A DNA stretch of 51,123 nucleotides from a virus (Duplodnaviria; Caudoviricetes), in the IMG/VR virus record IMGVR_UViG_3300048630_000722, positions 1 to 51,123 of that record, one strand, 5' to 3'. Every line of letters starts with the position of its first letter. The stretch's first letter is position 1. The notes under the pieces are model-generated. The model ran no database searches. It saw nothing but the letters and a program-made list of their open reading frames with translations, and had not been told where the DNA came from. The position numbers and the translations under genes were made by a program. Positions 1-51,123 of the stretch are shown here, piece by piece.

Positions 1-447
1 CTACCAGAGGAAGAACGTGAGGGCGCAGGCCGCGGCCGTCGCAACGGCAAAGGCGGCGAACACGACCGCGCGCGGGAAGCGGCCGAGGAGCCGGTCCGTC
101 TGCGCCATCGATCCGAGGTAGTCGTACGCCTTTCCCTGCTGCCCGTTGTGGCCCAGCTGGTGGGCGAGGTGCCACGCGAGCGTGGCCGCGACGGCGAGCG
201 CGACGGCCGGGCCGCCGGTGACGCCCGCGGCCTGGGCGATGAGGAACAGCGCCGTCGGGGCGAGCCCGACGCGGGCCACGAGGACGACGCCGTGCCAGAG
301 CCGGTTGAGCGCGGTCGCGCGGGCCCGGTCGCGGGCGGCGATCGCGTGACGCTCGGTGTTCTGGAGGCCCTCGGCGTAGCCCGAGAGGAGGCCCGAGGCG
401 GCGTGGACGAGGAGGCCCATGAGGAGGGCGGCGGCGGCGGCGGTCAT
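1..447 (-). CDS. Hypothetical multi-pass membrane protein
   Basis: ORF from ATG 447 (MTAAAAALLMG) with several hydrophobic segments; follows the head-spike fibre gene. Confidence 0.6.
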   Translation of the reverse strand: MTAAAAALLMGLLVHAASGLLSGYAEGLQNTERHAIAARDRARATALNRLWHGVVLVARVGLAPTALFLIAQAAGVTGGPAVALAVAATLAWHLAHQLGHNGQQGKAYDYLGSMAQTDRLLGRFPRAVVFAAFAVATAAACALTFFLW

Positions 448-458
448 CGGTTCGGGCG

Positions 459-2327
459 CTAGGGGAGGTCGGGGAGGGTGACGCCCCGGCGGGCGCACAT
501 GGCCCGGACGTGGGCGTGGGCGGCGGCCCGGCTCTGGGCGGACGCGGCGGTGCCGGAGAGGCGGAGGGCGAAGGCGTGGAGCGTGCCCTGGATCGTCCCT
601 GACACGTTGTAGCCGGGGCCGGTCCAGGCCGTCAGGTCCGCCCCCCGGACCTCGGCGTACACCGGGACGCCCCTTGCGACGGCGGCCTGGATCTCGGCTT
701 TCGTAACGACCGCCGCACCGTCGACGGCGTAGGACGGCGCCCCGGCCCCGGATTGACCGACGTTGTCGGCCCCGACAGAGAGCCCGACATACTTCCCCGT
801 ATCCCCGGCGTCACGGGCGAGCACGAAGCTGCCGTCGACCGTGGAGAGCGCGAGCGCGAGGTCGGAGACGGACCGGACGACGTCGAGCGTCCCGCTGAGG
901 ACGGCGTGAACGCGCCCCGAGCTACCACAAACCCACCCGGCCCGCGTGAGCACCGGGTCGGACGTGCCCACGGCGTCGTCTACGCCCTGGACGACCGTCC
1001 CGACGACGTTGCCGAGGTGGTCCCGGAGCGGGACGCGCCCGCCGGGGTACGCCTCGCCGGGGTCCGCGAAGATCCAACCGGCCGCGTCCGGCCCGGCCGT
1101 GAGCGGCGCCGGGTCCTTCGCTGTGTAGGTCGCGGGAGAGGCGCGCGTGAACGTGCCGCCGAGGCCCTCGACCGTGTCGCCCTCGGAGGGGCGGAAGCTG
1201 AACAGGTCGCCACGGTCGGCCTCGTCCATCGTGACCGCCGACGAGTACACGTCGAGGCGACGCCACCGGGCGCCCCGTTCGAGCGAGAGGTGGACCCTCC
1301 CGTCGGACCACGTGGCGGGGGCCGCGAGGGCGTTCGTGCCGCTCGTCTCGGCGTCGCCGTCGGTCCTCTGCGTGAGCGAGAGGGTGCCCGCCGCGTGGGA
1401 CAGGAGGAGCCGCGTCACGTCGCCCGGCTCGGGCGTCGTCGCGCCCACCGTGACGGCCGCCGAGGCCGATCCGTTGTGTAGGATCGCCTGGTACTTCCCG
1501 ACGTTGTGAGAGAGGACGCGGGCGTACGGGACGGCGGTGGGGTCAGCCCCGATGCGGAGGATGTCCGCCGTGCCCGAGGCAACGTGGGGCGACGTCTCCT
1601 CGATCTCGGCCAGGACCCAGAACGGCTGGTAGGCGGAGGGAAACGGGAACGAGCAAGCGTCGGCCGCGCGGGTGGCGGGGGCGCCGTACGTGGGGACGTG
1701 AGAGACCGGGTGCGCCGTCCGCGAGACGTGGGCCCGCCGGAGCCGGACGGCCCCGGTCGCGGCGGCGTCCTCGTGGGCGGGCCAGACGTAGGCGGGGGCC
1801 GTGCTGGACGAGTCGTTGACCGTGGCGATGGACACCCGCCACGCCTCGCCCGCGTCCCTGACCCACGCGCCCGTCGCGCCCGTGCTCGTGTACGTGCCGT
1901 CGTTGGGGTCGAGGAGGACGTACGCCCCCTTGATTTGGACGCGGACCTCCTGCCCGACGTGGCCGCCTTTCTCGACGTCGACGGACAGGCAGAGCGGGGC
2001 CGTGTCCGCCGTGACGGCCACGGTCCTCTCGGCCCGCCGGAGCGCCCCGGCGTCGTCCTCCACCGTCGTCCACCCGTCGGCGTACGCGAGCGCCGCGCGG
2101 AGGGCCGTCGTGGCCTCGTCCCAGTCGGTCAGGTCCTCGCTGTGGGCCAGGAGGTTCGACGCCTCGGGTTCCAGCAGGAGCGTCCGCAGGCGCTCCCCGC
2201 TCTGGATCGACCAGTCGTAGCGGGGCTCGTCGGGCGCGGCCGTGGCGAGGGCGTAGGTCGCGCCCGACGGAGGCACGTAGGCCGCGAGGCTCGAGTCAAA
2301 TCCGAGTCCGAGTCCAACTCCGAACAT
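459..2327 (-). CDS. Head spike fibre / receptor-binding protein (RcGTA Rcc01080-like)
   Basis: ATG 2327 overlaps the upstream stop. N-terminal MFGVGLGLG, plus PRYDW..LLLEPEASNLL and HVPT..APATRAAD motifs typical of spike-fibre domains. Confidence 0.65.
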   Translation of the reverse strand: MFGVGLGLGFDSSLAAYVPPSGATYALATAAPDEPRYDWSIQSGERLRTLLLEPEASNLLAHSEDLTDWDEATTALRAALAYADGWTTVEDDAGALRRAERTVAVTADTAPLCLSVDVEKGGHVGQEVRVQIKGAYVLLDPNDGTYTSTGATGAWVRDAGEAWRVSIATVNDSSSTAPAYVWPAHEDAAATGAVRLRRAHVSRTAHPVSHVPTYGAPATRAADACSFPFPSAYQPFWVLAEIEETSPHVASGTADILRIGADPTAVPYARVLSHNVGKYQAILHNGSASAAVTVGATTPEPGDVTRLLLSHAAGTLSLTQRTDGDAETSGTNALAAPATWSDGRVHLSLERGARWRRLDVYSSAVTMDEADRGDLFSFRPSEGDTVEGLGGTFTRASPATYTAKDPAPLTAGPDAAGWIFADPGEAYPGGRVPLRDHLGNVVGTVVQGVDDAVGTSDPVLTRAGWVCGSSGRVHAVLSGTLDVVRSVSDLALALSTVDGSFVLARDAGDTGKYVGLSVGADNVGQSGAGAPSYAVDGAAVVTKAEIQAAVARGVPVYAEVRGADLTAWTGPGYNVSGTIQGTLHAFALRLSGTAASAQSRAAAHAHVRAMCARRGVTLPDLP

Positions 2328-2638
2328 CAGATGTAGAGGAGGATGCCGTCGGCCGTCGTGCCGCTGGCATGGACGCGGACGACGCCGACGGGGTAGAGCC
2401 GGCCGGGCACGACCGGGATCGTCCGCACCCCGCCGTCGAGCGTCGTGATCCGGACGTCCCCGGCCGTCCCGACCTCGAACGCGCGGGCGTGGCCGTCCGC
2501 GGCCGTCCCCTGCGGCGCGAACGTCGGCAGGTCGGCGCCGTCGTCGGGGACGAACCCGCCGGGCGCGCCCTGAATGAGCACGTCCCGGGCGCACCCGGAG
2601 ACGAGGCTGAGGTCGTCTGGCGTTTGGTAGCGGGGCAT
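2327..2638 (-). CDS. Head spike base protein (RcGTA Rcc01079 family)
   Basis: VPDDGADL..ARAFEVGTAGDVRITTLDG..PVGVVRVHASGTTA pattern; 103 aa. Confidence 0.75.
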   Translation of the reverse strand: MPRYQTPDDLSLVSGCARDVLIQGAPGGFVPDDGADLPTFAPQGTAADGHARAFEVGTAGDVRITTLDGGVRTIPVVPGRLYPVGVVRVHASGTTADGILLYI

Positions 2639-2641
2639 CGG

Positions 2642-3400
2642 TTAGTCGGTGACGTGGAGGTAGCGGGCCCAGAGCGTGGCGTCGGTGCCCTCCCCGCTCT
2701 CGGTCGCGAGGTGGAGGACGTCGCCGGCCGAGACGGTCAGGCCGATGCCGAGGGAGGCGTAGCCGTCCGGGCCGCTAGGGAGGTTGTTCAGTTCGATCTC
2801 ACGCGCGCCCGCGTTGACGATGAGGAAGGCGACGCCGGTGACGACCGAGGCGGAGGCGACGGACGCCGTGACGGCGACGACGCCGTCGCGCTGGCAGGTG
2901 ACGGTCCCCGCGGCCGGGTTGGCGACGAGGTCCGGGGACGTCGCGCGGACGAGCGTGTAGTTCTCGCAGTTCGAGACCCCGCCCGCCTCGGACCCCTGGA
3001 CCATGAGGGCCTCGAGGACCTGGTCGGCCGCGGCCTCCGCCCGGTCCCGCGCGGCGACGCTCTCGTCGCGGGCCGTCTCGCTCGCGTCCTTCGCCGCCAC
3101 GCTCGCGTCGCGGGCCGCCTCCGCCTCTGTCCGGCGGTCGGCCGCGGTCTGAGCGGACGCCCCGGCGAGCTCCGCGGCGCGGATCGCCCCGTAGGGCAGG
3201 ACCGTCGGGTTCTCGGGGTCCGGGCTGTTCTCGGGCGCGAGCGTCCGGTCCGCCTCGTCGTCCGCCTCGACGGACACGGCCGCGATCCGGGCGTCGCGTT
3301 GGTCCCGCTCGATGGCGTCGTAGAGCGCCTGCGGGTTGACGTCCGGGGCGCTGGCGAGTTTGACCTCGACCTCGGGGGTGACGGGGAGACCGGTGGGCAT
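2642..3400 (-). CDS. Putative tail fibre-associated protein (coiled coil plus C-terminal beta domain)
   Basis: Ala-rich ARDASVAA/ARDESVAA repeats; position after baseplate genes. Confidence 0.5.
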   Translation of the reverse strand: MPTGLPVTPEVEVKLASAPDVNPQALYDAIERDQRDARIAAVSVEADDEADRTLAPENSPDPENPTVLPYGAIRAAELAGASAQTAADRRTEAEAARDASVAAKDASETARDESVAARDRAEAAADQVLEALMVQGSEAGGVSNCENYTLVRATSPDLVANPAAGTVTCQRDGVVAVTASVASASVVTGVAFLIVNAGAREIELNNLPSGPDGYASLGIGLTVSAGDVLHLATESGEGTDATLWARYLHVTD

Positions 3401-4333
3401 CTACGCAGGGACGTGAATGACGACGAGGCCCTGGTCCCCCTGCCACAGCTCGCAGTACCCGATCCGGACCTCGAACGAGGAGCCCTCGGCGACGAGGGCG
3501 TAGTGGTCCGCGAACCGGATCGTGGCCGAGTTGTAGGGGGCGGTGAGGGCCGGGCGCCAGGTGGCGAGCGTGAGGGTGGTCCCGTCCGTCCGGTGCTCCC
3601 GGAGCTCGACCGTGACGGGCTCCGTGAACCCGGCGGCCGCGTCCCGCCGGACGGAGGCGGCGAGCCGGAACTGCACCTCGTGCAGGCGGACGCCGCCCTG
3701 GACCTCGGCCGGCTCGAACGGGCTGAGGTCGACGTCCGCGAACCGGTCCACGAACTCGTAGTCGCCCTCCGGCGTCCGGCGCCGCTGAGGGAGGGAGAGG
3801 AACGGGACCGCCTGCGTCGCCTTGACCTCGGCCTCCTCGAACGGCCGCCCGTCAGCGTACTCCCCGCCGTTGTAGGGCGTCCGGTAGAGCGAGCTCCAGG
3901 AGGAGCGGGGCGCGGGCGGCGGGGTCTGCGGCGGCGGCGGCGGCTCGTAGCCGCCCGAGCCGTCCGGCGTCGCCGGGCCGTAGACGACGGGGACCCAGTA
4001 CCGGTCCGGCACCGCGCTCGCGACGGCCCCGTCGGGGGCGTCGCCGGCCGCCGGGATCGCCACCGGGTGGAGGTAGTAGAGCCGGGCGCGGTCGTCCACG
4101 TCCGCCGTCACGACGACGAGGCGGGGCGCGGGCGCGTCGGGCGCCGGGAGGGCGCCGAGGTCGGACCGGGTCTCGACGAGGACGGGGAACGCGGACGCGA
4201 GCGCGAGGAGGTCGCCCGTGATCCGGCCGTAGGCGTCCTCCCAGGTCGCCGGGGCCACGGGCGTGTCCGCCTCGTAGTCCGCCGGCGTGGGGTCGCCGCC
4301 GTTGGGGAGCGCGTTGCCTTGGAGGAGGGCCAT
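3401..4333 (-). CDS. Hypothetical baseplate/tail fibre protein
   Basis: Abuts both neighbours in the baseplate J operon; typical codon usage. Confidence 0.5.
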   Translation of the reverse strand: MALLQGNALPNGGDPTPADYEADTPVAPATWEDAYGRITGDLLALASAFPVLVETRSDLGALPAPDAPAPRLVVVTADVDDRARLYYLHPVAIPAAGDAPDGAVASAVPDRYWVPVVYGPATPDGSGGYEPPPPPQTPPPAPRSSWSSLYRTPYNGGEYADGRPFEEAEVKATQAVPFLSLPQRRRTPEGDYEFVDRFADVDLSPFEPAEVQGGVRLHEVQFRLAASVRRDAAAGFTEPVTVELREHRTDGTTLTLATWRPALTAPYNSATIRFADHYALVAEGSSFEVRIGYCELWQGDQGLVVIHVPA

Positions 4334-5380
4334 CTACGCGGAGGGAGGGGGGAGGGTGACGGTCTCCGCCGTCACGGCCGCCCCGTGGACGGCCGCGTAC
4401 GGGACCGGGCGGGCGGTGCCGACGGCGTAGTCCTGCCCGCGGTAGGTGACCGGCTGGGTCGTCACGACGAACCCGGCGCCGTCCCGGCCGCGGAGGGTCG
4501 CCGTCCCGGCCTCCTCGTCAACGGCGAGGACGGCGAAGCTCGGGGCGGGCCCGGCCGTCACCGGGAGGAACTCGGCGGCCGGGCGGGCGACGACCGCGTA
4601 GGGCGCCATCGTGTACGTCCCGTCCATGAGGAGGCCGTCGCCCATCGTCGGGAGCGTCCAGACGCGGTGCCCGCGGCCGAGGGCCGTCCGGGCGTGGTGG
4701 GCGAGGGCCTCGGCCGCGCGGAGCGGGTCCCCCCCGTTCTCGACGCGGTGCGCGTCCGGGATCGGGAGGACGTACGTGAGCCGGACGCCGGCCGCGGCCG
4801 CGTGCCGGAGGGAGCGGCCCACGGAGGCGTCCCACCGGGCGGTCGTCACGCGGTCCGGCCAGATCACGACCCAGGCCTCGGCCCAGTGGCCGAGCGCGGG
4901 GAGGAGCGCGCCGAGCTCGACCACGCGGGCCGTCCCCTGCTCGACGACCTCGACGGCGGGGCCGTCCGGCTGAGGGGCCTGCCCGGCGAGGTCCCGGGCG
5001 GCGCGCTCCATGCCGGCGGGCGTCCCGCGTTCCGCGTGGTAGGCGTCCGCGTTGAGGAGGAGCGCGCGGAGGTCCGCGTCCGGGAGCGCGTCCGAGTAGG
5101 TCCGGCCGAAGCCGAGGAGCCGGGCCGCGGCGTCGAGACGCGGGCGGGACAGCGCCTCGGCGCCGGCCTCGCCTATGCGGGAGAGCGTGCTGAGGAGCCG
5201 GACCGTCGGGAGGAGCCGGGCGAACTCCTCATCGGTCACGGCGGCCACGTCCGCGGCGGCGGCGTCCCCGCTCAGCGGCTCCGGGAGGATCCCGGAGACG
5301 TCGGCGGAGAGGGCGTCCGGGGCGGCCCGGAGCGGGTCCGAGGCCGGGTCCCAGGTCTGGGCCTGCGCGTCGTAGCTCAC
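4334..5380 (-). CDS. Baseplate wedge / tail protein I (P2 gpI-like)
   Basis: GTG 5380 overlaps the baseplate J stop (GTGA). LRALLLNADAYHAERGTPAGM resembles the gpI motif. Confidence 0.65.
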   Translation of the reverse strand: MSYDAQAQTWDPASDPLRAAPDALSADVSGILPEPLSGDAAAADVAAVTDEEFARLLPTVRLLSTLSRIGEAGAEALSRPRLDAAARLLGFGRTYSDALPDADLRALLLNADAYHAERGTPAGMERAARDLAGQAPQPDGPAVEVVEQGTARVVELGALLPALGHWAEAWVVIWPDRVTTARWDASVGRSLRHAAAAGVRLTYVLPIPDAHRVENGGDPLRAAEALAHHARTALGRGHRVWTLPTMGDGLLMDGTYTMAPYAVVARPAAEFLPVTAGPAPSFAVLAVDEEAGTATLRGRDGAGFVVTTQPVTYRGQDYAVGTARPVPYAAVHGAAVTAETVTLPPPSA

Positions 5381-6504
5381 GCCTGCACCCCGCCCGACCG
5401 GGCCGCGATGAAGGTGAGCCGGACGAGCGCGTCGGGCGGGACGGGCGCGGACGGCGGGGAGACGACGGTGACGGAGGCGACGCCGGGGACGGACTGCACG
5501 GCCGCGTAGAGGCGGGAGGGCGTGAGGTCCCGGCCGAGGGCGCCCTCCTGCCACGCCCGGTAGTCGGCCATCGCCTGCAGGACGGCGTCCCGGACCTCCG
5601 CCCGGCGCGCGTCGCCCTCCGGCGTGAGCGTGTACGAGAACTCCAGCTCGGCGTCCTCCACGACGGGCGCGGCGACGGTGACCGTCAGGGCGACGGGGCG
5701 GACGTCCCGGGCGGTCACGGCCTCCGCGACGGAGGCGAGCGCGGCGGCGGACGGGACCTCCCCGCCGTGACCGGCGACGACGACGCGGACGGTCCCGGGC
5801 TCTGGCGAGCTGACGACGGCGGCGCCGACGGAGGGGTGCGCGGCGAGGGCGACGGCGCGGAACCGGTCCTCCGGGCCCGCGCCGGAGGCGAGGGCGCGGG
5901 AGAGCGCGGCCCGCTCTCTGAGGCGGGCGTCCGGCTCCGGGAGGGCGCTCCCGGCCTCGGCGCTGAGCATGAGCACGCGGCCGACGCCGGGGACGGCGTC
6001 GAGGGCCTCGCCCTCCGCGTTGAGCGCGTCCCCTGACGGGCCGCCCGGCTCCTCCGCCGTGGCGGGGACGTCCACGACGGCCGCGCGCCGGCCGATCACG
6101 GCCTCGGCGTCCGTGAGGTACGTCGTGCCGAGGGCCCGGAGGCGGGTGCCGGCGGGGACCAGGAGGACGGGCTCGCGGCCGTCCTCGTCCGGGGGGAGGT
6201 ACGTCCCCTCGCCCTCCTCCGCGCGAAAGACGCGGAACCGGGCCGTGCCGGGGAGCGACGGGTGCCGCGCGACGCCGTTGAGGGCGACGAGCGCGTCGAG
6301 GTGCTCGCCGAACGAGTCCGCCAGGAGGTCGGCCCGGAGCGCCCCGTCCATGACGGCGTAGGCCCGGCTGAACTCCGCGGCCTCCGACGCGAGCAGGACG
6401 TGCTCGGGGTCCGCCTCGCTCAGGGGCACGCCCGTCCGTGCCTCGTGCGCCGCCCGGAGGCGGGCGAGGACGGTGTCCGGGGATTCGGCGACGAGGACCG
6501 GCAC
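5377..6504 (-). CDS. Baseplate J/gp47 family protein
   Basis: GEHLDAL, EPDARLRER, AGPEDRF, SPEPGTVRV and VRPVA motifs. Confidence 0.9.
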   Translation of the reverse strand: MPVLVAESPDTVLARLRAAHEARTGVPLSEADPEHVLLASEAAEFSRAYAVMDGALRADLLADSFGEHLDALVALNGVARHPSLPGTARFRVFRAEEGEGTYLPPDEDGREPVLLVPAGTRLRALGTTYLTDAEAVIGRRAAVVDVPATAEEPGGPSGDALNAEGEALDAVPGVGRVLMLSAEAGSALPEPDARLRERAALSRALASGAGPEDRFRAVALAAHPSVGAAVVSSPEPGTVRVVVAGHGGEVPSAAALASVAEAVTARDVRPVALTVTVAAPVVEDAELEFSYTLTPEGDARRAEVRDAVLQAMADYRAWQEGALGRDLTPSRLYAAVQSVPGVASVTVVSPPSAPVPPDALVRLTFIAARSGGVQA

Positions 6505-6537
6505 GGGGCGACGGGTGGGGAGAGCGCGGCGGCCCGC

Positions 6538-6579
6538 ACGCTAGGCCGGAGGGGCGCCCGAGAGGCCGACACCCCGTCG
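6538..6579 (-). promoter_or_regulatory. Late-promoter motif, copy A
   Basis: CGACGGGGTGTCGG (6579-6566), 22-nt spacer, TAGCGT; upstream of baseplate J. Confidence 0.75.
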
Positions 6580-6611
6580 CGTAGCGGCGCCCCGTGGGCG
6601 GCGCCGGGGCG

Positions 6612-7253
6612 TCAGGGGAGCGGGATGCCGTAGTCCGCGGCGCGGGAGAGGACGGGGAGCGGGAGGGCGGCGAGGTCCGCGGCGGAGCGCGCAGAGGCGT
6701 CCCAGCCGTCGGGCGGCCGGGGGAGCGCCCTCCGCTCCGGGAGCGGCGTGAGGGAGAACGACGTCCCGCGGAGGAGGGCCCTCACGGTGCTCCGACAGGC
6801 GTGGTGGTTCGGCGGGGTGACGGTGTCCCAGACCGGGTCGCCGGCCGGCGCCGTGAGCCCGTTGTAGGCCCGGCACACGTCGCTCTGCCGGCGGTCGGCG
6901 ATCCCGACGAAGGCGAGCGCCTCCAGGTCGTCGCCGAGCGCCTCGAACTGCGCGTGGCGCCCGACGGAGTAGGCCGCGGCCGTGTTGTTCCGGACCACGA
7001 GGTCGAGGTGGTGCGGGCTCAGCGGGTCCGCCCCGAACGCGCGGAGGGCGTCCTGCGCCGCGCGCGCGGCCTCCCCGGGCGCGGCCCCCTCCTGCAGCGC
7101 GTCCGTCAGGGCCTCCCGGACGGCGGCGAGGGCGTCCGAGCAGGCGACGCGGGAGACCGTGAACGCGCGGAGCCGGGCCGCGGCGTCGAGGGCGTAGAAC
7201 GCCTCCGCGGTCATGCCGACGCGGCGGGCGAGGTACGCGGCGGCCTCCCGCAT
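6612..7253 (-). CDS. MuF / SPP1 gp7-like minor head protein (frame open upstream to 7700 with no start codon)
   Basis: RAFTVS, VRNNTAAAYSVG and TPPNHHACRSTV motifs. Confidence 0.85.
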   Translation of the reverse strand: MREAAAYLARRVGMTAEAFYALDAAARLRAFTVSRVACSDALAAVREALTDALQEGAAPGEAARAAQDALRAFGADPLSPHHLDLVVRNNTAAAYSVGRHAQFEALGDDLEALAFVGIADRRQSDVCRAYNGLTAPAGDPVWDTVTPPNHHACRSTVRALLRGTSFSLTPLPERRALPRPPDGWDASARSAADLAALPLPVLSRAADYGIPLP

Positions 7254-7621
7254 CGTCAGCTCGTCCCGGTCGCCGTCGAGGGAGAGGAGCCGGGCCGCGA
7301 ACGGGACCTCGGGCTCGCCGCCCGCGTCGCCGCCCGTGGCGTCGTCCGCGAAGCTCAGGCGGTCCTCCTCCTCCGGGAGCGGGATCGGCTCCGCGTCCGG
7401 GTCCAGGTCCGGGAGGAGCCCCGCGCCCTCGGCCGCGTGCGCGGCGCCGAGGACGGCGGCGGCCGTGAGCGCCCCGTGCAGGAGCGTGGACGCCTCCTCC
7501 TCCGCGGCCTCAGAGACGCGCCAGGGTCCCGCCGTCTCCGCGTCCGCGTTCAGGGCGGCGTCCAGGACCGCCGAGCCTACGGCGCGCGCGAGGGCGGCCG
7601 AGACGGCGTCCTCCGTTCGCG

Positions 7622-9133
7622 CTAGCTCCGCCGCCGCGGCGCGCTCGTAGGCGTCCGGCTCGGCCGCGGGGTCCTCGGGCCAAAAGGGACGTCGGCGAAG
7701 TCACCCGCGGGACCGTTGGGCTCCGGCTGAGCGGGCGTCCCGGTCCGTCCCGGGGCCCCGTCCTGCGGGGCCGGCGCGGAGGGGACGGCGGTGAACACGT
7801 CTGCCGGGTCCGTCTCCTCGGAGCCCTCCAGGTTCGCGGGGCGGGGGAGGTTGTAGACGGTGTAACCGGCCTCCCGGCTCACCTCGAACCCGGCCTCCGC
7901 CGCCTGCAGCCATTGCTCGAACGGGGCCGGCTCCCGCCAGTCGAGGCGGCACCGGGGCGCGTAGCGCGCGGCGTCCGGGCCGAACCGCTTCACGGTGCAC
8001 CAGCGACCGAGGGTGCGGGTCAGCGTCTCCTCCAGCGCGTCGCCGTACCACCGGGCGACGCCGTCGACCTCCCGCTCGGAGACCTCCCCCTGCGCGCGGG
8101 CGCCGACGTCGGCGATGTCGACGGTGAGCGTCGTGGACAAGATGCCCTTTCGGATCCGCTTTTCCAGCCACGTCTGGAACCGCTCGAAGTCGTCGCCCCG
8201 CCCGCCCGTGTTCGGGACGATGAGGGCCTTGGCGGCGAGGGCCCCGGGGCGGCCGCCGGCGATCTGCGCGAGGGAGGAGGCTATGACCTTCGCCATCTCC
8301 GCGGCCTTCTTCGGGTCGTCCGAGGCGGAGTCGAACAGGGCGGCCAGGGAGGGGAGGCCGAACCGGTCCAGGAGGTCGAGCCAGAAGCCCATGCCGGCGC
8401 GGAGGAACTTCCACTCCCAGTAGACGCCCTCTAAGACGCTGACGCCCGCGGGCAGGTCCGGCTCCGCGGCGTTGACGTGCGTGATGAACTTGCAGTCGTA
8501 CGGGCCGGACGGCGGCGTGAGCGGGAGCCCGCCGGGGCGGCCGGCGCGGAGGGCGACGAGGGTCCCGTCGCGGGCGACGTCGTAGTCCTCCGTCCGCTCC
8601 GCGCGGAGGTAGGCCGGGACGCGCGCGCCCGGCGCGCCGTAGGCGCCCTCGGCGTCCACGCGCCAGACGACCTGCAGGACGGTGAACCGGCGCGTGACGG
8701 CGCGGAGGAGCCAGGAGGACGCTTCTCTCAGGTTGACCTCCGTGCGGAGGCAGTCCCGGACGTGCTCCGCGGCGGCGACGGCGAGGGGCTCGCCCTCCAT
8801 GCCCTCGGGCGGGAGCCACTCGGCGGCGCGCCCGACGATGCGCCGGTAGATCTGGAACAGGGACGCGCTCACTTCCGCGTCGCGCTCCATGCGCCGGAAC
8901 ACGTCCGCGCCCTCCTCCGCCATCGCCTCGGAGGCCGGCGGGAGGTGGTCCGTGATCGCGGCGTAGCCCCGGGCGATCCGGGCGACCTGGACCTCCCCGT
9001 CGAGCTCGCGCGGGGGCGGCGTCTTGTCCGCGTCGTCCGGCGTGACGACGGTGAGGTGCCGGCGGGCCTCCGCGGCGGTCGCCGGGCGGACGTCGCGGGC
9101 GGAGGACCAGGGGAGGAGGTCGAGGAGGCCCAA
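7622..9133 (-). CDS. Portal protein (Mu gp29 / DUF935 family)
   Basis: MERDAEVSASL, WLDLLDRFGLP, IRKGILSTTLT and ARAQGEV motifs. Confidence 0.88.
   Translation of the reverse strand: MGLLDLLPWSSARDVRPATAAEARRHLTVVTPDDADKTPPPRELDGEVQVARIARGYAAITDHLPPASEAMAEEGADVFRRMERDAEVSASLFQIYRRIVGRAAEWLPPEGMEGEPLAVAAAEHVRDCLRTEVNLREASSWLLRAVTRRFTVLQVVWRVDAEGAYGAPGARVPAYLRAERTEDYDVARDGTLVALRAGRPGGLPLTPPSGPYDCKFITHVNAAEPDLPAGVSVLEGVYWEWKFLRAGMGFWLDLLDRFGLPSLAALFDSASDDPKKAAEMAKVIASSLAQIAGGRPGALAAKALIVPNTGGRGDDFERFQTWLEKRIRKGILSTTLTVDIADVGARAQGEVSEREVDGVARWYGDALEETLTRTLGRWCTVKRFGPDAARYAPRCRLDWREPAPFEQWLQAAEAGFEVSREAGYTVYNLPRPANLEGSEETDPADVFTAVPSAPAPQDGAPGRTGTPAQPEPNGPAGDFADVPFGPRTPRPSRTPTSAPRRRS
7682..7688 (-). 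other. Candidate -1 frameshift heptamer C CCT TTT (portal to MuF)
   Basis: X XXY YYZ in the portal frame; the -1 frame is open through to the MuF stop at 6612. Confidence 0.6.
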
Positions 9134-9225
9134 GGGGAGGCGGCGCGGGAGGGGTCTAGCAGCGGCGCCCGCCCGTGCGTCCCAGAGGGGGTGTCACCGG
9201 ACGGGCGCCTTTCTCGCTAGGGTTG

Positions 9226-9298
9226 TTGCGCGGGCGGGACTCGAACCCGCGACCTTCGCCTGATGAGGGCGCTGAGCTACCAGCTGCTCCACCGCGCG
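9226..9298 (-). tRNA. tRNA-Met(CAT) with initiator-type body and atypical anticodon arm; CCA not encoded
   Basis: 73-nt cloverleaf: CGCGCGG TG GAGC AGCTGGTA GCTC A GCGCC CTCATCA GGCGA AGGTC GCGGG TTCGAGT CCCGC CCGCGCA A. Has C1:A72 mismatch and A11-U24. Confidence 0.88.
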
Positions 9299-9303
9299 GG
9301 CTC

Positions 9304-9345
9304 AGGTTGGCCCCGCCCGCGGCCCTGGACCCCGACACCCCGTCG
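9304..9345 (-). promoter_or_regulatory. Late-promoter motif, copy B
   Basis: CGACGGGGTGTCGG (9345-9332), 22 nt, CAACCT; immediately upstream of the tRNA and portal. Confidence 0.7.
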
Positions 9346-9439
9346 AGACGCGCCTAGCGGCCGGACCGGTCTAGGGCCGCGGCGGCGATCAGGAGGGCGA
9401 CGAGGAGGACGAACGGCCCGAGCGACAGGGCGGCCTCCA

Positions 9440-9874
9440 TCACATGACCTCCGCCCCGCTGACCTCCACGCGCGCGACGTCCTCGGACGTCACGACGGCG
9501 GTCCACTTCCAGTCGGTGTCGGGCGGGACGTCCGCGGCGTTCGCGAGCGTCGTCTCTAGGAGCGCCCCGTCCGCGTCGTAGACGGCCACGCGGACCTCGA
9601 CGTACGAGGCCGTCCCCCGCTGAGAGTGCCGGGCGGTCCCGGTGACCTCGGAGACGCCGAACTCCCCCTCGGTCAGCGTCACGTCCCAGACTTCGAGGTC
9701 CCCGTACTCGTAGACGTCCCCGCGGTCGTCCGGGACGGGCTCCGCCTGTGCGGGCTCAGGGGCGGCCTCCTCCGCGGCGACGACGGGCGCGGCGTCCGGG
9801 GCGGGCTCCGTCTCCGGCGGCGGCTCGCACGCGCTGAGGACGCAGAGGGCGGACAGGAGGAGGGCGGCGCGCAT
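9440..9874 (-). CDS. FxLYD-domain lipoprotein
   Basis: Lipobox LSAC, Pro/Glu linker, YVEVRVAVYDADGALL motif. Confidence 0.7.
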   Translation of the reverse strand: MRAALLLSALCVLSACEPPPETEPAPDAAPVVAAEEAAPEPAQAEPVPDDRGDVYEYGDLEVWDVTLTEGEFGVSEVTGTARHSQRGTASYVEVRVAVYDADGALLETTLANAADVPPDTDWKWTAVVTSEDVARVEVSGAEVM

Positions 9875-9901
9875 GGCGGGAGGGGCGGGTGCGGCCGGAG
9901 T

Positions 9902-10315
9902 CTACGACGGCCCCGTCCCCTCGGGTTGCTCGGGCCTCGCCTTGACGCCGAGGACGGACGCCGTCGCGTACCTGCCTCGCCCGGCCTTCGCCTGGTCCTC
10001 CGCGTCTAGCTGGATCGCGCGGGCGAGCCAGAGGAGGGCCTGCCGGGTGCGGCAGTTCCGCCCGCCGCCGGCCCAGGTGCGGACGCGGATAGAGGGGAAG
10101 GGGTCCGGGTTCTGCCGGCCGTCCTCCTCCGGGGAGCCGAGGCCGGGCCACTCCTGCGCAAAGACGTGCACGTCGCCGTCGTTCGCGACGGTCACGCGGA
10201 GCCACGTGGAGTCGTCGTGCGCGGCGTCGTCGCAGTTGACTTGGTAGACCTCCCCCTGCACGAGGCCCTCGGGCCAATGCGGGCGGAGGGCGGGTGGGTC
10301 ATTCTGGCGGCTCAT
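9902..10315 (-). CDS. Hypothetical protein (moron cassette)
   Basis: ATG 10315 (MSRQNDPP), typical codon usage. Confidence 0.55.
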   Translation of the reverse strand: MSRQNDPPALRPHWPEGLVQGEVYQVNCDDAAHDDSTWLRVTVANDGDVHVFAQEWPGLGSPEEDGRQNPDPFPSIRVRTWAGGGRNCRTRQALLWLARAIQLDAEDQAKAGRGRYATASVLGVKARPEQPEGTGPS

Positions 10316-10329
10316 GTGTTGAGGGGCGG

Positions 10330-10674
10330 CTAGGGCGTGGCGAGGGCCGAGGAGAGGGCGCCGAAGGTGGGCGGGCCGAACGTGATCGTTCCCCGCTCGC
10401 ATCTCACGCAACGGCGGTCGTACCACCCGTTCAGGTCGATGTGGGCCTCGTCGCACTCGTCGCAGTCCCAGAGGTCCCAGACGGCCTCGCCCTCCGTAGC
10501 GGGGGCGTAGTCGTCGCGCATCCGGTGGGGCTCGAAGTGGGAGCGCCGGTCCTCGTCGTTCGGCGACGGGTCGTAATGCCGGGCGAGCGTGACGGCTCGC
10601 GAGGCGGAGCGGGCGCGGACGACGAGGCAGTAGTCGTCGAGCTTGCTGACGGAGTAGAGTTTTAGTTCAGGCAT
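10330..10674 (-). CDS. Hypothetical Cys-rich protein (moron cassette)
   Basis: ATG 10674 (MPELKLYS); CDEC and CVRC motifs. Confidence 0.55.
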   Translation of the reverse strand: MPELKLYSVSKLDDYCLVVRARSASRAVTLARHYDPSPNDEDRRSHFEPHRMRDDYAPATEGEAVWDLWDCDECDEAHIDLNGWYDRRCVRCERGTITFGPPTFGALSSALATP

Positions 10675-11146
10675 CGGTCGGGGTGTCGAGGAGGGCGCGG
10701 GCCGAGGCCGGCGAAGTGGGGTAGAACGCGAGGGCATAGAGCTCGCAGACGAACCGGGGCCACTCCGTGAACCGGGCCTCGCCGCCGGGCTCGATCTCGA
10801 CGCGGTCGCCGTGGTCGGAGCGGACGGCGCCGTGCCAGCGGCCGACGGCGTCGGAGCCCCAGTCCTCCGGGTGCCAGCCGGGCCGCTCCGCGCGTTGCAC
10901 GGCGTGGTCACAGCGGGCGGTGTTGATGACGTCGAGGGCGCCCGGGGGCGTGACGAGCGAAGGCAACACGGGATGCCGCGTCGGCAGGATCGGCGTCGGC
11001 GGGACCCGGGTGACGAACCGTTCGCCGCCGAGCGTCTCTAAGACGGTCCTCCCAAACAGGGCGGCGTGGAGGAAGGCGCTGAGGCGCTCGTCAGAGACGG
11101 CACCGAGGGCGGGCGCCGCGCGGTCGCCCGAAAAGGACTCAGTCAT
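10667..11146 (-). CDS. Hypothetical protein (first gene of moron cassette)
   Basis: ATG directly preceded by the conserved hairpin/ACAGAC leader. Confidence 0.6.
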   Translation of the reverse strand: MTESFSGDRAAPALGAVSDERLSAFLHAALFGRTVLETLGGERFVTRVPPTPILPTRHPVLPSLVTPPGALDVINTARCDHAVQRAERPGWHPEDWGSDAVGRWHGAVRSDHGDRVEIEPGGEARFTEWPRFVCELYALAFYPTSPASARALLDTPTDA

Positions 11147-11201
11147 TCGTCTGTGGGGTTGGGGTTGCGGCGCGGTGTGGCGTGCGCCGTCCCCGACGTT
11201 A
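11147..11201 (-). repeat. Hairpin-leader element with -10 TAACGT
   Basis: CGGCGC-ACGCCACACC-GCGCCG (11189-11168), then CCCCACAGACGA-ATG. Confidence 0.85.
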
Positions 11202-11209
11202 GCCGACGG

Positions 11210-12754
11210 TCAGCGCGCGCGCCAGCGCCGGCCTACGGGGTCCCTCAGCCCGGCCTCCCCGTAGCCGCCGCCGGCCGTGTGCCGCTGCCCGAACGGGACC
11301 TCGGGGAGGTCCGCGACGGCCGCGACGAGCGGGGACGTCGGCCGGGCGATCTCCGCGACGGCGTCGCTGAAGGCGTCCACGAGGTCGTCGTTGACGCCGA
11401 ACGGGAACTGGCGGAACTCCTCGATCAGCGCCGCCGCGGCGGCGTGCCCCTCCGGCGTCCCGTGCGTGACGACGCAGACGTTGCCGGCGTTGACCTGCGC
11501 CGCGCCGGGCTCCGCGCGGAGTTCCTTCCGCCCGCTCACCGGGGCCGAGTGCACGTCGAAGCCGAGGAGGAGCCGGGTGAGGAGTTGCACGGTCTCCTTC
11601 CCCGCCGCGCCGGGGTCCTGCGGGACGCGCACGCGGACGTCCGCCCCGTCTAGCTCCGCGGTCTGCCGGATCCGCCGGTTCCGCTCCGCCGGCTCGTGCC
11701 GGAACCGGAGCGGGTCGACGTAGAGGACGCCGTCCTCGTCGGGCCCGCTGACCTTCACGCCGGCCGTGTAGTCCCCGGCCCCCTCCGTCCCGGCGAGGTC
11801 CCAGGCCCGGACGGCGGGGAGGCCGAGCGGGGCGTGCTCTACGAGGCGGATCTTCGAGACCTGAAAGAGCGCGCCCTCGCGCGGCGTCGGGTTCCCCTGA
11901 AAGAGCGCCTCGAAGTCCCGCTCGCCCATCTCCCGGCGGAGCTGGCGGAGGAACGCGGCCGGCTTGACCTCCGGCCAGAGGGCGGCCCCCTCCGGCCGGC
12001 CGAGCGGGTCGACGTCCGGGCCGAGGGAGAGGGCGGGGAGGTTGACGAACAGCCACGTGCGCTCGTGCTCCTGCAGCGCGGCCTCCTGCGCCATGAGCCG
12101 GCCGATCAGGTCGTCCTCGTGCCACCGCGTCGCGATGAGGAACGCGCGCGTGTGCGGGAAGAACCGCTGCACGATGGACCCGGTCCACCACTCCCACTGG
12201 TTCTCGCGCTCCACGGCGCTCTCGGCCTGCGCCCGGTCCTTCAGCGGGTCGTCGCCGACGAGGAGCGAGATCGGGTTGATCCCCGTCGGCGCGGAGCCGA
12301 CGCCGCGGGAGACGATCCGGGCGCCGTTGGCGAGCTCCCACTCGTCCAGGGCGCTCGCGTCCGGGGACAGGACGCCCATCTCCCGGGCCGTCTCCCGGGC
12401 GGGGTAGCTCAGGTGCTTGTCCGCGAACCGCTGAGAGTAGCCCGTGACTACGACGGCGTCGTGCGGGTGCCGCTCGCCCCAGTAGACGGGGAGCCGGCGC
12501 GTGATCGTCTCGGACTTCCCGTGCCCCGGCGGCATCGAGACGGCGACGCGGTTGAAGTCCCCGGCGACGACGTGCTCGACGAGGCGGACGAGGAACGCGA
12601 TGTGGGCGGGGAGCGGGCCGCCGTCCGCGCCGGTCCAGTGCGGCGGGATGCTCCGGCGATACCAGGCGCCGTAGGGCTCCGCCTCGCGCGCCCGGCGGCG
12701 GCGCTCTAGCTCAGCGGCCGCCCGTTGGAGGAGCGTGTAGCCGGACCCGCTCAC
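11210..12754 (-). CDS. terL: Terminase large subunit
   Basis: Walker A SMPPGHGKSE, LLVGDDP, TRWHEDDL, AWDLA and NDDLVDA motifs; GTG 12754 overlaps the terS stop. Confidence 0.93.
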   Translation of the reverse strand: MSGSGYTLLQRAAAELERRRRAREAEPYGAWYRRSIPPHWTGADGGPLPAHIAFLVRLVEHVVAGDFNRVAVSMPPGHGKSETITRRLPVYWGERHPHDAVVVTGYSQRFADKHLSYPARETAREMGVLSPDASALDEWELANGARIVSRGVGSAPTGINPISLLVGDDPLKDRAQAESAVERENQWEWWTGSIVQRFFPHTRAFLIATRWHEDDLIGRLMAQEAALQEHERTWLFVNLPALSLGPDVDPLGRPEGAALWPEVKPAAFLRQLRREMGERDFEALFQGNPTPREGALFQVSKIRLVEHAPLGLPAVRAWDLAGTEGAGDYTAGVKVSGPDEDGVLYVDPLRFRHEPAERNRRIRQTAELDGADVRVRVPQDPGAAGKETVQLLTRLLLGFDVHSAPVSGRKELRAEPGAAQVNAGNVCVVTHGTPEGHAAAAALIEEFRQFPFGVNDDLVDAFSDAVAEIARPTSPLVAAVADLPEVPFGQRHTAGGGYGEAGLRDPVGRRWRAR

Positions 12755-13212
12755 GCCTTCCGCCCCGCGACGATGGCGGCGAGCTCGGCGTCGGACTTCT
12801 CCGTGACGTCGAGGCCGAGGTTCCCGGAGTGCTCGATCAGGCGGCGGTTCGTGTACGCCTCCCCCATCTCCCTCGCGATCTGCTCGTAGAGCGACGCGGC
12901 GAGGGGGAGGTTGCCCATGCGCTCGGCCCGGTCCGCCCAGCGCCCGAGGCGGCGGACGCGGACGGCCTTGTGGGCAACGGCCTCCCCGGCTACCTCGTCC
13001 ACGAATGCCCTCCTCGTCTCCTCGAACAGCGTCCGCCATTTCGAGGCGAGCCGTGCGGCCTGCGCGTTGTCCGGGTTGTAGGCCGCGAGTTGAGCTAGAG
13101 ACGCCTCCACTCCGAACTCATCTCGGAGGGCGTCACGCACCGAGGCCGGTGCGTCGTAACGCGCTAGGGCAGTCACGACGAAAGACTTCTGGGGATCGGT
13201 GAGCGCGGCCAT
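12751..13212 (-). CDS. Terminase small subunit (DUF2280-like)
   Basis: MAALTDPQKSFVVTALARYDAP..AYNP..EQIAREMGEAYTNRR; directly before terL. Confidence 0.8.
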   Translation of the reverse strand: MAALTDPQKSFVVTALARYDAPASVRDALRDEFGVEASLAQLAAYNPDNAQAARLASKWRTLFEETRRAFVDEVAGEAVAHKAVRVRRLGRWADRAERMGNLPLAASLYEQIAREMGEAYTNRRLIEHSGNLGLDVTEKSDAELAAIVAGRKA

Positions 13213-13223
13213 CGCTAAACGGA

Positions 13224-13871
13224 TTACAACTTGGAGGCGCAGTTCCCGCACACGCCGGCCACCTTCGCCTGCCCGATGGTCGGACCGCGCTCGGCCGCGG
13301 CGCTCATCATCCGTTCGGCCTCCCCCTGCGGGCCCCAGCGGCGCGTGACGCCGACGAACTGCTCGACGTCGTGCGGGCGCATCGCCCACTTCGGCCGTCC
13401 GTCCGCGCCGAACAGCGGCACCCCGTCTCGCGTGTCCTGCGCGCAGTGGTAGAGCTCGTGGTCTATCAGCGCCATCACGGCGGCCTCGTCCCCTTCCCGG
13501 AGGCGGGCGCGGACGAAGCCGGCGCAGAGGGTCACGTAGAAGTCCGGGACCGTCCCGAACAGCCGCGTGAGGTGGTCCGCCTTCATCCCGCGGGCCCAGG
13601 CGTCGGAGCCGGACGGCTCGCCAAGGTGGGCGCGGCCGACGACGTCCTGGCGCTTGACGCGGTTCGGGCGCTGCGTCCAGAGGAACCGGACGTCGGCCCC
13701 GCCGAGGTGCTCGTGCTCGCGGTTGTAGAGCGGGCCGGGCCCGAGGACGAACTGCTCGCGGACCCACTCGGCGAGGGCCTCGTCGGGGACGTACGCCTCC
13801 GGCTCGAACATCCCGGCCGCGTCCGGGATCGGCGGCATCGGCGGGAGCGTGACGGTGCGGGCCTCAGGCAT
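13224..13871 (-). CDS. Putative phage metallopeptidase
   Basis: HELYH zinc motif, RPHDVEQFVGV and NREHEHL. Confidence 0.8.
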   Translation of the reverse strand: MPEARTVTLPPMPPIPDAAGMFEPEAYVPDEALAEWVREQFVLGPGPLYNREHEHLGGADVRFLWTQRPNRVKRQDVVGRAHLGEPSGSDAWARGMKADHLTRLFGTVPDFYVTLCAGFVRARLREGDEAAVMALIDHELYHCAQDTRDGVPLFGADGRPKWAMRPHDVEQFVGVTRRWGPQGEAERMMSAAAERGPTIGQAKVAGVCGNCASKL

Positions 13872-14259
13872 CGGTGAGGACGGTGACGACGACGTGGTCC
13901 TTGACGACGAGCGTGTGGGCGCCGTGCTTGCCCGTGACGGGGAAGTCCCCGGAGCCCCCGAGGGCGCGGACGGCGGCGTGCGTGTCCGGCGGGGCGATCT
14001 CGGCGCGGACGGCGTCGAGGTCCAGGCCGAGGCGGCGCTCGAGGTAGCGGACCACGGCGTGGTCGCTCACCTGCACGCGGCCGCGGGCCTTCGCCGCCTT
14101 CCTCCGGAGCCCGTCGGCCTCGGCCCGGAGCCGCTCGGCCTTCTTCCGGAGGTGCGTCCGGACGCGGGCGTGGACGCCGTTGCCCTGCGCCTGCGCGGAG
14201 CACTCCCGGGCCTCGGTCTCTAGGCGGCCGGCTTTCCGGCTGAGCGCGGCGGGGCTCAC
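13864..14259 (-). CDS. Hypothetical phage protein
   Basis: GTG 14259; coiled coil followed by VSDHAVVRYLER...VVTV. Confidence 0.6.
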   Translation of the reverse strand: MSPAALSRKAGRLETEARECSAQAQGNGVHARVRTHLRKKAERLRAEADGLRRKAAKARGRVQVSDHAVVRYLERRLGLDLDAVRAEIAPPDTHAAVRALGGSGDFPVTGKHGAHTLVVKDHVVVTVLTDA

Positions 14260-14462
14260 GGGTCCGACGGGGGGGCGTCCTCCGGAGCGACCTCCCGGAA
14301 GGCGGCCGCGCACCGGCGGAGGTTCGCCTCGCGCTCGGCCGCGCTGTGGAACCCCTGGTGCGCCGTGCACACGGTCTGCCCGTTGACGGCGGAGACGAGG
14401 CGCCAGCGGTGCCGGCCGGCGCGGTCGGCGTAGCGCTCGACGCGGTAGGCGGGCGCGCTCAT
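14256..14462 (-). CDS. DUF1508/YegP-like small protein
   Basis: YADRAGRHRWRLVSAVNGQTVCTAHQGF motif. Confidence 0.7.
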   Translation of the reverse strand: MSAPAYRVERYADRAGRHRWRLVSAVNGQTVCTAHQGFHSAAEREANLRRCAAAFREVAPEDAPPSDP

Positions 14463-14725
14463 ACCGGCTGCAGTTTGCCGTCGAGCTTCGGGGCCTTCGG
14501 CGTGAAGTTGTAGCCGACGCGCCGGCCTCCGCGGCGGAGCTTCGGGGCGTTGGCCGTGCGGAACGTCAGCTCGCACTCGTCCACGTTCAGGCCGGCCTCG
14601 CGGTGCGCGCGGCGGACGTCCTTCCGGTAGTCCTCCGGGGACTCCTCCCCGTAGAGGTAGAGGTAGCCGTCCGTCCGGCTGAGCACGCGGAGGTCGGGCG
14701 TCCGGGTGTCTGGGGCGTCTCCCAT
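14459..14725 (-). CDS. Hypothetical protein
   Basis: 88-aa ORF translationally coupled to its neighbour. Confidence 0.55.
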   Translation of the reverse strand: MGDAPDTRTPDLRVLSRTDGYLYLYGEESPEDYRKDVRRAHREAGLNVDECELTFRTANAPKLRRGGRRVGYNFTPKAPKLDGKLQPV

Positions 14726-14729
14726 CGGT

Positions 14730-15200
14730 CTAGCGGGTGAGGACGTAGAGGAGCGCCCCCGTCGTCGCCGTCGTCCCGGCGAGGGTCACGGCGGCGGCGC
14801 GCCAGCGGCGGGCGGCGCGGCGGGCGCGTTCGGCCCGTTCGCGCTCCCGGTCCCGCTCGGCCTCGAGCGCGGCGGCCCGGGTCCCGGCGAGGTCCGCGCG
14901 GAGGTCGCAGGCGTCCCGGGCCTCCCCCTCCGCGCGGAGGGCGGAGAGGAGGAGGGCGGACCGGCTCTCGTGCGCGGCGCGCTCCTGCGTGACGGCGGCG
15001 CCGAGCGCGGCGGCCTCGGCCTCCGTCCAGGCGAGGGCGGCGCGGCAGGCCGCGGCCTCGGCCCCGGCCGACAGGTAGTCGTCGAGGACGACGCCGGAGG
15101 TCTCGTAGCGGTCGTCCCAGAGGTGGACCGTCGGCGCCGGCTGAGCGGACGCGGCGGCGAGGAGGCAGAGGAGGAGGGGGAGTGTTCTTCGGGCGGTCAT
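14730..15200 (-). CDS. Secreted coiled-coil protein with C-terminal TM helix (possible spanin component)
   Basis: Signal peptide, Ala/Arg coiled coil, terminal hydrophobic helix; lies in the lysis cluster. Confidence 0.45.
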   Translation of the reverse strand: MTARRTLPLLLCLLAAASAQPAPTVHLWDDRYETSGVVLDDYLSAGAEAAACRAALAWTEAEAAALGAAVTQERAAHESRSALLLSALRAEGEARDACDLRADLAGTRAAALEAERDRERERAERARRAARRWRAAAVTLAGTTATTGALLYVLTR

Positions 15201-15228
15201 GGCGGTCTGTGGGTGCGGTGTGGCGTGC
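15201..15228 (-). repeat. Degenerate hairpin-leader element
   Basis: GC-ACGCCACACC-GC (only a 2-bp stem), then ACCCACAGACCGCC-ATG. Confidence 0.65.
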
Positions 15229-15261
15229 GTGAGTGAGTCCGGAGCGGGCCCCGGCTGCCGT

Positions 15262-15732
15262 CTAGCCGGGCGCGCGCGCCTCCGGCGTGCCGGGCGCGCG
15301 CGCCCGAGGGCGTCCTGCCCCGGGCTCCGGCGGGCGGTCCGCCGGGGAGTCCGGCCCGCCGGTGCGGGCGCGGAACAGGGAGTCGGCCGCCGCCGCGCGC
15401 TCGTCCGGCGTCCTCCGGGCGGCGCGGGCGCGCTCTAGCTCGCGGAGGGCGTCGAGCTCCCGGGAGGTCTCAGAGAGGAGGCGGGACACGCGGGCGAGCG
15501 CGGCGTCGGCCTCCCGGACGAGCGAGTCGACGGGGACGGCGCGGGCGGCGGCCTCCGCGCTGTCGGCCCTCCGCGCGGCCTCCGCCTCCCGGGCGCGGGC
15601 CTCCGCCTCCGCGGCCGGCTCCGACACCGGGTCGGGCCCACAGGAGCCGAACCGGAGGACGAGGAGGAACAGGGCGAGGCCGGAGAGGAGCCCGTAGGAG
15701 CCCCAGAGGAGGGAGCGGCGACGGTCCGTCAT
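15262..15732 (-). CDS. Putative inner-membrane spanin (Rz-like)
   Basis: N-terminal TM helix and long coiled coil; lysis cluster. Confidence 0.5.
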   Translation of the reverse strand: MTDRRRSLLWGSYGLLSGLALFLLVLRFGSCGPDPVSEPAAEAEARAREAEAARRADSAEAAARAVPVDSLVREADAALARVSRLLSETSRELDALRELERARAARRTPDERAAAADSLFRARTGGPDSPADRPPEPGAGRPRARAPGTPEARAPG

Positions 15733-15965
15733 GGGGCCGGGGCGGTTCTCAGGGGGCGGCCGCGGGCGGCGCGGACGAGGAGGGCGAGGGGCCAGAGGGC
15801 CGAGTAGGCGGCGGCGAGGACGGCGACGAACAGGCCGAACAGGAGCGCGGGCGCGGCCGGCACGTCCCGGTCCTCGGACACCTGCGCCCAGCCGGCGGCG
15901 AGGACGAGGCGGCCGGCGGAGGCGAACCCGGCGGCGAGCCAGAGGGCGAGGGCGTAGGCGATCAC
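15729..15965 (-). CDS. Small membrane protein (holin candidate)
   Basis: GTG 15965; two hydrophobic helices and a basic C-terminus. Confidence 0.4.
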   Translation of the reverse strand: MIAYALALWLAAGFASAGRLVLAAGWAQVSEDRDVPAAPALLFGLFVAVLAAAYSALWPLALLVRAARGRPLRTAPAP

Positions 15966-16528
15966 GGCGCGTAGGGCGGCGGCGGGGGGATGTCGGCGGG
16001 GGCGACCTCCTGGCGCTGCACCTCGACGGGGCCCGTCTCCTGCTCTCCGACGGCCTGCGTGCCGACGGAGACGCCGGAGACGTCCGGGAGGCGGCCGTCC
16101 CACTTCCAGGCGAGGACGATGAGGAGGGTGAGGAGGCCGAGGACGAGGAGCTTGCCGAACGAGCCCGTCGTGAGGTCCGTCACGAAGCTCCGCGCCTGCG
16201 TCGCTCCCTCCCGGATCACGCCGGCCGCGCCGGACGGCGGCGGCCCGTCGCCCTGCCGGAGCGCGGCGATCTCGGCGTCGTGGCCGTCGACGCGGCTCCC
16301 GAGCCGGGTCGTCGTGTCGCGGAGGTTGTTCTGGTTCACGGGGTCGTCCACGGTGAAGCGGATGGCGTCGAGCTGCTCGCGGAGCCGCTCGATCTTCGCC
16401 GCGTCGGCGTCGCGGCCGTCCGCGTGCCGCTCTACGGTGTGGGTGAGGGCGGCGAGCGCCGCGCGGACGTCGCCGAGGTTGTCGGGAGGGGCGCCGTTCC
16501 CGGCGCCCCCGTGCGTGGTGGGAGGCAC
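15962..16528 (-). CDS. Coiled-coil membrane protein (holin/antiholin candidate)
   Basis: Coiled coil followed by the TM segment LLVLGLLTLLIVLAW. Confidence 0.5.
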   Translation of the reverse strand: MPPTTHGGAGNGAPPDNLGDVRAALAALTHTVERHADGRDADAAKIERLREQLDAIRFTVDDPVNQNNLRDTTTRLGSRVDGHDAEIAALRQGDGPPPSGAAGVIREGATQARSFVTDLTTGSFGKLLVLGLLTLLIVLAWKWDGRLPDVSGVSVGTQAVGEQETGPVEVQRQEVAPADIPPPPPYAP

Positions 16529-16537
16529 GGGGCGGGG

Positions 16538-17212
16538 TCAGAGTTTGAGGACGGCATCGAGGCGCTCGCGCATGACCCGCTCCGCCGCCCGCTCCTCCCG
16601 CACGCGGGAGAGGTCGGCCGTGAGCTCGCGGAGGCGGGCCTCGGCCTGCGACGCGGCGGCCTCCGCGCGCTCCGCCCGCGCGGCGTAGGACGTCACCGCG
16701 TAGGCGTGGACGATCCCGCCGCCGTCCGGGCCCGGGACGTGGTGGTAGCGGACGACGGCGGGGAGGCCGTCCCGCCCCGTCTCCGCGCGCTCGTACGTCC
16801 GCGGCTCGTGCCGGGAGAGCACGTCCGCGTAGGCCGCCCGCGCCTCGTCCCCGTCCGGGCCCTCCGGCACGGCCTCCAGGTAGTGGTGGCCCGACAGCGC
16901 GCCGGTCCGCCAGTCGAGCGGGAAGGCGTCGCCTACGAGGTCGTAGGTGTACGTCCCCGACCGGTCGTAGGCGTAGAGCGCGACGGGCGCGACGGAGAGG
17001 AGCGGGGGGAGGGCCCGGAGCACCTGCGCGTCGCGGTCATCGCGGGCCGTCCGCTGCCGGGCGACGCCGTAGACGAGGAGGGCGGTGGAGAGGGCCGCGA
17101 GGGCGAGGAGGGCGACCTGCCCGTAGGACGTGAACGCGGGGAGGGCGCCGCACCCGGCGAGGGCGAGGGAGGCGGCGAGGACCGAGGCGGGGAGGGCGTA
17201 GCGGCGGCGCAT
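16538..17212 (-). CDS. Membrane-anchored PAS-like domain protein
   Basis: Two N-terminal hydrophobic segments (LAGC lipobox-like), then PVALYAYDRSG..RAAYADVLSRHEPRTYE..GRDG and a coiled coil. Confidence 0.55.
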   Translation of the reverse strand: MRRRYALPASVLAASLALAGCGALPAFTSYGQVALLALAALSTALLVYGVARQRTARDDRDAQVLRALPPLLSVAPVALYAYDRSGTYTYDLVGDAFPLDWRTGALSGHHYLEAVPEGPDGDEARAAYADVLSRHEPRTYERAETGRDGLPAVVRYHHVPGPDGGGIVHAYAVTSYAARAERAEAAASQAEARLRELTADLSRVREERAAERVMRERLDAVLKL

Positions 17213-17985
17213 CAGCCCCGCCAGTCCGTAGCGGCCCCGCGGCAGTCCGCGTGCACGAAGGACGAGTAGCGGCCGAGGCCGCCGGTGTGCGTGTACGCCC
17301 GGCCGTCGAAGGACACGCCGCGGGCGCTGAACGGCTCCCCGTAGACGGAGCCCGTGAACACGGGGCCGAGTTGGTAGTCCCGGCGGACGCGCTCGACCAC
17401 GGCCCGCTGAGCGGCCGTCAGGACGTGCCGCGTCCCGCGGAGCGCCCGGTCAATCCGGTGGAGGTCCGACACGGAGGCGCCGATGAGCACGCGGTCGCGG
17501 GCGGTCCCGACGCGGTGCTGCGAGCGGGAGGCGCCGCCGATGGCCGCGTTGTAGGACGGGCTCCGGTAGAGGGAGTTGAACCGGAGCGGGACCCCGGCCA
17601 TCGACCGCGCCCGCTGGTCGTGGATCAGGCAGAGGAGGAGCCGGACCAGGAGGGAGGGCGGGGGCAGGGAGTTCTTCCGGCCGCTCCGGGTCACCCGCTT
17701 GTGGACCGCGCAGACCTCCGCGCCCGAGATGTTGGGGAGGCGGAGGGCGTCCACGCAGGCGGCGACGTAGTCCTCGTACCGGGCCTCCGGCGACGGGTTG
17801 GCGCGGACGGCCTCCGCCGCGTGCCGGTCGATCCGCGCGCGGGTCGCGGCGAGGTCGAGGGCGGCGGCGGACTCCTCCTCCCCCTCGTCCGGGCCGGCGT
17901 GAACGGGGAGGGACGGGAGGGCGGCGATCTGCCGCTCAGAGAGGGCGCGGACGGCCGCGAAATGGGCGCTGTTCAGCACGGGCAC
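17212..17985 (-). CDS. Endolysin, peptidase M15 family
   Basis: SLYRSPSYNAAIGGASRSQH-x6-D and FVHAD zinc motifs. Confidence 0.85.
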   Translation of the reverse strand: MPVLNSAHFAAVRALSERQIAALPSLPVHAGPDEGEEESAAALDLAATRARIDRHAAEAVRANPSPEARYEDYVAACVDALRLPNISGAEVCAVHKRVTRSGRKNSLPPPSLLVRLLLCLIHDQRARSMAGVPLRFNSLYRSPSYNAAIGGASRSQHRVGTARDRVLIGASVSDLHRIDRALRGTRHVLTAAQRAVVERVRRDYQLGPVFTGSVYGEPFSARGVSFDGRAYTHTGGLGRYSSFVHADCRGAATDWRG

Positions 17986-18002
17986 ACCGGGCGGGGACCG
18001 TC

Positions 18003-18044
18003 AGGTTAGGCGGACGGCCGGCCCGCTGGCCCGACACCCCGTCG
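18003..18044 (-). promoter_or_regulatory. Late-promoter motif, copy C
   Basis: CGACGGGGTGTCGG (18044-18031), 22 nt, TAACCT; upstream of the endolysin. Confidence 0.78.
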
Positions 18045-18074
18045 CGTCCGCGCAACGACCCGCCGCCCCGGGCG

Positions 18075-18154
18075 TATCGTCGGGGACGGCGCACGCCACA
18101 CCGCGCCGCCCTACTCACGCCCCACGCCACACCGGGGCACAGACCCACAGACCG
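18075..18154 (+). repeat. Double hairpin-leader element with -10 TATCGT
   Basis: CGGCGC/GCGCCG (18087-18108) and GCCCC/GGGGC (18119-18138), both with the ACGCCACACC loop, then ACCCACAGACCG-ATG. Confidence 0.88.
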
Positions 18155-19405
18155 ATGCAGACCGCAACGCTCGCCTTCGTGGTCGAAGGCGGATGGCTCA
18201 CCGAACACTGCCGCGCCCTCGTCAGGGAGGGCCGCTGGCGCCACGCGCTCGACACGCTCGACGCGCTGCACGGAATGACCCGTGACGTGGCCGAGGCGAT
18301 CCTGAAGGGGCAGAGCCGCCTCGTCGGCGACTCCTCTGAGGGGATCAGCCTTGCGCCCGAGGCGGAGGCGGTCCGGGCCGAGACCGAGGAGCACCTGCGC
18401 TGGGCCTTCGGCGGGATGTACTACGACTCAGCGAACGGCCGGCACTACCGCCCGCAGGCCATCGTGCACCAGTACGGGCCGGCCAGCGAGGACTACGCCG
18501 AGGAACAGGTCGGTTTCAAGCCGGGCAGGCGGACGTCGATGCGGGACGTCTTCGCAAAACGGTTCTACGAGAAGAAGGTCATGTTCTTCGCGGACGACCG
18601 TGAGCGCGACGTCGTCCGTGAGGTCAACGTCCCCCTCGTCAAGGGCACGCTCGAACCCCGGCCGACGACGCCCGGTGACGAGAACGCCTACAGAGACCGG
18701 CGGCCGGTCATCTTCGGCTACGTAGAGGACCCTCCGCCCTGGGCCGAGCGGTTCAAGAACGACGCGCAGGGCGCCCTAGACGACTTCCTCGGAGGCGGGG
18801 GCGGGCTCCCGGTCCGGAACGACCGTTCCAGCAGGGACCCGGCTCCCGTGTTCCGTTGGGACAAGCCGACGCCGGAGACCGAGGCCGCGGACCGGTTCGA
18901 GGACGCCGTGGAGTCCATGACGAGGAAGATGGACGCCGAGGCCGACATGGTCCTCGGGGAGTACGTAGAGGACTCGCTCGGCCGCGCGAACCGCATGGCC
19001 GCCGCGGGGATTCCGGGCTACAGCGTCGGCGACTACATCAACGACCGAGCAGCCGGGGACCGAGAGGCGGAGCGCGGCGCGCCCGTCCCGGACACCGCGT
19101 TTCAGTACCGAGGCGGCTACGTGACGGAGGACGGCAAGTTTTACGGGTGCCCGTACCACGCCCACGACCAGCTGGCCCGCCGGCTCCTCATCCACAAGTA
19201 CGGCGTTCCCGAGTCCGACATCGAGAACCCGCAACGGATGATAGACGGCCGGAACGTCGTCCACGTCCAGGACGCAAAGCTGATGGGCGGCGTGCAGTTC
19301 TACGTCAAGGGCCGCGACTACGTCAGCCAGAGGCAACTCGACACCGTCTGGGACTACTGCACGAAATGGGGCGTCAAGATGCCGGACCACCTGACCGTCC
19401 GCTAG
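18155..19405 (+). CDS. Hypothetical protein (counter-oriented moron)
   Basis: 416-aa ORF with its own leader and a downstream GC hairpin; visibly less GC-rich than its flanks. Confidence 0.8.
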   Translation: MQTATLAFVVEGGWLTEHCRALVREGRWRHALDTLDALHGMTRDVAEAILKGQSRLVGDSSEGISLAPEAEAVRAETEEHLRWAFGGMYYDSANGRHYRPQAIVHQYGPASEDYAEEQVGFKPGRRTSMRDVFAKRFYEKKVMFFADDRERDVVREVNVPLVKGTLEPRPTTPGDENAYRDRRPVIFGYVEDPPPWAERFKNDAQGALDDFLGGGGGLPVRNDRSSRDPAPVFRWDKPTPETEAADRFEDAVESMTRKMDAEADMVLGEYVEDSLGRANRMAAAGIPGYSVGDYINDRAAGDREAERGAPVPDTAFQYRGGYVTEDGKFYGCPYHAHDQLARRLLIHKYGVPESDIENPQRMIDGRNVVHVQDAKLMGGVQFYVKGRDYVSQRQLDTVWDYCTKWGVKMPDHLTVR

Positions 19406-19426
19406 CCCCCCGGAGGGGGCCGGCGC

Positions 19427-19825
19427 CTACGCGGTGCCGGCCCCCTCCGCGTTGGCCTCCGCGGCGGCGAGGGCCGGGACGTCGAGGAGGACCGTGACGG
19501 CGAGCGCGGCGGCGCCGGGCTCCTGCGGGTCCGGGCGCGCGGCGACGGAGACGAGGGAGACGTGGGCCTCCGCGCGGACGGCCGCGGCGACGGCGACGCG
19601 GAGGGCCGGGAGCGCCGTCTGGATCGGGCGGTCGAGGAGGTCCGGGGGGAGCCCGAGGGACCGGCGCAGGGGGGCCTCCCCGCGGCGGACGCTGAGGCGG
19701 ACGCGGAGCCGCTGCAGGCACCGCCGGACGGCCCGCCCGTACGGGTCCTCCGTAGGCACGGGGCTCAGGAGCTCGAACGGGTCGTCGCCCGCGAAGCCGG
19801 GCCGGAGCGTGAGGACGGCGCGCAT
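19427..19825 (-). CDS. Baseplate wedge protein (gpW/gp25-like)
   Basis: LSVRRGEAPLRRSLGL..LDRP motif. Confidence 0.7.
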   Translation of the reverse strand: MRAVLTLRPGFAGDDPFELLSPVPTEDPYGRAVRRCLQRLRVRLSVRRGEAPLRRSLGLPPDLLDRPIQTALPALRVAVAAAVRAEAHVSLVSVAARPDPQEPGAAALAVTVLLDVPALAAAEANAEGAGTA

Positions 19826-19828
19826 CGT

Positions 19829-20344
19829 CTAGGCGGCGGGGGGGAGGGGGCGGTCCACGAACACGGCCCCGCGGGGGTCCACGTCGTCGTAGCCGCCCCG
19901 GGCGGTCGCGGCCGCGGCGGAGTACGGCGCGTCGGGGTCCGGGAGGCCGAGGAGCTCGACGTCGGCGTCGATCCTCAGCCCGGCCGCGTCGCCGCGCTTC
20001 GCCCGGACGCGCTCTAGGACGAACCGCCCGAGGTACTCGGCGCCGAGGAAGGCGTCGACGACCTCCCGGGTCTCCAGGGCCCGGACGACGGCGCCGTAGC
20101 GCTCGGCCGGCGTGCTCCGGTCCGTCCCGGCGCGGAGGTTCAGCGCGGCCCCGGCCGTGAACCGGAGCGTGAAGGCGAGCCGGCGGGGCTCGAACCCGGC
20201 CGCCTCCAGCTCCGCGGGCGCGTCGGGCGTGAGGGAGACGGCGTACCGGGCCGCGTGCTCGACGGTCAGGTCCCGGGGCCCGTCTAGGACGTCGAGCTCC
20301 AGGGCGCCGGACTCCGTGCCGAGGGTGAGGGGGGAGCGGGGCAT
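19829..20344 (-). CDS. Tail protein (P2 gpU-like)
   Basis: ARYAV..PAELEAAG..LGAEYLGRFVLE pattern and position. Confidence 0.6.
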   Translation of the reverse strand: MPRSPLTLGTESGALELDVLDGPRDLTVEHAARYAVSLTPDAPAELEAAGFEPRRLAFTLRFTAGAALNLRAGTDRSTPAERYGAVVRALETREVVDAFLGAEYLGRFVLERVRAKRGDAAGLRIDADVELLGLPDPDAPYSAAAATARGGYDDVDPRGAVFVDRPLPPAA

Positions 20345-20348
20345 CCGT

Positions 20349-20990
20349 CTACGTGCTGCTGGTGTGCTTGCTCTCGCCGTCCGGGTGCGGGGCCGGCAGG
20401 TACGTCGGCGCCTGCGGGTCCGGGTGCCCGCCCGTGGGCGGCTTCGCTACGTGGAGCTTGAACGCGGTCTCTAGGCGCTCGAACCGGGCGCGGACGGCGG
20501 GCCAGAGCGCGACGGGCACGGCGGAGTCCCGGTCCCCGAACGTGAGCCGGTCCGCGCTCTCGACGTGGACGTTCCGCGGGCTGGAGACCTCCACGCCCCC
20601 CTCCGGGTCGTAGGCGAACCGCGTCCCGTCGGGGGCGGCCCAGGCGAAGGCGCCGGCCCGCAGGGCGGCCGCGGACGGCGCGCCGCCGCCGTGCCCGGGG
20701 AGCGCCGCGCCGGAGAGCGTGACGGCGCCGAGGACGACGGCGGAGAGCGCGGCGCCGGCCTCCGGGGGCGCGGTGACGAGGGCGACGCAGAGGGCGCCGA
20801 CGGGCGGGAGGGCCGCGGTCCGGGGCCCGTCCTCCGCCCCGGCCGCGTGCGCGTGCAGGACGGGGAGGAAGTCCGTCACGTACGCCCCCCCCGACTCCGC
20901 ACGGAGGTCCGGGGCGTCCAGGCGGACGCGCGTGCCGTCCGCGGAGTGCTCGCGGACGAGGCCGAGGAAGGCGGGGGGGAAGGACGGCAC
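20349..20990 (-). CDS. Baseplate spike (gpV-like)
   Basis: N-terminal OB-like TDFLPV..LPPVG, DGTRFAYD, and a His-containing tip. Confidence 0.7.
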   Translation of the reverse strand: MPSFPPAFLGLVREHSADGTRVRLDAPDLRAESGGAYVTDFLPVLHAHAAGAEDGPRTAALPPVGALCVALVTAPPEAGAALSAVVLGAVTLSGAALPGHGGGAPSAAALRAGAFAWAAPDGTRFAYDPEGGVEVSSPRNVHVESADRLTFGDRDSAVPVALWPAVRARFERLETAFKLHVAKPPTGGHPDPQAPTYLPAPHPDGESKHTSST

Positions 20991-20994
20991 GGGG

Positions 20995-22086
20995 TCAGAG
21001 GGAGACGAGGGTGAGCGACTGAGACAGGGCCTCGCCGTCCGAGCGGACCGTGCTCTCGGTGCAGAGGCGGCGGCCGGAGCGGGAGCCGAGGCCGGCGAGG
21101 TCCACGACGGTCCCGGCCGCGACGCGGAGGTCGGCCGGGCGGAGGTCGACCCGGGCCTCGCTCCCCGCCCGCGCGCCCTCCCGGAGCGCGGCGCGGCAGA
21201 GCGCGCGGGCCTCCGCCTCGCTCTCCACGCGCGCGCGGATCGTCAGGACCTCCGGCGTCCGGCCGTCCGCGCCGGCCTCCGTGTCGCCCACGGAGACGGT
21301 GACGACCTTCCCTGTCCCCGCGCTGAGGTAGTCGCACCGGGCCCCGGCGGCGCGGCGGCCGAGGCGCCGGGGGACGTCGTACCCCTGCACCGCGCGGGCG
21401 TCTAGGGTGACGGCGTCCGTTCCCGCGAGGCCGCCCTCGTCGTAGACCGTCACGGCGAGGCCGCCGCCCTGCCGCTCCCCGCGGGACCGGACAGACAGGT
21501 GCAGGCCGAACCGACGGCAGAGCCGGGAGAGGAACGCCGCGTCGCTCTCGGCCGCCTGGTCCGCGCGGCCGAGGGGCGGGTCCGCGGCAGCGAGGTAGGA
21601 GAGGGCGAGCCCGTGCCGCTGAGCGACGGCGGCGCAGACGGCGCGGAGGCTCCCCGCGCCCTCGTAGCTCACCGTCCGTTTCCGCTGCCGAAACCCGTCC
21701 GCGGGGGAGCCGAACGCGACGGCCGACTGCGCCTTGACGGTGAGGAGGGAGGGGGCGGGTCCGGAGGCCTCGTCCTCGTCCACCTCGAACGTGCCGAGGG
21801 GGAGGACGAGCGGGCGGGTCCCGGACAGGTGCGGCGGCGTGAGGACGGCCGTGAGCCGCGCGCCGGGGGCGAACTCCCAGGAGGCCGTGCCGGCGTAGGC
21901 GCCCCGGCCCGTGAACCGGCCGTCGGCGTCCTTCAGCGTGACGGACAGCGTGTCGGCCTCGCCCCGGCTCCGGTCCGTGTAGGAGAACCCTCGGACGAAC
22001 GGGGAGAGGTCCCGCGTCACGTCCGTCGCGGCGCCGCCGGGCTCCGCGTAGGTGAGGGCAAGGGAGTAGGGGACGAGGCGGGCCAT
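20995..22086 (-). CDS. Baseplate hub / late control D-like protein
   Basis: YTDRSRGEADTLSVTL, LGTFEVDE and QAAESDAAFLSRL motifs. Confidence 0.85.
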   Translation of the reverse strand: MARLVPYSLALTYAEPGGAATDVTRDLSPFVRGFSYTDRSRGEADTLSVTLKDADGRFTGRGAYAGTASWEFAPGARLTAVLTPPHLSGTRPLVLPLGTFEVDEDEASGPAPSLLTVKAQSAVAFGSPADGFRQRKRTVSYEGAGSLRAVCAAVAQRHGLALSYLAAADPPLGRADQAAESDAAFLSRLCRRFGLHLSVRSRGERQGGGLAVTVYDEGGLAGTDAVTLDARAVQGYDVPRRLGRRAAGARCDYLSAGTGKVVTVSVGDTEAGADGRTPEVLTIRARVESEAEARALCRAALREGARAGSEARVDLRPADLRVAAGTVVDLAGLGSRSGRRLCTESTVRSDGEALSQSLTLVSL

Positions 22087-22087
22087 C

Positions 22088-22306
22088 TCAGCGCTTCCAG
22101 GGCGGGAGCGTCACGGCCGGCCCGGACGTCGCCGCCCGCGCGGTCTCGTCCGGGAGCGTGAGGACGGACCCGCCCGGGACCGTCGGGCGGACGGCGAGGA
22201 GCGGGTTGAGGCGGAGGAGGTCCGCCTGCCGGTCCTCGGACCCTAGCAGGTCGGCGGCGAGCGCGTCCCATTCGGCGTCGGCGGGCACGGTGTAGGTCCG
22301 GGGCAT
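22088..22306 (-). CDS. Tail protein X (LysM-like)
   Basis: WDALAADLLG..LLRLNP..LPPW motif. Confidence 0.8.
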   Translation of the reverse strand: MPRTYTVPADAEWDALAADLLGSEDRQADLLRLNPLLAVRPTVPGGSVLTLPDETARAATSGPAVTLPPWKR

Positions 22307-25071
22307 CACTCGTAGTCGGCGAAGCTCACGCGGCGGCGCTCGCGCTCCATGTCGCGGACGACGCGGCGGACGGCCTCCTCTAGCCGCGGGACGGCGGCCT
22401 CCGCGCCGCGCCGGACGGCGGCCTCCGCCTCCGGGGAGGCCCCGCGCGCGTCGACGTTGAGGGTGAGGGAGAGCCCGCCGGAGGGGGCCGGGGCGGAGCC
22501 GGGGCGGGGGGACGGCGAGAGCGGGGCGACGCCGGCGCCGAGCGGGGCGGGCGTCCGGGAGCGGAGGCCGGGGAGGTCCGGCCGCTCCGCGCTCACCCGG
22601 GGGGCGAGGCGGAGGGCCGGGACCGCCGGGCGGTCCGCGGCGCGGGCGGCCTCCCGGAACGCGCCCGTGAGCGCGCGGGCGAGCGGGCGCGGCGTGACGG
22701 ACGAGGCGGCGAGGTCCATGAGGGACTTGCCGGCCGTGTTGTAGGCGGTCAGGGGGCCCTCCCGGACGGGGGAGCCGGGGACGAGGCGGCGGAGCGGGGC
22801 GAGGGCCGACTTCGCCGCGTCGAACAGGGCCCCCGCGGCGGACTTGATGCCGGAGGCGATCCCGCGGATGAGCGCGCGCCCGGCGTCCTTCCAGGAGCCG
22901 CCGGACGTGAGCGCCTTGATCGCGGCGAACGCCCCGCGGATCGCGGAGAGGAACAGCCCGAGCGGGCTGATCTGGAACGCGAGGCGGATGCCGGCGCCGA
23001 TGAGCTTCAGGGCGGGCCAGAGCGCGCGGGCGACGGAGACGACGCCGCTGATCGTCCCGGCGACGAGGCGGACGGCGGGGACGAGCGTGGCGCCGAGGAC
23101 GCGGCCGACGGTCCGGCCCGCGGCGGCGATCCGCCCGAGCGACTCGGCCGACGGGTCGGACTGCCGGAGGAGCCCGGAGAAGAACCGGCCCGCGGCGGAC
23201 GCTACGGACCGGAGGCCGTCGAGGAGCGGGCGGAGCTCGCCGAGGGCGGGGGCGAGGGCCTCCCGGAGCCCGTCAAAGACGCCGCCGAAGAACGCCTTCA
23301 GCGGCTTCCAGTACTTGTAGACGAGGACGGCCGCGGCGACGACGCCGGCGGCGACCCAGGTGAGGGGGTTGGCGAGGAGGGCGGCGGAGAACGCGAGGGC
23401 CGCCTTCGTCGCCGCGGCGAGGGACCCGACGACGGACGCGACGGCCCCGCGGGCGAAGGAGACGAGGGCGGCCCGGCTGCTCAGGACGGCGACGGCCTGC
23501 CGGGCGAAGGCGTCCGCGGCGACGGCCGCCCGGATCGGGAGCGCGACGAGGGAGACGGCCGCGGCGAACGCGGCGGCGCGGAGGGAGACGAGGGCGGCGG
23601 CCGCGCGGGCGCGGGCCGCCGCCCCGAGGATCGTGAGCGCGCCCGCGCCCCGGAGGCTCGCCGCCGTCGCCGCGCCCTCCGCTACGGCGTAGGACCGGGC
23701 GGCGACGAGGGCGGTGAGGTAGTGCCCGCGGAGGAGGCGGAGGCGGACGCTGAGCCCGGCGTAGGCCCGGAGGGCGACGGCGGCGCCCTGCGCCGTGAGC
23801 CCGAGCGTGGTGAGGAGCACGCCGCCGGCCACGGCCGCGGCGCTGAACGCCGCGGTGACGAGGACGAGGCCGCGGACGACGGCGGGGTTGGCCCGCGCGT
23901 ACTCCCGGAACCGGTTGACGAAGGCGCCGAGGCGGGCGGAGCCCGCTTTGAGCGCGGGGGTCAGCGCGTCGCCGACGGTGATCCGGACGTCCCGGAGCTG
24001 GTTCCGCGTCACGCCGAGGAAGGCGTTGAGCGTCCCCATCTTCCGGCCGTACTCGTCCGTCAGGCTCCCCGCGTACGCGGCCTCCGCGCCGTACTCCTTC
24101 AGGCGCTCCCGGGCGCCTTCGAGGCGGGGGAGGATGCCGGCGAGGTTGTCGGCGAAGTCCTGTCCGACGATGAGGCTGAGCGCGGCGACGGGGTTCTCCG
24201 AATCGCGGACGGCCTCCAGGAAGCTCAGGACGCCCTCCGTGCCGTCCCGCTGCGTGAGCCGGCCGAGCTCGGCGACGTCGAGGCCGAGGCCCTGGATCGC
24301 CCTCTGCGCCGTCTTGCTCTGCGCCTCCCCCGTGGCCAGCCGGGAGACGAGCGTCGTGAACGCGCGCCCGGCCGTCTCCGGGGGGTCGCCGAGGGCGAGG
24401 AACTCGGTGCCGAGGACGCCGACCTCCTGCGCGGTCATCTTCATCTGCGCGGCGACGCCGCCCGCGCGCCGCGTGAACTCCAGGAGGTCGGCGGCCCGCG
24501 CGTCGCTCGTGTCGCTGAGCTCGTTGAGGGCGTCGAGGACCGGGCGGAGGTCCTTGACCCCGAGCGAGAACTGGTTGCGGAGGACGGCCACGGAGTCGCC
24601 GGCGGACTCCGCGCTGACCTCGTAGGCGACCGACGCCTGCTCTACGAGCCGGGTGTACTCGGCGAGGTCGGAGAACGCGATCCCGCGCTGCCCGCCGGCC
24701 GCGGCGATCCCGGCGTGCTCCTCGTGCGTGAGCCGGGACTGCACGGCCATGTCGCGGAGGTCCCGCCGGAACCCCGCGAACTCCTCGCCGGAGACGCCGC
24801 GGAGCACCTTCTCGACGTCCGTCATGGACTCCTCGAACTCGGCCGCCGCGCGGACGCCGGAGTAGAGCCCGGCGCCCACGGCGACGCCGCCCGCGGTGAG
24901 GGCGAGGCCGGCGTTGCGGAGCCGCTGCCCGGACGTCTCCAGGGCGTCGGCGACGCGGAGGGCGCTCCGCTCCGTCCGCGTGAGCCGCTTGTCGAGGGCC
25001 TGGAGCCCGGAGGCGACCTTGTCGGCGCCCTCTAGCCCGAGGTGCAGGCCGGCCCGGAACGTCGCTGTCAT
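22306..25071 (-). CDS. Tape measure protein (TP901-like core)
   Basis: 921 aa, Ala-rich; FEESMTDVEKV and LLANPLTWV..YKYW motifs. Confidence 0.9.
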   Translation of the reverse strand: MTATFRAGLHLGLEGADKVASGLQALDKRLTRTERSALRVADALETSGQRLRNAGLALTAGGVAVGAGLYSGVRAAAEFEESMTDVEKVLRGVSGEEFAGFRRDLRDMAVQSRLTHEEHAGIAAAGGQRGIAFSDLAEYTRLVEQASVAYEVSAESAGDSVAVLRNQFSLGVKDLRPVLDALNELSDTSDARAADLLEFTRRAGGVAAQMKMTAQEVGVLGTEFLALGDPPETAGRAFTTLVSRLATGEAQSKTAQRAIQGLGLDVAELGRLTQRDGTEGVLSFLEAVRDSENPVAALSLIVGQDFADNLAGILPRLEGARERLKEYGAEAAYAGSLTDEYGRKMGTLNAFLGVTRNQLRDVRITVGDALTPALKAGSARLGAFVNRFREYARANPAVVRGLVLVTAAFSAAAVAGGVLLTTLGLTAQGAAVALRAYAGLSVRLRLLRGHYLTALVAARSYAVAEGAATAASLRGAGALTILGAAARARAAAALVSLRAAAFAAAVSLVALPIRAAVAADAFARQAVAVLSSRAALVSFARGAVASVVGSLAAATKAALAFSAALLANPLTWVAAGVVAAAVLVYKYWKPLKAFFGGVFDGLREALAPALGELRPLLDGLRSVASAAGRFFSGLLRQSDPSAESLGRIAAAGRTVGRVLGATLVPAVRLVAGTISGVVSVARALWPALKLIGAGIRLAFQISPLGLFLSAIRGAFAAIKALTSGGSWKDAGRALIRGIASGIKSAAGALFDAAKSALAPLRRLVPGSPVREGPLTAYNTAGKSLMDLAASSVTPRPLARALTGAFREAARAADRPAVPALRLAPRVSAERPDLPGLRSRTPAPLGAGVAPLSPSPRPGSAPAPSGGLSLTLNVDARGASPEAEAAVRRGAEAAVPRLEEAVRRVVRDMERERRRVSFADYE

Positions 25072-25234
25072 CGGCCCCCCTTGTTCTTCAGGCGCTTCGC
25101 CTCCTCCGCGTGTCGGCGCGCCTCGGCCGCGTCGGCGGCCGCGAGCGCGGCGTAGAGGTCAGCGGCGTCCTCCGCGTCCCAGTCCAGGGCGCCCGCGCCA
25201 CAGCGGGCGCAGAGGGCGGCCCAGGCGGACACCG

Positions 25235-25738
25235 TTAGTCGTTTCCCCCCGCGCGCCCGAGGAACACGCGGACGAGCGCCGTGCTGTCCTCGCTGTCGAG
25301 GGCCAGGAGGTCGTGGTACGTGCCCCGGACCCAGTCCCCGCCGCGGTAGAAGTCCGTGACGAGGGCCATGAGGGCGTAGGCCCCCTCCGTCGCCGTCGGC
25401 TCCGCGTCCTTCCCGTGCTCCTGCCGGGCCGCGTTCAGGGCGTGCCGCTCGCTGGCGACCTCCTCCCGGCCGGTGTGCCGGAAGATCCGGAACGGGACGC
25501 GGCTGAACGGGAGGACGCCGGACCCCTTCACGGTCCGGTCCCCGACGCGGTCGCCCGCCCGCGGGAGCGAGCCGGGCAGGACGAACGCGTGGTCGGCCGC
25601 CTTCGTGGCGTCCGTCTGCGCGGCGTCCGCGTGCGCGGTGCTCAGCGGGGCGTCCGTCCGCTCCGCCTCCGGGCGGGCGGTGACGGGCGCGCCGGTCGGC
25701 GCGGGGGCGGTCTGCGGGGCGGTCTGCGGGGCGTCCAT
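25235..25738 (-). CDS. Tail assembly chaperone (gpG-like; -1 frameshift form ends at 25068)
   Basis: Lies between tube and tape measure genes and ends with a G GGA AAC slippery site. Confidence 0.75.
   Translation of the reverse strand: MDAPQTAPQTAPAPTGAPVTARPEAERTDAPLSTAHADAAQTDATKAADHAFVLPGSLPRAGDRVGDRTVKGSGVLPFSRVPFRIFRHTGREEVASERHALNAARQEHGKDAEPTATEGAYALMALVTDFYRGGDWVRGTYHDLLALDSEDSTALVRVFLGRAGGND
25241..25247 (-). other. -1 frameshift heptamer G GGA AAC (G/GT type)
   Basis: The -1 frame GKRLTVSAW...NKGGR runs to 25068 and overlaps the tape measure ATG. Confidence 0.8.
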
Positions 25739-25780
25739 GATCGGCGGCGGGGGCGGTGAGGGGCGGGTGTAGCGCGGGCG

Positions 25781-26296
25781 CTACAGGTTGTCGTTGAGGC
25801 CGGCGAGGAGGTCCGTCCCGTTGACGATGAGCACGCGGGCGGCCGGGTCCGCCTCGAACACGACGTCGCCGTCGAGGGTGACCTTCAGGTACTGGACCGA
25901 GCACGGGATCTCCGGCTCCGCCTGCTCGCCCGGCGTCACGGCGCCCGGGGTGAACCCCTTCGGCTGCAGGACCATGAAGGCGCGGCCGGGCACGTCGACG
26001 CGGCCCTTCGCGCCGGCGTCGTAGCCGTCCTCGACCCAGCGGACGTCGACCTCGTGCCGGTTCCCGGGGCCGAGGACCTTGCCGAGGACGGCCTTGCTCA
26101 TCCCCTTCGGCTTGATCGTCGCCTCCATCGCGGAGGACAGCCGGGGCATGACGACCTCGAGGACGCCGGCCATGCCCATCGCCGTGAGCTCGTCCGCGTC
26201 GAACTCGACCTCGGGGAGGTCGACGTCCGCGGTCTGCGGGAGGCGGGCGCCGTCGACGTAGACGGAGGTCCCGTGCACCTTGTGGTTGTAGATCAT
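25781..26296 (-). CDS. Tail tube protein (P2 FII-like)
   Basis: ATG 26296; VDLPEV..GMAG..MEATI and VNGTDLLA motifs. Confidence 0.85.
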   Translation of the reverse strand: MIYNHKVHGTSVYVDGARLPQTADVDLPEVEFDADELTAMGMAGVLEVVMPRLSSAMEATIKPKGMSKAVLGKVLGPGNRHEVDVRWVEDGYDAGAKGRVDVPGRAFMVLQPKGFTPGAVTPGEQAEPEIPCSVQYLKVTLDGDVVFEADPAARVLIVNGTDLLAGLNDNL

Positions 26297-26349
26297 CGCG
26301 GCGGGGTCAGGAGGGGCGCGGGAGGGCGGGCCGGGAGGGCGGGGCGGGC

Positions 26350-27618
26350 CTAGCCGGCGAGGGAGTCGAAGAAGCCGAGGTTCACGCTGAGCGGGACGTG
26401 GACCGTCTCCAGGGCCGGCGGCGGGAGGATCTCGGCGCGGTAGGTGACCTCCCCGGCCGCGAGCTTGTCGGCGGGGTTGTCCTCCGGGCGGTAGGAGGCG
26501 GAGAACCCGAGCGTGGCGCCCTCGGCCTTGTACCGGTTGCCGAGGAGCGTGAGGGCGTCCAGGCCCCGGTCGAGCGTCGCCTTCCGGAGCGGGGCGTCGA
26601 GGACCTCCGCGAGCGTGAGGACGGCGGCGTTGGCGAGGGCGTTGGCGGCGAGGCGGGCGGCGATGTCCCCGTTGAGGAGGCCGTCCTCGACAGTCTCCGC
26701 CGTCGGGGCCCCGTCGAGGTACGCCGAGGTGTGGTTGCCCTGCCCGGCGAAGCCGAGGCGCCCGCGGCGGCCGAACGTGAAGATGCCGGCCCGGCGGAGC
26801 GCGTAGACGTCCGCGCGGGTGAGCGCGACGGCCGGGCGGAGGGCCTGCAGGGGTTGCGAGGAGGGGGAGGCGGGGACGCCGCCGTTCTCGGCCGCGGCCG
26901 TGTAGAGCATCCCCGCCGCGTGGAGGCTCGCCGGCTCCTCCCGCGTGACGGACTCCCCGGCCCGGCTGAACTGCGCCGTGACGGCGGGCCAGCAGGGGAG
27001 GGCGTGCCCGTCGTTGAGGGCCGCGCCGCCGGAGCCGGCCGTGCCCTTCGCGGCGACGGCGGCCGTGGCGTTGTCCTGCGCGGGGGCGAGGTCCTGGAGC
27101 GCGAAGCCGTAGAAGCTCCGCTGGTTCCGGGCCGCCTTGTTCCGCAGGGCCTCCGTCACGGAGGCGTCCGTGCCGAACCCGGGAGCGAGGAAAACGGTCG
27201 GGACGTACCCCGTCTGCTCGTAGACGGCCTCCGTGACCTCGATGCCGGTGAGCGTCCCCGCCCCGTCGTCGGCGCCGGCCACGTCCGCGGCGTCCACGTC
27301 GCCGACGCCGCCGGCGTGGACGTCCGGGTCGTAGACGTTGACGAACAGGACGCGCGGGACGCGGTACCGGTTGAACAGGACCTCGGCGGCGACGCTCAGC
27401 GTGAACGTGTCGAACGCGCCGTCGGGCGCCTCCCCGAACTGCGCCTCGAAGTCCGCGAAGCTCTCGCACACGCGGGCCTCGTTGATCGGGCGGGCGGCCG
27501 CGTCCGCGATCTGGTCCACGGGAGCGGTGCCGAACACGATGGCGAGGACGCCGTCGGGGTCGGCGAGCTTCGGCGTGGTGCCGGAGGCGAACGAGGGGAA
27601 AACGCCGAACTGGGGCAT
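26350..27618 (-). CDS. Tail sheath protein
   Basis: FGTAPV, FVNVYDP, FLAPGF, SPSS and PPPALE motifs. Confidence 0.9.
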   Translation of the reverse strand: MPQFGVFPSFASGTTPKLADPDGVLAIVFGTAPVDQIADAAARPINEARVCESFADFEAQFGEAPDGAFDTFTLSVAAEVLFNRYRVPRVLFVNVYDPDVHAGGVGDVDAADVAGADDGAGTLTGIEVTEAVYEQTGYVPTVFLAPGFGTDASVTEALRNKAARNQRSFYGFALQDLAPAQDNATAAVAAKGTAGSGGAALNDGHALPCWPAVTAQFSRAGESVTREEPASLHAAGMLYTAAAENGGVPASPSSQPLQALRPAVALTRADVYALRRAGIFTFGRRGRLGFAGQGNHTSAYLDGAPTAETVEDGLLNGDIAARLAANALANAAVLTLAEVLDAPLRKATLDRGLDALTLLGNRYKAEGATLGFSASYRPEDNPADKLAAGEVTYRAEILPPPALETVHVPLSVNLGFFDSLAG

Positions 27619-27673
27619 CGGGGCGGGCGCGGGGCGCGGGCGTCAGTCTGAGGGGAGGCCGGGGAGTCCGGGC

Positions 27674-28024
27674 CTAGAGCTTCCGGAGCTTCTCGGCCTT
27701 GACGAGCTCGGCGACCTTCGGGTCGTCGGCCGGGAGGCGGAGGCGGCGGCGCGGCGTGAGCGTCCGGAGCGCGCCGCCGATGTCGGCGACGATGGCGTCG
27801 GAGCCCGTGATCTCGTACACGGCCGTCTCGCCGCTCGGCGCGGCCGGCGTCGCCTCCTCCGCGTCCTCGCCGTCCTCGTCGCGGTCGGCGATGAAGTCGC
27901 GGACGTTCGTGACGGTGATTTTGCCGCCCTTCCCGGTCCCGGTGATCTCGGACAGGTCGACGTCGTTCTCTTTGGCGAGGGTGACGGCGTCGTCGTAGGC
28001 GTTGGGGGCGTTGGAGTCGGCCAC
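27674..28024 (-). CDS. Small protein with E3-binding (PSBD)-like domain
   Basis: AVTLAKENDVDLSEITGTGKGGKITVTNVRDF matches the PSBD consensus. Confidence 0.7.
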   Translation of the reverse strand: MADSNAPNAYDDAVTLAKENDVDLSEITGTGKGGKITVTNVRDFIADRDEDGEDAEEATPAAPSGETAVYEITGSDAIVADIGGALRTLTPRRRLRLPADDPKVAELVKAEKLRKL

Positions 28025-28036
28025 GGGGCGCGGGGG

Positions 28037-28582
28037 TCAGAGGTGGGCGTGGAGCTCGATGCCGGACGGCGGGATCGAGTCCTCCGGGCGGGGGTCGGAG
28101 GGGTGCGGCGGGAGGGCCGCGGGCACGGAGAGCGTAGCGGACCAGGCGGCGACGTAGGCCGACACCCCGTCGTCGTCCTCCCCCGTGGGCGCGGTCCCCG
28201 CCGGGCCGGCCGGCGCCGCGTCGTGCAGCCGGCCGCCGCGGTCCGTGACGACGGGGCGGGAGAGCGTGACGGAGACGGCGAGGACGGCCGCCGCGACCTC
28301 GTCGGAGAACGGGTCCGGCTCCCCGGCCTCCGGGTGCTCCGCGCCCTCGAACCCGGACGCCTGCAGGGTCACGGTCACGTCCCAGTCGACCCGGGCGGTC
28401 ACGCTCTCCCCGGGCTCCGCCGCGTCGGGCCGGGACACGCGGGCGCGGCCGGGCTCCACGATCAGGGTCGGCTCCCGGCTGACCGGGGCCGAGCCGGTGA
28501 CGGGCAGGCCGGTCAGGTCCCGCAGGCGCTCCCGGAGCGCGCGGACGTGTTCGGCGAACGGGGCGGCCTGAGCTACGGTCAT
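28037..28582 (-). CDS. Putative tail terminator / neck protein
   Basis: Position between neck and sheath genes only. Confidence 0.45.
   Translation of the reverse strand: MTVAQAAPFAEHVRALRERLRDLTGLPVTGSAPVSREPTLIVEPGRARVSRPDAAEPGESVTARVDWDVTVTLQASGFEGAEHPEAGEPDPFSDEVAAAVLAVSVTLSRPVVTDRGGRLHDAAPAGPAGTAPTGEDDDGVSAYVAAWSATLSVPAALPPHPSDPRPEDSIPPSGIELHAHL
28131..28172 (-). promoter_or_regulatory. Late-promoter motif, copy D (inside a CDS)
   Basis: CGACGGGGTGTCGG (28172-28159), 22 nt, TACGCT; would drive the sheath-tail operon. Confidence 0.7.
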
Positions 28583-28607
28583 GGTCGGGGGCCGGTGTCC
28601 GGCCGGG

Positions 28608-29243
28608 CTAGAGCTCGCCGCCGCCGAGCCAGCGGGCGACGAGCCGGGCGATCTCGCGCTGGTCGGCGCGCGTGAGGAGGTAGTGCCGGCGGGGCGGGAG
28701 CGTCACGGACGCTTTGAGGACGAGGAGCACGCGGGGCTTCGCCTTCCCCCGCGCGTAGAGGACGGCCCCGCCGGACCGGTCCTCGCGCACGACGGTCCAG
28801 ACGCGGTAGCCCGCGGCGCGGAGGCCGCCCACGGCGGCCCGGTTGGACCCGGACCCCCGGCCGCCGTGACGGCGGACGAGGCGGCGGGAGGCCCGGGAGG
28901 GCGGGAAGGCGAGGAACCGGGCCCGCTTCGGCGTGACCGTCCCGCCCTCGTGCAGGAGCCGGGCCCGGACGTCGTTGCTCCCCCAGGCGGCGTACGTGTC
29001 GCCGTAGGCCACCGAGATGGACTGGAGGTACCGGCCGGTGTCGACGAGCGGGGAGGCGCTGCCCTTGGCGGCGACCGTGGCGGGCGCGTTCGCCTCGAAG
29101 TCCCCCGCCCGGATCCGCTCCTGCGTGCTGCTCCGGCCGTACTCCGCGACGACCCGGAGGACGGGGCGCGGGGACTCCGCCCGGCGCCGAGCGGCGCGGA
29201 CGAACTCCTGGAACCCCGAGAGGCCGGACCAGCGGGCGCGCAC
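28608..29243 (-). CDS. Virion morphogenesis protein (Mu gpG / P2 S-like)
   Basis: PLVDTGRYLQSI..GSNDVRARLLHEGG and LPPRRHY motifs. Confidence 0.8.
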   Translation of the reverse strand: MRARWSGLSGFQEFVRAARRRAESPRPVLRVVAEYGRSSTQERIRAGDFEANAPATVAAKGSASPLVDTGRYLQSISVAYGDTYAAWGSNDVRARLLHEGGTVTPKRARFLAFPPSRASRRLVRRHGGRGSGSNRAAVGGLRAAGYRVWTVVREDRSGGAVLYARGKAKPRVLLVLKASVTLPPRRHYLLTRADQREIARLVARWLGGGEL

Positions 29244-29686
29244 TACTCCGCCCCGCCGTAGCGCTCCGGGGGCGGCCGGAGCGTCCGGCGGTAGGCGAGG
29301 CTGAGGGGGGAGCGGAGGACGTCCGCGGACGCGGCCCCGGGCGCCCCGTGCGCGCCGTCTGAGCCGCCGGCCCCGCGGTCCTCCGCGCCCGCGTCGTAGT
29401 CCGCCCCGAAGTAGCCCTCGAGGAGGTCGTCGGCGTCCGCCCGTTTGTCCCGGGCCGTCTCGTCCCGCTCCCGCCGCGCGTACAGCTCGTACTCCGCCCG
29501 CTTCAGGACGGCCGCCCGCGTGACCTCGTCGTAGGCGACCTCCTCCCGGCCGTGCCGGAGGAACCGGGACCGGAGCCAGACGAGGGCGCGGGGGAGCGCG
29601 ACGGCCGCGGCCACGTCGCCGCCGAGCTGCTCGTAGAGCCGCGGGCTCATCTCGGCCGAGAGGTCGGCGGCGGTCGGGGCGTCCAT
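29243..29686 (-). CDS. Head-tail adaptor (Mu gp36 / DUF1320-like)
   Basis: ATG 29686; AEYELYARR motif; follows the capsid gene. Confidence 0.6.
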   Translation of the reverse strand: MDAPTAADLSAEMSPRLYEQLGGDVAAAVALPRALVWLRSRFLRHGREEVAYDEVTRAAVLKRAEYELYARRERDETARDKRADADDLLEGYFGADYDAGAEDRGAGGSDGAHGAPGAASADVLRSPLSLAYRRTLRPPPERYGGAE

Positions 29687-29781
29687 CGGGGGAGGGAGGG
29701 GCGGAGACGGACGCGGCCCCGCCCCTAGAGAGGAGCGGGGCCGCGGGGGTTCGCTACGCGCGCGGCCGGGCCGCGGCGGGC

Positions 29782-30831
29782 TTACGCCGGGTTGGCCGAG
29801 GCCCGCGTGATCGCGGAGGGGTCCACGATGGGGAACGGCTTCGACTCGGCGAACACGTCGATGGCGCTGCCGTCCTTCGCCTCGGCGAGGACGAAGCCGA
29901 CCGGGACCTCGGAGTCGCCGATCTTGAAGTTGTCCTTCTTGACGTTGAGGAGCCGGCGGCCGTCGTTGTTGCCGGTCGCCATGATCCCGTCGTCCTCGAC
30001 GATCTTCTTGAACCCGGCCGCGACGGCGCCGCCGGGCTGCCCGAGGTCCGGGGCGCCGGGGTGCTCGACCTCCTCGGCCTGCTCGTAGATCGTGTACCCG
30101 GCGATGTTGAGCGTCCCCGGGCCGGAGACGGAGGCGGCCACGCGCGTCTCGTTGTTGAGGCCCATGACCTTCTTGGCGAGGGCGGCGAACACGGCCGGGC
30201 CGACGTCGATCCGGTCGGTGGCCTTCCCGCGCCGGGCGCGGTGCCGGCGGAGCGCGCTGAGGTCGCTCACGACGACGTCGAGGCCGACGGCGTCGGAGAG
30301 CCAGTTGGCGGAGGGCTCCCAGGCCGTGTCGAGCGTGCCGTAGACGAAGTGGTAGATCCCGATGATCTGCCCCTGCGCCCCGGCAATCGGGAAGTTCACC
30401 GCGCCCGTCGTGATCGCCTCCAGGCACAGGGCCTCCCGCGTCTTGCGGTGGATGTTGATGTGCCGGTCCATGAGCCGGTCGGCGATGGACTGGAGCGAGT
30501 CCCGGGAGACGAGCCGGCGGTCGTTGTACTCCTCCGCCGTGATGCCGTCGACGGTCTTGACCGGCTGCGGCTTGTAGATGGCGAACTGCCCGGAGTCACC
30601 GGGGACGCTCACGCCGGGCGCGCCGCGGAGGACGACGGCGACGGGCTTCGTCCGGGTCTTGAACTCCTCGACCGGCACGGTGACCTCGTCCCAGTAGCTC
30701 CGCGTCGCCTCCGGGAAGTAGATGTCGGTGACGGGCGTGCCGTAGCTCTCGGAGTCGACGATCCGCTGCGCCACCCGCTGCGGGCGGAAAAGCTCCTGCG
30801 CGGAGGAGATGTTGAGGCGGAGGTGGGGCAT
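29782..30831 (-). CDS. Major capsid protein (lambda E-like)
   Basis: 349 aa; KTREALCLEAITTG and AESKPFPI motifs. Confidence 0.85.
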   Translation of the reverse strand: MPHLRLNISSAQELFRPQRVAQRIVDSESYGTPVTDIYFPEATRSYWDEVTVPVEEFKTRTKPVAVVLRGAPGVSVPGDSGQFAIYKPQPVKTVDGITAEEYNDRRLVSRDSLQSIADRLMDRHINIHRKTREALCLEAITTGAVNFPIAGAQGQIIGIYHFVYGTLDTAWEPSANWLSDAVGLDVVVSDLSALRRHRARRGKATDRIDVGPAVFAALAKKVMGLNNETRVAASVSGPGTLNIAGYTIYEQAEEVEHPGAPDLGQPGGAVAAGFKKIVEDDGIMATGNNDGRRLLNVKKDNFKIGDSEVPVGFVLAEAKDGSAIDVFAESKPFPIVDPSAITRASANPA

Positions 30832-30886
30832 CGGACGTACGGGGGCGCTGCGCGCCGGGAGTCAGGGGGGAGGCTTGCGGTGCGGT

Positions 30887-31276
30887 CTAGAGCGCGTAGA
30901 TCCGGCGCTCGCGGAGGGCGGCCAGGGCCGTCTCGGTCGGGGCCGCCGTCGTGCTCCCGTCCGCGGCCGTAGCGGCGACGAGGCCGGTCCGGGCGACCGT
31001 GCCCTCGACGCGGCAGACGGCGACGGCCCGCTTCGCCGTGTCGACGTCCTCGTGGTCCACCAGGACGGCGCGGACGAGGTTGTCGGCGTCCGTGCCCTGG
31101 ACCCAGCGGACGAGCGTGCCGGCGTCGGCGCCCGTCCCGTCCTTCAGGATCGTCCCGAGGACGTAGACGCCGTTGTCGGCCTTCAGCTTCAGGCTGAGGT
31201 CCACGTTGGCCTTGTTGTGCCCGGCGTTGATCGAGCGCTCGCCGTAGGTGAGGAGCGTATCCTTGAAGCTGGCCAT
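30887..31276 (-). CDS. Head decoration protein
   Basis: 129 aa between scaffold and capsid genes; GTIL..AVL..ALRERRIY. Confidence 0.7.
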   Translation of the reverse strand: MASFKDTLLTYGERSINAGHNKANVDLSLKLKADNGVYVLGTILKDGTGADAGTLVRWVQGTDADNLVRAVLVDHEDVDTAKRAVAVCRVEGTVARTGLVAATAADGSTTAAPTETALAALRERRIYAL

Positions 31277-31337
31277 CGTGAGGCGCGGGTGGGCGGCGGT
31301 GCCGCGGTTCGGTCTGAGGGTGGGCGGGGCGCCCGTT

Positions 31338-32552
31338 TTAGAACTTGGTGGCCGCCTTCGTCACGGCCTCGTCGGCGGCGGACTCCTCCGGCGTGGCCGC
31401 GCTGAAGTCCATGACGACCGTCTCGTGCTCGCGCGCGGAGGCGACGCCGCGGAGGATGTCGGTGAGCCGGGCGATGGGCTCGGCGCCGGGGGCGTCCGCG
31501 AAGTCCATCTCGTCGGCGCCGGCCGGGACGAGCGTGTCGGCGAAGTCCCGGAGGGCCGCGGCGGGGCCGGACCCGAGCGCCTCGGCGGCGGCGGCCTCGA
31601 GGGCGTCGAGCTGCCCGGCCTTGTGGCGGGCCTCCGCCCGCTGCAGGCGCGCGGAGACGTCCGCGAAGTCCTGGCGCTCCGGGGTCTCCTGGGCGTCCGT
31701 CTCCGGCGTCCCGGCCGGGGCGGCGTTCGGGTCGGTCTCGGTCTGCGGCGTGCGGTTCGGGGTCCCGTTGGGCATCGCGGTCTCGGCCGGGTCCTCCGGC
31801 GCGTCGGTGAGGTCGGTGACGGCCGCCGTGACGTCGGCGTACCAGAAGTCGGTGAGGTCGACGAGCGTCTGCTCGGCGACGTCGAGGGCGCGGGCGAAGC
31901 CGCGGAGCCACTCGTGCCGGGGGTAGGGGATGTCGCCGTCGAGGACGTGCTGGACCGTCGCGCGGTCGACGCCGGCGGCCTGCGCCATCGCGGCCACGAC
32001 GGCGTCGCGGTCCGCGTAGGCGTCCGTCTCCGCCGCCCGGTTGATCTCGTTGGCGAGCGTCCGGACGAGCGGGCTCCGGTCGGAGAAGTCCCCTCCCCGG
32101 CGCGGGCCCGGGTCCGTGACCGTCACGCGGATCTCCTCGGCCTCCTCCGGGTCGCTGAAGTCCAGCTCGGGGAGCCCGGCAATCGCCGGGGGCGTCGCGC
32201 CGAGGACGGCGAGGTGGTGGGTGTAGAGCCGGCCCGTGGACGGGTGCCGCCGGATGCCGACGGACCGCTGCCGGAAGAACCCGCCGCGGACGGCGTCCCG
32301 GAGGGCCGGGACCGGCGTGACGTCCGCGAACAGGCCCGTGACGGTCCGCGCGGGGTCCTGCGGGTCCGGCGTGTCCTCCGCGGCGAAGTTGCGGACGTTC
32401 CCGTACTGGGGCGACGCCTGCGTGACGTGCCCGACGGTGAGGGGGGCGGAGCCGGCGCGGTTGCTCTCCTCCGCGCACTCGCGGAGGTCGTCCGGGCTCA
32501 GCGTGAGCCCGTTGCGGTGGGAACCGGAGACGGCGAGGAGGAGGCGGGGCAA
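31338..32552 (-). CDS. Prohead protease/scaffold (Mu I-like)
   Basis: APLTVGH, RQRSVGI and HHLAVLGATPPAIAGL motifs. TTG 32552 chosen because the longer start lies inside the promoter motif. Confidence 0.82.
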   Translation of the reverse strand: MPRLLLAVSGSHRNGLTLSPDDLRECAEESNRAGSAPLTVGHVTQASPQYGNVRNFAAEDTPDPQDPARTVTGLFADVTPVPALRDAVRGGFFRQRSVGIRRHPSTGRLYTHHLAVLGATPPAIAGLPELDFSDPEEAEEIRVTVTDPGPRRGGDFSDRSPLVRTLANEINRAAETDAYADRDAVVAAMAQAAGVDRATVQHVLDGDIPYPRHEWLRGFARALDVAEQTLVDLTDFWYADVTAAVTDLTDAPEDPAETAMPNGTPNRTPQTETDPNAAPAGTPETDAQETPERQDFADVSARLQRAEARHKAGQLDALEAAAAEALGSGPAAALRDFADTLVPAGADEMDFADAPGAEPIARLTDILRGVASAREHETVVMDFSAATPEESAADEAVTKAATKF

Positions 32553-32579
32553 GCCGGCGGCGTCAGGTAAGGACGCGGC

Positions 32580-32622
32580 CAAATAGCACGGGCCCCGCCC
32601 GGTCCGCCCCGACACCCCGTCG
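32580..32622 (-). promoter_or_regulatory. Late-promoter motif, copy E
   Basis: CGACGGGGTGTCGG (32622-32609), 22 nt, CTATTTG (imperfect -10); upstream of the head operon. Confidence 0.68.
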
Positions 32623-32656
32623 CCGCTGCCCTCGGGCGCCGTGAGCTACGGCCGCC

Positions 32657-33058
32657 CTACGCGTCGCGCTTCGCCGGGCGGCGCGCCCAGTAGGCCGTCG
32701 GGCCGAAGTCCGGGTCGTTCGCCGTGCCCTCCTCTAGCAGCCAGAGCCGGACGGCCTCCCGGTGGATGAGCCACCCCCGGCCGGTCGCGCGGACGCCCTC
32801 CAGGCGGCCGTCGTAGAGCGCCGCGTAGACGGCCTCCGTGCTGAGCCCGAGGAGCTGGGCTAGCTCCTTCGCCCGGTAGCCCCAGACGTCCCCCTCGCAG
32901 TGCGCCGTCCCCTTCGGTCCCGGGAGGGCCTCGAACGCGCGGCGGAACCAGTCCGGCTCCTCGACCTCCGCGTCCGGCCTCCGCCGGATCCGGACGCAGA
33001 GGTAGCCGGGGAGCCCGGCGTCGGTCGGGGAGCGGGGGCCTGCGTACGGCTGAGTCAC
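32657..33058 (-). CDS. Excisionase-type HTH DNA-binding protein (candidate late activator)
   Basis: YRAKELAQLLGLSTEAVY..GRLEG..GRGWLIHREAV motif. Confidence 0.75.
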   Translation of the reverse strand: MTQPYAGPRSPTDAGLPGYLCVRIRRRPDAEVEEPDWFRRAFEALPGPKGTAHCEGDVWGYRAKELAQLLGLSTEAVYAALYDGRLEGVRATGRGWLIHREAVRLWLLEEGTANDPDFGPTAYWARRPAKRDA

Positions 33059-33069
33059 GGCGGGAGGGT

Positions 33070-33084
33070 GTGCAACGGTTGCAC
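33070..33084. promoter_or_regulatory. Perfect palindrome GTGCAAC-G-GTTGCAC, putative repressor operator
   Basis: Sits next to a minus-strand TAGACT -10 (33086-33091); related sites occur at 34371-34450. Confidence 0.6.
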
Positions 33085-33366
33085 GAGTCTACCGCCCGAC
33101 GGGGTGCCGGCGCTAGGGCCGTGTGCAACGCCTACGCGCCCCGGCCGGATCGCCGTTTCTGGCCCGTACGCCCGACGTTGCGGATCCCGGCGGCTCGGCT
33201 CAGGGCGTTCTCCGTAACCCGTTGCGGAACAGGCGACGGACCGAGGCGCCGGAATCCGTCGGCTCGGGCCACCGAGACGGTGGATTCCACGCGCTCGGTG
33301 ACCATATATGGGATTTACCTACTACCACTCCCAGGGCTGCGCCCTGTGAGTGGTCGCGCGCGCGGC

Positions 33367-34362
33367 TCAGCGGGCCGCGACTTCCGGGCGGGCGATGGCC
33401 TGGACGATCTCCTTGGCGAAGGCGGCGAGCTCCCCTGAGATCGCGGCCGGCGCGTCGGGCGGGAACGTCACCCGTCCCTGGACCACGAACCGGATCGTGC
33501 CCCCGTCCTCCGTGCGCCAGACCGTCGGGTCGTCCGTCGGCCTCAGCGTCCGGGCCGGCACGCGCTTGTTGTCCGCGTAGAGCGTGACGGCGCCGGAGCC
33601 GCCGAGCTGCACGCGCTTCACGACGTCGGCCTCGGCCTCCCCGAGCCAGACGGCGTAGCGCTCCCCGTCCACGAGGGGCCCGTCGAGGGGCTCGACGAAG
33701 ATCGGGTAGCCGTTCGGGATGTGCGGCTCCCCGGACGTCCCGACGGCGAAGGTCCAGCCGCCCGCGGCGGGGAGCCGGCCGCCCATCCAGCGGCGCATCA
33801 TCACGTCCGGGATGAGGACCGGCGACGGGCCCTCGCTGTCGTTGTCCCGCCCCGTCTCGGACGCCCCGTGCCCGGCGGCGGTCACGGGGTAGGCCCGCGC
33901 AGAGAAGCCGAGGGCCTCGGCCTCCTCACGCGGCCGGGCCGTCCGGCGCGCGGTGAAGCTCCGGAGCAACGGCTCGTCGGGGACGCCGAACCGGTCACCG
34001 CCGGGGGACGTGACGGAGCGCCGGGCGCCCCCGCGGGCGGCGAACGCGGGGGTGCTCTCCCGGAGGAGGCCCCCGCCGGCCGCGCCCTCCGCGCCGGGCT
34101 CCTCGGCGGCGGGCCCCTCCTCGTCCCCCGCGCGGAACAGGGCGTCGGCCCCGGCCGCCTTCGGGTCCTCCCCGCGCAGGACCTTCAGGATGAACACCTG
34201 GTTGGGCCAGGAGGGCTGCGTCTTGCCGCTGAGGTAGTTGATGAGCGTGCGGAGGCTCACGTCTAGGCCGGCGTCCGTGACGCGCTCGGCCGCGGCCTCC
34301 TGCGTGAGCCCGGAGTCCTCTAGGGCACGGGTGAGGGCGGCGGCGAACGGGGAGTCGGTCAT
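33367..34362 (-). CDS. CI-like repressor (XRE HTH plus S24 peptidase)
   Basis: N-terminal HTH LTQEAAAE..TLINYLSGKTQP; GTSGEP (Ser) and VVKRV (Lys). Confidence 0.85.
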   Translation of the reverse strand: MTDSPFAAALTRALEDSGLTQEAAAERVTDAGLDVSLRTLINYLSGKTQPSWPNQVFILKVLRGEDPKAAGADALFRAGDEEGPAAEEPGAEGAAGGGLLRESTPAFAARGGARRSVTSPGGDRFGVPDEPLLRSFTARRTARPREEAEALGFSARAYPVTAAGHGASETGRDNDSEGPSPVLIPDVMMRRWMGGRLPAAGGWTFAVGTSGEPHIPNGYPIFVEPLDGPLVDGERYAVWLGEAEADVVKRVQLGGSGAVTLYADNKRVPARTLRPTDDPTVWRTEDGGTIRFVVQGRVTFPPDAPAAISGELAAFAKEIVQAIARPEVAAR

Positions 34363-34482
34363 TTTTTGGTACGCAAGGCTTGCGCACTACGCAGGCGTTG
34401 CGTAGACTACGGGACCTGAAGGCGGCGGTTGCACAGTCTACACGTTGCACCGCGCCCCCGTGTTCACGCACCCACAGAACCG
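34363..34482. promoter_or_regulatory. Immunity switch: promoters and operators
   Basis: Rightward TTGCGC-N17-TAGACT (34380-34408); leftward TAGACT (34440-34435); four GCAAC-N-GTTGC-like sites. Confidence 0.7.
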
Positions 34483-34869
34483 ATGAGCGAAGCCGCGCCT
34501 GCCACGCCGCGCGAGACCGCCCCGCCGGCCGGGATCACCCTCCCGGACCTCCGCCCCGCGCCGCGCCGCCCGGACGACGCCGAGGCGGACCTCCTCACGG
34601 CGGTCCGGCACCGCCGGGCCCTCCTGACCTACGCCTCCGGGCTCATGGACGACGCCGAGTCGGTCGGCTCCGCCCTCGCGGACGCCCTCCGGGACTGGGG
34701 CCGGGCGCACTACGGGAGCGCGGACGCCTTCTACCGGGCCCTGTCCGACCGGGCCGAGTGCTCCTGGGGCCACGCCTCGAACGCGCTCCGCTACGGGATC
34801 GGCGACGTCCTCACGCACGCCGAGGCCCTGTACCTCGAGGCGGAGGGGGCGACGGCCCCGGAGGTCTAG
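34483..34869 (+). CDS. First early gene (Cro-position hypothetical)
   Basis: ATG after ACCCACAGAACCG; divergent from the repressor. Confidence 0.6.
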   Translation: MSEAAPATPRETAPPAGITLPDLRPAPRRPDDAEADLLTAVRHRRALLTYASGLMDDAESVGSALADALRDWGRAHYGSADAFYRALSDRAECSWGHASNALRYGIGDVLTHAEALYLEAEGATAPEV

Positions 34870-34880
34870 CCAAAAAAAGC

Positions 34881-34927
34881 GCGGCCGCCCCAATTGCCAC
34901 ACCGGGACGGCCGCACCCACAGAACCG
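34881..34927 (+). repeat. Variant hairpin-leader element
   Basis: GCGGCCGcCCC-AATTGCCACACC-GGGaCGGCCGC, then ACCCACAGAACCG-ATG. Confidence 0.7.
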
Positions 34928-35707
34928 ATGAGCGGTCGCCCGCCTCGGTCGTCCCCTGAGGGGACGCCGGAAGGTACGGCCGCGCGCCCGCAGATGTTGC
35001 CCGAGCCCGTGATCGTCAGAGTCTCCTCCCGCCGCCGCTACACGGCCGTCCCCGCCGCCGTCACCGAGGACTCCCGGTTGAGCTACGCCGCGCTCGGCCT
35101 CCTCTGCTACCTCCTCGGCCGCCCGGACGACTGGGAGGTCGACGCCGGGGCCCTCGCCGGCTCCCGCGGGACGACGGAGTACGCGGTCCGGAAGCTCCTG
35201 AAGGAACTGCGCTCCCGCGGCTACGCCCGCCTCGCCCGGCCGCGGGACCCGGACACCGGCCGCGTGGCCGGGACGACGTACGAGGTCACGGACGAGCCGG
35301 ACGGCTGGGCCCTCCGGCCCGAGACGGCCGACGACGTGCCGGGCCTCGACGGCGGGCCGCTGAGCGAGCCGGAGCGGGCGTACGCCACGGCGTTCGGCGC
35401 CGACGCCCTCGCCCGGCTCAACGCCTACCAGCGGGAGCTCGTCCGGAAGATGAAGGACGCGGGCGCTCGGGCGGAGGCGTTCCACGTCTGGCGCGGCAAC
35501 GACTACCTGAGCCGGAACGTCTCCGGGCTCCTCGACCGCTACGAGCGGGCGCGGAAGGAGGCGAAGCGCGCGGCCGCGAGCGCGGGGCGGCCGGCCCCGG
35601 GCCGGACGGCGCGGACGACGCGGGACGTCACGGCGGAGGACGCGCTGCGCGACGCGGCGGAGGCCCTGAACGACCTGCAGGGCGCGGGCCCCTCCGACCG
35701 TGTCTGA
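34928..35707 (+). CDS. Phage replication initiator-like HTH protein
   Basis: YTAVP..DSRLSYAALGLLCYLL..PDDW..LKELRSRGY motif. Confidence 0.7.
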   Translation: MSGRPPRSSPEGTPEGTAARPQMLPEPVIVRVSSRRRYTAVPAAVTEDSRLSYAALGLLCYLLGRPDDWEVDAGALAGSRGTTEYAVRKLLKELRSRGYARLARPRDPDTGRVAGTTYEVTDEPDGWALRPETADDVPGLDGGPLSEPERAYATAFGADALARLNAYQRELVRKMKDAGARAEAFHVWRGNDYLSRNVSGLLDRYERARKEAKRAAASAGRPAPGRTARTTRDVTAEDALRDAAEALNDLQGAGPSDRV

Positions 35708-36200
35708 CGTCACGCCCTACGCGGCGCCCGGGGCGGGCGCGAACGCCGGCACGGCCGTCGCCCTCCGCGGCGGGCTCACGCCGGCCTCCCTCGCCCCGGA
35801 GGACTACGCCGCCCCGGCCTCCCTCGCCGACGCGCTCGGCGTCATCGCCCGGCTCCGCGTCGACCTCGGGCTCGGCCTGAAGCCGGACCGGATGAAGGCC
35901 CTCGCCGCCCGGCTCGTGGAGGCCGGCTACACCCGCGCGGCCCTCGCGCACGCCGGGCAGGCCCTCGCCTTCGACGAGCCGCTCACGCGGGCGCTCCGGT
36001 ACCCGGAGGGGACGGTGACGCCCGCGGACTTCGCGCGGGTGCTAGGGGACGCCGACGGGCCCGCGCGCCGGGCGAAGCTCTACACCTACCGGCAGGCGTT
36101 GACGGAGCACGACCGGACGGGCGGCGGGCCCTTCCCCGGCGCCGCCTGGGTCCGCGTCGACGCGGACGGAGACGGGCCCCCGAGGTGGCGGAAGGCGTGA
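35700..36200 (+). CDS. Hypothetical protein (helicase-loader position)
   Basis: Coupled to the replication gene. Confidence 0.5.
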   Translation: MSDVTPYAAPGAGANAGTAVALRGGLTPASLAPEDYAAPASLADALGVIARLRVDLGLGLKPDRMKALAARLVEAGYTRAALAHAGQALAFDEPLTRALRYPEGTVTPADFARVLGDADGPARRAKLYTYRQALTEHDRTGGGPFPGAAWVRVDADGDGPPRWRKA

Positions 36201-36490
36201 GCGAGCAGCACGACAGCGGCGGGCCGCAGGACCGCGTCCCGATCATCGATGAGCGGGACCGGGCGGGGCGGCCGGTCCCGGCGGCCGAGGCGTTCGGGGC
36301 CGACGTCCTCGACGTGTTCGAGGCGTCCGGGTGGATGAGCGACGGGCTGAAGGTCCGGTGCCGGGAGTCCTACCGGCAGGGCCGGCGGGACCAGCTCCGG
36401 GAGTGGGCCGGCCGCGGCCGGGACCTCAGCGGGCTCTCCGACGGCACACGGCGGACGGTGCTCCACATGAAGCGGACGGGGGACGTATGA
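36197..36490 (+). CDS. Hypothetical protein
   Basis: GTGA overlap with the upstream stop. Confidence 0.55.
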   Translation: MSEQHDSGGPQDRVPIIDERDRAGRPVPAAEAFGADVLDVFEASGWMSDGLKVRCRESYRQGRRDQLREWAGRGRDLSGLSDGTRRTVLHMKRTGDV

Positions 36491-36897
36491 CGCGCCTGAG
36501 CCTCATCCCCGCCCGGGACCTCGCGGACCTCCTCCGCGCTCTCCGGCCCGACGAGCTGGCGGTCCCGTTCGCCTGCGCGCCGGGGCAGACCGTCACGGAC
36601 GCCGCCGCCTTCCTCCGCGGGACCGCCACCGCCATCGACGCCGGGAGCCCGCCGGCCTACGAGCGCGGCCGGGCCGCGCTCCCGCACGTCCGCGTCGCCC
36701 CGCGCGTCACCGCGCACGAGGACGCCCCCGCGCAGGACGTGCCCGAGCCGCTGACGGTCCCGGACACGGAGCCGGAGCCGCCGGTGAGCCCGGACCCGAA
36801 GCCGGACGCGGAGCCGGCCGTCCCGCCCGCCGCCCGGCCGAAGCCGCGCCGGAGACCGAAGCCTCCCGCGGGCCCCGTGCAGGGGTCCCTCTTTTAG
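36487..36897 (+). CDS. Hypothetical protein, Pro-rich C-terminus ending QGSLF
   Basis: ATGA overlap with the upstream stop. Confidence 0.55.
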   Translation: MTRLSLIPARDLADLLRALRPDELAVPFACAPGQTVTDAAAFLRGTATAIDAGSPPAYERGRAALPHVRVAPRVTAHEDAPAQDVPEPLTVPDTEPEPPVSPDPKPDAEPAVPPAARPKPRRRPKPPAGPVQGSLF

Positions 36898-36906
36898 TCC
36901 CCCCTC

Positions 36907-36926
36907 AGCGTCAGCCACACCACGCT
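36907..36926 (+). repeat. Hairpin element directly abutting the methyltransferase ATG
   Basis: AGCGT-CAGCCACACC-ACGCT-ATG. Confidence 0.75.
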
Positions 36927-38081
36927 ATGGACCTGTTCAGCCAGCCCCCGCCCGTCCCGGACCACCCCTGCCCGGACGCGAAGGCGCTCCGCCTGCTCAC
37001 GCCGGAGGACGCCGGCCCTGCGCCCACGCTCCCGGACGAGCCAGCGCACGCGGAGGACGTCGCCCCGCCGGACTTCGACCTCGACGCGGCGCTCCACGGG
37101 CGGAACCTGTTCGGGGAGCCCGTCACGCTCTGCGAGGCGCAGGGGGGCTCGCAGTCCCGCAACGCCCTCGCGGACCGGTACCTCATCCCCCCGTTCAGCG
37201 TCCTCCGCGCCGACACCGGGGACTGGCAGGAGCGGAAGCGGGCCTGGCTCGGCCTCGGCATCGAGAGCGAGGTCGGCCGGTCGTCCGGCCTCACGCTCGC
37301 CGAGGACTCCTACCGGATCCACGAGGCGTACTACGGGAAGGCCGGCGCGGCGGCGGGGAAGAAGGCGCCGACGACGAGCACGTTCGACCCGGTCCTGTGC
37401 GAGCTGAGCTACCGGTGGTTCTGCCCGGAGGGCGGCCGCGTCCTCGACCCGTTCGCGGGCGGGTCCGTCCGGGGCGTCGTCGTCGCCGCGCTCCGGCGGG
37501 CCTACCACGGCATCGAGCTCCGGGCCGAGCAGGTCGCGGCCAACCGCGAGCAGGCCGCGCAGATCGTCCCGGCCGCCGCCGCCGCGCGGACCCTCACCTG
37601 GGTCACCGGCGACTGCCGGGAGCGCCTGAGCGACGCGCCGGAGGCCGACTACGTGTTCACCTGCCCGCCCTACGGCGACCTCGAGCGCTACAGCGACGAC
37701 CCGCGGGACCTCAGCACGCTCCCCCTAGAGGAGTTCGCGGAGGGCTACGCCGACGCGCTCGGCCGGGCCGCGGACCGGCTCCGCCCGGACCGGTTCGTGA
37801 CCATCGTCGTCGGGGAGTACCGGGACCGCGACGGGCACTACGTCGACTTCGTCGGCATGACGAAACGGGCCCTCCGGGACGCCGGGCTCCACTTCTACAA
37901 CGAGGCCGTGCTCTGCACGCCGCTCGGGACCGTGCCGATGCGGACGTCCCGGCAGTTCGCCGCCTCCCGGAAGCTCGGGAAGGCCCACCAGAACGTGCTC
38001 ACCTACGTCAAGGGCTCCTGGCGGGCCGCGGCGGAGGCGTGCCAGTCCGCGGACGACCGGGCCCTCCGGACGGCCGCGTAG
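36927..38081 (+). CDS. DNA amino-methyltransferase (N4-C/N6-A type)
   Basis: VLDPFAGG (SAM-binding) and TCPPY (catalytic) motifs. Confidence 0.85.
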   Translation: MDLFSQPPPVPDHPCPDAKALRLLTPEDAGPAPTLPDEPAHAEDVAPPDFDLDAALHGRNLFGEPVTLCEAQGGSQSRNALADRYLIPPFSVLRADTGDWQERKRAWLGLGIESEVGRSSGLTLAEDSYRIHEAYYGKAGAAAGKKAPTTSTFDPVLCELSYRWFCPEGGRVLDPFAGGSVRGVVVAALRRAYHGIELRAEQVAANREQAAQIVPAAAAARTLTWVTGDCRERLSDAPEADYVFTCPPYGDLERYSDDPRDLSTLPLEEFAEGYADALGRAADRLRPDRFVTIVVGEYRDRDGHYVDFVGMTKRALRDAGLHFYNEAVLCTPLGTVPMRTSRQFAASRKLGKAHQNVLTYVKGSWRAAAEACQSADDRALRTAA

Positions 38082-38088
38082 CTCACCC

Positions 38089-38132
38089 GCCGGGACGCCA
38101 CGCCCCCGGCTCTCACCCCAACCCACAGACCG
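38089..38132 (+). repeat. Hairpin-leader element
   Basis: GCCGGG-ACGCCACGCC-CCCGGC, then ACCCACAGACCG-ATG. Confidence 0.85.
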
Positions 38133-38582
38133 ATGCAGGACGGAACGCAGAACACGAACGACACGCCCGGGGGGGACGCCGCCGAGGACTTCGGGGGGCC
38201 GCACCTCCTCCCGCTCCCAAGCTCGCCCCTGGAGACCTGGGCCTTTTACTTCGGCGAGATCGTGGAGAACCGGCCGCGGGAGGAGGCCGAGGCCGTCCTC
38301 GACGTCATCGGGACGGCCTGCCAGGACGCCGCGACGCTCATTCACGAGCGGCTCTCCGGGCACACGGGACGGGAGCCGAACGGGTCCGAGATGGTCACGG
38401 CCCTCGGGATGTTCTCGTCCAGCTTCGCCGCGGCGATGGCCGACTCCCTATGCACCGAGCACCGGCACCCGTCGGACGTCGCCGCGCGCGGGGAGTACCT
38501 GCGCGAGATCCTCACGGCCGTCGTCGGCGCGTTCATGTCCGCGGAGCGCGGGCACGTCCGGGACCTCACCTCCCGGAACTGA
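38133..38582 (+). CDS. Hypothetical protein
   Basis: ATG at the leader element. Confidence 0.65.
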   Translation: MQDGTQNTNDTPGGDAAEDFGGPHLLPLPSSPLETWAFYFGEIVENRPREEAEAVLDVIGTACQDAATLIHERLSGHTGREPNGSEMVTALGMFSSSFAAAMADSLCTEHRHPSDVAARGEYLREILTAVVGAFMSAERGHVRDLTSRN

Positions 38583-38584
38583 CC

Positions 38585-39064
38585 GTGGCGCAGTTCGACC
38601 GCTCCTGGCTCCTCCGGCACGCCGGCCGCGTCGTCGGCCCCGCCCCGGACCTCCCACCGGAGACGGAGGAGGAGGCGCAGGCCGCCGTCGTCCGCTGGGC
38701 CGACGGCACGCCGCTCCCGCCCGGGACGGGCGCGCCCGGCGCCCGCCTCGGGGACTACCTCCTGCACGTCCCGAACGGCGGCGTGCAGTTCCGCAAGACG
38801 GCCGGCCGTATGAAGGCCGCGGGCCGGCGCGCGGGCGTCCCCGACCTCCTCCTCCTCCTGCCCGTCCCGCCCTACGCCGGGTGCGCCGTCGAGATGAAGC
38901 GGGAGACGGGCGGGACCGTCCGGCCCGCCCAGCGGATCTGGCTCGCGCGCCTCGCCGCGGCCGGGTACGCCGCCTGCGTCTGCCGCGGCCGCGACGCCGC
39001 GCAGGACGCCCTCTCCGCCTACGTCCGCTCCGCGGACCTCACGCCCCACCTGTTCACGCCCTAG
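38585..39064 (+). CDS. VRR-NUC domain nuclease
   Basis: HVPNGG..GRRAGVPDL..VEMK..RPAQRIWL motif. Confidence 0.85.
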   Translation: MAQFDRSWLLRHAGRVVGPAPDLPPETEEEAQAAVVRWADGTPLPPGTGAPGARLGDYLLHVPNGGVQFRKTAGRMKAAGRRAGVPDLLLLLPVPPYAGCAVEMKRETGGTVRPAQRIWLARLAAAGYAACVCRGRDAAQDALSAYVRSADLTPHLFTP

Positions 39065-39394
39065 ATGCCCCGCCGAACGCCCACGCTCAGCCCCGCCCTC
39101 CGCGCCCGGCTCTCCGCCATCGCCAGCGCGTGCGAGGACGCCGCGCTCGCCCCCCGCGGCGCCGTCCTGAACAAGCGGAGGACGGACCGCAACACGGAGG
39201 CCCGCCGGCTCTACTTCGCCGTCGCCACCGACGTGGCCTACGTCCCGCACGCGGACGCGGCCGCCTACGCCGGTCTCGACCGGACGACGGTGTACCACCA
39301 CCTCCGGACGCACCGGGACCTCCTCAGCGTGGACCCGGCCTACCGCGCCCGGTTCGCCGAGGCCTCGCGCCCCTTCCTCCCGCAGACCCCCTAG
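39065..39394 (+). CDS. DnaA C-terminal-like HTH protein
   Basis: EARRLYFAVA..AAAYAGLDRTTVYHH motif. Confidence 0.6.
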   Translation: MPRRTPTLSPALRARLSAIASACEDAALAPRGAVLNKRRTDRNTEARRLYFAVATDVAYVPHADAAAYAGLDRTTVYHHLRTHRDLLSVDPAYRARFAEASRPFLPQTP

Positions 39395-39600
39395 CCCGTG
39401 CTCGCCGTCACGCACACGTCCGCGCCGGGCGTCCCGGTCCCGCTCCCCGGCGGCCCCCTGACCGGGCCCCGCGTCACCGTCCTCCGCGCCCGGTTCGCGG
39501 CCCTCACCGGCTACGCCCCGGAGGAGGCCCGGCGCCGGGGGTTCCGGATCACGCCCCTCCCCGCCGGCTAGCCCGGCCCGCGCCGTCCGGCCGACGGCAC

Positions 39601-39634
39601 GCCGCACGCCACACCGCGGCAGACCCACAGACCA
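39601..39634 (+). repeat. Hairpin-leader element
   Basis: GCCGC-ACGCCACACC-GCGGC, then AGACCCACAGACCA-ATG. Confidence 0.88.
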
Positions 39635-40489
39635 ATGAGCACGACCATAGCGCCCGCGCCGACGCCCACGGCGTCCGTGGAGACCGTCACCCCCTCCCTC
39701 GCCGCCGAATGGCTGGCGCGGAACGACAGGAACCGCCCGCTGAGCCAGCAGACCGTGAAGCGCTACGCGGCGTTGATGAGGGACGGCCGCTGGATGGTGT
39801 CCTGTGACGCCGTCGGGTTCGACACCGACGGGCGCCTCGTCAACGGACAACACCGGCTCAGCGCCGTCATCGCCTCCGAGACGCCGGCCGCCCTCCTCGT
39901 CGTCCGCGGCCTCTCCCCGGACGTTTTCGAGGTCCTCGACACCGGGAAGAAGCGGAGCGCCTCGGACGCCCTCGCGATCCTCGGGTACGAGAACTACACC
40001 GTCCTCGCCTCGGCGGGCCGGCTGTTCACGAACTACCTGAAGTTCGGGCGGCTGTCCGGGTCCATCGTCACGACCGCCGCGGAGAACGAGGAGGTCGTCG
40101 AGACGGTGCAGGCGTTCCCGCACCTGCAGGACTCGGCCCGGCTCCTCGTCCGGTACAAGAACGACCTGATCGGGATCGCCTCCGCGTCCGTGCTCACGTT
40201 CGTCCACGCGATCTACGCGCAGACGCACCGGGCGGAGGCCGACGAGTTCATGGAGAAGCTCGCCACCGGCCACGGGATCGGCGACGGCGAGCCGGTCGGC
40301 GTGCTGCGGAATCAGTTGATCCGGGCCGCCCTCACGGGCAACACGAAGCTGGACCGGGACGCGCTCCTCGCCCTCGTCGTCCGAGCTCTCAACATGACGA
40401 TTGCGGACCGCCGCGTGCGCCAGATCCGCTACAGCCCGAGCCAGCAGGACTTCCCCCAGCCGGACCTCGACGCGCTCCCCTCCGCGTAG
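39635..40489 (+). CDS. ParB/Srx-superfamily (GQHR motif) phage protein
   Basis: TPSLAAEWL..NRPLS..GRLVNGQHRLSAV motif. Confidence 0.7.
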   Translation: MSTTIAPAPTPTASVETVTPSLAAEWLARNDRNRPLSQQTVKRYAALMRDGRWMVSCDAVGFDTDGRLVNGQHRLSAVIASETPAALLVVRGLSPDVFEVLDTGKKRSASDALAILGYENYTVLASAGRLFTNYLKFGRLSGSIVTTAAENEEVVETVQAFPHLQDSARLLVRYKNDLIGIASASVLTFVHAIYAQTHRAEADEFMEKLATGHGIGDGEPVGVLRNQLIRAALTGNTKLDRDALLALVVRALNMTIADRRVRQIRYSPSQQDFPQPDLDALPSA

Positions 40490-40511
40490 CTCGTCGCACC
40501 GAAGGACCCCC

Positions 40512-40547
40512 GCCCCACGCCACACCGGGGCACAGACCCACAGACCG
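40512..40547 (+). repeat. Hairpin-leader element
   Basis: GCCCC-ACGCCACACC-GGGGCACAGACCCACAGACCG-ATG, identical to 18119-18157. Confidence 0.9.
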
Positions 40548-41243
40548 ATGGACCTCACGCAGAGAGACCTTTTCGGCCCCTCCGGGCCGCCCACCTCGGA
40601 CTACCCCGGCGGAGACGCCCGGGAGGCCGAGCCCGAACCGCTCAGCGAGTCCGGCCCCCCGTCCGGGACCGTAGCCGAGGCACGCAACGCCCTCCGCGCC
40701 GGTTGGCTGCAGGGCCGGGAGTGCCCGTGCTGCAACCAACTCGTCAAACTCTATCGTCGCCCGCTCACCGCCTCGATGGCCCGCGTGCTCCTCGGCGTGT
40801 TCGCCGCGGACGAGGAGCGCCGGTCAGGCCGGGTCCTCCCGGCGTCCTACGCGACGGCGGACGGGACCTACCACCTCGGCCGGCTCATCACGGAGCGGCC
40901 CGGGTTCAGCGCCGCCGTCCGGGGCGGGGGAGACGCCTCTAAGCTCCGGTTCTGGGGCCTCCTGTTCCCCGTCGAGGGTGAGCGGGAGGACGGGAGCCGC
41001 CGGAACGGCTGGTGGCGCCTCACGGAGCGCGGGCGGCGGTTCTGCCAGGGCGCCCTCGCCGTGCCCCAGTACGTGTTCATCTTCAACGACACGGCGTACA
41101 GCCCGGAGGCGGCCGGCGTCCCGGAGGAAAAGCGCGGCGGGCTCGTCACGCTCCGGGACGTCATGGGCGAGGGGTTCGACTACGCGGAGATGATGGGTGC
41201 CCTGCGCGGCGTCCGCCCGGCCGGGGTCCGGCGTGCGGCGTGA
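40548..41243 (+). CDS. Hypothetical protein (CPCC plus winged-helix-like region)
   Basis: ATG at the leader; SKLRFWGL..GWWRLTERG motif. Confidence 0.65.
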   Translation: MDLTQRDLFGPSGPPTSDYPGGDAREAEPEPLSESGPPSGTVAEARNALRAGWLQGRECPCCNQLVKLYRRPLTASMARVLLGVFAADEERRSGRVLPASYATADGTYHLGRLITERPGFSAAVRGGGDASKLRFWGLLFPVEGEREDGSRRNGWWRLTERGRRFCQGALAVPQYVFIFNDTAYSPEAAGVPEEKRGGLVTLRDVMGEGFDYAEMMGALRGVRPAGVRRAA

Positions 41244-41449
41244 CTATCAAGCCCTGCCCCTTCTGCGGCTCCGAGCGCGCCGCGTACGTGGAGATGGACC
41301 CGGAGTCGCCTCGGGGCGCCTACAGGGCGCGCTACGTGTGCGGCTGCGGCGCGGCCGGCCCCTCCGTGCCGTTCGCCAACTCGAAGGCCGAGACGGACAC
41401 CGCCGCGCGCTTCGCGTGGAACGACCGCGCCGAGGTCGCCGCCCAATGA
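41240..41449 (+). CDS. Lar-like (restriction alleviation) zinc-finger protein
   Basis: KPCPFCGS..CGCGA..AWNDRA motif. Confidence 0.7.
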   Translation: MTIKPCPFCGSERAAYVEMDPESPRGAYRARYVCGCGAAGPSVPFANSKAETDTAARFAWNDRAEVAAQ

Positions 41450-42087
41450 CCTTCGGCCCCCAACTCCCGCCCCTGCAGACGCGGCACAACGCCGCGCAGT
41501 GGCTCCACGGTCGCGGTCAGGCTACGTCCCCGCTCGGGGAGCGGGCCGCGGCCGTCCTCGGCGTCGTCTACAGAGGCATCTACAACGCGCCCCTAACCGC
41601 CTCCACCTGGGACGGCCAGCCGTTCGCCCACCCGCATTTCGTGCAGGTCAGCGTCTACGGCGAGCTCGCGACGTTCGACGCGGACGGGCTCACCCGCCTC
41701 GTCTGCGCCGCGCACGACGCCGCGGTCCGCGTGAGCGTGAGGCCGGCGAGCAACCGGACCTTCCGGCTCGGCTTCGCCGCCCGGGACCGGGAGGGGAGCG
41801 AGGTGCACCAGCGCCTCTACGACCGGCACCCCCGGCTAGAGGAGGCCGTCGCCCGCGTCCGCCGCGCGGCCTACGAGGTCCCGACGCACGCGGTCACGGA
41901 GGACCCCGTCCGCGCCGCGGCCCTCGCCGCCTGCCGGGCGCTCCTGACCGCGGAGCGCGTCCCGCCGGAGGAGGAGCGCTACGAGGGGGATCACCACGCG
42001 GCGGTCGAGGCCGCCCGCGCCGCCCTCCGCCTCGCCGGCGACCCGCTCGCGGACGCCTACGGGTTCGACCGAGGGGGCGATGAGTGA
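41446..42087 (+). CDS. Hypothetical protein
   Basis: ATGA overlap; LATFDADGLTRLVCAAHD motif. Confidence 0.6.
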   Translation: MTFGPQLPPLQTRHNAAQWLHGRGQATSPLGERAAAVLGVVYRGIYNAPLTASTWDGQPFAHPHFVQVSVYGELATFDADGLTRLVCAAHDAAVRVSVRPASNRTFRLGFAARDREGSEVHQRLYDRHPRLEEAVARVRRAAYEVPTHAVTEDPVRAAALAACRALLTAERVPPEEERYEGDHHAAVEAARAALRLAGDPLADAYGFDRGGDE

Positions 42088-42412
42088 GCTACACGAACTG
42101 AGGGAGGCCGCGGCCGACCTCCGCGCCGCGGCGGCCGAGGCCCGGGAGGCGGCCGGCGAGCTCCGCGAGGCCCGGACGCGCGACGCCCTCGGCCCGGACG
42201 CGCTCCTGCCCTACGGGGAGTTCCTGAAGGCGAACGGGCTCAGCTACGAGCTCGGCGACCGTCTCCGGCGCGAGGGGACGCTGAAGGTCCTCCGGGCCGG
42301 CGGAAAGCTCGTCGTCCGCGCCGGGCACGCGGCGGAGTTCGCCCGCGCCCTCCCTCTCGCCAAGCCGGCCGCGAAGCGGACCGGGGGGCCGCGCAGGCGG
42401 AGGACCGCATGA
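42080..42412 (+). CDS. Putative excisionase-like protein
   Basis: Short winged-HTH-like segment EGTLKVLRAGGKLVV and basic tail; upstream of the integrase. Confidence 0.5.
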   Translation: MSELHELREAAADLRAAAAEAREAAGELREARTRDALGPDALLPYGEFLKANGLSYELGDRLRREGTLKVLRAGGKLVVRAGHAAEFARALPLAKPAAKRTGGPRRRRTA

Positions 42413-43299
42413 GGCACGTTATCCCAATCTCGGGCAAGGACTCCCTCGCCGCCGCCATCGTTCAGACGCGCCTCGAGCCGGAGCCTCCCGGTGGAGGGCG
42501 CTACGAGTTCGTTTTCAACGACGTCGGCGCCGAACTCCCGGAGACGTACGCCTGGCTACGGAAGGCGGAGGAGTTCCTCGGGGCCCCCATCGTACGCGTC
42601 GGGCACTCGCTCCCGCGCATGATCGCGGACGAGTACGACTACTACCTGCCGGGGCCCCGGCAGCGCTACTGCACCAAGATGGCGAAGATCCGTCCGTTTC
42701 TCCGCTGGCTCCGGGGGGACGAGGCGACCGTCTACTACGGGCTCCGCTCTGACGAGGGTCACCGCGGACGAGACCCGGCACAGGCCCCGAACGTCACCCC
42801 GCGGTTCCCTCTACGCGACCGCCGGCCGCTCGACCTCCGAGGCGTCCTCGTTCTTCTGGAGGCGCACGGCCTCACGCCGCCCACGTTCACCTGGGCCTCC
42901 CTCGGCGCCCGGTGCGACGAGATAGCTGGGCCCGGGTGGGAGGAGCACCTGCCGGCCTGGCGCGTGCACCAACTCCTAGCGTGGCGGACCCGGGCTAACT
43001 GCTACTTCTGCTTTTACCAGCGGCAGTACGAGTACGCCGGGCTGTTCGAGCACCACCCGGACCTGTTCTGGGAGGCGTGCCGGATGGAGCGGGTGTCCGA
43101 GGCCCGGAACGGCTACACCTGGCGGCAGGGCTACGCGCTAGAGCGGTTCGCGGACCCGGAAGAACGCGCCCGCGTGCGTGATCGCAGGGCACGAGAGGTC
43201 CTGAAGATCGCGCACGCCGCGAAACAGGGGACGTTGTTCGGGGAGTCGGGCGACACCCTGATCGCGACGACCTCGTGCGGGCTCCTCTGCGGCAAGTGA
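42409..43299 (+). CDS. PAPS reductase-family (PP-loop) protein
   Basis: ISGKDS, ELPETY, RYCTKMAKIRP, YGLRSDE and NCYFC motifs. Confidence 0.85.
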   Translation: MRHVIPISGKDSLAAAIVQTRLEPEPPGGGRYEFVFNDVGAELPETYAWLRKAEEFLGAPIVRVGHSLPRMIADEYDYYLPGPRQRYCTKMAKIRPFLRWLRGDEATVYYGLRSDEGHRGRDPAQAPNVTPRFPLRDRRPLDLRGVLVLLEAHGLTPPTFTWASLGARCDEIAGPGWEEHLPAWRVHQLLAWRTRANCYFCFYQRQYEYAGLFEHHPDLFWEACRMERVSEARNGYTWRQGYALERFADPEERARVRDRRAREVLKIAHAAKQGTLFGESGDTLIATTSCGLLCGK

Positions 43300-43303
43300 G
43301 CCG

Positions 43304-43525
43304 ATGGACCCGAACCCCCTCCGCACCCCCGTCGCCGTCACGCTCCCGTTCGAGGAGTGGCTGCAGGTCCGCGGCGTAGCCCACGCCGGCGCCCGGCACC
43401 TGGAGCCCGCCGCGGAGGCCGTCCGGGACGTCCTCGACCGGGCGTTCCGGGACGCGCTCCTCTCTCAGTTCTCGTCCGAGGAGATCGACGCGCTCCACGC
43501 CGCGCGGGGCCGGGAGCTCGGCTAG
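43304..43525 (+). CDS. Hypothetical protein
   Basis: 73-aa ORF with typical codon usage. Confidence 0.5.
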   Translation: MDPNPLRTPVAVTLPFEEWLQVRGVAHAGARHLEPAAEAVRDVLDRAFRDALLSQFSSEEIDALHAARGRELG

Positions 43526-43608
43526 TCCGGCCCGGGTGCGACACGCGGCTGGCGTTGCACGCCCCTACCGTGCTACCCTCGTGCCCGCTCGCCCACACCC
43601 CAGACGTA

Positions 43609-44784
43609 GTGCCCGCCGATGCACACTTCCCGCCCCTCCGCGAGAGGAGGGAGCCGACGCTGATCCAGAAGCGGCCCGGCCGCTGGACCGCCCGCTACCG
43701 GCACGCCGGCCGGACGAAGGACGTCTCGCTCGGACTGACGACGAGGCCGGCCGAGTCCGCAGAGGCCGCGCCGAAGGCGGTCCGGGACCGGTTCCGCGCG
43801 GACTTCGTCCTCCCGTACCTCCGCGGCGACTACTCCCCCTGGGCCCGGGACGCGGGCGGGGAGGCGGACGGGCTCCTCACCGTAGAGGAGGCTAAGGAGG
43901 CGTTCCTCGCGCGCTACGCGCCCGGCCGGACGCGGCAGACGTACGAGGGGCACCTCCGGCGGTTCGACGCTACGCTCGCGCCGCACACGCTTCTCAGGGA
44001 GGTCACGCCGGAGGACGTCCGGGCCTACGTCTACCGCGACGGCGTGGCGCCGAGCACGCGGGCGGCGACGTGGCGGCACCTCCGGCGGTTCTTCGCCGCG
44101 ATGGCCGAGGCCGGCGCCGTCGCCGCCTCCCCCGTCGACGTCGTCCCGCGCCCGCGGAAGGACCGGACCGCGCGGGCGTTCGTCCTCCCGGGCGCGCTCC
44201 TCCCCGTGCTGAGCAAGGCGGACGAGTTCGAGGACCCGGCCGTGAGCGGGGCCCTCCGCATCGCCCTCGGCACCGGGCTCCGGCGCGGGGAGCTCGCCGC
44301 GCTGCAGGCCGCGGACGTCGACCTGCAGGCGGGGACGGTCACCGTCCGGCGCAAGACGGAGGCCGCGCACGGGCTGAGCTTCCGGCCGAAGTCCCGCGCG
44401 GACCGGCGGGTGACGCTCTCCCGGTTCGCGCGCGGGGAGCTGGAGGCCGCGCTGAGCCGCGCGGGCGGGTCCCCGCGCGCGTTCCTCTGCAGCCCGGACC
44501 CGGCCTACCCCGTCAACCCCTCCCGGCTCACGCACGCCCTCTCCGACGCGCGGGACCTCTCCGGCGGCCCGGCCGGGCTCACGCTGCACGGGCTCCGGGG
44601 GCACTTCATCACCTACGCCCTCCTCCTCGGCTGGCCCGTCCCCCTCGTGCAGGCGCAGGCCGGGCACGCCGACAGCCAGACGACGCTGAGTTACTGGCGG
44701 GACTCCGCCTCCCTCCTCGACCGCCGGGGGCTCAAACGCTTCCGGAAACAGGCCGAGGCGCTCGGGTTCGAGCCGTACGAGTAA
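43609..44784 (+). CDS. int: Tyrosine integrase
   Basis: TGLRRGEL, PKS, HGLR and GHADSQTTLSY catalytic motifs; start codon uncertain. Confidence 0.9.
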   Translation: MPADAHFPPLRERREPTLIQKRPGRWTARYRHAGRTKDVSLGLTTRPAESAEAAPKAVRDRFRADFVLPYLRGDYSPWARDAGGEADGLLTVEEAKEAFLARYAPGRTRQTYEGHLRRFDATLAPHTLLREVTPEDVRAYVYRDGVAPSTRAATWRHLRRFFAAMAEAGAVAASPVDVVPRPRKDRTARAFVLPGALLPVLSKADEFEDPAVSGALRIALGTGLRRGELAALQAADVDLQAGTVTVRRKTEAAHGLSFRPKSRADRRVTLSRFARGELEAALSRAGGSPRAFLCSPDPAYPVNPSRLTHALSDARDLSGGPAGLTLHGLRGHFITYALLLGWPVPLVQAQAGHADSQTTLSYWRDSASLLDRRGLKRFRKQAEALGFEPYE

Positions 44785-44830
44785 AAAAAGTCGCCTCGCC
44801 TGAAACCAGCCTGATACGCTGGTGTATATT
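44784..44830 (+). promoter_or_regulatory. 47-bp early promoter/operator block, copy 1
   Basis: A6 tract, ACCAGC-N7-GCTGGT inverted repeat, TATATT. Confidence 0.8.
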
Positions 44831-44835
44831 CCCTA

Positions 44836-44910
44836 AGCCGGCGCACGCCACACCGCGCCGGTTCCCCTGCCCTCAGCCACACCGGGGGCGCTCACCAAAC
44901 CCACAGACCG
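44836..44910 (+). repeat. Double hairpin-leader element
   Basis: CCGGCGC-ACGCCACACC-GCGCCGG and GCCCTC-AGCCACACC-GGGGGC, then ACCCACAGACCG-ATG. Confidence 0.85.
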
Positions 44911-46005
44911 ATGAACGCGAACGACACCGCCGTCCTCGCCGCCTTCCTCTCCCTCGGCGTCTCCGACGCCCTGAGCTTCACGACCGCCGAGGTCGCACGC
45001 GCCGCCTTCGGCCCGGACACGTCCTCAAAGTCCGCCGAGTACCAGACGGCCCGGCGCTCCCTCTCCGCCCTCGCCGACGAGGGCCTCGTGGAGCCCCACA
45101 AGCTCGGCCGCTCCACGGCGTACTGCCTCACCGACGCCGGCCGCGAGGCCCTCGGCGTGACGGACCCGCGTGCGGAGTCGGCTCCGGCGTCCGGGTTCGA
45201 CCCGTCCGCGAAGCTCAGCGAGCACCGCGCCGCGGTCAAGGCGATCCCGGGCGCGCGGACTTACCGCCGCAACCTCCGCGCCGGAGGCTACTACGTCCAC
45301 ATCAAGGGGGACGAGAACCCGGACCTGCGCTCTAGCGGCGGCCCGCACGTCAACCTCTGCCAAGCCCACGGGACGACGTATGCGTACGAGTCTCAGCGGT
45401 TCGCGCGGCACTACCTCCCGACCGGGAACTGGTGCCCGAAGTGCGCCGAGCTCGGGCCGGACCCGGAGCCCACGAACGAGGTGCCGCCGCAGAAGCGGAC
45501 GGCCGAGACGGCGCGGGAGGCGAAGCGGGCCCTCGCCCACGCCCCGCTTGCCGTGCCGGGCGACTACAAGGCGCGCGACGCGTACTGCGTGCCGACTTCC
45601 CTGGCCATCCTCACCGGGCGGACGGCGCAGGAGTGCGAGGCCGCGATCCGCGCCGTGCGGGGGCAGGAGGAAGCGGCCCCCGTCGTAGGCGTCACGGTCT
45701 ACCATCAGATCCAGGCCGCCCGCGCCCTCGGTTGCGCGATCACCCCGTACGAACCGGCTAAGGCCCTCCTCCTGGTGGACTCGGGGCGGCGCTACTCCCG
45801 CCGTACGCTCCGCACGCTCCTCCGCGACCACGGCGACGTGTTTGAGAGCCGGCCGCTCTTGTTCGAGGTCAGCGGCCACGTTTTCGTGGTGAAGGACGGC
45901 GTGCTCTACGACAACAACTACCCGGAGGGCGTCCCGGCGGTCACCTCGCATTGCGCCGGCTGCCGCGTCACGGGAGTCTACGCCGCGGACTGCACCCCGG
46001 CCTAG
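44911..46005 (+). CDS. Multidomain hypothetical: N-terminal winged helix, C-terminal papain/C39-like domain
   Basis: LSALADEGLV..YCLTDAGR; YCVPTSLAILTG..GHVFVVKDGVLYD. Confidence 0.6.
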   Translation: MNANDTAVLAAFLSLGVSDALSFTTAEVARAAFGPDTSSKSAEYQTARRSLSALADEGLVEPHKLGRSTAYCLTDAGREALGVTDPRAESAPASGFDPSAKLSEHRAAVKAIPGARTYRRNLRAGGYYVHIKGDENPDLRSSGGPHVNLCQAHGTTYAYESQRFARHYLPTGNWCPKCAELGPDPEPTNEVPPQKRTAETAREAKRALAHAPLAVPGDYKARDAYCVPTSLAILTGRTAQECEAAIRAVRGQEEAAPVVGVTVYHQIQAARALGCAITPYEPAKALLLVDSGRRYSRRTLRTLLRDHGDVFESRPLLFEVSGHVFVVKDGVLYDNNYPEGVPAVTSHCAGCRVTGVYAADCTPA

Positions 46006-46862
46006 TGCAACCGGACCTGTTCTCCTCCCTCAGCGGAGCGGGGCCGCTTCCGGCCCCGCTCACCCCGGTCCAGGCCGTCGCGCTCCCGTGCGGCGGCCGG
46101 GCCCACGTGAAGCGGGACGACCTCCTGAGCACGCACGGCGTCCTCGGAGGGAAGGGCCGGACCCTCGCCGCCCTCGCGGACGGGGCGAGCGGCCTCGTCG
46201 TCTACGCCGCGCGGGAGTCCCCTCAGCCGGCGCGAGCGGCCCGGCTCTGCCGGGAGCTAGGGCTGCCCTGCCGCGTGCACGTCCCGGCCGGGGCGGGGAC
46301 CGAGAGCGTCGCGCAGGCGGAGGCGGACGGGGCGACGGTGATCCGGCACCGCCCCGGCTACCTCTCCGTCCTCTCCGCGCGCGCCCGAGAGGACGCCGCG
46401 CGGACCGGCCTCCGCCTCGTCCCGTTCGGCGGGCTGAGCCGGGCCGCGGCCGAGGCCCTCGCCCCGCAGGTGCGGAACGTCCCGGAGGACGCCGGCCGCC
46501 TCGTCGTCCCGCTCGGCTCCGGCACGACGCTCGCGGGCGTCCTCCTCGGCCGGCAGACCTACGGCCGCCGCTGGCCCGTCCTCGCCGTCCGCGTGGGGCA
46601 CGACCCGTCCCGGTCCCTCGACGCCCTCGTGCCCGGCTGGCGCGCGCTCTGCGCGGTCACGGACGCGCCGGAGGCGTACGCGGAGGCCGGGGACGGCGAG
46701 CTCCCCGGCGTCCCGCTCCACCCGAACTACGAGGCGAAGTGCGTCCGGCACCTCCGGCCCGGCGACTGCCTCTGGGTCGTGGGCTCCGCGCAGGCCGTCG
46801 AGGCCGAGGCCGTCGAGCCGGAGGCCGTCGAAAAAAACGGCGGGGGACTGGATCCACTCTGA
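46005..46862 (+). CDS. PLP-dependent enzyme, ACC deaminase / D-cysteine desulfhydrase-like
   Basis: HVKRDDL..GGKGR, VPLGSGTTLAG and PNYEAK motifs. Confidence 0.75.
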   Translation: MQPDLFSSLSGAGPLPAPLTPVQAVALPCGGRAHVKRDDLLSTHGVLGGKGRTLAALADGASGLVVYAARESPQPARAARLCRELGLPCRVHVPAGAGTESVAQAEADGATVIRHRPGYLSVLSARAREDAARTGLRLVPFGGLSRAAAEALAPQVRNVPEDAGRLVVPLGSGTTLAGVLLGRQTYGRRWPVLAVRVGHDPSRSLDALVPGWRALCAVTDAPEAYAEAGDGELPGVPLHPNYEAKCVRHLRPGDCLWVVGSAQAVEAEAVEPEAVEKNGGGLDPL

Positions 46863-46878
46863 TACGTTGGTGTATCAT
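46832..46878 (+). promoter_or_regulatory. 47-bp early promoter/operator block, copy 2 (diverged)
   Basis: A tract..CTGATACGTTGGTG-TATCAT with the same spacing as copies 1 and 3. Confidence 0.7.
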
Positions 46879-46885
46879 TTACACA

Positions 46886-46949
46886 GGCGCCCGCCACACC
46901 GCGCCCGCTCACCGCCGCACGCCACACCGCGGCACAGACCCACAGACCG
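46886..46949 (+). repeat. Double hairpin-leader element
   Basis: GGCGC-CCGCCACACC-GCGCC and GCCGC-ACGCCACACC-GCGGC, then ACCCACAGACCG-ATG. Confidence 0.88.
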
Positions 46950-47459
46950 ATGTTCAGCACGCTCACCCGCCGGGGACGCGCCAACGCGCGCCGGTTCGCC
47001 TCCGCCCAGCGCGCCTACGACCTAGCCCTGCCCCCGTGCGAGCGCGAGGGCCCGTACTGCGTCCGGTGCGGGAGCCCGGAAGTGATGACGGACCGGGGAG
47101 ACCACGAGACGGGCCCGACGTTCGAGTGCCCGGGGTGCGCGGCCCGGGAGGAGCGGCACCGCGCGCGAGGCCGGTTCCTCACCCGGCGGACCCGGGCGCG
47201 CGGGGAGAGCCGGCGCGCGGAGGCGTTCCGCCTGCGCGGCGGCTACCGGACCGCCCCCGCGCACCCCGTCGTCCGCGGCGTCTACCCGGACGGGGCCCCC
47301 TTCTACCGGGTGTGTCTGACGGACTCCGGGCTAGAGACCTACACGCGGAGCGCGGAGCGGGCCGGCGTCCGGCTCCTCCGCGTCGACCTCGCCCGCGCCT
47401 CCCGCCTCCCGGACTCCCACCCGGCCGTGCCGGAGCCGGAGTACGACCTGCCGTTCTAG
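46950..47459 (+). CDS. Hypothetical zinc-finger protein
   Basis: CVRC..CPGC motifs; ATG at the leader. Confidence 0.6.
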   Translation: MFSTLTRRGRANARRFASAQRAYDLALPPCEREGPYCVRCGSPEVMTDRGDHETGPTFECPGCAAREERHRARGRFLTRRTRARGESRRAEAFRLRGGYRTAPAHPVVRGVYPDGAPFYRVCLTDSGLETYTRSAERAGVRLLRVDLARASRLPDSHPAVPEPEYDLPF

Positions 47460-47548
47460 CGGCCGGCCCGGCGCGCGGGTAGCTCCGCCGCCGGGCCCTG
47501 CCTCCCGCCGGACTAGGCCCCGGCCCGCGCGCCCCGGACGGGCGCAGA

Positions 47549-47584
47549 GCGGCACGCCACACCGCCGCGCAGACCCACGGACCG
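47549..47584 (+). repeat. Hairpin-leader element
   Basis: GCGGC-ACGCCACACC-GCCGC, then ACCCACGGACCG-ATG. Confidence 0.85.
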
Positions 47585-47809
47585 ATGCCGAACACGCTCA
47601 CCGCCCCCTCCCCCCGCGCCCGCGCCGACCGCGACGCGGCGCTCCTGACCGCCTACAACGCCGGGGCCCTCGCCGCCTGCACCGGGGCGCCCTGCCCGCA
47701 CGCCGAGGGCACGCCGGAGTTCGACGCCTACCACGCCGGGTGGGGCGACGCCCTCCGCGCGCGGACCGTCCCCGCCGCCGCGCTCCGCCGGACCGCGCGC
47801 CTCGCCTAA
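47585..47809 (+). CDS. Small RMF-like protein
   Basis: AYNAGALAACTG..CPH..AYHAGW resembles the ribosome modulation factor pattern. Confidence 0.5.
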   Translation: MPNTLTAPSPRARADRDAALLTAYNAGALAACTGAPCPHAEGTPEFDAYHAGWGDALRARTVPAAALRRTARLA

Positions 47810-47867
47810 CCCCGCACCGTGGCCCGGCCGGGGACGTCCCCGGCCGGCGCCTCAGACCCACAGACGA

Positions 47868-48575
47868 ATGAGCACCGCCCGCCGCATCGCCTCCGGAGAG
47901 GAGAGCGCCGCCGCCACGCACCACCCGGCGCCGCCGGAGTCCACGAGCATCGAGGGGTTCGCCCTCACCTCGCCCGCCGGCTACTACGTCCTCGTATCCG
48001 CCCTCTGCCTCGCCCGCCCCGGCTGGGCCGTCATGCGGGGCCTCCCGCTGTCCCACCCGCTGATCGGCGCCGCCGTCCTGGACGTAGACCGCGGCGCGCC
48101 CGGCGCGGCCGAGCACGTCCGGGCGTTCTTCTCCGGCCGCGGGGCCGGCGCCTACATGAGCAGCCGGGACCCTCAGCGGATCGCCGACATGAAGCGCTGG
48201 CTCGGCGGCCGGCTCCCCGGGCAGACGGAGCTCGAGCGTCGGATGCGGGACCGCGCCCGGGAGACCGTCGTGGCCCTCCCCGGCGGGCCCGGTGAGTACG
48301 CGGTGAGCTACGCGGGCAGGGAGGGGGAGGACCCCTACCCGGTCGGGACGTTCTCCGGCGTCCGGCAGGCCGAGGCCGCCGTCTACGTCGCCGCCGCGGA
48401 ACGGGCCCTCCGAGGGCGCCCGGACTTCGGGCCCGAGGCGTTCGCGGTCCGGTCCCTCACCGCGGACGGACCCGGGCACCCCCTGCAGACGGCGGACCTC
48501 CTCAGCGCCCGCCTCGGCTTCGCCCCGCACCGCGGCGCGCCGGGCCCCTACGCCCCAGACGAGGCCGAGGGGTAG
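47868..48575 (+). CDS. Hypothetical protein
   Basis: ATG after ACCCACAGACGA. Confidence 0.6.
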   Translation: MSTARRIASGEESAAATHHPAPPESTSIEGFALTSPAGYYVLVSALCLARPGWAVMRGLPLSHPLIGAAVLDVDRGAPGAAEHVRAFFSGRGAGAYMSSRDPQRIADMKRWLGGRLPGQTELERRMRDRARETVVALPGGPGEYAVSYAGREGEDPYPVGTFSGVRQAEAAVYVAAAERALRGRPDFGPEAFAVRSLTADGPGHPLQTADLLSARLGFAPHRGAPGPYAPDEAEG

Positions 48576-48592
48576 GCGACGGCGCGAGGTCG

Positions 48593-48639
48593 AAAAAAGT
48601 CGGCCCGCCTGAAACCAGCTTGATACGCTGGTGTATATT
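48593..48639 (+). promoter_or_regulatory. 47-bp early promoter/operator block, copy 3
   Basis: 44 of 47 positions identical to 44784-44830. Confidence 0.8.
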
Positions 48640-48646
48640 GAGCACA

Positions 48647-48689
48647 CGGCGCACGCCACACCGCGCCGACTCACCAACCCCACAGACCG
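48647..48689 (+). repeat. Hairpin-leader element
   Basis: CGGCGC-ACGCCACACC-GCGCCG, then CCCCACAGACCG-ATG. Confidence 0.88.
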
Positions 48690-49220
48690 ATGCCCCGCAC
48701 CTTCGCCTCCGCCCTCGCCGAGATCTCCCAGGGTCACGTTGACTCCGCCGCCCGTGACGCACAGAAGATGCGCGAGAAGGCCGCCGAGATCGCCGCGGCC
48801 GACGACGACGCCCTCGCGCTCCGCCTCACCGCCGACCTCGCCGCCTGGTACGGCAAGGCCGCCGCGACGGCGACGGAGAAGGCCCGCGCCGTCCGCGCCC
48901 TCCAAACGCTGAACGAGGAGTTCTCCGACCCGGAGGGCGACGTGACGCAGGCCGACGTGATCGAGTACCTCGCCGGGCGGCTGGCGCAGTCCGTCCGTTC
49001 CGCCTACGTGTTCACCGGCTCCGGCTCCTCCGGCGCGGGGCACCGCGCGCAGGAGGAGGGCGCGGCCGAGGGGCACGCGGAGGCCGCCCGGATCTTCGCC
49101 CGGACGCTGCAGGCGCTCCGGCGTGCCGAGGACTACGCCGTGGCTTCCTGGGAAGCAAAGACGGCGGACGCCGCCGTCGCCGCCGACCGCGCCCTCGCCG
49201 CCTTCGACATCGTCTACTAG
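48690..49220 (+). CDS. Hypothetical helical protein
   Basis: ATG at the leader. Confidence 0.65.
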   Translation: MPRTFASALAEISQGHVDSAARDAQKMREKAAEIAAADDDALALRLTADLAAWYGKAAATATEKARAVRALQTLNEEFSDPEGDVTQADVIEYLAGRLAQSVRSAYVFTGSGSSGAGHRAQEEGAAEGHAEAARIFARTLQALRRAEDYAVASWEAKTADAAVAADRALAAFDIVY

Positions 49221-49309
49221 GCGCGTCCCCGGCCCGGCGGTGGGTAGAACTGCCGCCGGGTCCTCCGCCTCACGCTGAGGCGCACCGCGCCGGACGGACT
49301 CCGGCACCC

Positions 49310-49343
49310 GCCCCACGCCACACCGGGGCACGCCCACAGACCG
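49310..49343 (+). repeat. Hairpin-leader element
   Basis: GCCCC-ACGCCACACC-GGGGC, then CCCACAGACCG-ATG. Confidence 0.85.
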
Positions 49344-49721
49344 ATGCCGAACACCCGCACCGCCAACGCAAAGAAGGACGCCCCGCCCCGCCGCGAGGTC
49401 GGCGTCTACCACCCGTCCGAGGACTTCGTGACCGCGCCCGCGCACGTCGCCGTCATGGACTCCGAGACGAGCGGGCTCGTCGCCGTCACCGGCTACGCGG
49501 ACGAGGAGCCGGACGTCCTCCGGGCCTCCGCGGAGGACGCCGCCGCCTTCGCCGTCGCGCACGAGGCCCTCCGCGCCTGCTCGTTCGCGCTGAGCGTCCT
49601 GAAGTCACACGGCCTGTTCGAGCTCAGCGAGCAGCTCGCCGCGGACAAGCTCACCGCCGTCCTCACGCGCCGCGACGACGTCCGCGCGGACGCCCTCCGG
49701 CAGTTCGACCTCTCCGAGTAG
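49344..49721 (+). CDS. Hypothetical protein
   Basis: ATG at the leader. Confidence 0.65.
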   Translation: MPNTRTANAKKDAPPRREVGVYHPSEDFVTAPAHVAVMDSETSGLVAVTGYADEEPDVLRASAEDAAAFAVAHEALRACSFALSVLKSHGLFELSEQLAADKLTAVLTRRDDVRADALRQFDLSE

Positions 49722-49756
49722 CCACGGCGCCGGACCTCCCCGGCGCCCTCCCTCAC

Positions 49757-49792
49757 CCGGCACGCCACACCGCCGGACAGACCCACAGACGA
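49757..49792 (+). repeat. Hairpin-leader element
   Basis: CCGGC-ACGCCACACC-GCCGG, then ACCCACAGACGA-ATG. Confidence 0.88.
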
Positions 49793-50182
49793 ATGAAGAA
49801 CCTAGCCCGCCGCCTCGCGCGGCTCCTCCTCCGCTACGCCGGGGACGCCGGCCCGGCCGTCTCCTGCGCGGACCTCCGCCGGTTCGCCGAGGCGCAGGAG
49901 CGCATGGCGGACCACCTCACGGCCGCGGCCGAGGAGCCGACGACGCCGACGCTCCGCCGGTTCAAGATGCGCGGGGGCGCGGACGCCCTCGGCACCTTCG
50001 CCGTCCTCCTCCGCCGCCTAGCGAACGGCGAGCCGCCGGACTCCGTCACGGCCTCCGTGGACGCCGCGCTCCGGGAGACCACCGGCCGGCTCCGCGCTCA
50101 GCGCGACGCGGAGGCGGCCCGGCGCGCGGCGCTCACGCCGGACCCGTTCCCCGTGAACGGACAGCCGCGGAGGGCCGCCTGA
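49793..50182 (+). CDS. Hypothetical protein
   Basis: ATG at the leader. Confidence 0.6.
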   Translation: MKNLARRLARLLLRYAGDAGPAVSCADLRRFAEAQERMADHLTAAAEEPTTPTLRRFKMRGGADALGTFAVLLRRLANGEPPDSVTASVDAALRETTGRLRAQRDAEAARRAALTPDPFPVNGQPRRAA

Positions 50183-50186
50183 CGCC

Positions 50187-50687
50187 ATGAGCCGCCCCAG
50201 AACCGCCGCCGGCCTCAGCCTCCTCCTCTGCCTCACCCTCTGCGCCGCGGCGCCGCAGGGCGCGACGGACAAGGCCAGGCGGCCCTCCCGCCGCTCAGCG
50301 GACGACCTCACCTACGACGACGTCGAGCCGTACCTCGACGCCGCCGGCCTCGCCCTCTCCCTCCTCACCCTCCTCGACGGGGACGACCGCCGGACCCCGG
50401 CGCCCCGCTCCGAGTACGCCCCCGGAACCGTGACCCTCCAGACCGCCACCGCAGACGTGACCGAATGCCCCCACCCGGACGGCTGGCCCGCCTTCGCGCG
50501 GGGCCTCCGCGAGCACCTCGGGGAGACCCAGCGGGAGTTCGCCGAGCGCCTCGGCGGGCGCCAGCCGACCGTGGCCGAGACGGAGACGGGCGCGCGGGAG
50601 CCGACCGCGATGCTCGCCGCGCTCCTCGTCCTCATCGCCCGCACGGAGGGGTACGACCCGGCCCGGGGTGCCGAGGGGGATGAGTGA
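50187..50687 (+). CDS. Protein with hydrophobic N-terminus and C-terminal XRE HTH
   Basis: LREHLGETQREFAERLGGRQPTVAETETGAREP motif. Confidence 0.65.
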   Translation: MSRPRTAAGLSLLLCLTLCAAAPQGATDKARRPSRRSADDLTYDDVEPYLDAAGLALSLLTLLDGDDRRTPAPRSEYAPGTVTLQTATADVTECPHPDGWPAFARGLREHLGETQREFAERLGGRQPTVAETETGAREPTAMLAALLVLIARTEGYDPARGAEGDE

Positions 50688-50960
50688 GCCAACGGACCGC
50701 CCGATCCCCGACGTCAGTACGGAGGACCAGCTGAAGTGCCTCGACCGGGAGCTCGCCCTGCGCCGGAACGTCTACGCCCGGCGAGTGCAGGAGGGGAAGA
50801 TGAGCCGGGAGGACGCCGCGCGGGAGTACGACACGATGCGGGCCGTCCGCCGCACCGTGGAGCTCGCCGCCGCGGCCGCCTCCCCCGTCTGCCGGACGCG
50901 CTCCTGCAGACGGGGGAGACCGCGGACCTCCTCCGGGCCTACCTCGGGCCCGACGCCTGA
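50680..50960 (+). CDS. Phage hypothetical protein, possibly frameshifted near 50880
   Basis: QLKCLDRELALRRNVY..GKMSREDA; coding-like codons switch to the -1 frame, which ends at 50960. Confidence 0.45.
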
Positions 50961-51123
50961 GCGCGCCCGCCTGAGCGCGCCCCGCCCCCGCCGCGCCTTC
51001 AGCGGGGTCCGGTGCGGGGCGAGGCGCGCGAGACGTCCCGCCGGAGCTACTGTAGCCTGGGTACGCGCCGGGTACGCCGGAGCCCCGGAACGGACCGGAG
51101 CGGAGCCGAACGGGGCCGAATGA

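Follow-up and report, generated by a model that had tools for sequence, protein, structure and literature searches.

In lambda and most long-tailed phages, the tail assembly chaperones G and GT are reportedly made by −1 frameshifting, as set out by Levin in 1993 and by Xu, Hendrix and Duda in 2004. The short and the extended product arise in a fixed ratio, and the G/GT frameshift sites often have no clear stimulator. Frameshifting also extends structural proteins, among them those of Lactobacillus A2 and SPP1 (gp17.1*). Capsid and tail proteins extended in this way occur likewise in T7 (gp10A/B) and in Listeria PSA and A118 (cps and tsh; PMC5009743). In systems of this kind a minor, extended form of the subunit co-assembles with the major form, and the extensions of the T7 and Listeria type decorate the shell or the tail on the outside.

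The portal and the minor head protein MuF are encoded by adjacent genes in Mu, SfMu, BcepMu, Riverbug and Mushu (gp29 and gp30). At the C-terminus of ordinary Mu-like portals is a helical tail, about 90 residues long, that closes with A-x-x-x-G, and the start of MuF lies right behind it (9 annotated phages). All portal subunits carry this tail in frame, and MuF has a start of its own. In Mu, the last 124 residues of the portal are absent from the virion map and are thought to be cleaved off (PMC11915804). The best-studied MuF protein, gp7 of SPP1, binds the portal at 1–2 copies per capsid (PMC5576092). In-frame fusions of portal and MuF are viable in the Microbacterium subclusters EA3, EA5 and EA8 and in cluster EB, where they are annotated as a single reading frame, with no recoding described in that account (PMC7302621). 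Finally, in the GenBank record of RcapMu (NC_016165), the annotators mark the portal as short and point to readthrough by a possible +1 frameshift.

Beyond this GenBank note, frameshifting between portal and MuF is apparently undescribed. A full-text literature search, with subscription journals and the RcapMu paper (Fogg et al. 2011) outside its scope, found no paper that describes a portal frameshift; the parts covered included PMC8541194, 10.1101/2021.08.04.455094, PMC11445458, PMC8008677 and PMC10299305. The word ‘portal’ is absent from the main text of the recoding surveys PMC5009743 (first 300,000 of 449,034 characters), PMC4066793, PMC3711429 and PMC10885494, and from two of the three supplementary files of PMC3711429. 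MuF-like genes do appear in PRFect's list of predictions that lack annotation, mentioned in connection with VIP2 fusions (PMC10885494). Here, we describe a portal–MuF junction at which, judging from sequence comparison, programmed −1 ribosomal frameshifting would yield both a short portal and an 840-aa portal–MuF fusion. We put the probability of this reading at roughly 80%.

The window and its phage

The DNA analyzed here, at its full length of 51,123 nucleotides, is referred to as the window. It is a temperate myovirus record (51 kb, 75.6% GC) in which a tail sheath, tape measure, baseplate J, major head protein, head protease and tyrosine integrase can be recognized. The phage is present in metagenome runs from hydrothermal vents. 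Its host likely lies within the Rhodothermota, since a Rhodothermaceae genome bin carries a portal homolog about 60% identical to that of the window. Scans of viral contigs with single proteins found no loci, nor did a profile scan of GTDB genomes, and a profile search of the protein database gave no additional portal. Scans for the junction pattern returned 7 viral and 15 genome loci, with a portal or MuF only in the two phages already known (L114 and L117).

Organization of the portal–MuF junction

The features of the junction, in coordinates of the window, are these:

9133–7622, minus strand: Mu-type portal gene, 503 aa (0-frame product); PF06074, phrog_113, PDB portals 8rka and 9khx
7706–7701, minus strand: GGGTGA, a weak Shine-Dalgarno-like element 12 nt before the heptamer, including the TGA (7703–7701) that closes the −1 frame upstream
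7688–7682, minus strand: slippery heptamer C CCT TTT (Pro-Phe), then GG, in register with the portal frame
7681–7622, minus strand: 19-codon 0-frame tail, rich in Arg, Pro, Thr and Ser, with the TAG stop of the short portal; overlaps the −1 frame
7681–7254, minus strand: start-less extension in the −1 frame, about 143 codons; two predicted long helices, then an acidic linker
7670–7631, minus strand: possible hairpin with a CCGCGGC/GCCGCGG stem, −20 kcal/mol, 11 nt after the heptamer
7253–6612, minus strand: core of MuF (minor head protein), in frame with the extension; PF04233, phrog_220

The portal belongs to the family Portal_Mu (PF06074, E 6e-44, residues 77–428, 151 bits against a cut-off of 23.9), and its reading frame in the window has no match to the helical C-terminal tail typical of Mu gp29. 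MuF matches PF04233 (E 1.2e-13, 52 bits against a cut-off of 29.6, at about 7124–6783) and phrog_220 (E 3.5e-30). Its gene adjoins that of the portal, and a position right after the portal gene is the context rule by which MuF is identified (PMC5576092). The PDB holds no convincing match to it. A C-terminal toxin domain was not found in the window's MuF, in which 56 residues lie beyond the Pfam match and no other family was matched.

Around the site the portal frame reads GTC CCT TTT GGC, and 19 portal codons remain after the heptamer. The original prediction saw here a canonical C CCU UUU, and this we confirm: it is in register, and it is the sole in-register X XXY YYZ (Y = A/T) across the 503-codon portal ORF. 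Another 6663 codons, taken from 16 confident ORFs of the minus strand, hold none; this control set excludes the tail-chaperone gene, which has one such site. The site does not lie between the genes for the tail tube and the tape measure, and the candidate tail chaperone of this phage is at 25247. In the −1 frame C CCT TTT re-pairs as CCC TTT, and the re-pairing is cognate.

The −1 frame, too, proved to be as first described: open from stop to stop at 7700–6612 on the minus strand (362 codons, starting four codons before the heptamer), with 358 codons open and the first ATG, GTG or TTG at 7253, codon 145 after the site. The TGA at 7703–7701 closes this frame, and a shift is therefore confined to the 76-nt overlap from 7700 to the portal stop. 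The computed products, a portal of 503 aa and, by a −1 shift at the site, a fusion of 840 aa, agree with the 503 and approximately 840 aa proposed earlier. The phase of high GC3, with third positions close to 100% GC, passes from the frame of the portal to that of MuF between the intervals 7770–7681 and 7680–7591.

Like G/GT, this junction combines an in-register X XXY YYZ, close to the 3′ end of a morphogenesis gene, with a short 0-frame tail and a start-less downstream frame, and its two predicted products can be likened to the short and extended chaperones. Unlike G/GT, the two genes are those for portal and MuF and belong to the head module, the predicted products are parts of the virion, and the site is C CCU UUU. 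The proposed co-assembly of a minor extended form with a major one recalls the frameshifted capsid and tail proteins, but whereas those extensions lie outside, here a whole MuF family would be carried on the 12-mer portal inside the head. By analogy, the junction would work as the tail-chaperone and extended-capsid frameshifts do, joining a different pair of genes. With the ordinary Mu-like phages it shares both protein families and the order of their neighboring genes; it differs in that the likely tail lies in the MuF frame and would be reached via the shift only. The Microbacterium fusions have portal and MuF in one chain, as is predicted here, but the window needs a shift to obtain it. RcapMu shares the short portal, the slippery run before its stop, and the helical tail and MuF in the −1 frame; its signal, however, is an A run, and its GenBank note says +1, where the window has C CCT TTT and −1.

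Conservation of the slippery site

The heptamer first pointed out in the window recurs in register in both other phages for which DNA of the junction is at hand. One of these is L001, with which L003 is identical as a phage (portal 51% identical to the window's); the other is L002 (60%). In both, CCCTTTTGG is kept exactly, in the same register and as the only such site. Their −1 frames, of 310 and 345 codons, respectively, begin PFW and run into MuF. The run itself is C3T4 in the window and C4T4 in L001 and L002. All three phages have CCT TTT at the site, and in their portal and MuF frames TTT is used for none of the 71 other Phe codons and CCT for 3 of the 154 other Pro codons. Since TTT and CCT are so rare elsewhere, the protein alone does not explain why the letters of the site are kept.

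The same picture emerges from a larger set of proteins. Eight portals of the clade—the window's, four from a protein search (49–64% alignment identity) and three cluster members—all end in PFG followed by a tail of 7–19 residues, and the residues just upstream of PFG vary. Of the cluster members, P0008 is the portal of L001, and P0010 has an end like that of the L002 portal; the independent junctions with DNA number three, and five more members of the clade are represented by protein only. In the −1 frame, upstream of any start, E21-L22, L70, A73, A78, L80-G81 and H84 are invariant in all three phages, and the first 30 codons after the site have GC3 of 28/30 in the window and 28–30/30 across the three. 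The high GC3 and the invariant residues uphold the earlier view that the roughly 140 extra codons encode real protein. By the measure of this conservation, the junction is a real, conserved recoding signal.

The extension and the portal tail

The extension of about 143 codons is likely the C-terminal tail of ordinary Mu-like portals, displaced into the MuF frame. Its helices are predicted at residues 11–47 and 60–88 and close with A-x-x-G, like an ordinary portal tail; the AlphaFold2 model of extension and MuF together, from which they are taken, is of low confidence (pLDDT 53, pTM 0.29). Against a profile of pooled ordinary tails, hhalign gave a weak match in the window's clade (E 4e-4, probability 35%). 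Shuffled sequences scored higher than the natural one in 0/300 cases for L001, 0/300 for L002 and 5/300 for the window. Against two single-group tail profiles the window's extension scored within its shuffles, and pairwise BLAST gave no match to the portal tail of Riverbug. In the RcapMu-like group, described below, the tail homology is strong (probability 96.7%). A complex prediction for an ordinary portal tail with its own MuF (L107) scored 0.01.

Stimulators and efficiency

The original prediction also noted that a stem could form downstream of the site. It can, but it is neither exceptional nor conserved. In the window 4 of 60 control positions are equally stable (z = +0.9 to +1.2), and L001 and L002 have no comparable stem, 23/60 and 41/60 of their controls being as stable. 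No conserved 3′ hairpin stimulator was found across the three phages (z from −0.6 to +1.2), and we reject this hairpin as a conserved stimulator, for it is not above background at this GC content and relatives have nothing comparable. Such 3′ elements are common in bacterial −1 frameshifting but not obligatory. On the 5′ side, control windows gave Shine-Dalgarno-like pairing as good as that before the site in 1/47 cases for L001, 9/47 for the window and 8/47 for L002. The gene starts of the window phage have no Shine-Dalgarno sites.

In Escherichia coli, C_CC.U_UU.U is one of 18 heptamers that give more than 0.10% −1 shifting without stimulators, and H_HH.U_UU.Y is among the most efficient motifs; unstimulated heptamers nevertheless shift weakly (PMC4066793). 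The efficiency of shifting in the window may be low, because no conserved 3′ structure was found and the 5′ element is exceptional only in L001. One fusion per 12-mer needs about 8% shifting, or preferential uptake of the fusion.

A parallel group of phages

A similar junction occurs in phages related to RcapMu. Two of these, RcapMu and RcWaterboi, are cultured phages of Rhodobacter capsulatus. The portal of RcapMu ends in an A8 run, and its helical tail and MuF lie in the −1 frame, which spans 529 codons. The same arrangement, with A AAA AAA as the site, is seen in RcWaterboi, RR1-B and EBPR siphovirus 4, and the run is A9 in RcWaterboi and in L018. We counted RcapMu-like loci in IMG/VR among the best 80 of 105, many of which are close kin, so that the counts do not represent independent events. 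In this sample a run of A8–A10 is present at the portal–MuF junction in 62/80. In 48 of the 80 a short portal ends in A9 with MuF in the −1 frame; 12 are in-frame portal–MuF fusions that retain A9 and have a −1 stop 2–10 codons further on; one has A10; and one has A8 with MuF in the +1 frame. In the 12 in-frame fusions, slipping would instead stop the portal. The run is absent from 8 ordinary and 5 start-coupled split loci of the same sample, and 5 further loci are truncated. The A run therefore accompanies the loci in which two products depend on it and is missing from those in which they do not.

One locus, L105, has A9 and then C CCT TTG, and occupies a separate branch of the quick tree. 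In both quick trees the window's clade stands apart from the A9 group; an AU test did not reject a single clade of the CCCTTTT and A9 groups (p = 0.07). The portals of RcapMu and the window are only about 25% identical.

Alternative explanations

The same two proteins would result if RNA polymerase slipped on the C3–4 T4 run and added one base, an event equivalent to a −1 shift. The A8–A10 runs of the RcapMu-like phages, in two phases, fit transcriptional slippage, and no ribosomal stimulator was found at the window's site. But the A/T runs known to slip in this way are about 8–9 long or longer, a length that is reached in the RcapMu-like group and not in the window, where the run is only T4 (as it is in L001 and L002), far below slipping length. 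In all three phages, moreover, the run is placed exactly as a tandem-slippage heptamer. We consider polymerase slippage improbable here; that the fusion is made by some slippage route is, in our estimation, very probable, and surer than the ribosomal mechanism taken singly. MuF might also be translated on its own, from ATG 7253 or a CTG within its frame, with the extension and the heptamer left as relics of a former fusion or as the mark of functionless, low-level slipping. The MuF core has its first helix at ATG 7253, a start from which a free product would be 213 aa long, and L002 has a Met aligned with it; 5 RcapMu-like loci (among the best 80 of 105) use a coupled start; and since genes of the window phage do without Shine-Dalgarno sites, their absence does not exclude a start. 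L001, however, has no Met at this position, and gene callers picked five different MuF starts in close homologs. No start codon in the −1 frame is common to the relatives, whether in the DNA of the three phages or in the homolog proteins, and so the alternative start that would have undercut the original prediction is not conserved. Nor would a relic keep two rare codons fixed, or an extension with GC3 of 0.9–1.0 and residues invariant across about 50% divergence. There is, we think, little chance that an internal start accounts for the junction; a free MuF could still be produced alongside the fusion.

A one-base deletion in an in-frame portal–MuF fusion gene, whether an assembly error or the allele of a dead prophage, would look similar, and such fusions do exist (phrog_2662; 12 RcapMu-like loci; PMC7302621). 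Against this, contigs with identical letters bridge 7688–7682 without gap or indel in 7 of the 8 runs examined (X1 and X2, possible sources of the window, at depths of 78 and 92; X3, X4, X5, X7 and X8 at depths of 5–8, with a single substitution, at 7753, in X5). The eighth, X6, has two gapless contigs over the site, neither with 31 bases on both sides. This check covered 8 of 16 listed runs and used contigs rather than raw reads, and contigs hide rare variants. The extra base or indel that could have overturned the earlier claim is thus not seen in bridging contigs. The break falls, furthermore, at the same motif in phages of 51–60% portal identity and in 8/8 proteins. The conserved junction refutes an assembly error or deletion, to which we assign next to no probability.

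Proposed mechanism

Under programmed −1 ribosomal frameshifting, the reading we prefer, ribosomes on the portal gene would slip back one base at C CCT TTT some of the time. The slippage would be in tandem, tRNA-Pro moving from CCU to CCC and tRNA-Phe from UUU to UUU, with perfect re-pairing. Most ribosomes would stop 19 codons past the site and release the 503-residue portal, and those that had shifted would add the helical tail, the acidic linker and MuF, completing the 840-residue fusion. The shift would in this way restore tail and MuF together on some of the subunits. A few fusion subunits could then co-assemble into the 12-mer portal, and so bring one or a few copies of MuF to the portal vertex, within the head, with no need for separate targeting. 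This putative control of copy number is based on SPP1 gp7, which binds the portal at one or two copies.

A broader proposal, which is quite possible and which we hold only tentatively, is that recoding at the portal–MuF junction is a general, repeatedly invented means by which Mu-type heads load a set number of MuF pilot proteins. The mixed 12-mer, with MuF carried into the head on its few extended subunits, would take the place of Mu's own non-covalent capture and cleavage of the tail, and the signals would differ by lineage: ribosomal slippage at C CCU UUU here, and A9, in either direction, in the RcapMu-like phages. In the window's clade there would be no RNA stimulator, but possibly a nascent F-x-D-x-P peptide.

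Significance

Portals are usually treated as 12 identical subunits, and frameshift-extended subunits are surprising in such a structure. A conserved shift such as the one predicted here would offer a concrete, testable answer to the question of what keeps MuF at one or two copies at the portal in heads of the Mu type. If it is true, the annotation of MuF starts and portal ends is mistaken in many cases. Many phages have MuF proteins with toxin or other cargo domains, and a covalent tether to the portal, if there is one, bears on the loading of such cargo. RcapMu and RcWaterboi are in culture, and their parallel site makes the question experimentally accessible.

Variation at the portal–MuF junction

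In the RcapMu-like group, a parallel set of Mu-like phages, a run of eight to ten A residues lies, in most of the loci compared, where the portal gene meets MuF. Several of its members (loci L053, L056-L058, L061-L065, L073, L078 and L085) carry portal and MuF as a single in-frame fusion gene in which an A9 run is retained at the junction, with a stop codon in the -1 frame 2-10 codons past the run. These fusions are the inverse arrangement: here it is the short portal that would arise from slipping. The length of the run also differs between close relatives, being A8 in the GenBank record of RcapMu (L013, 3682-3703) versus A9 in the near-identical L018 and in RcWaterboi, which is either a variant or a sequencing difference. 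L029 has an A8 run, with MuF in the +1 frame, and L082 an A10 run. L105 (about 830-900) has a portal of a separate branch; this gene closes with A9 and, right after it, a C CCT TTG heptamer, and a start-poor extension and MuF lie in the -1 frame.

A short F-A-[D/E] motif, possibly a binding or protease motif, occurs in the window at 7700-7692, upstream of the shift site (C CCT TTT), and again at about 7353-7342, at the end of the start-less extension that links this site to the MuF core. It is also found upstream of the helical tail in many ordinary Mu-like portals, in which MuF has its own start, and upstream of the A9 run in RcapMu-like portals.

Probable tail assembly chaperones

25738-25068, minus strand: likely tail assembly chaperone pair, upstream of the tape measure gene; site at 25247-25241

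The sequence of this region is likely that of a tail assembly chaperone pair. G GGA AAC lies in register, immediately 5' of the stop, and the -1 frame, of 59 codons, ends where the tape measure gene starts. The L002 phage, a relative with 60% portal identity, has a comparable short ORF (locus L134, 1500-1370), likewise in -1, with C CCT CAG as its site versus G GGA AAC in the window.

Gene layout and gene starts

The head module of the window is split in two (13039-6612 and 32615-29782). Terminase, portal and MuF (13039-6612) are flanked by lysis and baseplate J/fibre genes, and the protease and major head genes lie ~20 kb away. Between terminase and portal there is a stretch of ~2 kb that holds small ORFs and a tRNA.

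13224-13871, minus strand: putative phage metallopeptidase (PF18894), preceding the terminase genes
36927-38081 and 42409-43299, plus strand: DNA methyltransferase with a ParB-like part, and PAPS-reductase-family gene, beside the integrase
9225-9298, minus strand: tRNA-Met(CAT), immediately upstream of the portal gene
20174-20269, minus strand: tRNA-Gly(CCC), in the tail region

No Shine-Dalgarno site was found at the gene starts at 9133, 13039, 13871, 6504, 4333, 3400, 2638 and 2594, all of which have C/T-rich leaders; this pattern fits a host of the Rhodothermota or Bacteroidota type.

Follow-up and report, generated by a model that had tools for sequence, protein, structure and literature searches.

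Oriented loop and start boxes in the leaders of a prophage, and a predicted antisense RNA that may act on them

The c4 RNA of phages P1 and P7 is processed from a precursor and lies on the same strand as its targets. The OOP RNA of lambda is transcribed leftward from the start region of the replication gene and is antisense to the cII mRNA, causing its decay by RNase III. The nut/boxB sites of lambda consist of a conserved loop on a short stem, with two sites per genome. According to the accessible text of PMC12197685, segments exposed in the loops of c4 pair with sites around the ribosome-binding region, OOP is a 77-nt cis antisense RNA with its own promoter, and sar of P22 blocks the translation of ant. 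The P4 CI RNA shares a strand with the targets that flank it, matures from a primary transcript and pairs with two separate sites, seqA and seqC (accessible part of PMC4825925). Both c4 and CI favour lysogeny, and the antisense RNAs directed at phage genes (c4, CI, OOP and sar) have one target operon each, as far as these partial texts go (PMC12197685, PMC4825925).

Repeated modules ahead of phage genes have also been described. In the accessible portions of PMC2839356 and PMC4122927, the T4-type PeSLs are repeated intergenic modules before accessory genes; their stem-loops lie mostly between the -35 and -10 elements or over the -10 and act as terminators, and the modules end in a Shine-Dalgarno sequence. 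The start-associated sequences (SAS) of Cluster K phages combine a 13-bp G/A-rich motif with conserved 17-bp inverted repeats, and occur as 11-19 oriented copies before the starts of non-structural genes, apart from a single opposite-strand site in three genomes; the part of the source available leaves them unexplained (PMC3203893).

The window analysed here, a whole 51,123-nt stretch of tailed-phage DNA with 76% GC, belongs to a prophage, probably of a Rubrivirga-like bacterium. An original prediction had listed 16 hairpins and a weak copy, all of which were found in place. The loop core GCCACACC is present in 16 exact copies, compared with a shuffle mean of 1.75 (largest 6; 0 of 100 shuffles reached 16), and the remaining listed copy (the 17th, at 38095) carries GCCACGCC as its core. 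The description of the loop as near-invariant holds for 8 nt, but loop positions 1-2 vary. Every copy is sense to its downstream gene, as had been noticed. The stems, although varied, do pair: 90.6% of the stem cells are paired in a 17-row alignment (33-47% in slid controls), with double changes in all five stem pairs, and this covariation supports the suggested selection on single-stranded structure. The covariation score was reached by 0 of 500 shuffles, which is not a probability because the copies are paralogs. When the same loop with its flanks was sought in IMG/VR, 2 of the 34 matches had stems of at least 5 bp, whereas in the window all 8 such copies had them. The 15215 copy has a stem of only 2 bp (closing-pair probability 0.07), while predicted folds gave a 9-nt loop for the 44869 copy, and a 12-nt loop and a C-A mismatch for the 34881 copy (34881-34914). 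A covariance model added an 18th copy (34491-34516, E 4e-4) within the coding start of cro, contrary to the statement that every copy is intergenic. No Rfam family matched the window at the gathering score, as the presumed novelty of the motif had implied.

A second invariant box of 8 bases, CCCACAGA, is located directly 5' of the start codon and had been overlooked. In the right arm a box is present in 12 of the 13 genes with their own leader and in none of the 14 coupled genes; in the left arm 13 of the 16 genes with a leader of at least 23 nt have neither box. The motif follows start codons used de novo rather than transcription units, which favours control of translation initiation over the antitermination option raised originally. 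Since most of these left-arm leaders are without boxes, and start regions in the host lack an SD and vary (accessible part of PMC3155529; also examined here), the exact box is not needed for translation as such. The box-bearing leaders share with PeSLs their nature as repeated modules with an AT-rich tract, promoter, stem-loop and start region, but their hairpin lies downstream of the -10, beginning at the predicted +1 wherever a promoter is predicted (5 of 16 leaders), no Shine-Dalgarno sequence was found in them, and their loop is conserved. Like the SAS, they form multiple oriented copies just 5' of gene starts; however, they lack the 13-bp consensus, their arms vary and their sequence is unrelated.

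Table 1 Coordinates of the predicted antisense RNA, the genes around it and its candidate target sites
Feature	Position	Strand	Remarks
CI-like repressor, HTH + S24 domain	33367..34362	-	phrog_4; Pfam S24 below cut-off
cro-position gene, divergent from cI	34483..34869	+	named from position only; homologues found, no family match
Predicted antisense RNA, 93 nt, between cro and replication gene	34873..34965	-	both ends inferred
Predicted intrinsic terminator	34873..34918	-	complement is the 34881 hairpin of the original prediction
Replication-initiator-like ORF	34928..35707	+	phrog_4707
Predicted -10 (TACCTT) of antisense RNA	34971..34976	-	within codons 15-16 of replication ORF
Target hairpin at predicted +1 of moron 10667-11146	11168..11189	-	start box 11150-11157; -10-like TAACGT 11196-11201 (-), weak, rank 49/57
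Loop box with 2-bp stem and start box, 5' of ORF 14730-15200	15206..15228	-	
Two tandem target hairpins (18087-18108, 18119-18138), moron 18155-19405	18087..18151	+	start box 18144-18151; -10-like TATCGT 18075-18080 (+) ahead of hairpins
cro-like gene start	34471..34513	+	start box 34471-34478, within 23-nt perfect complement of predicted RNA; variant hairpin 34494-34513 in first codons
Target hairpin abutting ATG of DNA methyltransferase gene	36907..36926	+	start box absent
Target hairpin (A-to-G loop variant) and start box, 5' of ORF 38133	38089..38129	+	
Target hairpin and start box, 5' of ORF 39635	39601..39631	+	
Target hairpin and start box, 5' of ORF 40548	40512..40544	+	
A tract, operator-like palindrome 44812-44829, -10 44825-44830, start box; ORF 44911	44784..44907	+	tandem hairpins 44836-44863 and 44868-44890
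A tract, palindrome 46860-46877, -10-like hexamer 46873-46878, start box; ORF 46950	46832..46946	+	tandem hairpins 46886-46905 and 46914-46933
Target hairpin and start box (A-to-G variant), 5' of ORF 47585	47549..47581	+	
Start box without loop box, 5' of ORF 47868	47857..47864	+	
A tract, palindrome 48621-48638, -10 48634-48639, hairpin 48647-48668, start box; ORF 48690	48593..48686	+	
Target hairpin and start box, 5' of ORF 49344	49310..49340	+	
Target hairpin and start box, 5' of ORF 49793	49757..49789	+	

The antisense RNA predicted between cro and the replication gene (Table 1) would consist of a 5' hairpin, a middle hairpin, a linker complementary to the start box, a terminator hairpin carrying the complement of the loop box in its loop, and a U tract. 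Its -10 ranks first of 57 TAnnnT hexamers scored with a host matrix (36 host sites derived from crude gene starts), keeps that rank in 180 of 200 bootstraps, and is the genome's only copy, on either strand, of three host TAnCTT hexamers. The terminator came top of 11 sites in one scan, has the lowest energy of 24 terminator-like sites genome-wide, and is the sole site among the 24 with 7 T in 8; the -10 lies 92 nt upstream of its U tract. Of the 18 copies, only the one at 34881-34914 faces both signals on the other strand; in this it differs in kind from the other hairpins, a distinction missed in the original prediction. The minus strand of the RNA locus folds better than the plus strand (z = -5.19 vs -3.18); since 17 of 18 copies show this asymmetry, it is weak evidence alone. 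The C-A mismatch of the 34881 stem on the plus strand corresponds to a G-U pair on the minus strand. The target stems have sense-strand G-U pairs in 3 of 17 copies, while a sense-strand A-C in the outer part of the 18093 stem counts against this pattern. There is no leftward gene upstream of the antisense terminator, and no ORF in the 58-nt gap between cro and the replication ORF. The first ~26 codons of the latter, which overlap the RNA gene and its -10, are without a counterpart in any of the 7 homologues aligned. For AT-ending codons, the stretch beneath the RNA gene ranks second, not first, among 62 genes.

Complementarity and target rankings are partly circular, because any copy's antisense strand matches its repeats; within that limit, the predicted RNA pairs at 8 of 8 positions with all 17 loops and all 14 start boxes, an accessibility-weighted ranking of 61 start regions places exactly the 15 box-bearing ones at the top, and the top 10 of 61 in a co-folding ranking are all box-bearing, with 2 of the 15 targets mid-list. 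The cI start region scores weakly in both rankings. All three box variants are A-to-G changes, which would form G-U wobbles with the predicted RNA, and loop positions 1-2, which cannot pair with it, vary and are never G. Complements of the boxes were found only on the non-coding strand. The independent evidence for the predicted RNA comes from its putative promoter, its putative terminator and the strand on which the wobbles occur. Additional pairing that reaches into the coding starts was not significant (p = 0.10), and in the single-strand fold the opening cost is 6.3 kcal/mol for the anti-start segment and 4.6 kcal/mol for the anti-loop segment.

The sequence itself shows two boxes, stems that covary, complementarity and, at one copy, minus-strand signals resembling a promoter and a terminator. 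We consider it fairly probable that both boxes are target sites of one predicted antisense RNA that blocks translation of ~16 early and accessory genes. The shared reader postulated originally is supported, and of the alternatives then left open (protein or RNA, with four possible functions) the sequence favours an RNA and translation initiation. The 93-nt RNA would be made leftward between cro and the replication gene. Each stem would only hold its loop open, and the stems could therefore covary freely. Loops would make the first contact, pairing would then extend over about -12 to +3, and the outcome would be repression, with polarity on coupled downstream genes via Rho (Rho was found in all 5 host-family genomes examined, Hfq and CsrA in none of them). 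Most speculatively, the RNA may be active in the lysogen from a promoter lying beyond the CI operators, and may be titrated on induction by the rightward transcript of cro and the replication gene, which holds its full complement.

If this is true, one RNA acting on ~16 dispersed start regions would act as a post-transcriptional switch for the whole genome, tied to the CI/Cro decision and probably independent of Hfq. The proposal offers a testable account of repeated start-associated phage motifs, including the Cluster K SAS, and the clue to look for in other families would be a single copy whose opposite strand bears a promoter and a terminator. A rather doubtful extension is an RNA-only second layer of prophage immunity, in which one cis-encoded small RNA would silence every de novo early start and would come off all at once when sponged by the cro-replication transcript; as tentatively, this layer might cover genes behind promoters not bound by CI, by means of purpose-built loop-display hairpins. 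Were it true, many repeated phage leaders that lack an explanation could be built on this design.

The predicted RNA resembles c4 (P1/P7, RF01695) and P4 CI RNA as a small structured phage RNA with exposed segments for pairing with targets, and these segments are, by computation only, complementary to sites around ribosome-binding regions. RF01695 gave no match in the window at the gathering score and was absent from the four weak matches (E up to 5) in 34800-35100. The target of c4 is the ant mRNA, whereas no antirepressor family was found here (69 proteins, best 5 matches each). Unlike c4 and CI, the predicted RNA has its own -10 and terminator on the opposite strand and no same-strand precursor, and it would have ~16 dispersed targets, most showing the seed site in a dedicated hairpin loop. 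Its likeness to OOP is that of a short leftward RNA with its own predicted promoter and terminator near the replication gene start, but OOP and sar have one target each, while the matching sites of the predicted RNA span 39 kb; no sequence similarity to either was found. By analogy, it would be best read as working like P1 c4 and placed like lambda OOP.

The loop might instead be read by a protein (an N-like arginine-rich peptide or a host RNA-binding protein) controlling antitermination, translation or decay, with the antisense RNA, if made, acting in cis only. Sites bound by proteins usually combine an invariant loop with a stem that is free to vary (lambda boxB, U1A), and the likeness to nut/boxB extends to the short stem and to one copy directly 3' of cro. 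The five copies at a predicted +1, an RRM protein in 42 of 50 host-family genomes and the arginine-rich ORF 46950 are also in keeping with a protein reader. We nevertheless consider it unlikely: there are 18 copies tied to start codons, not to transcription units, compared with the two per genome in lambda; no N-type or other RNA-binding family matched among the 69 and 41 proteins scanned; ORF 46950 is homologous only to itself; and the second invariant box and the antisense promoter and terminator would be left unexplained. The loop-like word CCACAC was present in 1 of the 5 RRM leaders recovered (5 of 31 loci), and autoregulation by the host RRM protein was dropped.

It is quite improbable that the leaders are copied PeSL-like expression cassettes, with a hairpin that protects or insulates the 5' end, a C/A-rich box that serves as a strong host-type start region, and an antisense RNA that is only an OOP-like cis regulator. 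The leaders are indeed near-identical across 40-60 nt, three promoters have a 47-nt repeat in common, the start box resembles host EF-Tu start regions, and template switching could yield compensatory stems without any reader. However, stems and spacers differ while the adjoining 8-base boxes are constant, the opposite of what copying plus structure selection would give, and highly expressed late genes that have leaders of their own are without boxes. Of the recombination between copies that marks PeSLs (gene loss, mini-circles), no credible joint was found among the joints listed for the assembled contigs of seven runs, in which rare forms are dropped.

DnaA boxes contain CCACA, as do both boxes here, and ORF 39065-39394 is DnaA-domain-IV-like, matching Bac_DnaA_C clusters (features 0.94, structure TM 0.83). 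The boxes could be asymmetric, stoperator-like dsDNA sites for such a phage protein, and stoperators are likewise asymmetric, oriented and numerous (accessible part of PMC9283540). This reading accounts neither for the variable paired flanks and their G-U pairs nor for the antisense promoter and terminator, and is highly improbable. Chance palindromes, whose short stems the high GC content would favour, or a host REP-like repeat, which would have refuted the original prediction, have a negligible probability and were rejected on the copy excess, the covariation and host counts equal to the control (7 matches vs 7 in 50 host-family genomes). Most of the best 25 covariance-model matches inspected in the host fall within coding DNA, on one strand or the other. 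The idea that the motif mimics the 16S 3' end was dropped, with only ACACC in common (one 533-bp contig).

No related phage with the motif was found in viral, genome and metagenome collections, where pattern scans gave only single chance matches without a hairpin family; capsid and cro queries returned no loci, and megablast matched no phage record. Rhodothermales homologues of the terminase, integrase, replication protein, repressor and cro had no such leaders in the stretches examined, and four loci with cro homologues had no antisense terminator of this kind. A lone GCCACACC stands 3' of the cro homologue of one locus (L426), without a stem or antisense terminator. No description of the motif or of the host-phage system was found in the mostly open-access literature searched. 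Among the 17 runs listed as containing the phage, none is an RNA run. Of 285 genomes, 4 contain a single match. The contigs of the seven runs represent one near-clonal strain, with only short, repeat-type joints among those listed.

The eight-base core of the hairpin loop, GCCACACC (the loop box), is present 16 times versus 1.75 expected from shuffles, with every copy in the sense orientation to the next gene. Together with an A-to-G variant at 38095, these copies account for the 17 sites of the original prediction (16 hairpins and one weak copy), confirming that the hairpin family is a real feature. A stem of 5–9 bp surrounds a 10-nt loop at 14 of the 17 sites, and the remainder have a 9-nt loop (44875), a 12-nt loop (34892) or a 2-bp stem (15217). 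The loop is invariant in its eight 3′ bases; positions 1 and 2 are variable and never G. The stems had been described as differing in sequence yet always pairing, and in a 17-row alignment 90.6% of stem cells were paired, with double changes in all five stem pairs; the covariation score was reached by 0 of 500 shuffles, which is not a p-value since the copies are related. As an outside control, a stem of at least 5 bp was found in 2 of 34 IMG/VR matches to the same flanked loop, compared to 8 of 8 in the window. No Rfam match was detected in a scan of the window or a weak-hit scan around the antisense locus described below, and the motif is not enriched in host-family genomes. The claim that all copies are intergenic did not stand, as the covariance model placed one further copy in the first codons of cro (a gene named by position only). 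Two partial, stemless loop boxes (see table) are possible weak targets.

Twelve of the 13 hairpin-led genes have a second eight-base box, CCCACAGA (the start box), a few bases 5′ of the start codon; it also precedes cro, ORF 47868 and the replication ORF. With gene starts according to our own calls, at least one of the two boxes precedes 12 of the 13 right-arm genes that have a gap of at least 29 nt (the exception is the integrase) and none of the 14 coupled genes. Both boxes are missing from 13 of the 16 left-arm genes whose gap is at least 23 nt; the exceptions are an accessory (moron) gene, ORF 15200 and ORF 10315, the last preceded by a stemless variant. Host start regions (138 leaders) have no Shine-Dalgarno sequence; they are rich in C, poor in G and variable, a character also reported for Rhodothermus and Salinibacter in the available portion of PMC3155529. 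Given these host regions and the left-arm genes without the box, the start box looks like a host-type initiation region, the exact sequence of which is not required for translation. Five hairpins start ~7 nt downstream of a –10-like hexamer, a spacing that probably puts them at the start of the transcript. Three promoters have in common a palindrome over the –10 that differs from those beside cI; it may be bound by a second repressor, the HTH protein at 50187 being one candidate.

The copy at 34881–34914 has an 11-position stem with an A7 tract on its left, and reads on the minus strand as a hairpin followed by a U tract. This predicted terminator ranked first of 11 sites in a terminator scan of 32500–51123. 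Of 24 terminator-like sites across the genome it has the greatest stability, and no other has 7 T in 8; it has no leftward gene upstream. A –10 matrix was built from 36 TAnnnT sites in 157 host leaders, concentrated 20–29 nt before ATG (consensus TA(C/G)C(T/C)T, with no conserved –35 in these leaders). The best of 57 phage hexamers by this matrix is TACCTT, 92 nt upstream of the terminator U tract. It kept the top rank in 180 of 200 bootstraps, and neither strand of the phage carries another TACCTT or any TAGCTT or TATCTT. Both opposite-strand signals occur together in none of the other 17 copies. The predicted 93-nt RNA has three hairpins (fold z –5.19 on the minus versus –3.18 on the plus strand), and the mismatch in the terminator stem, C-A when read on the plus strand, becomes G-U on the minus strand. 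Since seven replication-protein homologues begin ~26 residues downstream of the ORF start, the RNA gene would occupy a segment without homology, between cro and the conserved domain; this N-terminal stretch contains 5 of the 9 AT-ending codons of the replication ORF, ranking 2 of 62 genes. The predicted antisense RNA gene is very probably real. Additional anti-leader RNAs could begin at –10-like minus-strand hexamers inside two target genes, but neither hexamer has a U tract after it.

The loop of the antisense terminator is complementary to the loop box, and the preceding linker to the start box, with pairing at 8 of 8 positions for 17/17 other loops and 14/14 other start boxes; the three box deviations are all A-to-G and still pair with U. 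The 15 box-bearing start regions rank 1–15 of 61 with opening costs counted, and co-folding, whose model excludes kissing loops, placed ten on top and two mid-list. The cro start and the template copy have 23 identical bases in common. Much of this fit follows from the copies being repeats; independent support comes from the promoter, the terminator and the strand on which the wobbles fall. Evidence against the antisense model comes from the lone fold, where the anti-start segment is in part base-paired and takes 6.3 kcal/mol to open, from the lack of significant additional pairing into coding starts (p 0.10), and from a sense-strand A-C in one target stem.

From the boxes, stems, complementarity and promoter- and terminator-like signals, all read directly from the sequence, the most plausible interpretation is that the hairpins are targets of a predicted phage antisense RNA, the regulon of which would be unusually wide. 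We hypothesize that this RNA is transcribed from the minus strand and that each stem keeps the seed site open, which, if its only job, would account for the free covariation of the stems. Loop-loop contact would come first, followed by pairing across the start region that blocks initiation, and coupled genes would be silenced by polarity. Rho is present in 5/5 host-family genomes, and Hfq and CsrA in 0/5. Action in trans on the leaders is likely, and repression of translation is somewhat favoured. Least certain is the phase of action: lysogenic silencing, with the rightward transcript as a sponge for release, would fit the antisense promoter lying outside the two palindromes between cI and cro, the alternative being early-gene shut-off late in infection. 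The TAGACT pair between cI and cro suggests face-to-face promoters.

The main rival, that a protein reads the loop, is unlikely: family scans, host RRM leaders and an ORF homologue search revealed no candidate family, and the second box and antisense signals would be left unexplained. Less probable still are copied expression cassettes with a merely cis-acting antisense RNA, which predict conserved stems rather than the conserved loops observed. An asymmetric DNA site for the DnaA-domain-like ORF 39065 is very improbable, as it has no need of paired flanks. Separately, the ~100 nt 5′ of the host RRM-protein gene show strong conservation and look base-paired in five leaders (L181 minus, L212, L214, L215 and L217), possibly a host leader RNA.

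The motif and its antisense reading are known from one genome; no related phage with the motif was found in pattern scans of viral, genome and metagenome collections or in Rhodothermales homologue loci. The predicted RNA is placed like lambda OOP. It differs from c4, P4 CI RNA and OOP in model match, target or biogenesis and is assigned to none of them, and its regulon would be unusually wide for an RNA of this kind. Its mode of action would resemble P1 c4 and P4 CI RNA, as described in the accessible parts of PMC12197685, PMC4825925, PMC8198154 and PMC2864571. The hairpins differ from PeSLs and SAS, as far as excerpts of PMC2839356 and PMC4122927 and of PMC3203893, respectively, describe these; a lone complementary-strand SAS is present in each of three Cluster K mycobacteriophages (PMC3203893, Fig. 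S3 legend). Literature searches returned no account of the motif, nor of any phage from this host family. In another Rubricoccaceae prophage (L426, G021:C30, ~19372 minus), a lone GCCACACC without stem or antisense terminator lies just 5′ of the gene following the cro homologue.

Coordinates of predicted signals and neighbouring features
Feature	Position	Strand	Remark
Predicted –10	34971-34976	minus	top host-matrix score
–10-like antisense hexamers	49804; 39649	minus	11–14 nt inside target genes; rank 3 and ~30 of 57
Two TACGCA-N5-TGCGTA palindromes	34370-34440		between cI and cro
–10-like TAGACT	~34403; 34440	plus; minus	between cI and cro
TAGACT with GTGCAACC context	33091 (33060-33130)		recurs before HTH_17 gene
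TGATAC-N6-GTATCA type palindromes	44812-44829; 46860-46877; 48621-48638		over –10
Partial loop box	43586-43600		before integrase
Partial loop box	10334-10343	minus	before ORF 10315
tRNA-Met(CAT)	9225-9298	minus	within late region
Second ARAGORN tRNA call	20174-20269	minus	probably false
DnaA domain IV-like protein	39065-39394		stand-alone; directly after VRR-NUC nuclease gene
Lar-like restriction alleviation protein	41240-41449
PAPS-reductase family protein	42409-43299
Integrase	43609-44784
PLP-dependent enzyme	46005-46862
74-aa protein	47585-47809		weak ribosome modulation factor match (E 0.004, below cut-off)

The window (51 kb, 75.6% GC) contains genes for a contractile tail, head, terminase, repressor, replication and integrase, and the phage is temperate. 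Several of its proteins are encoded on a 272,320-base contig and source contigs extend beyond both ends, indicating a resident prophage. The host is probably a member of the Rubricoccaceae (Rhodothermota): the terminase shows 60–61% identity with loci of three genomes (a Rubrivirga, a Rubricoccaceae and one of the same family), and the integrase and the repressor C-terminal domain are 53% and 63% identical, respectively, to Rubricoccaceae genes. The stretch is wholly or partly contained in 17 DNA runs labelled hydrothermal vent metagenome, and no RNA run is among the holders listed. The second tRNA call was rejected, lying inside a tail ORF without Rfam support. The integrase sits mid-arm: ~6 kb separate it from the prophage's right end, and accessory genes follow it.
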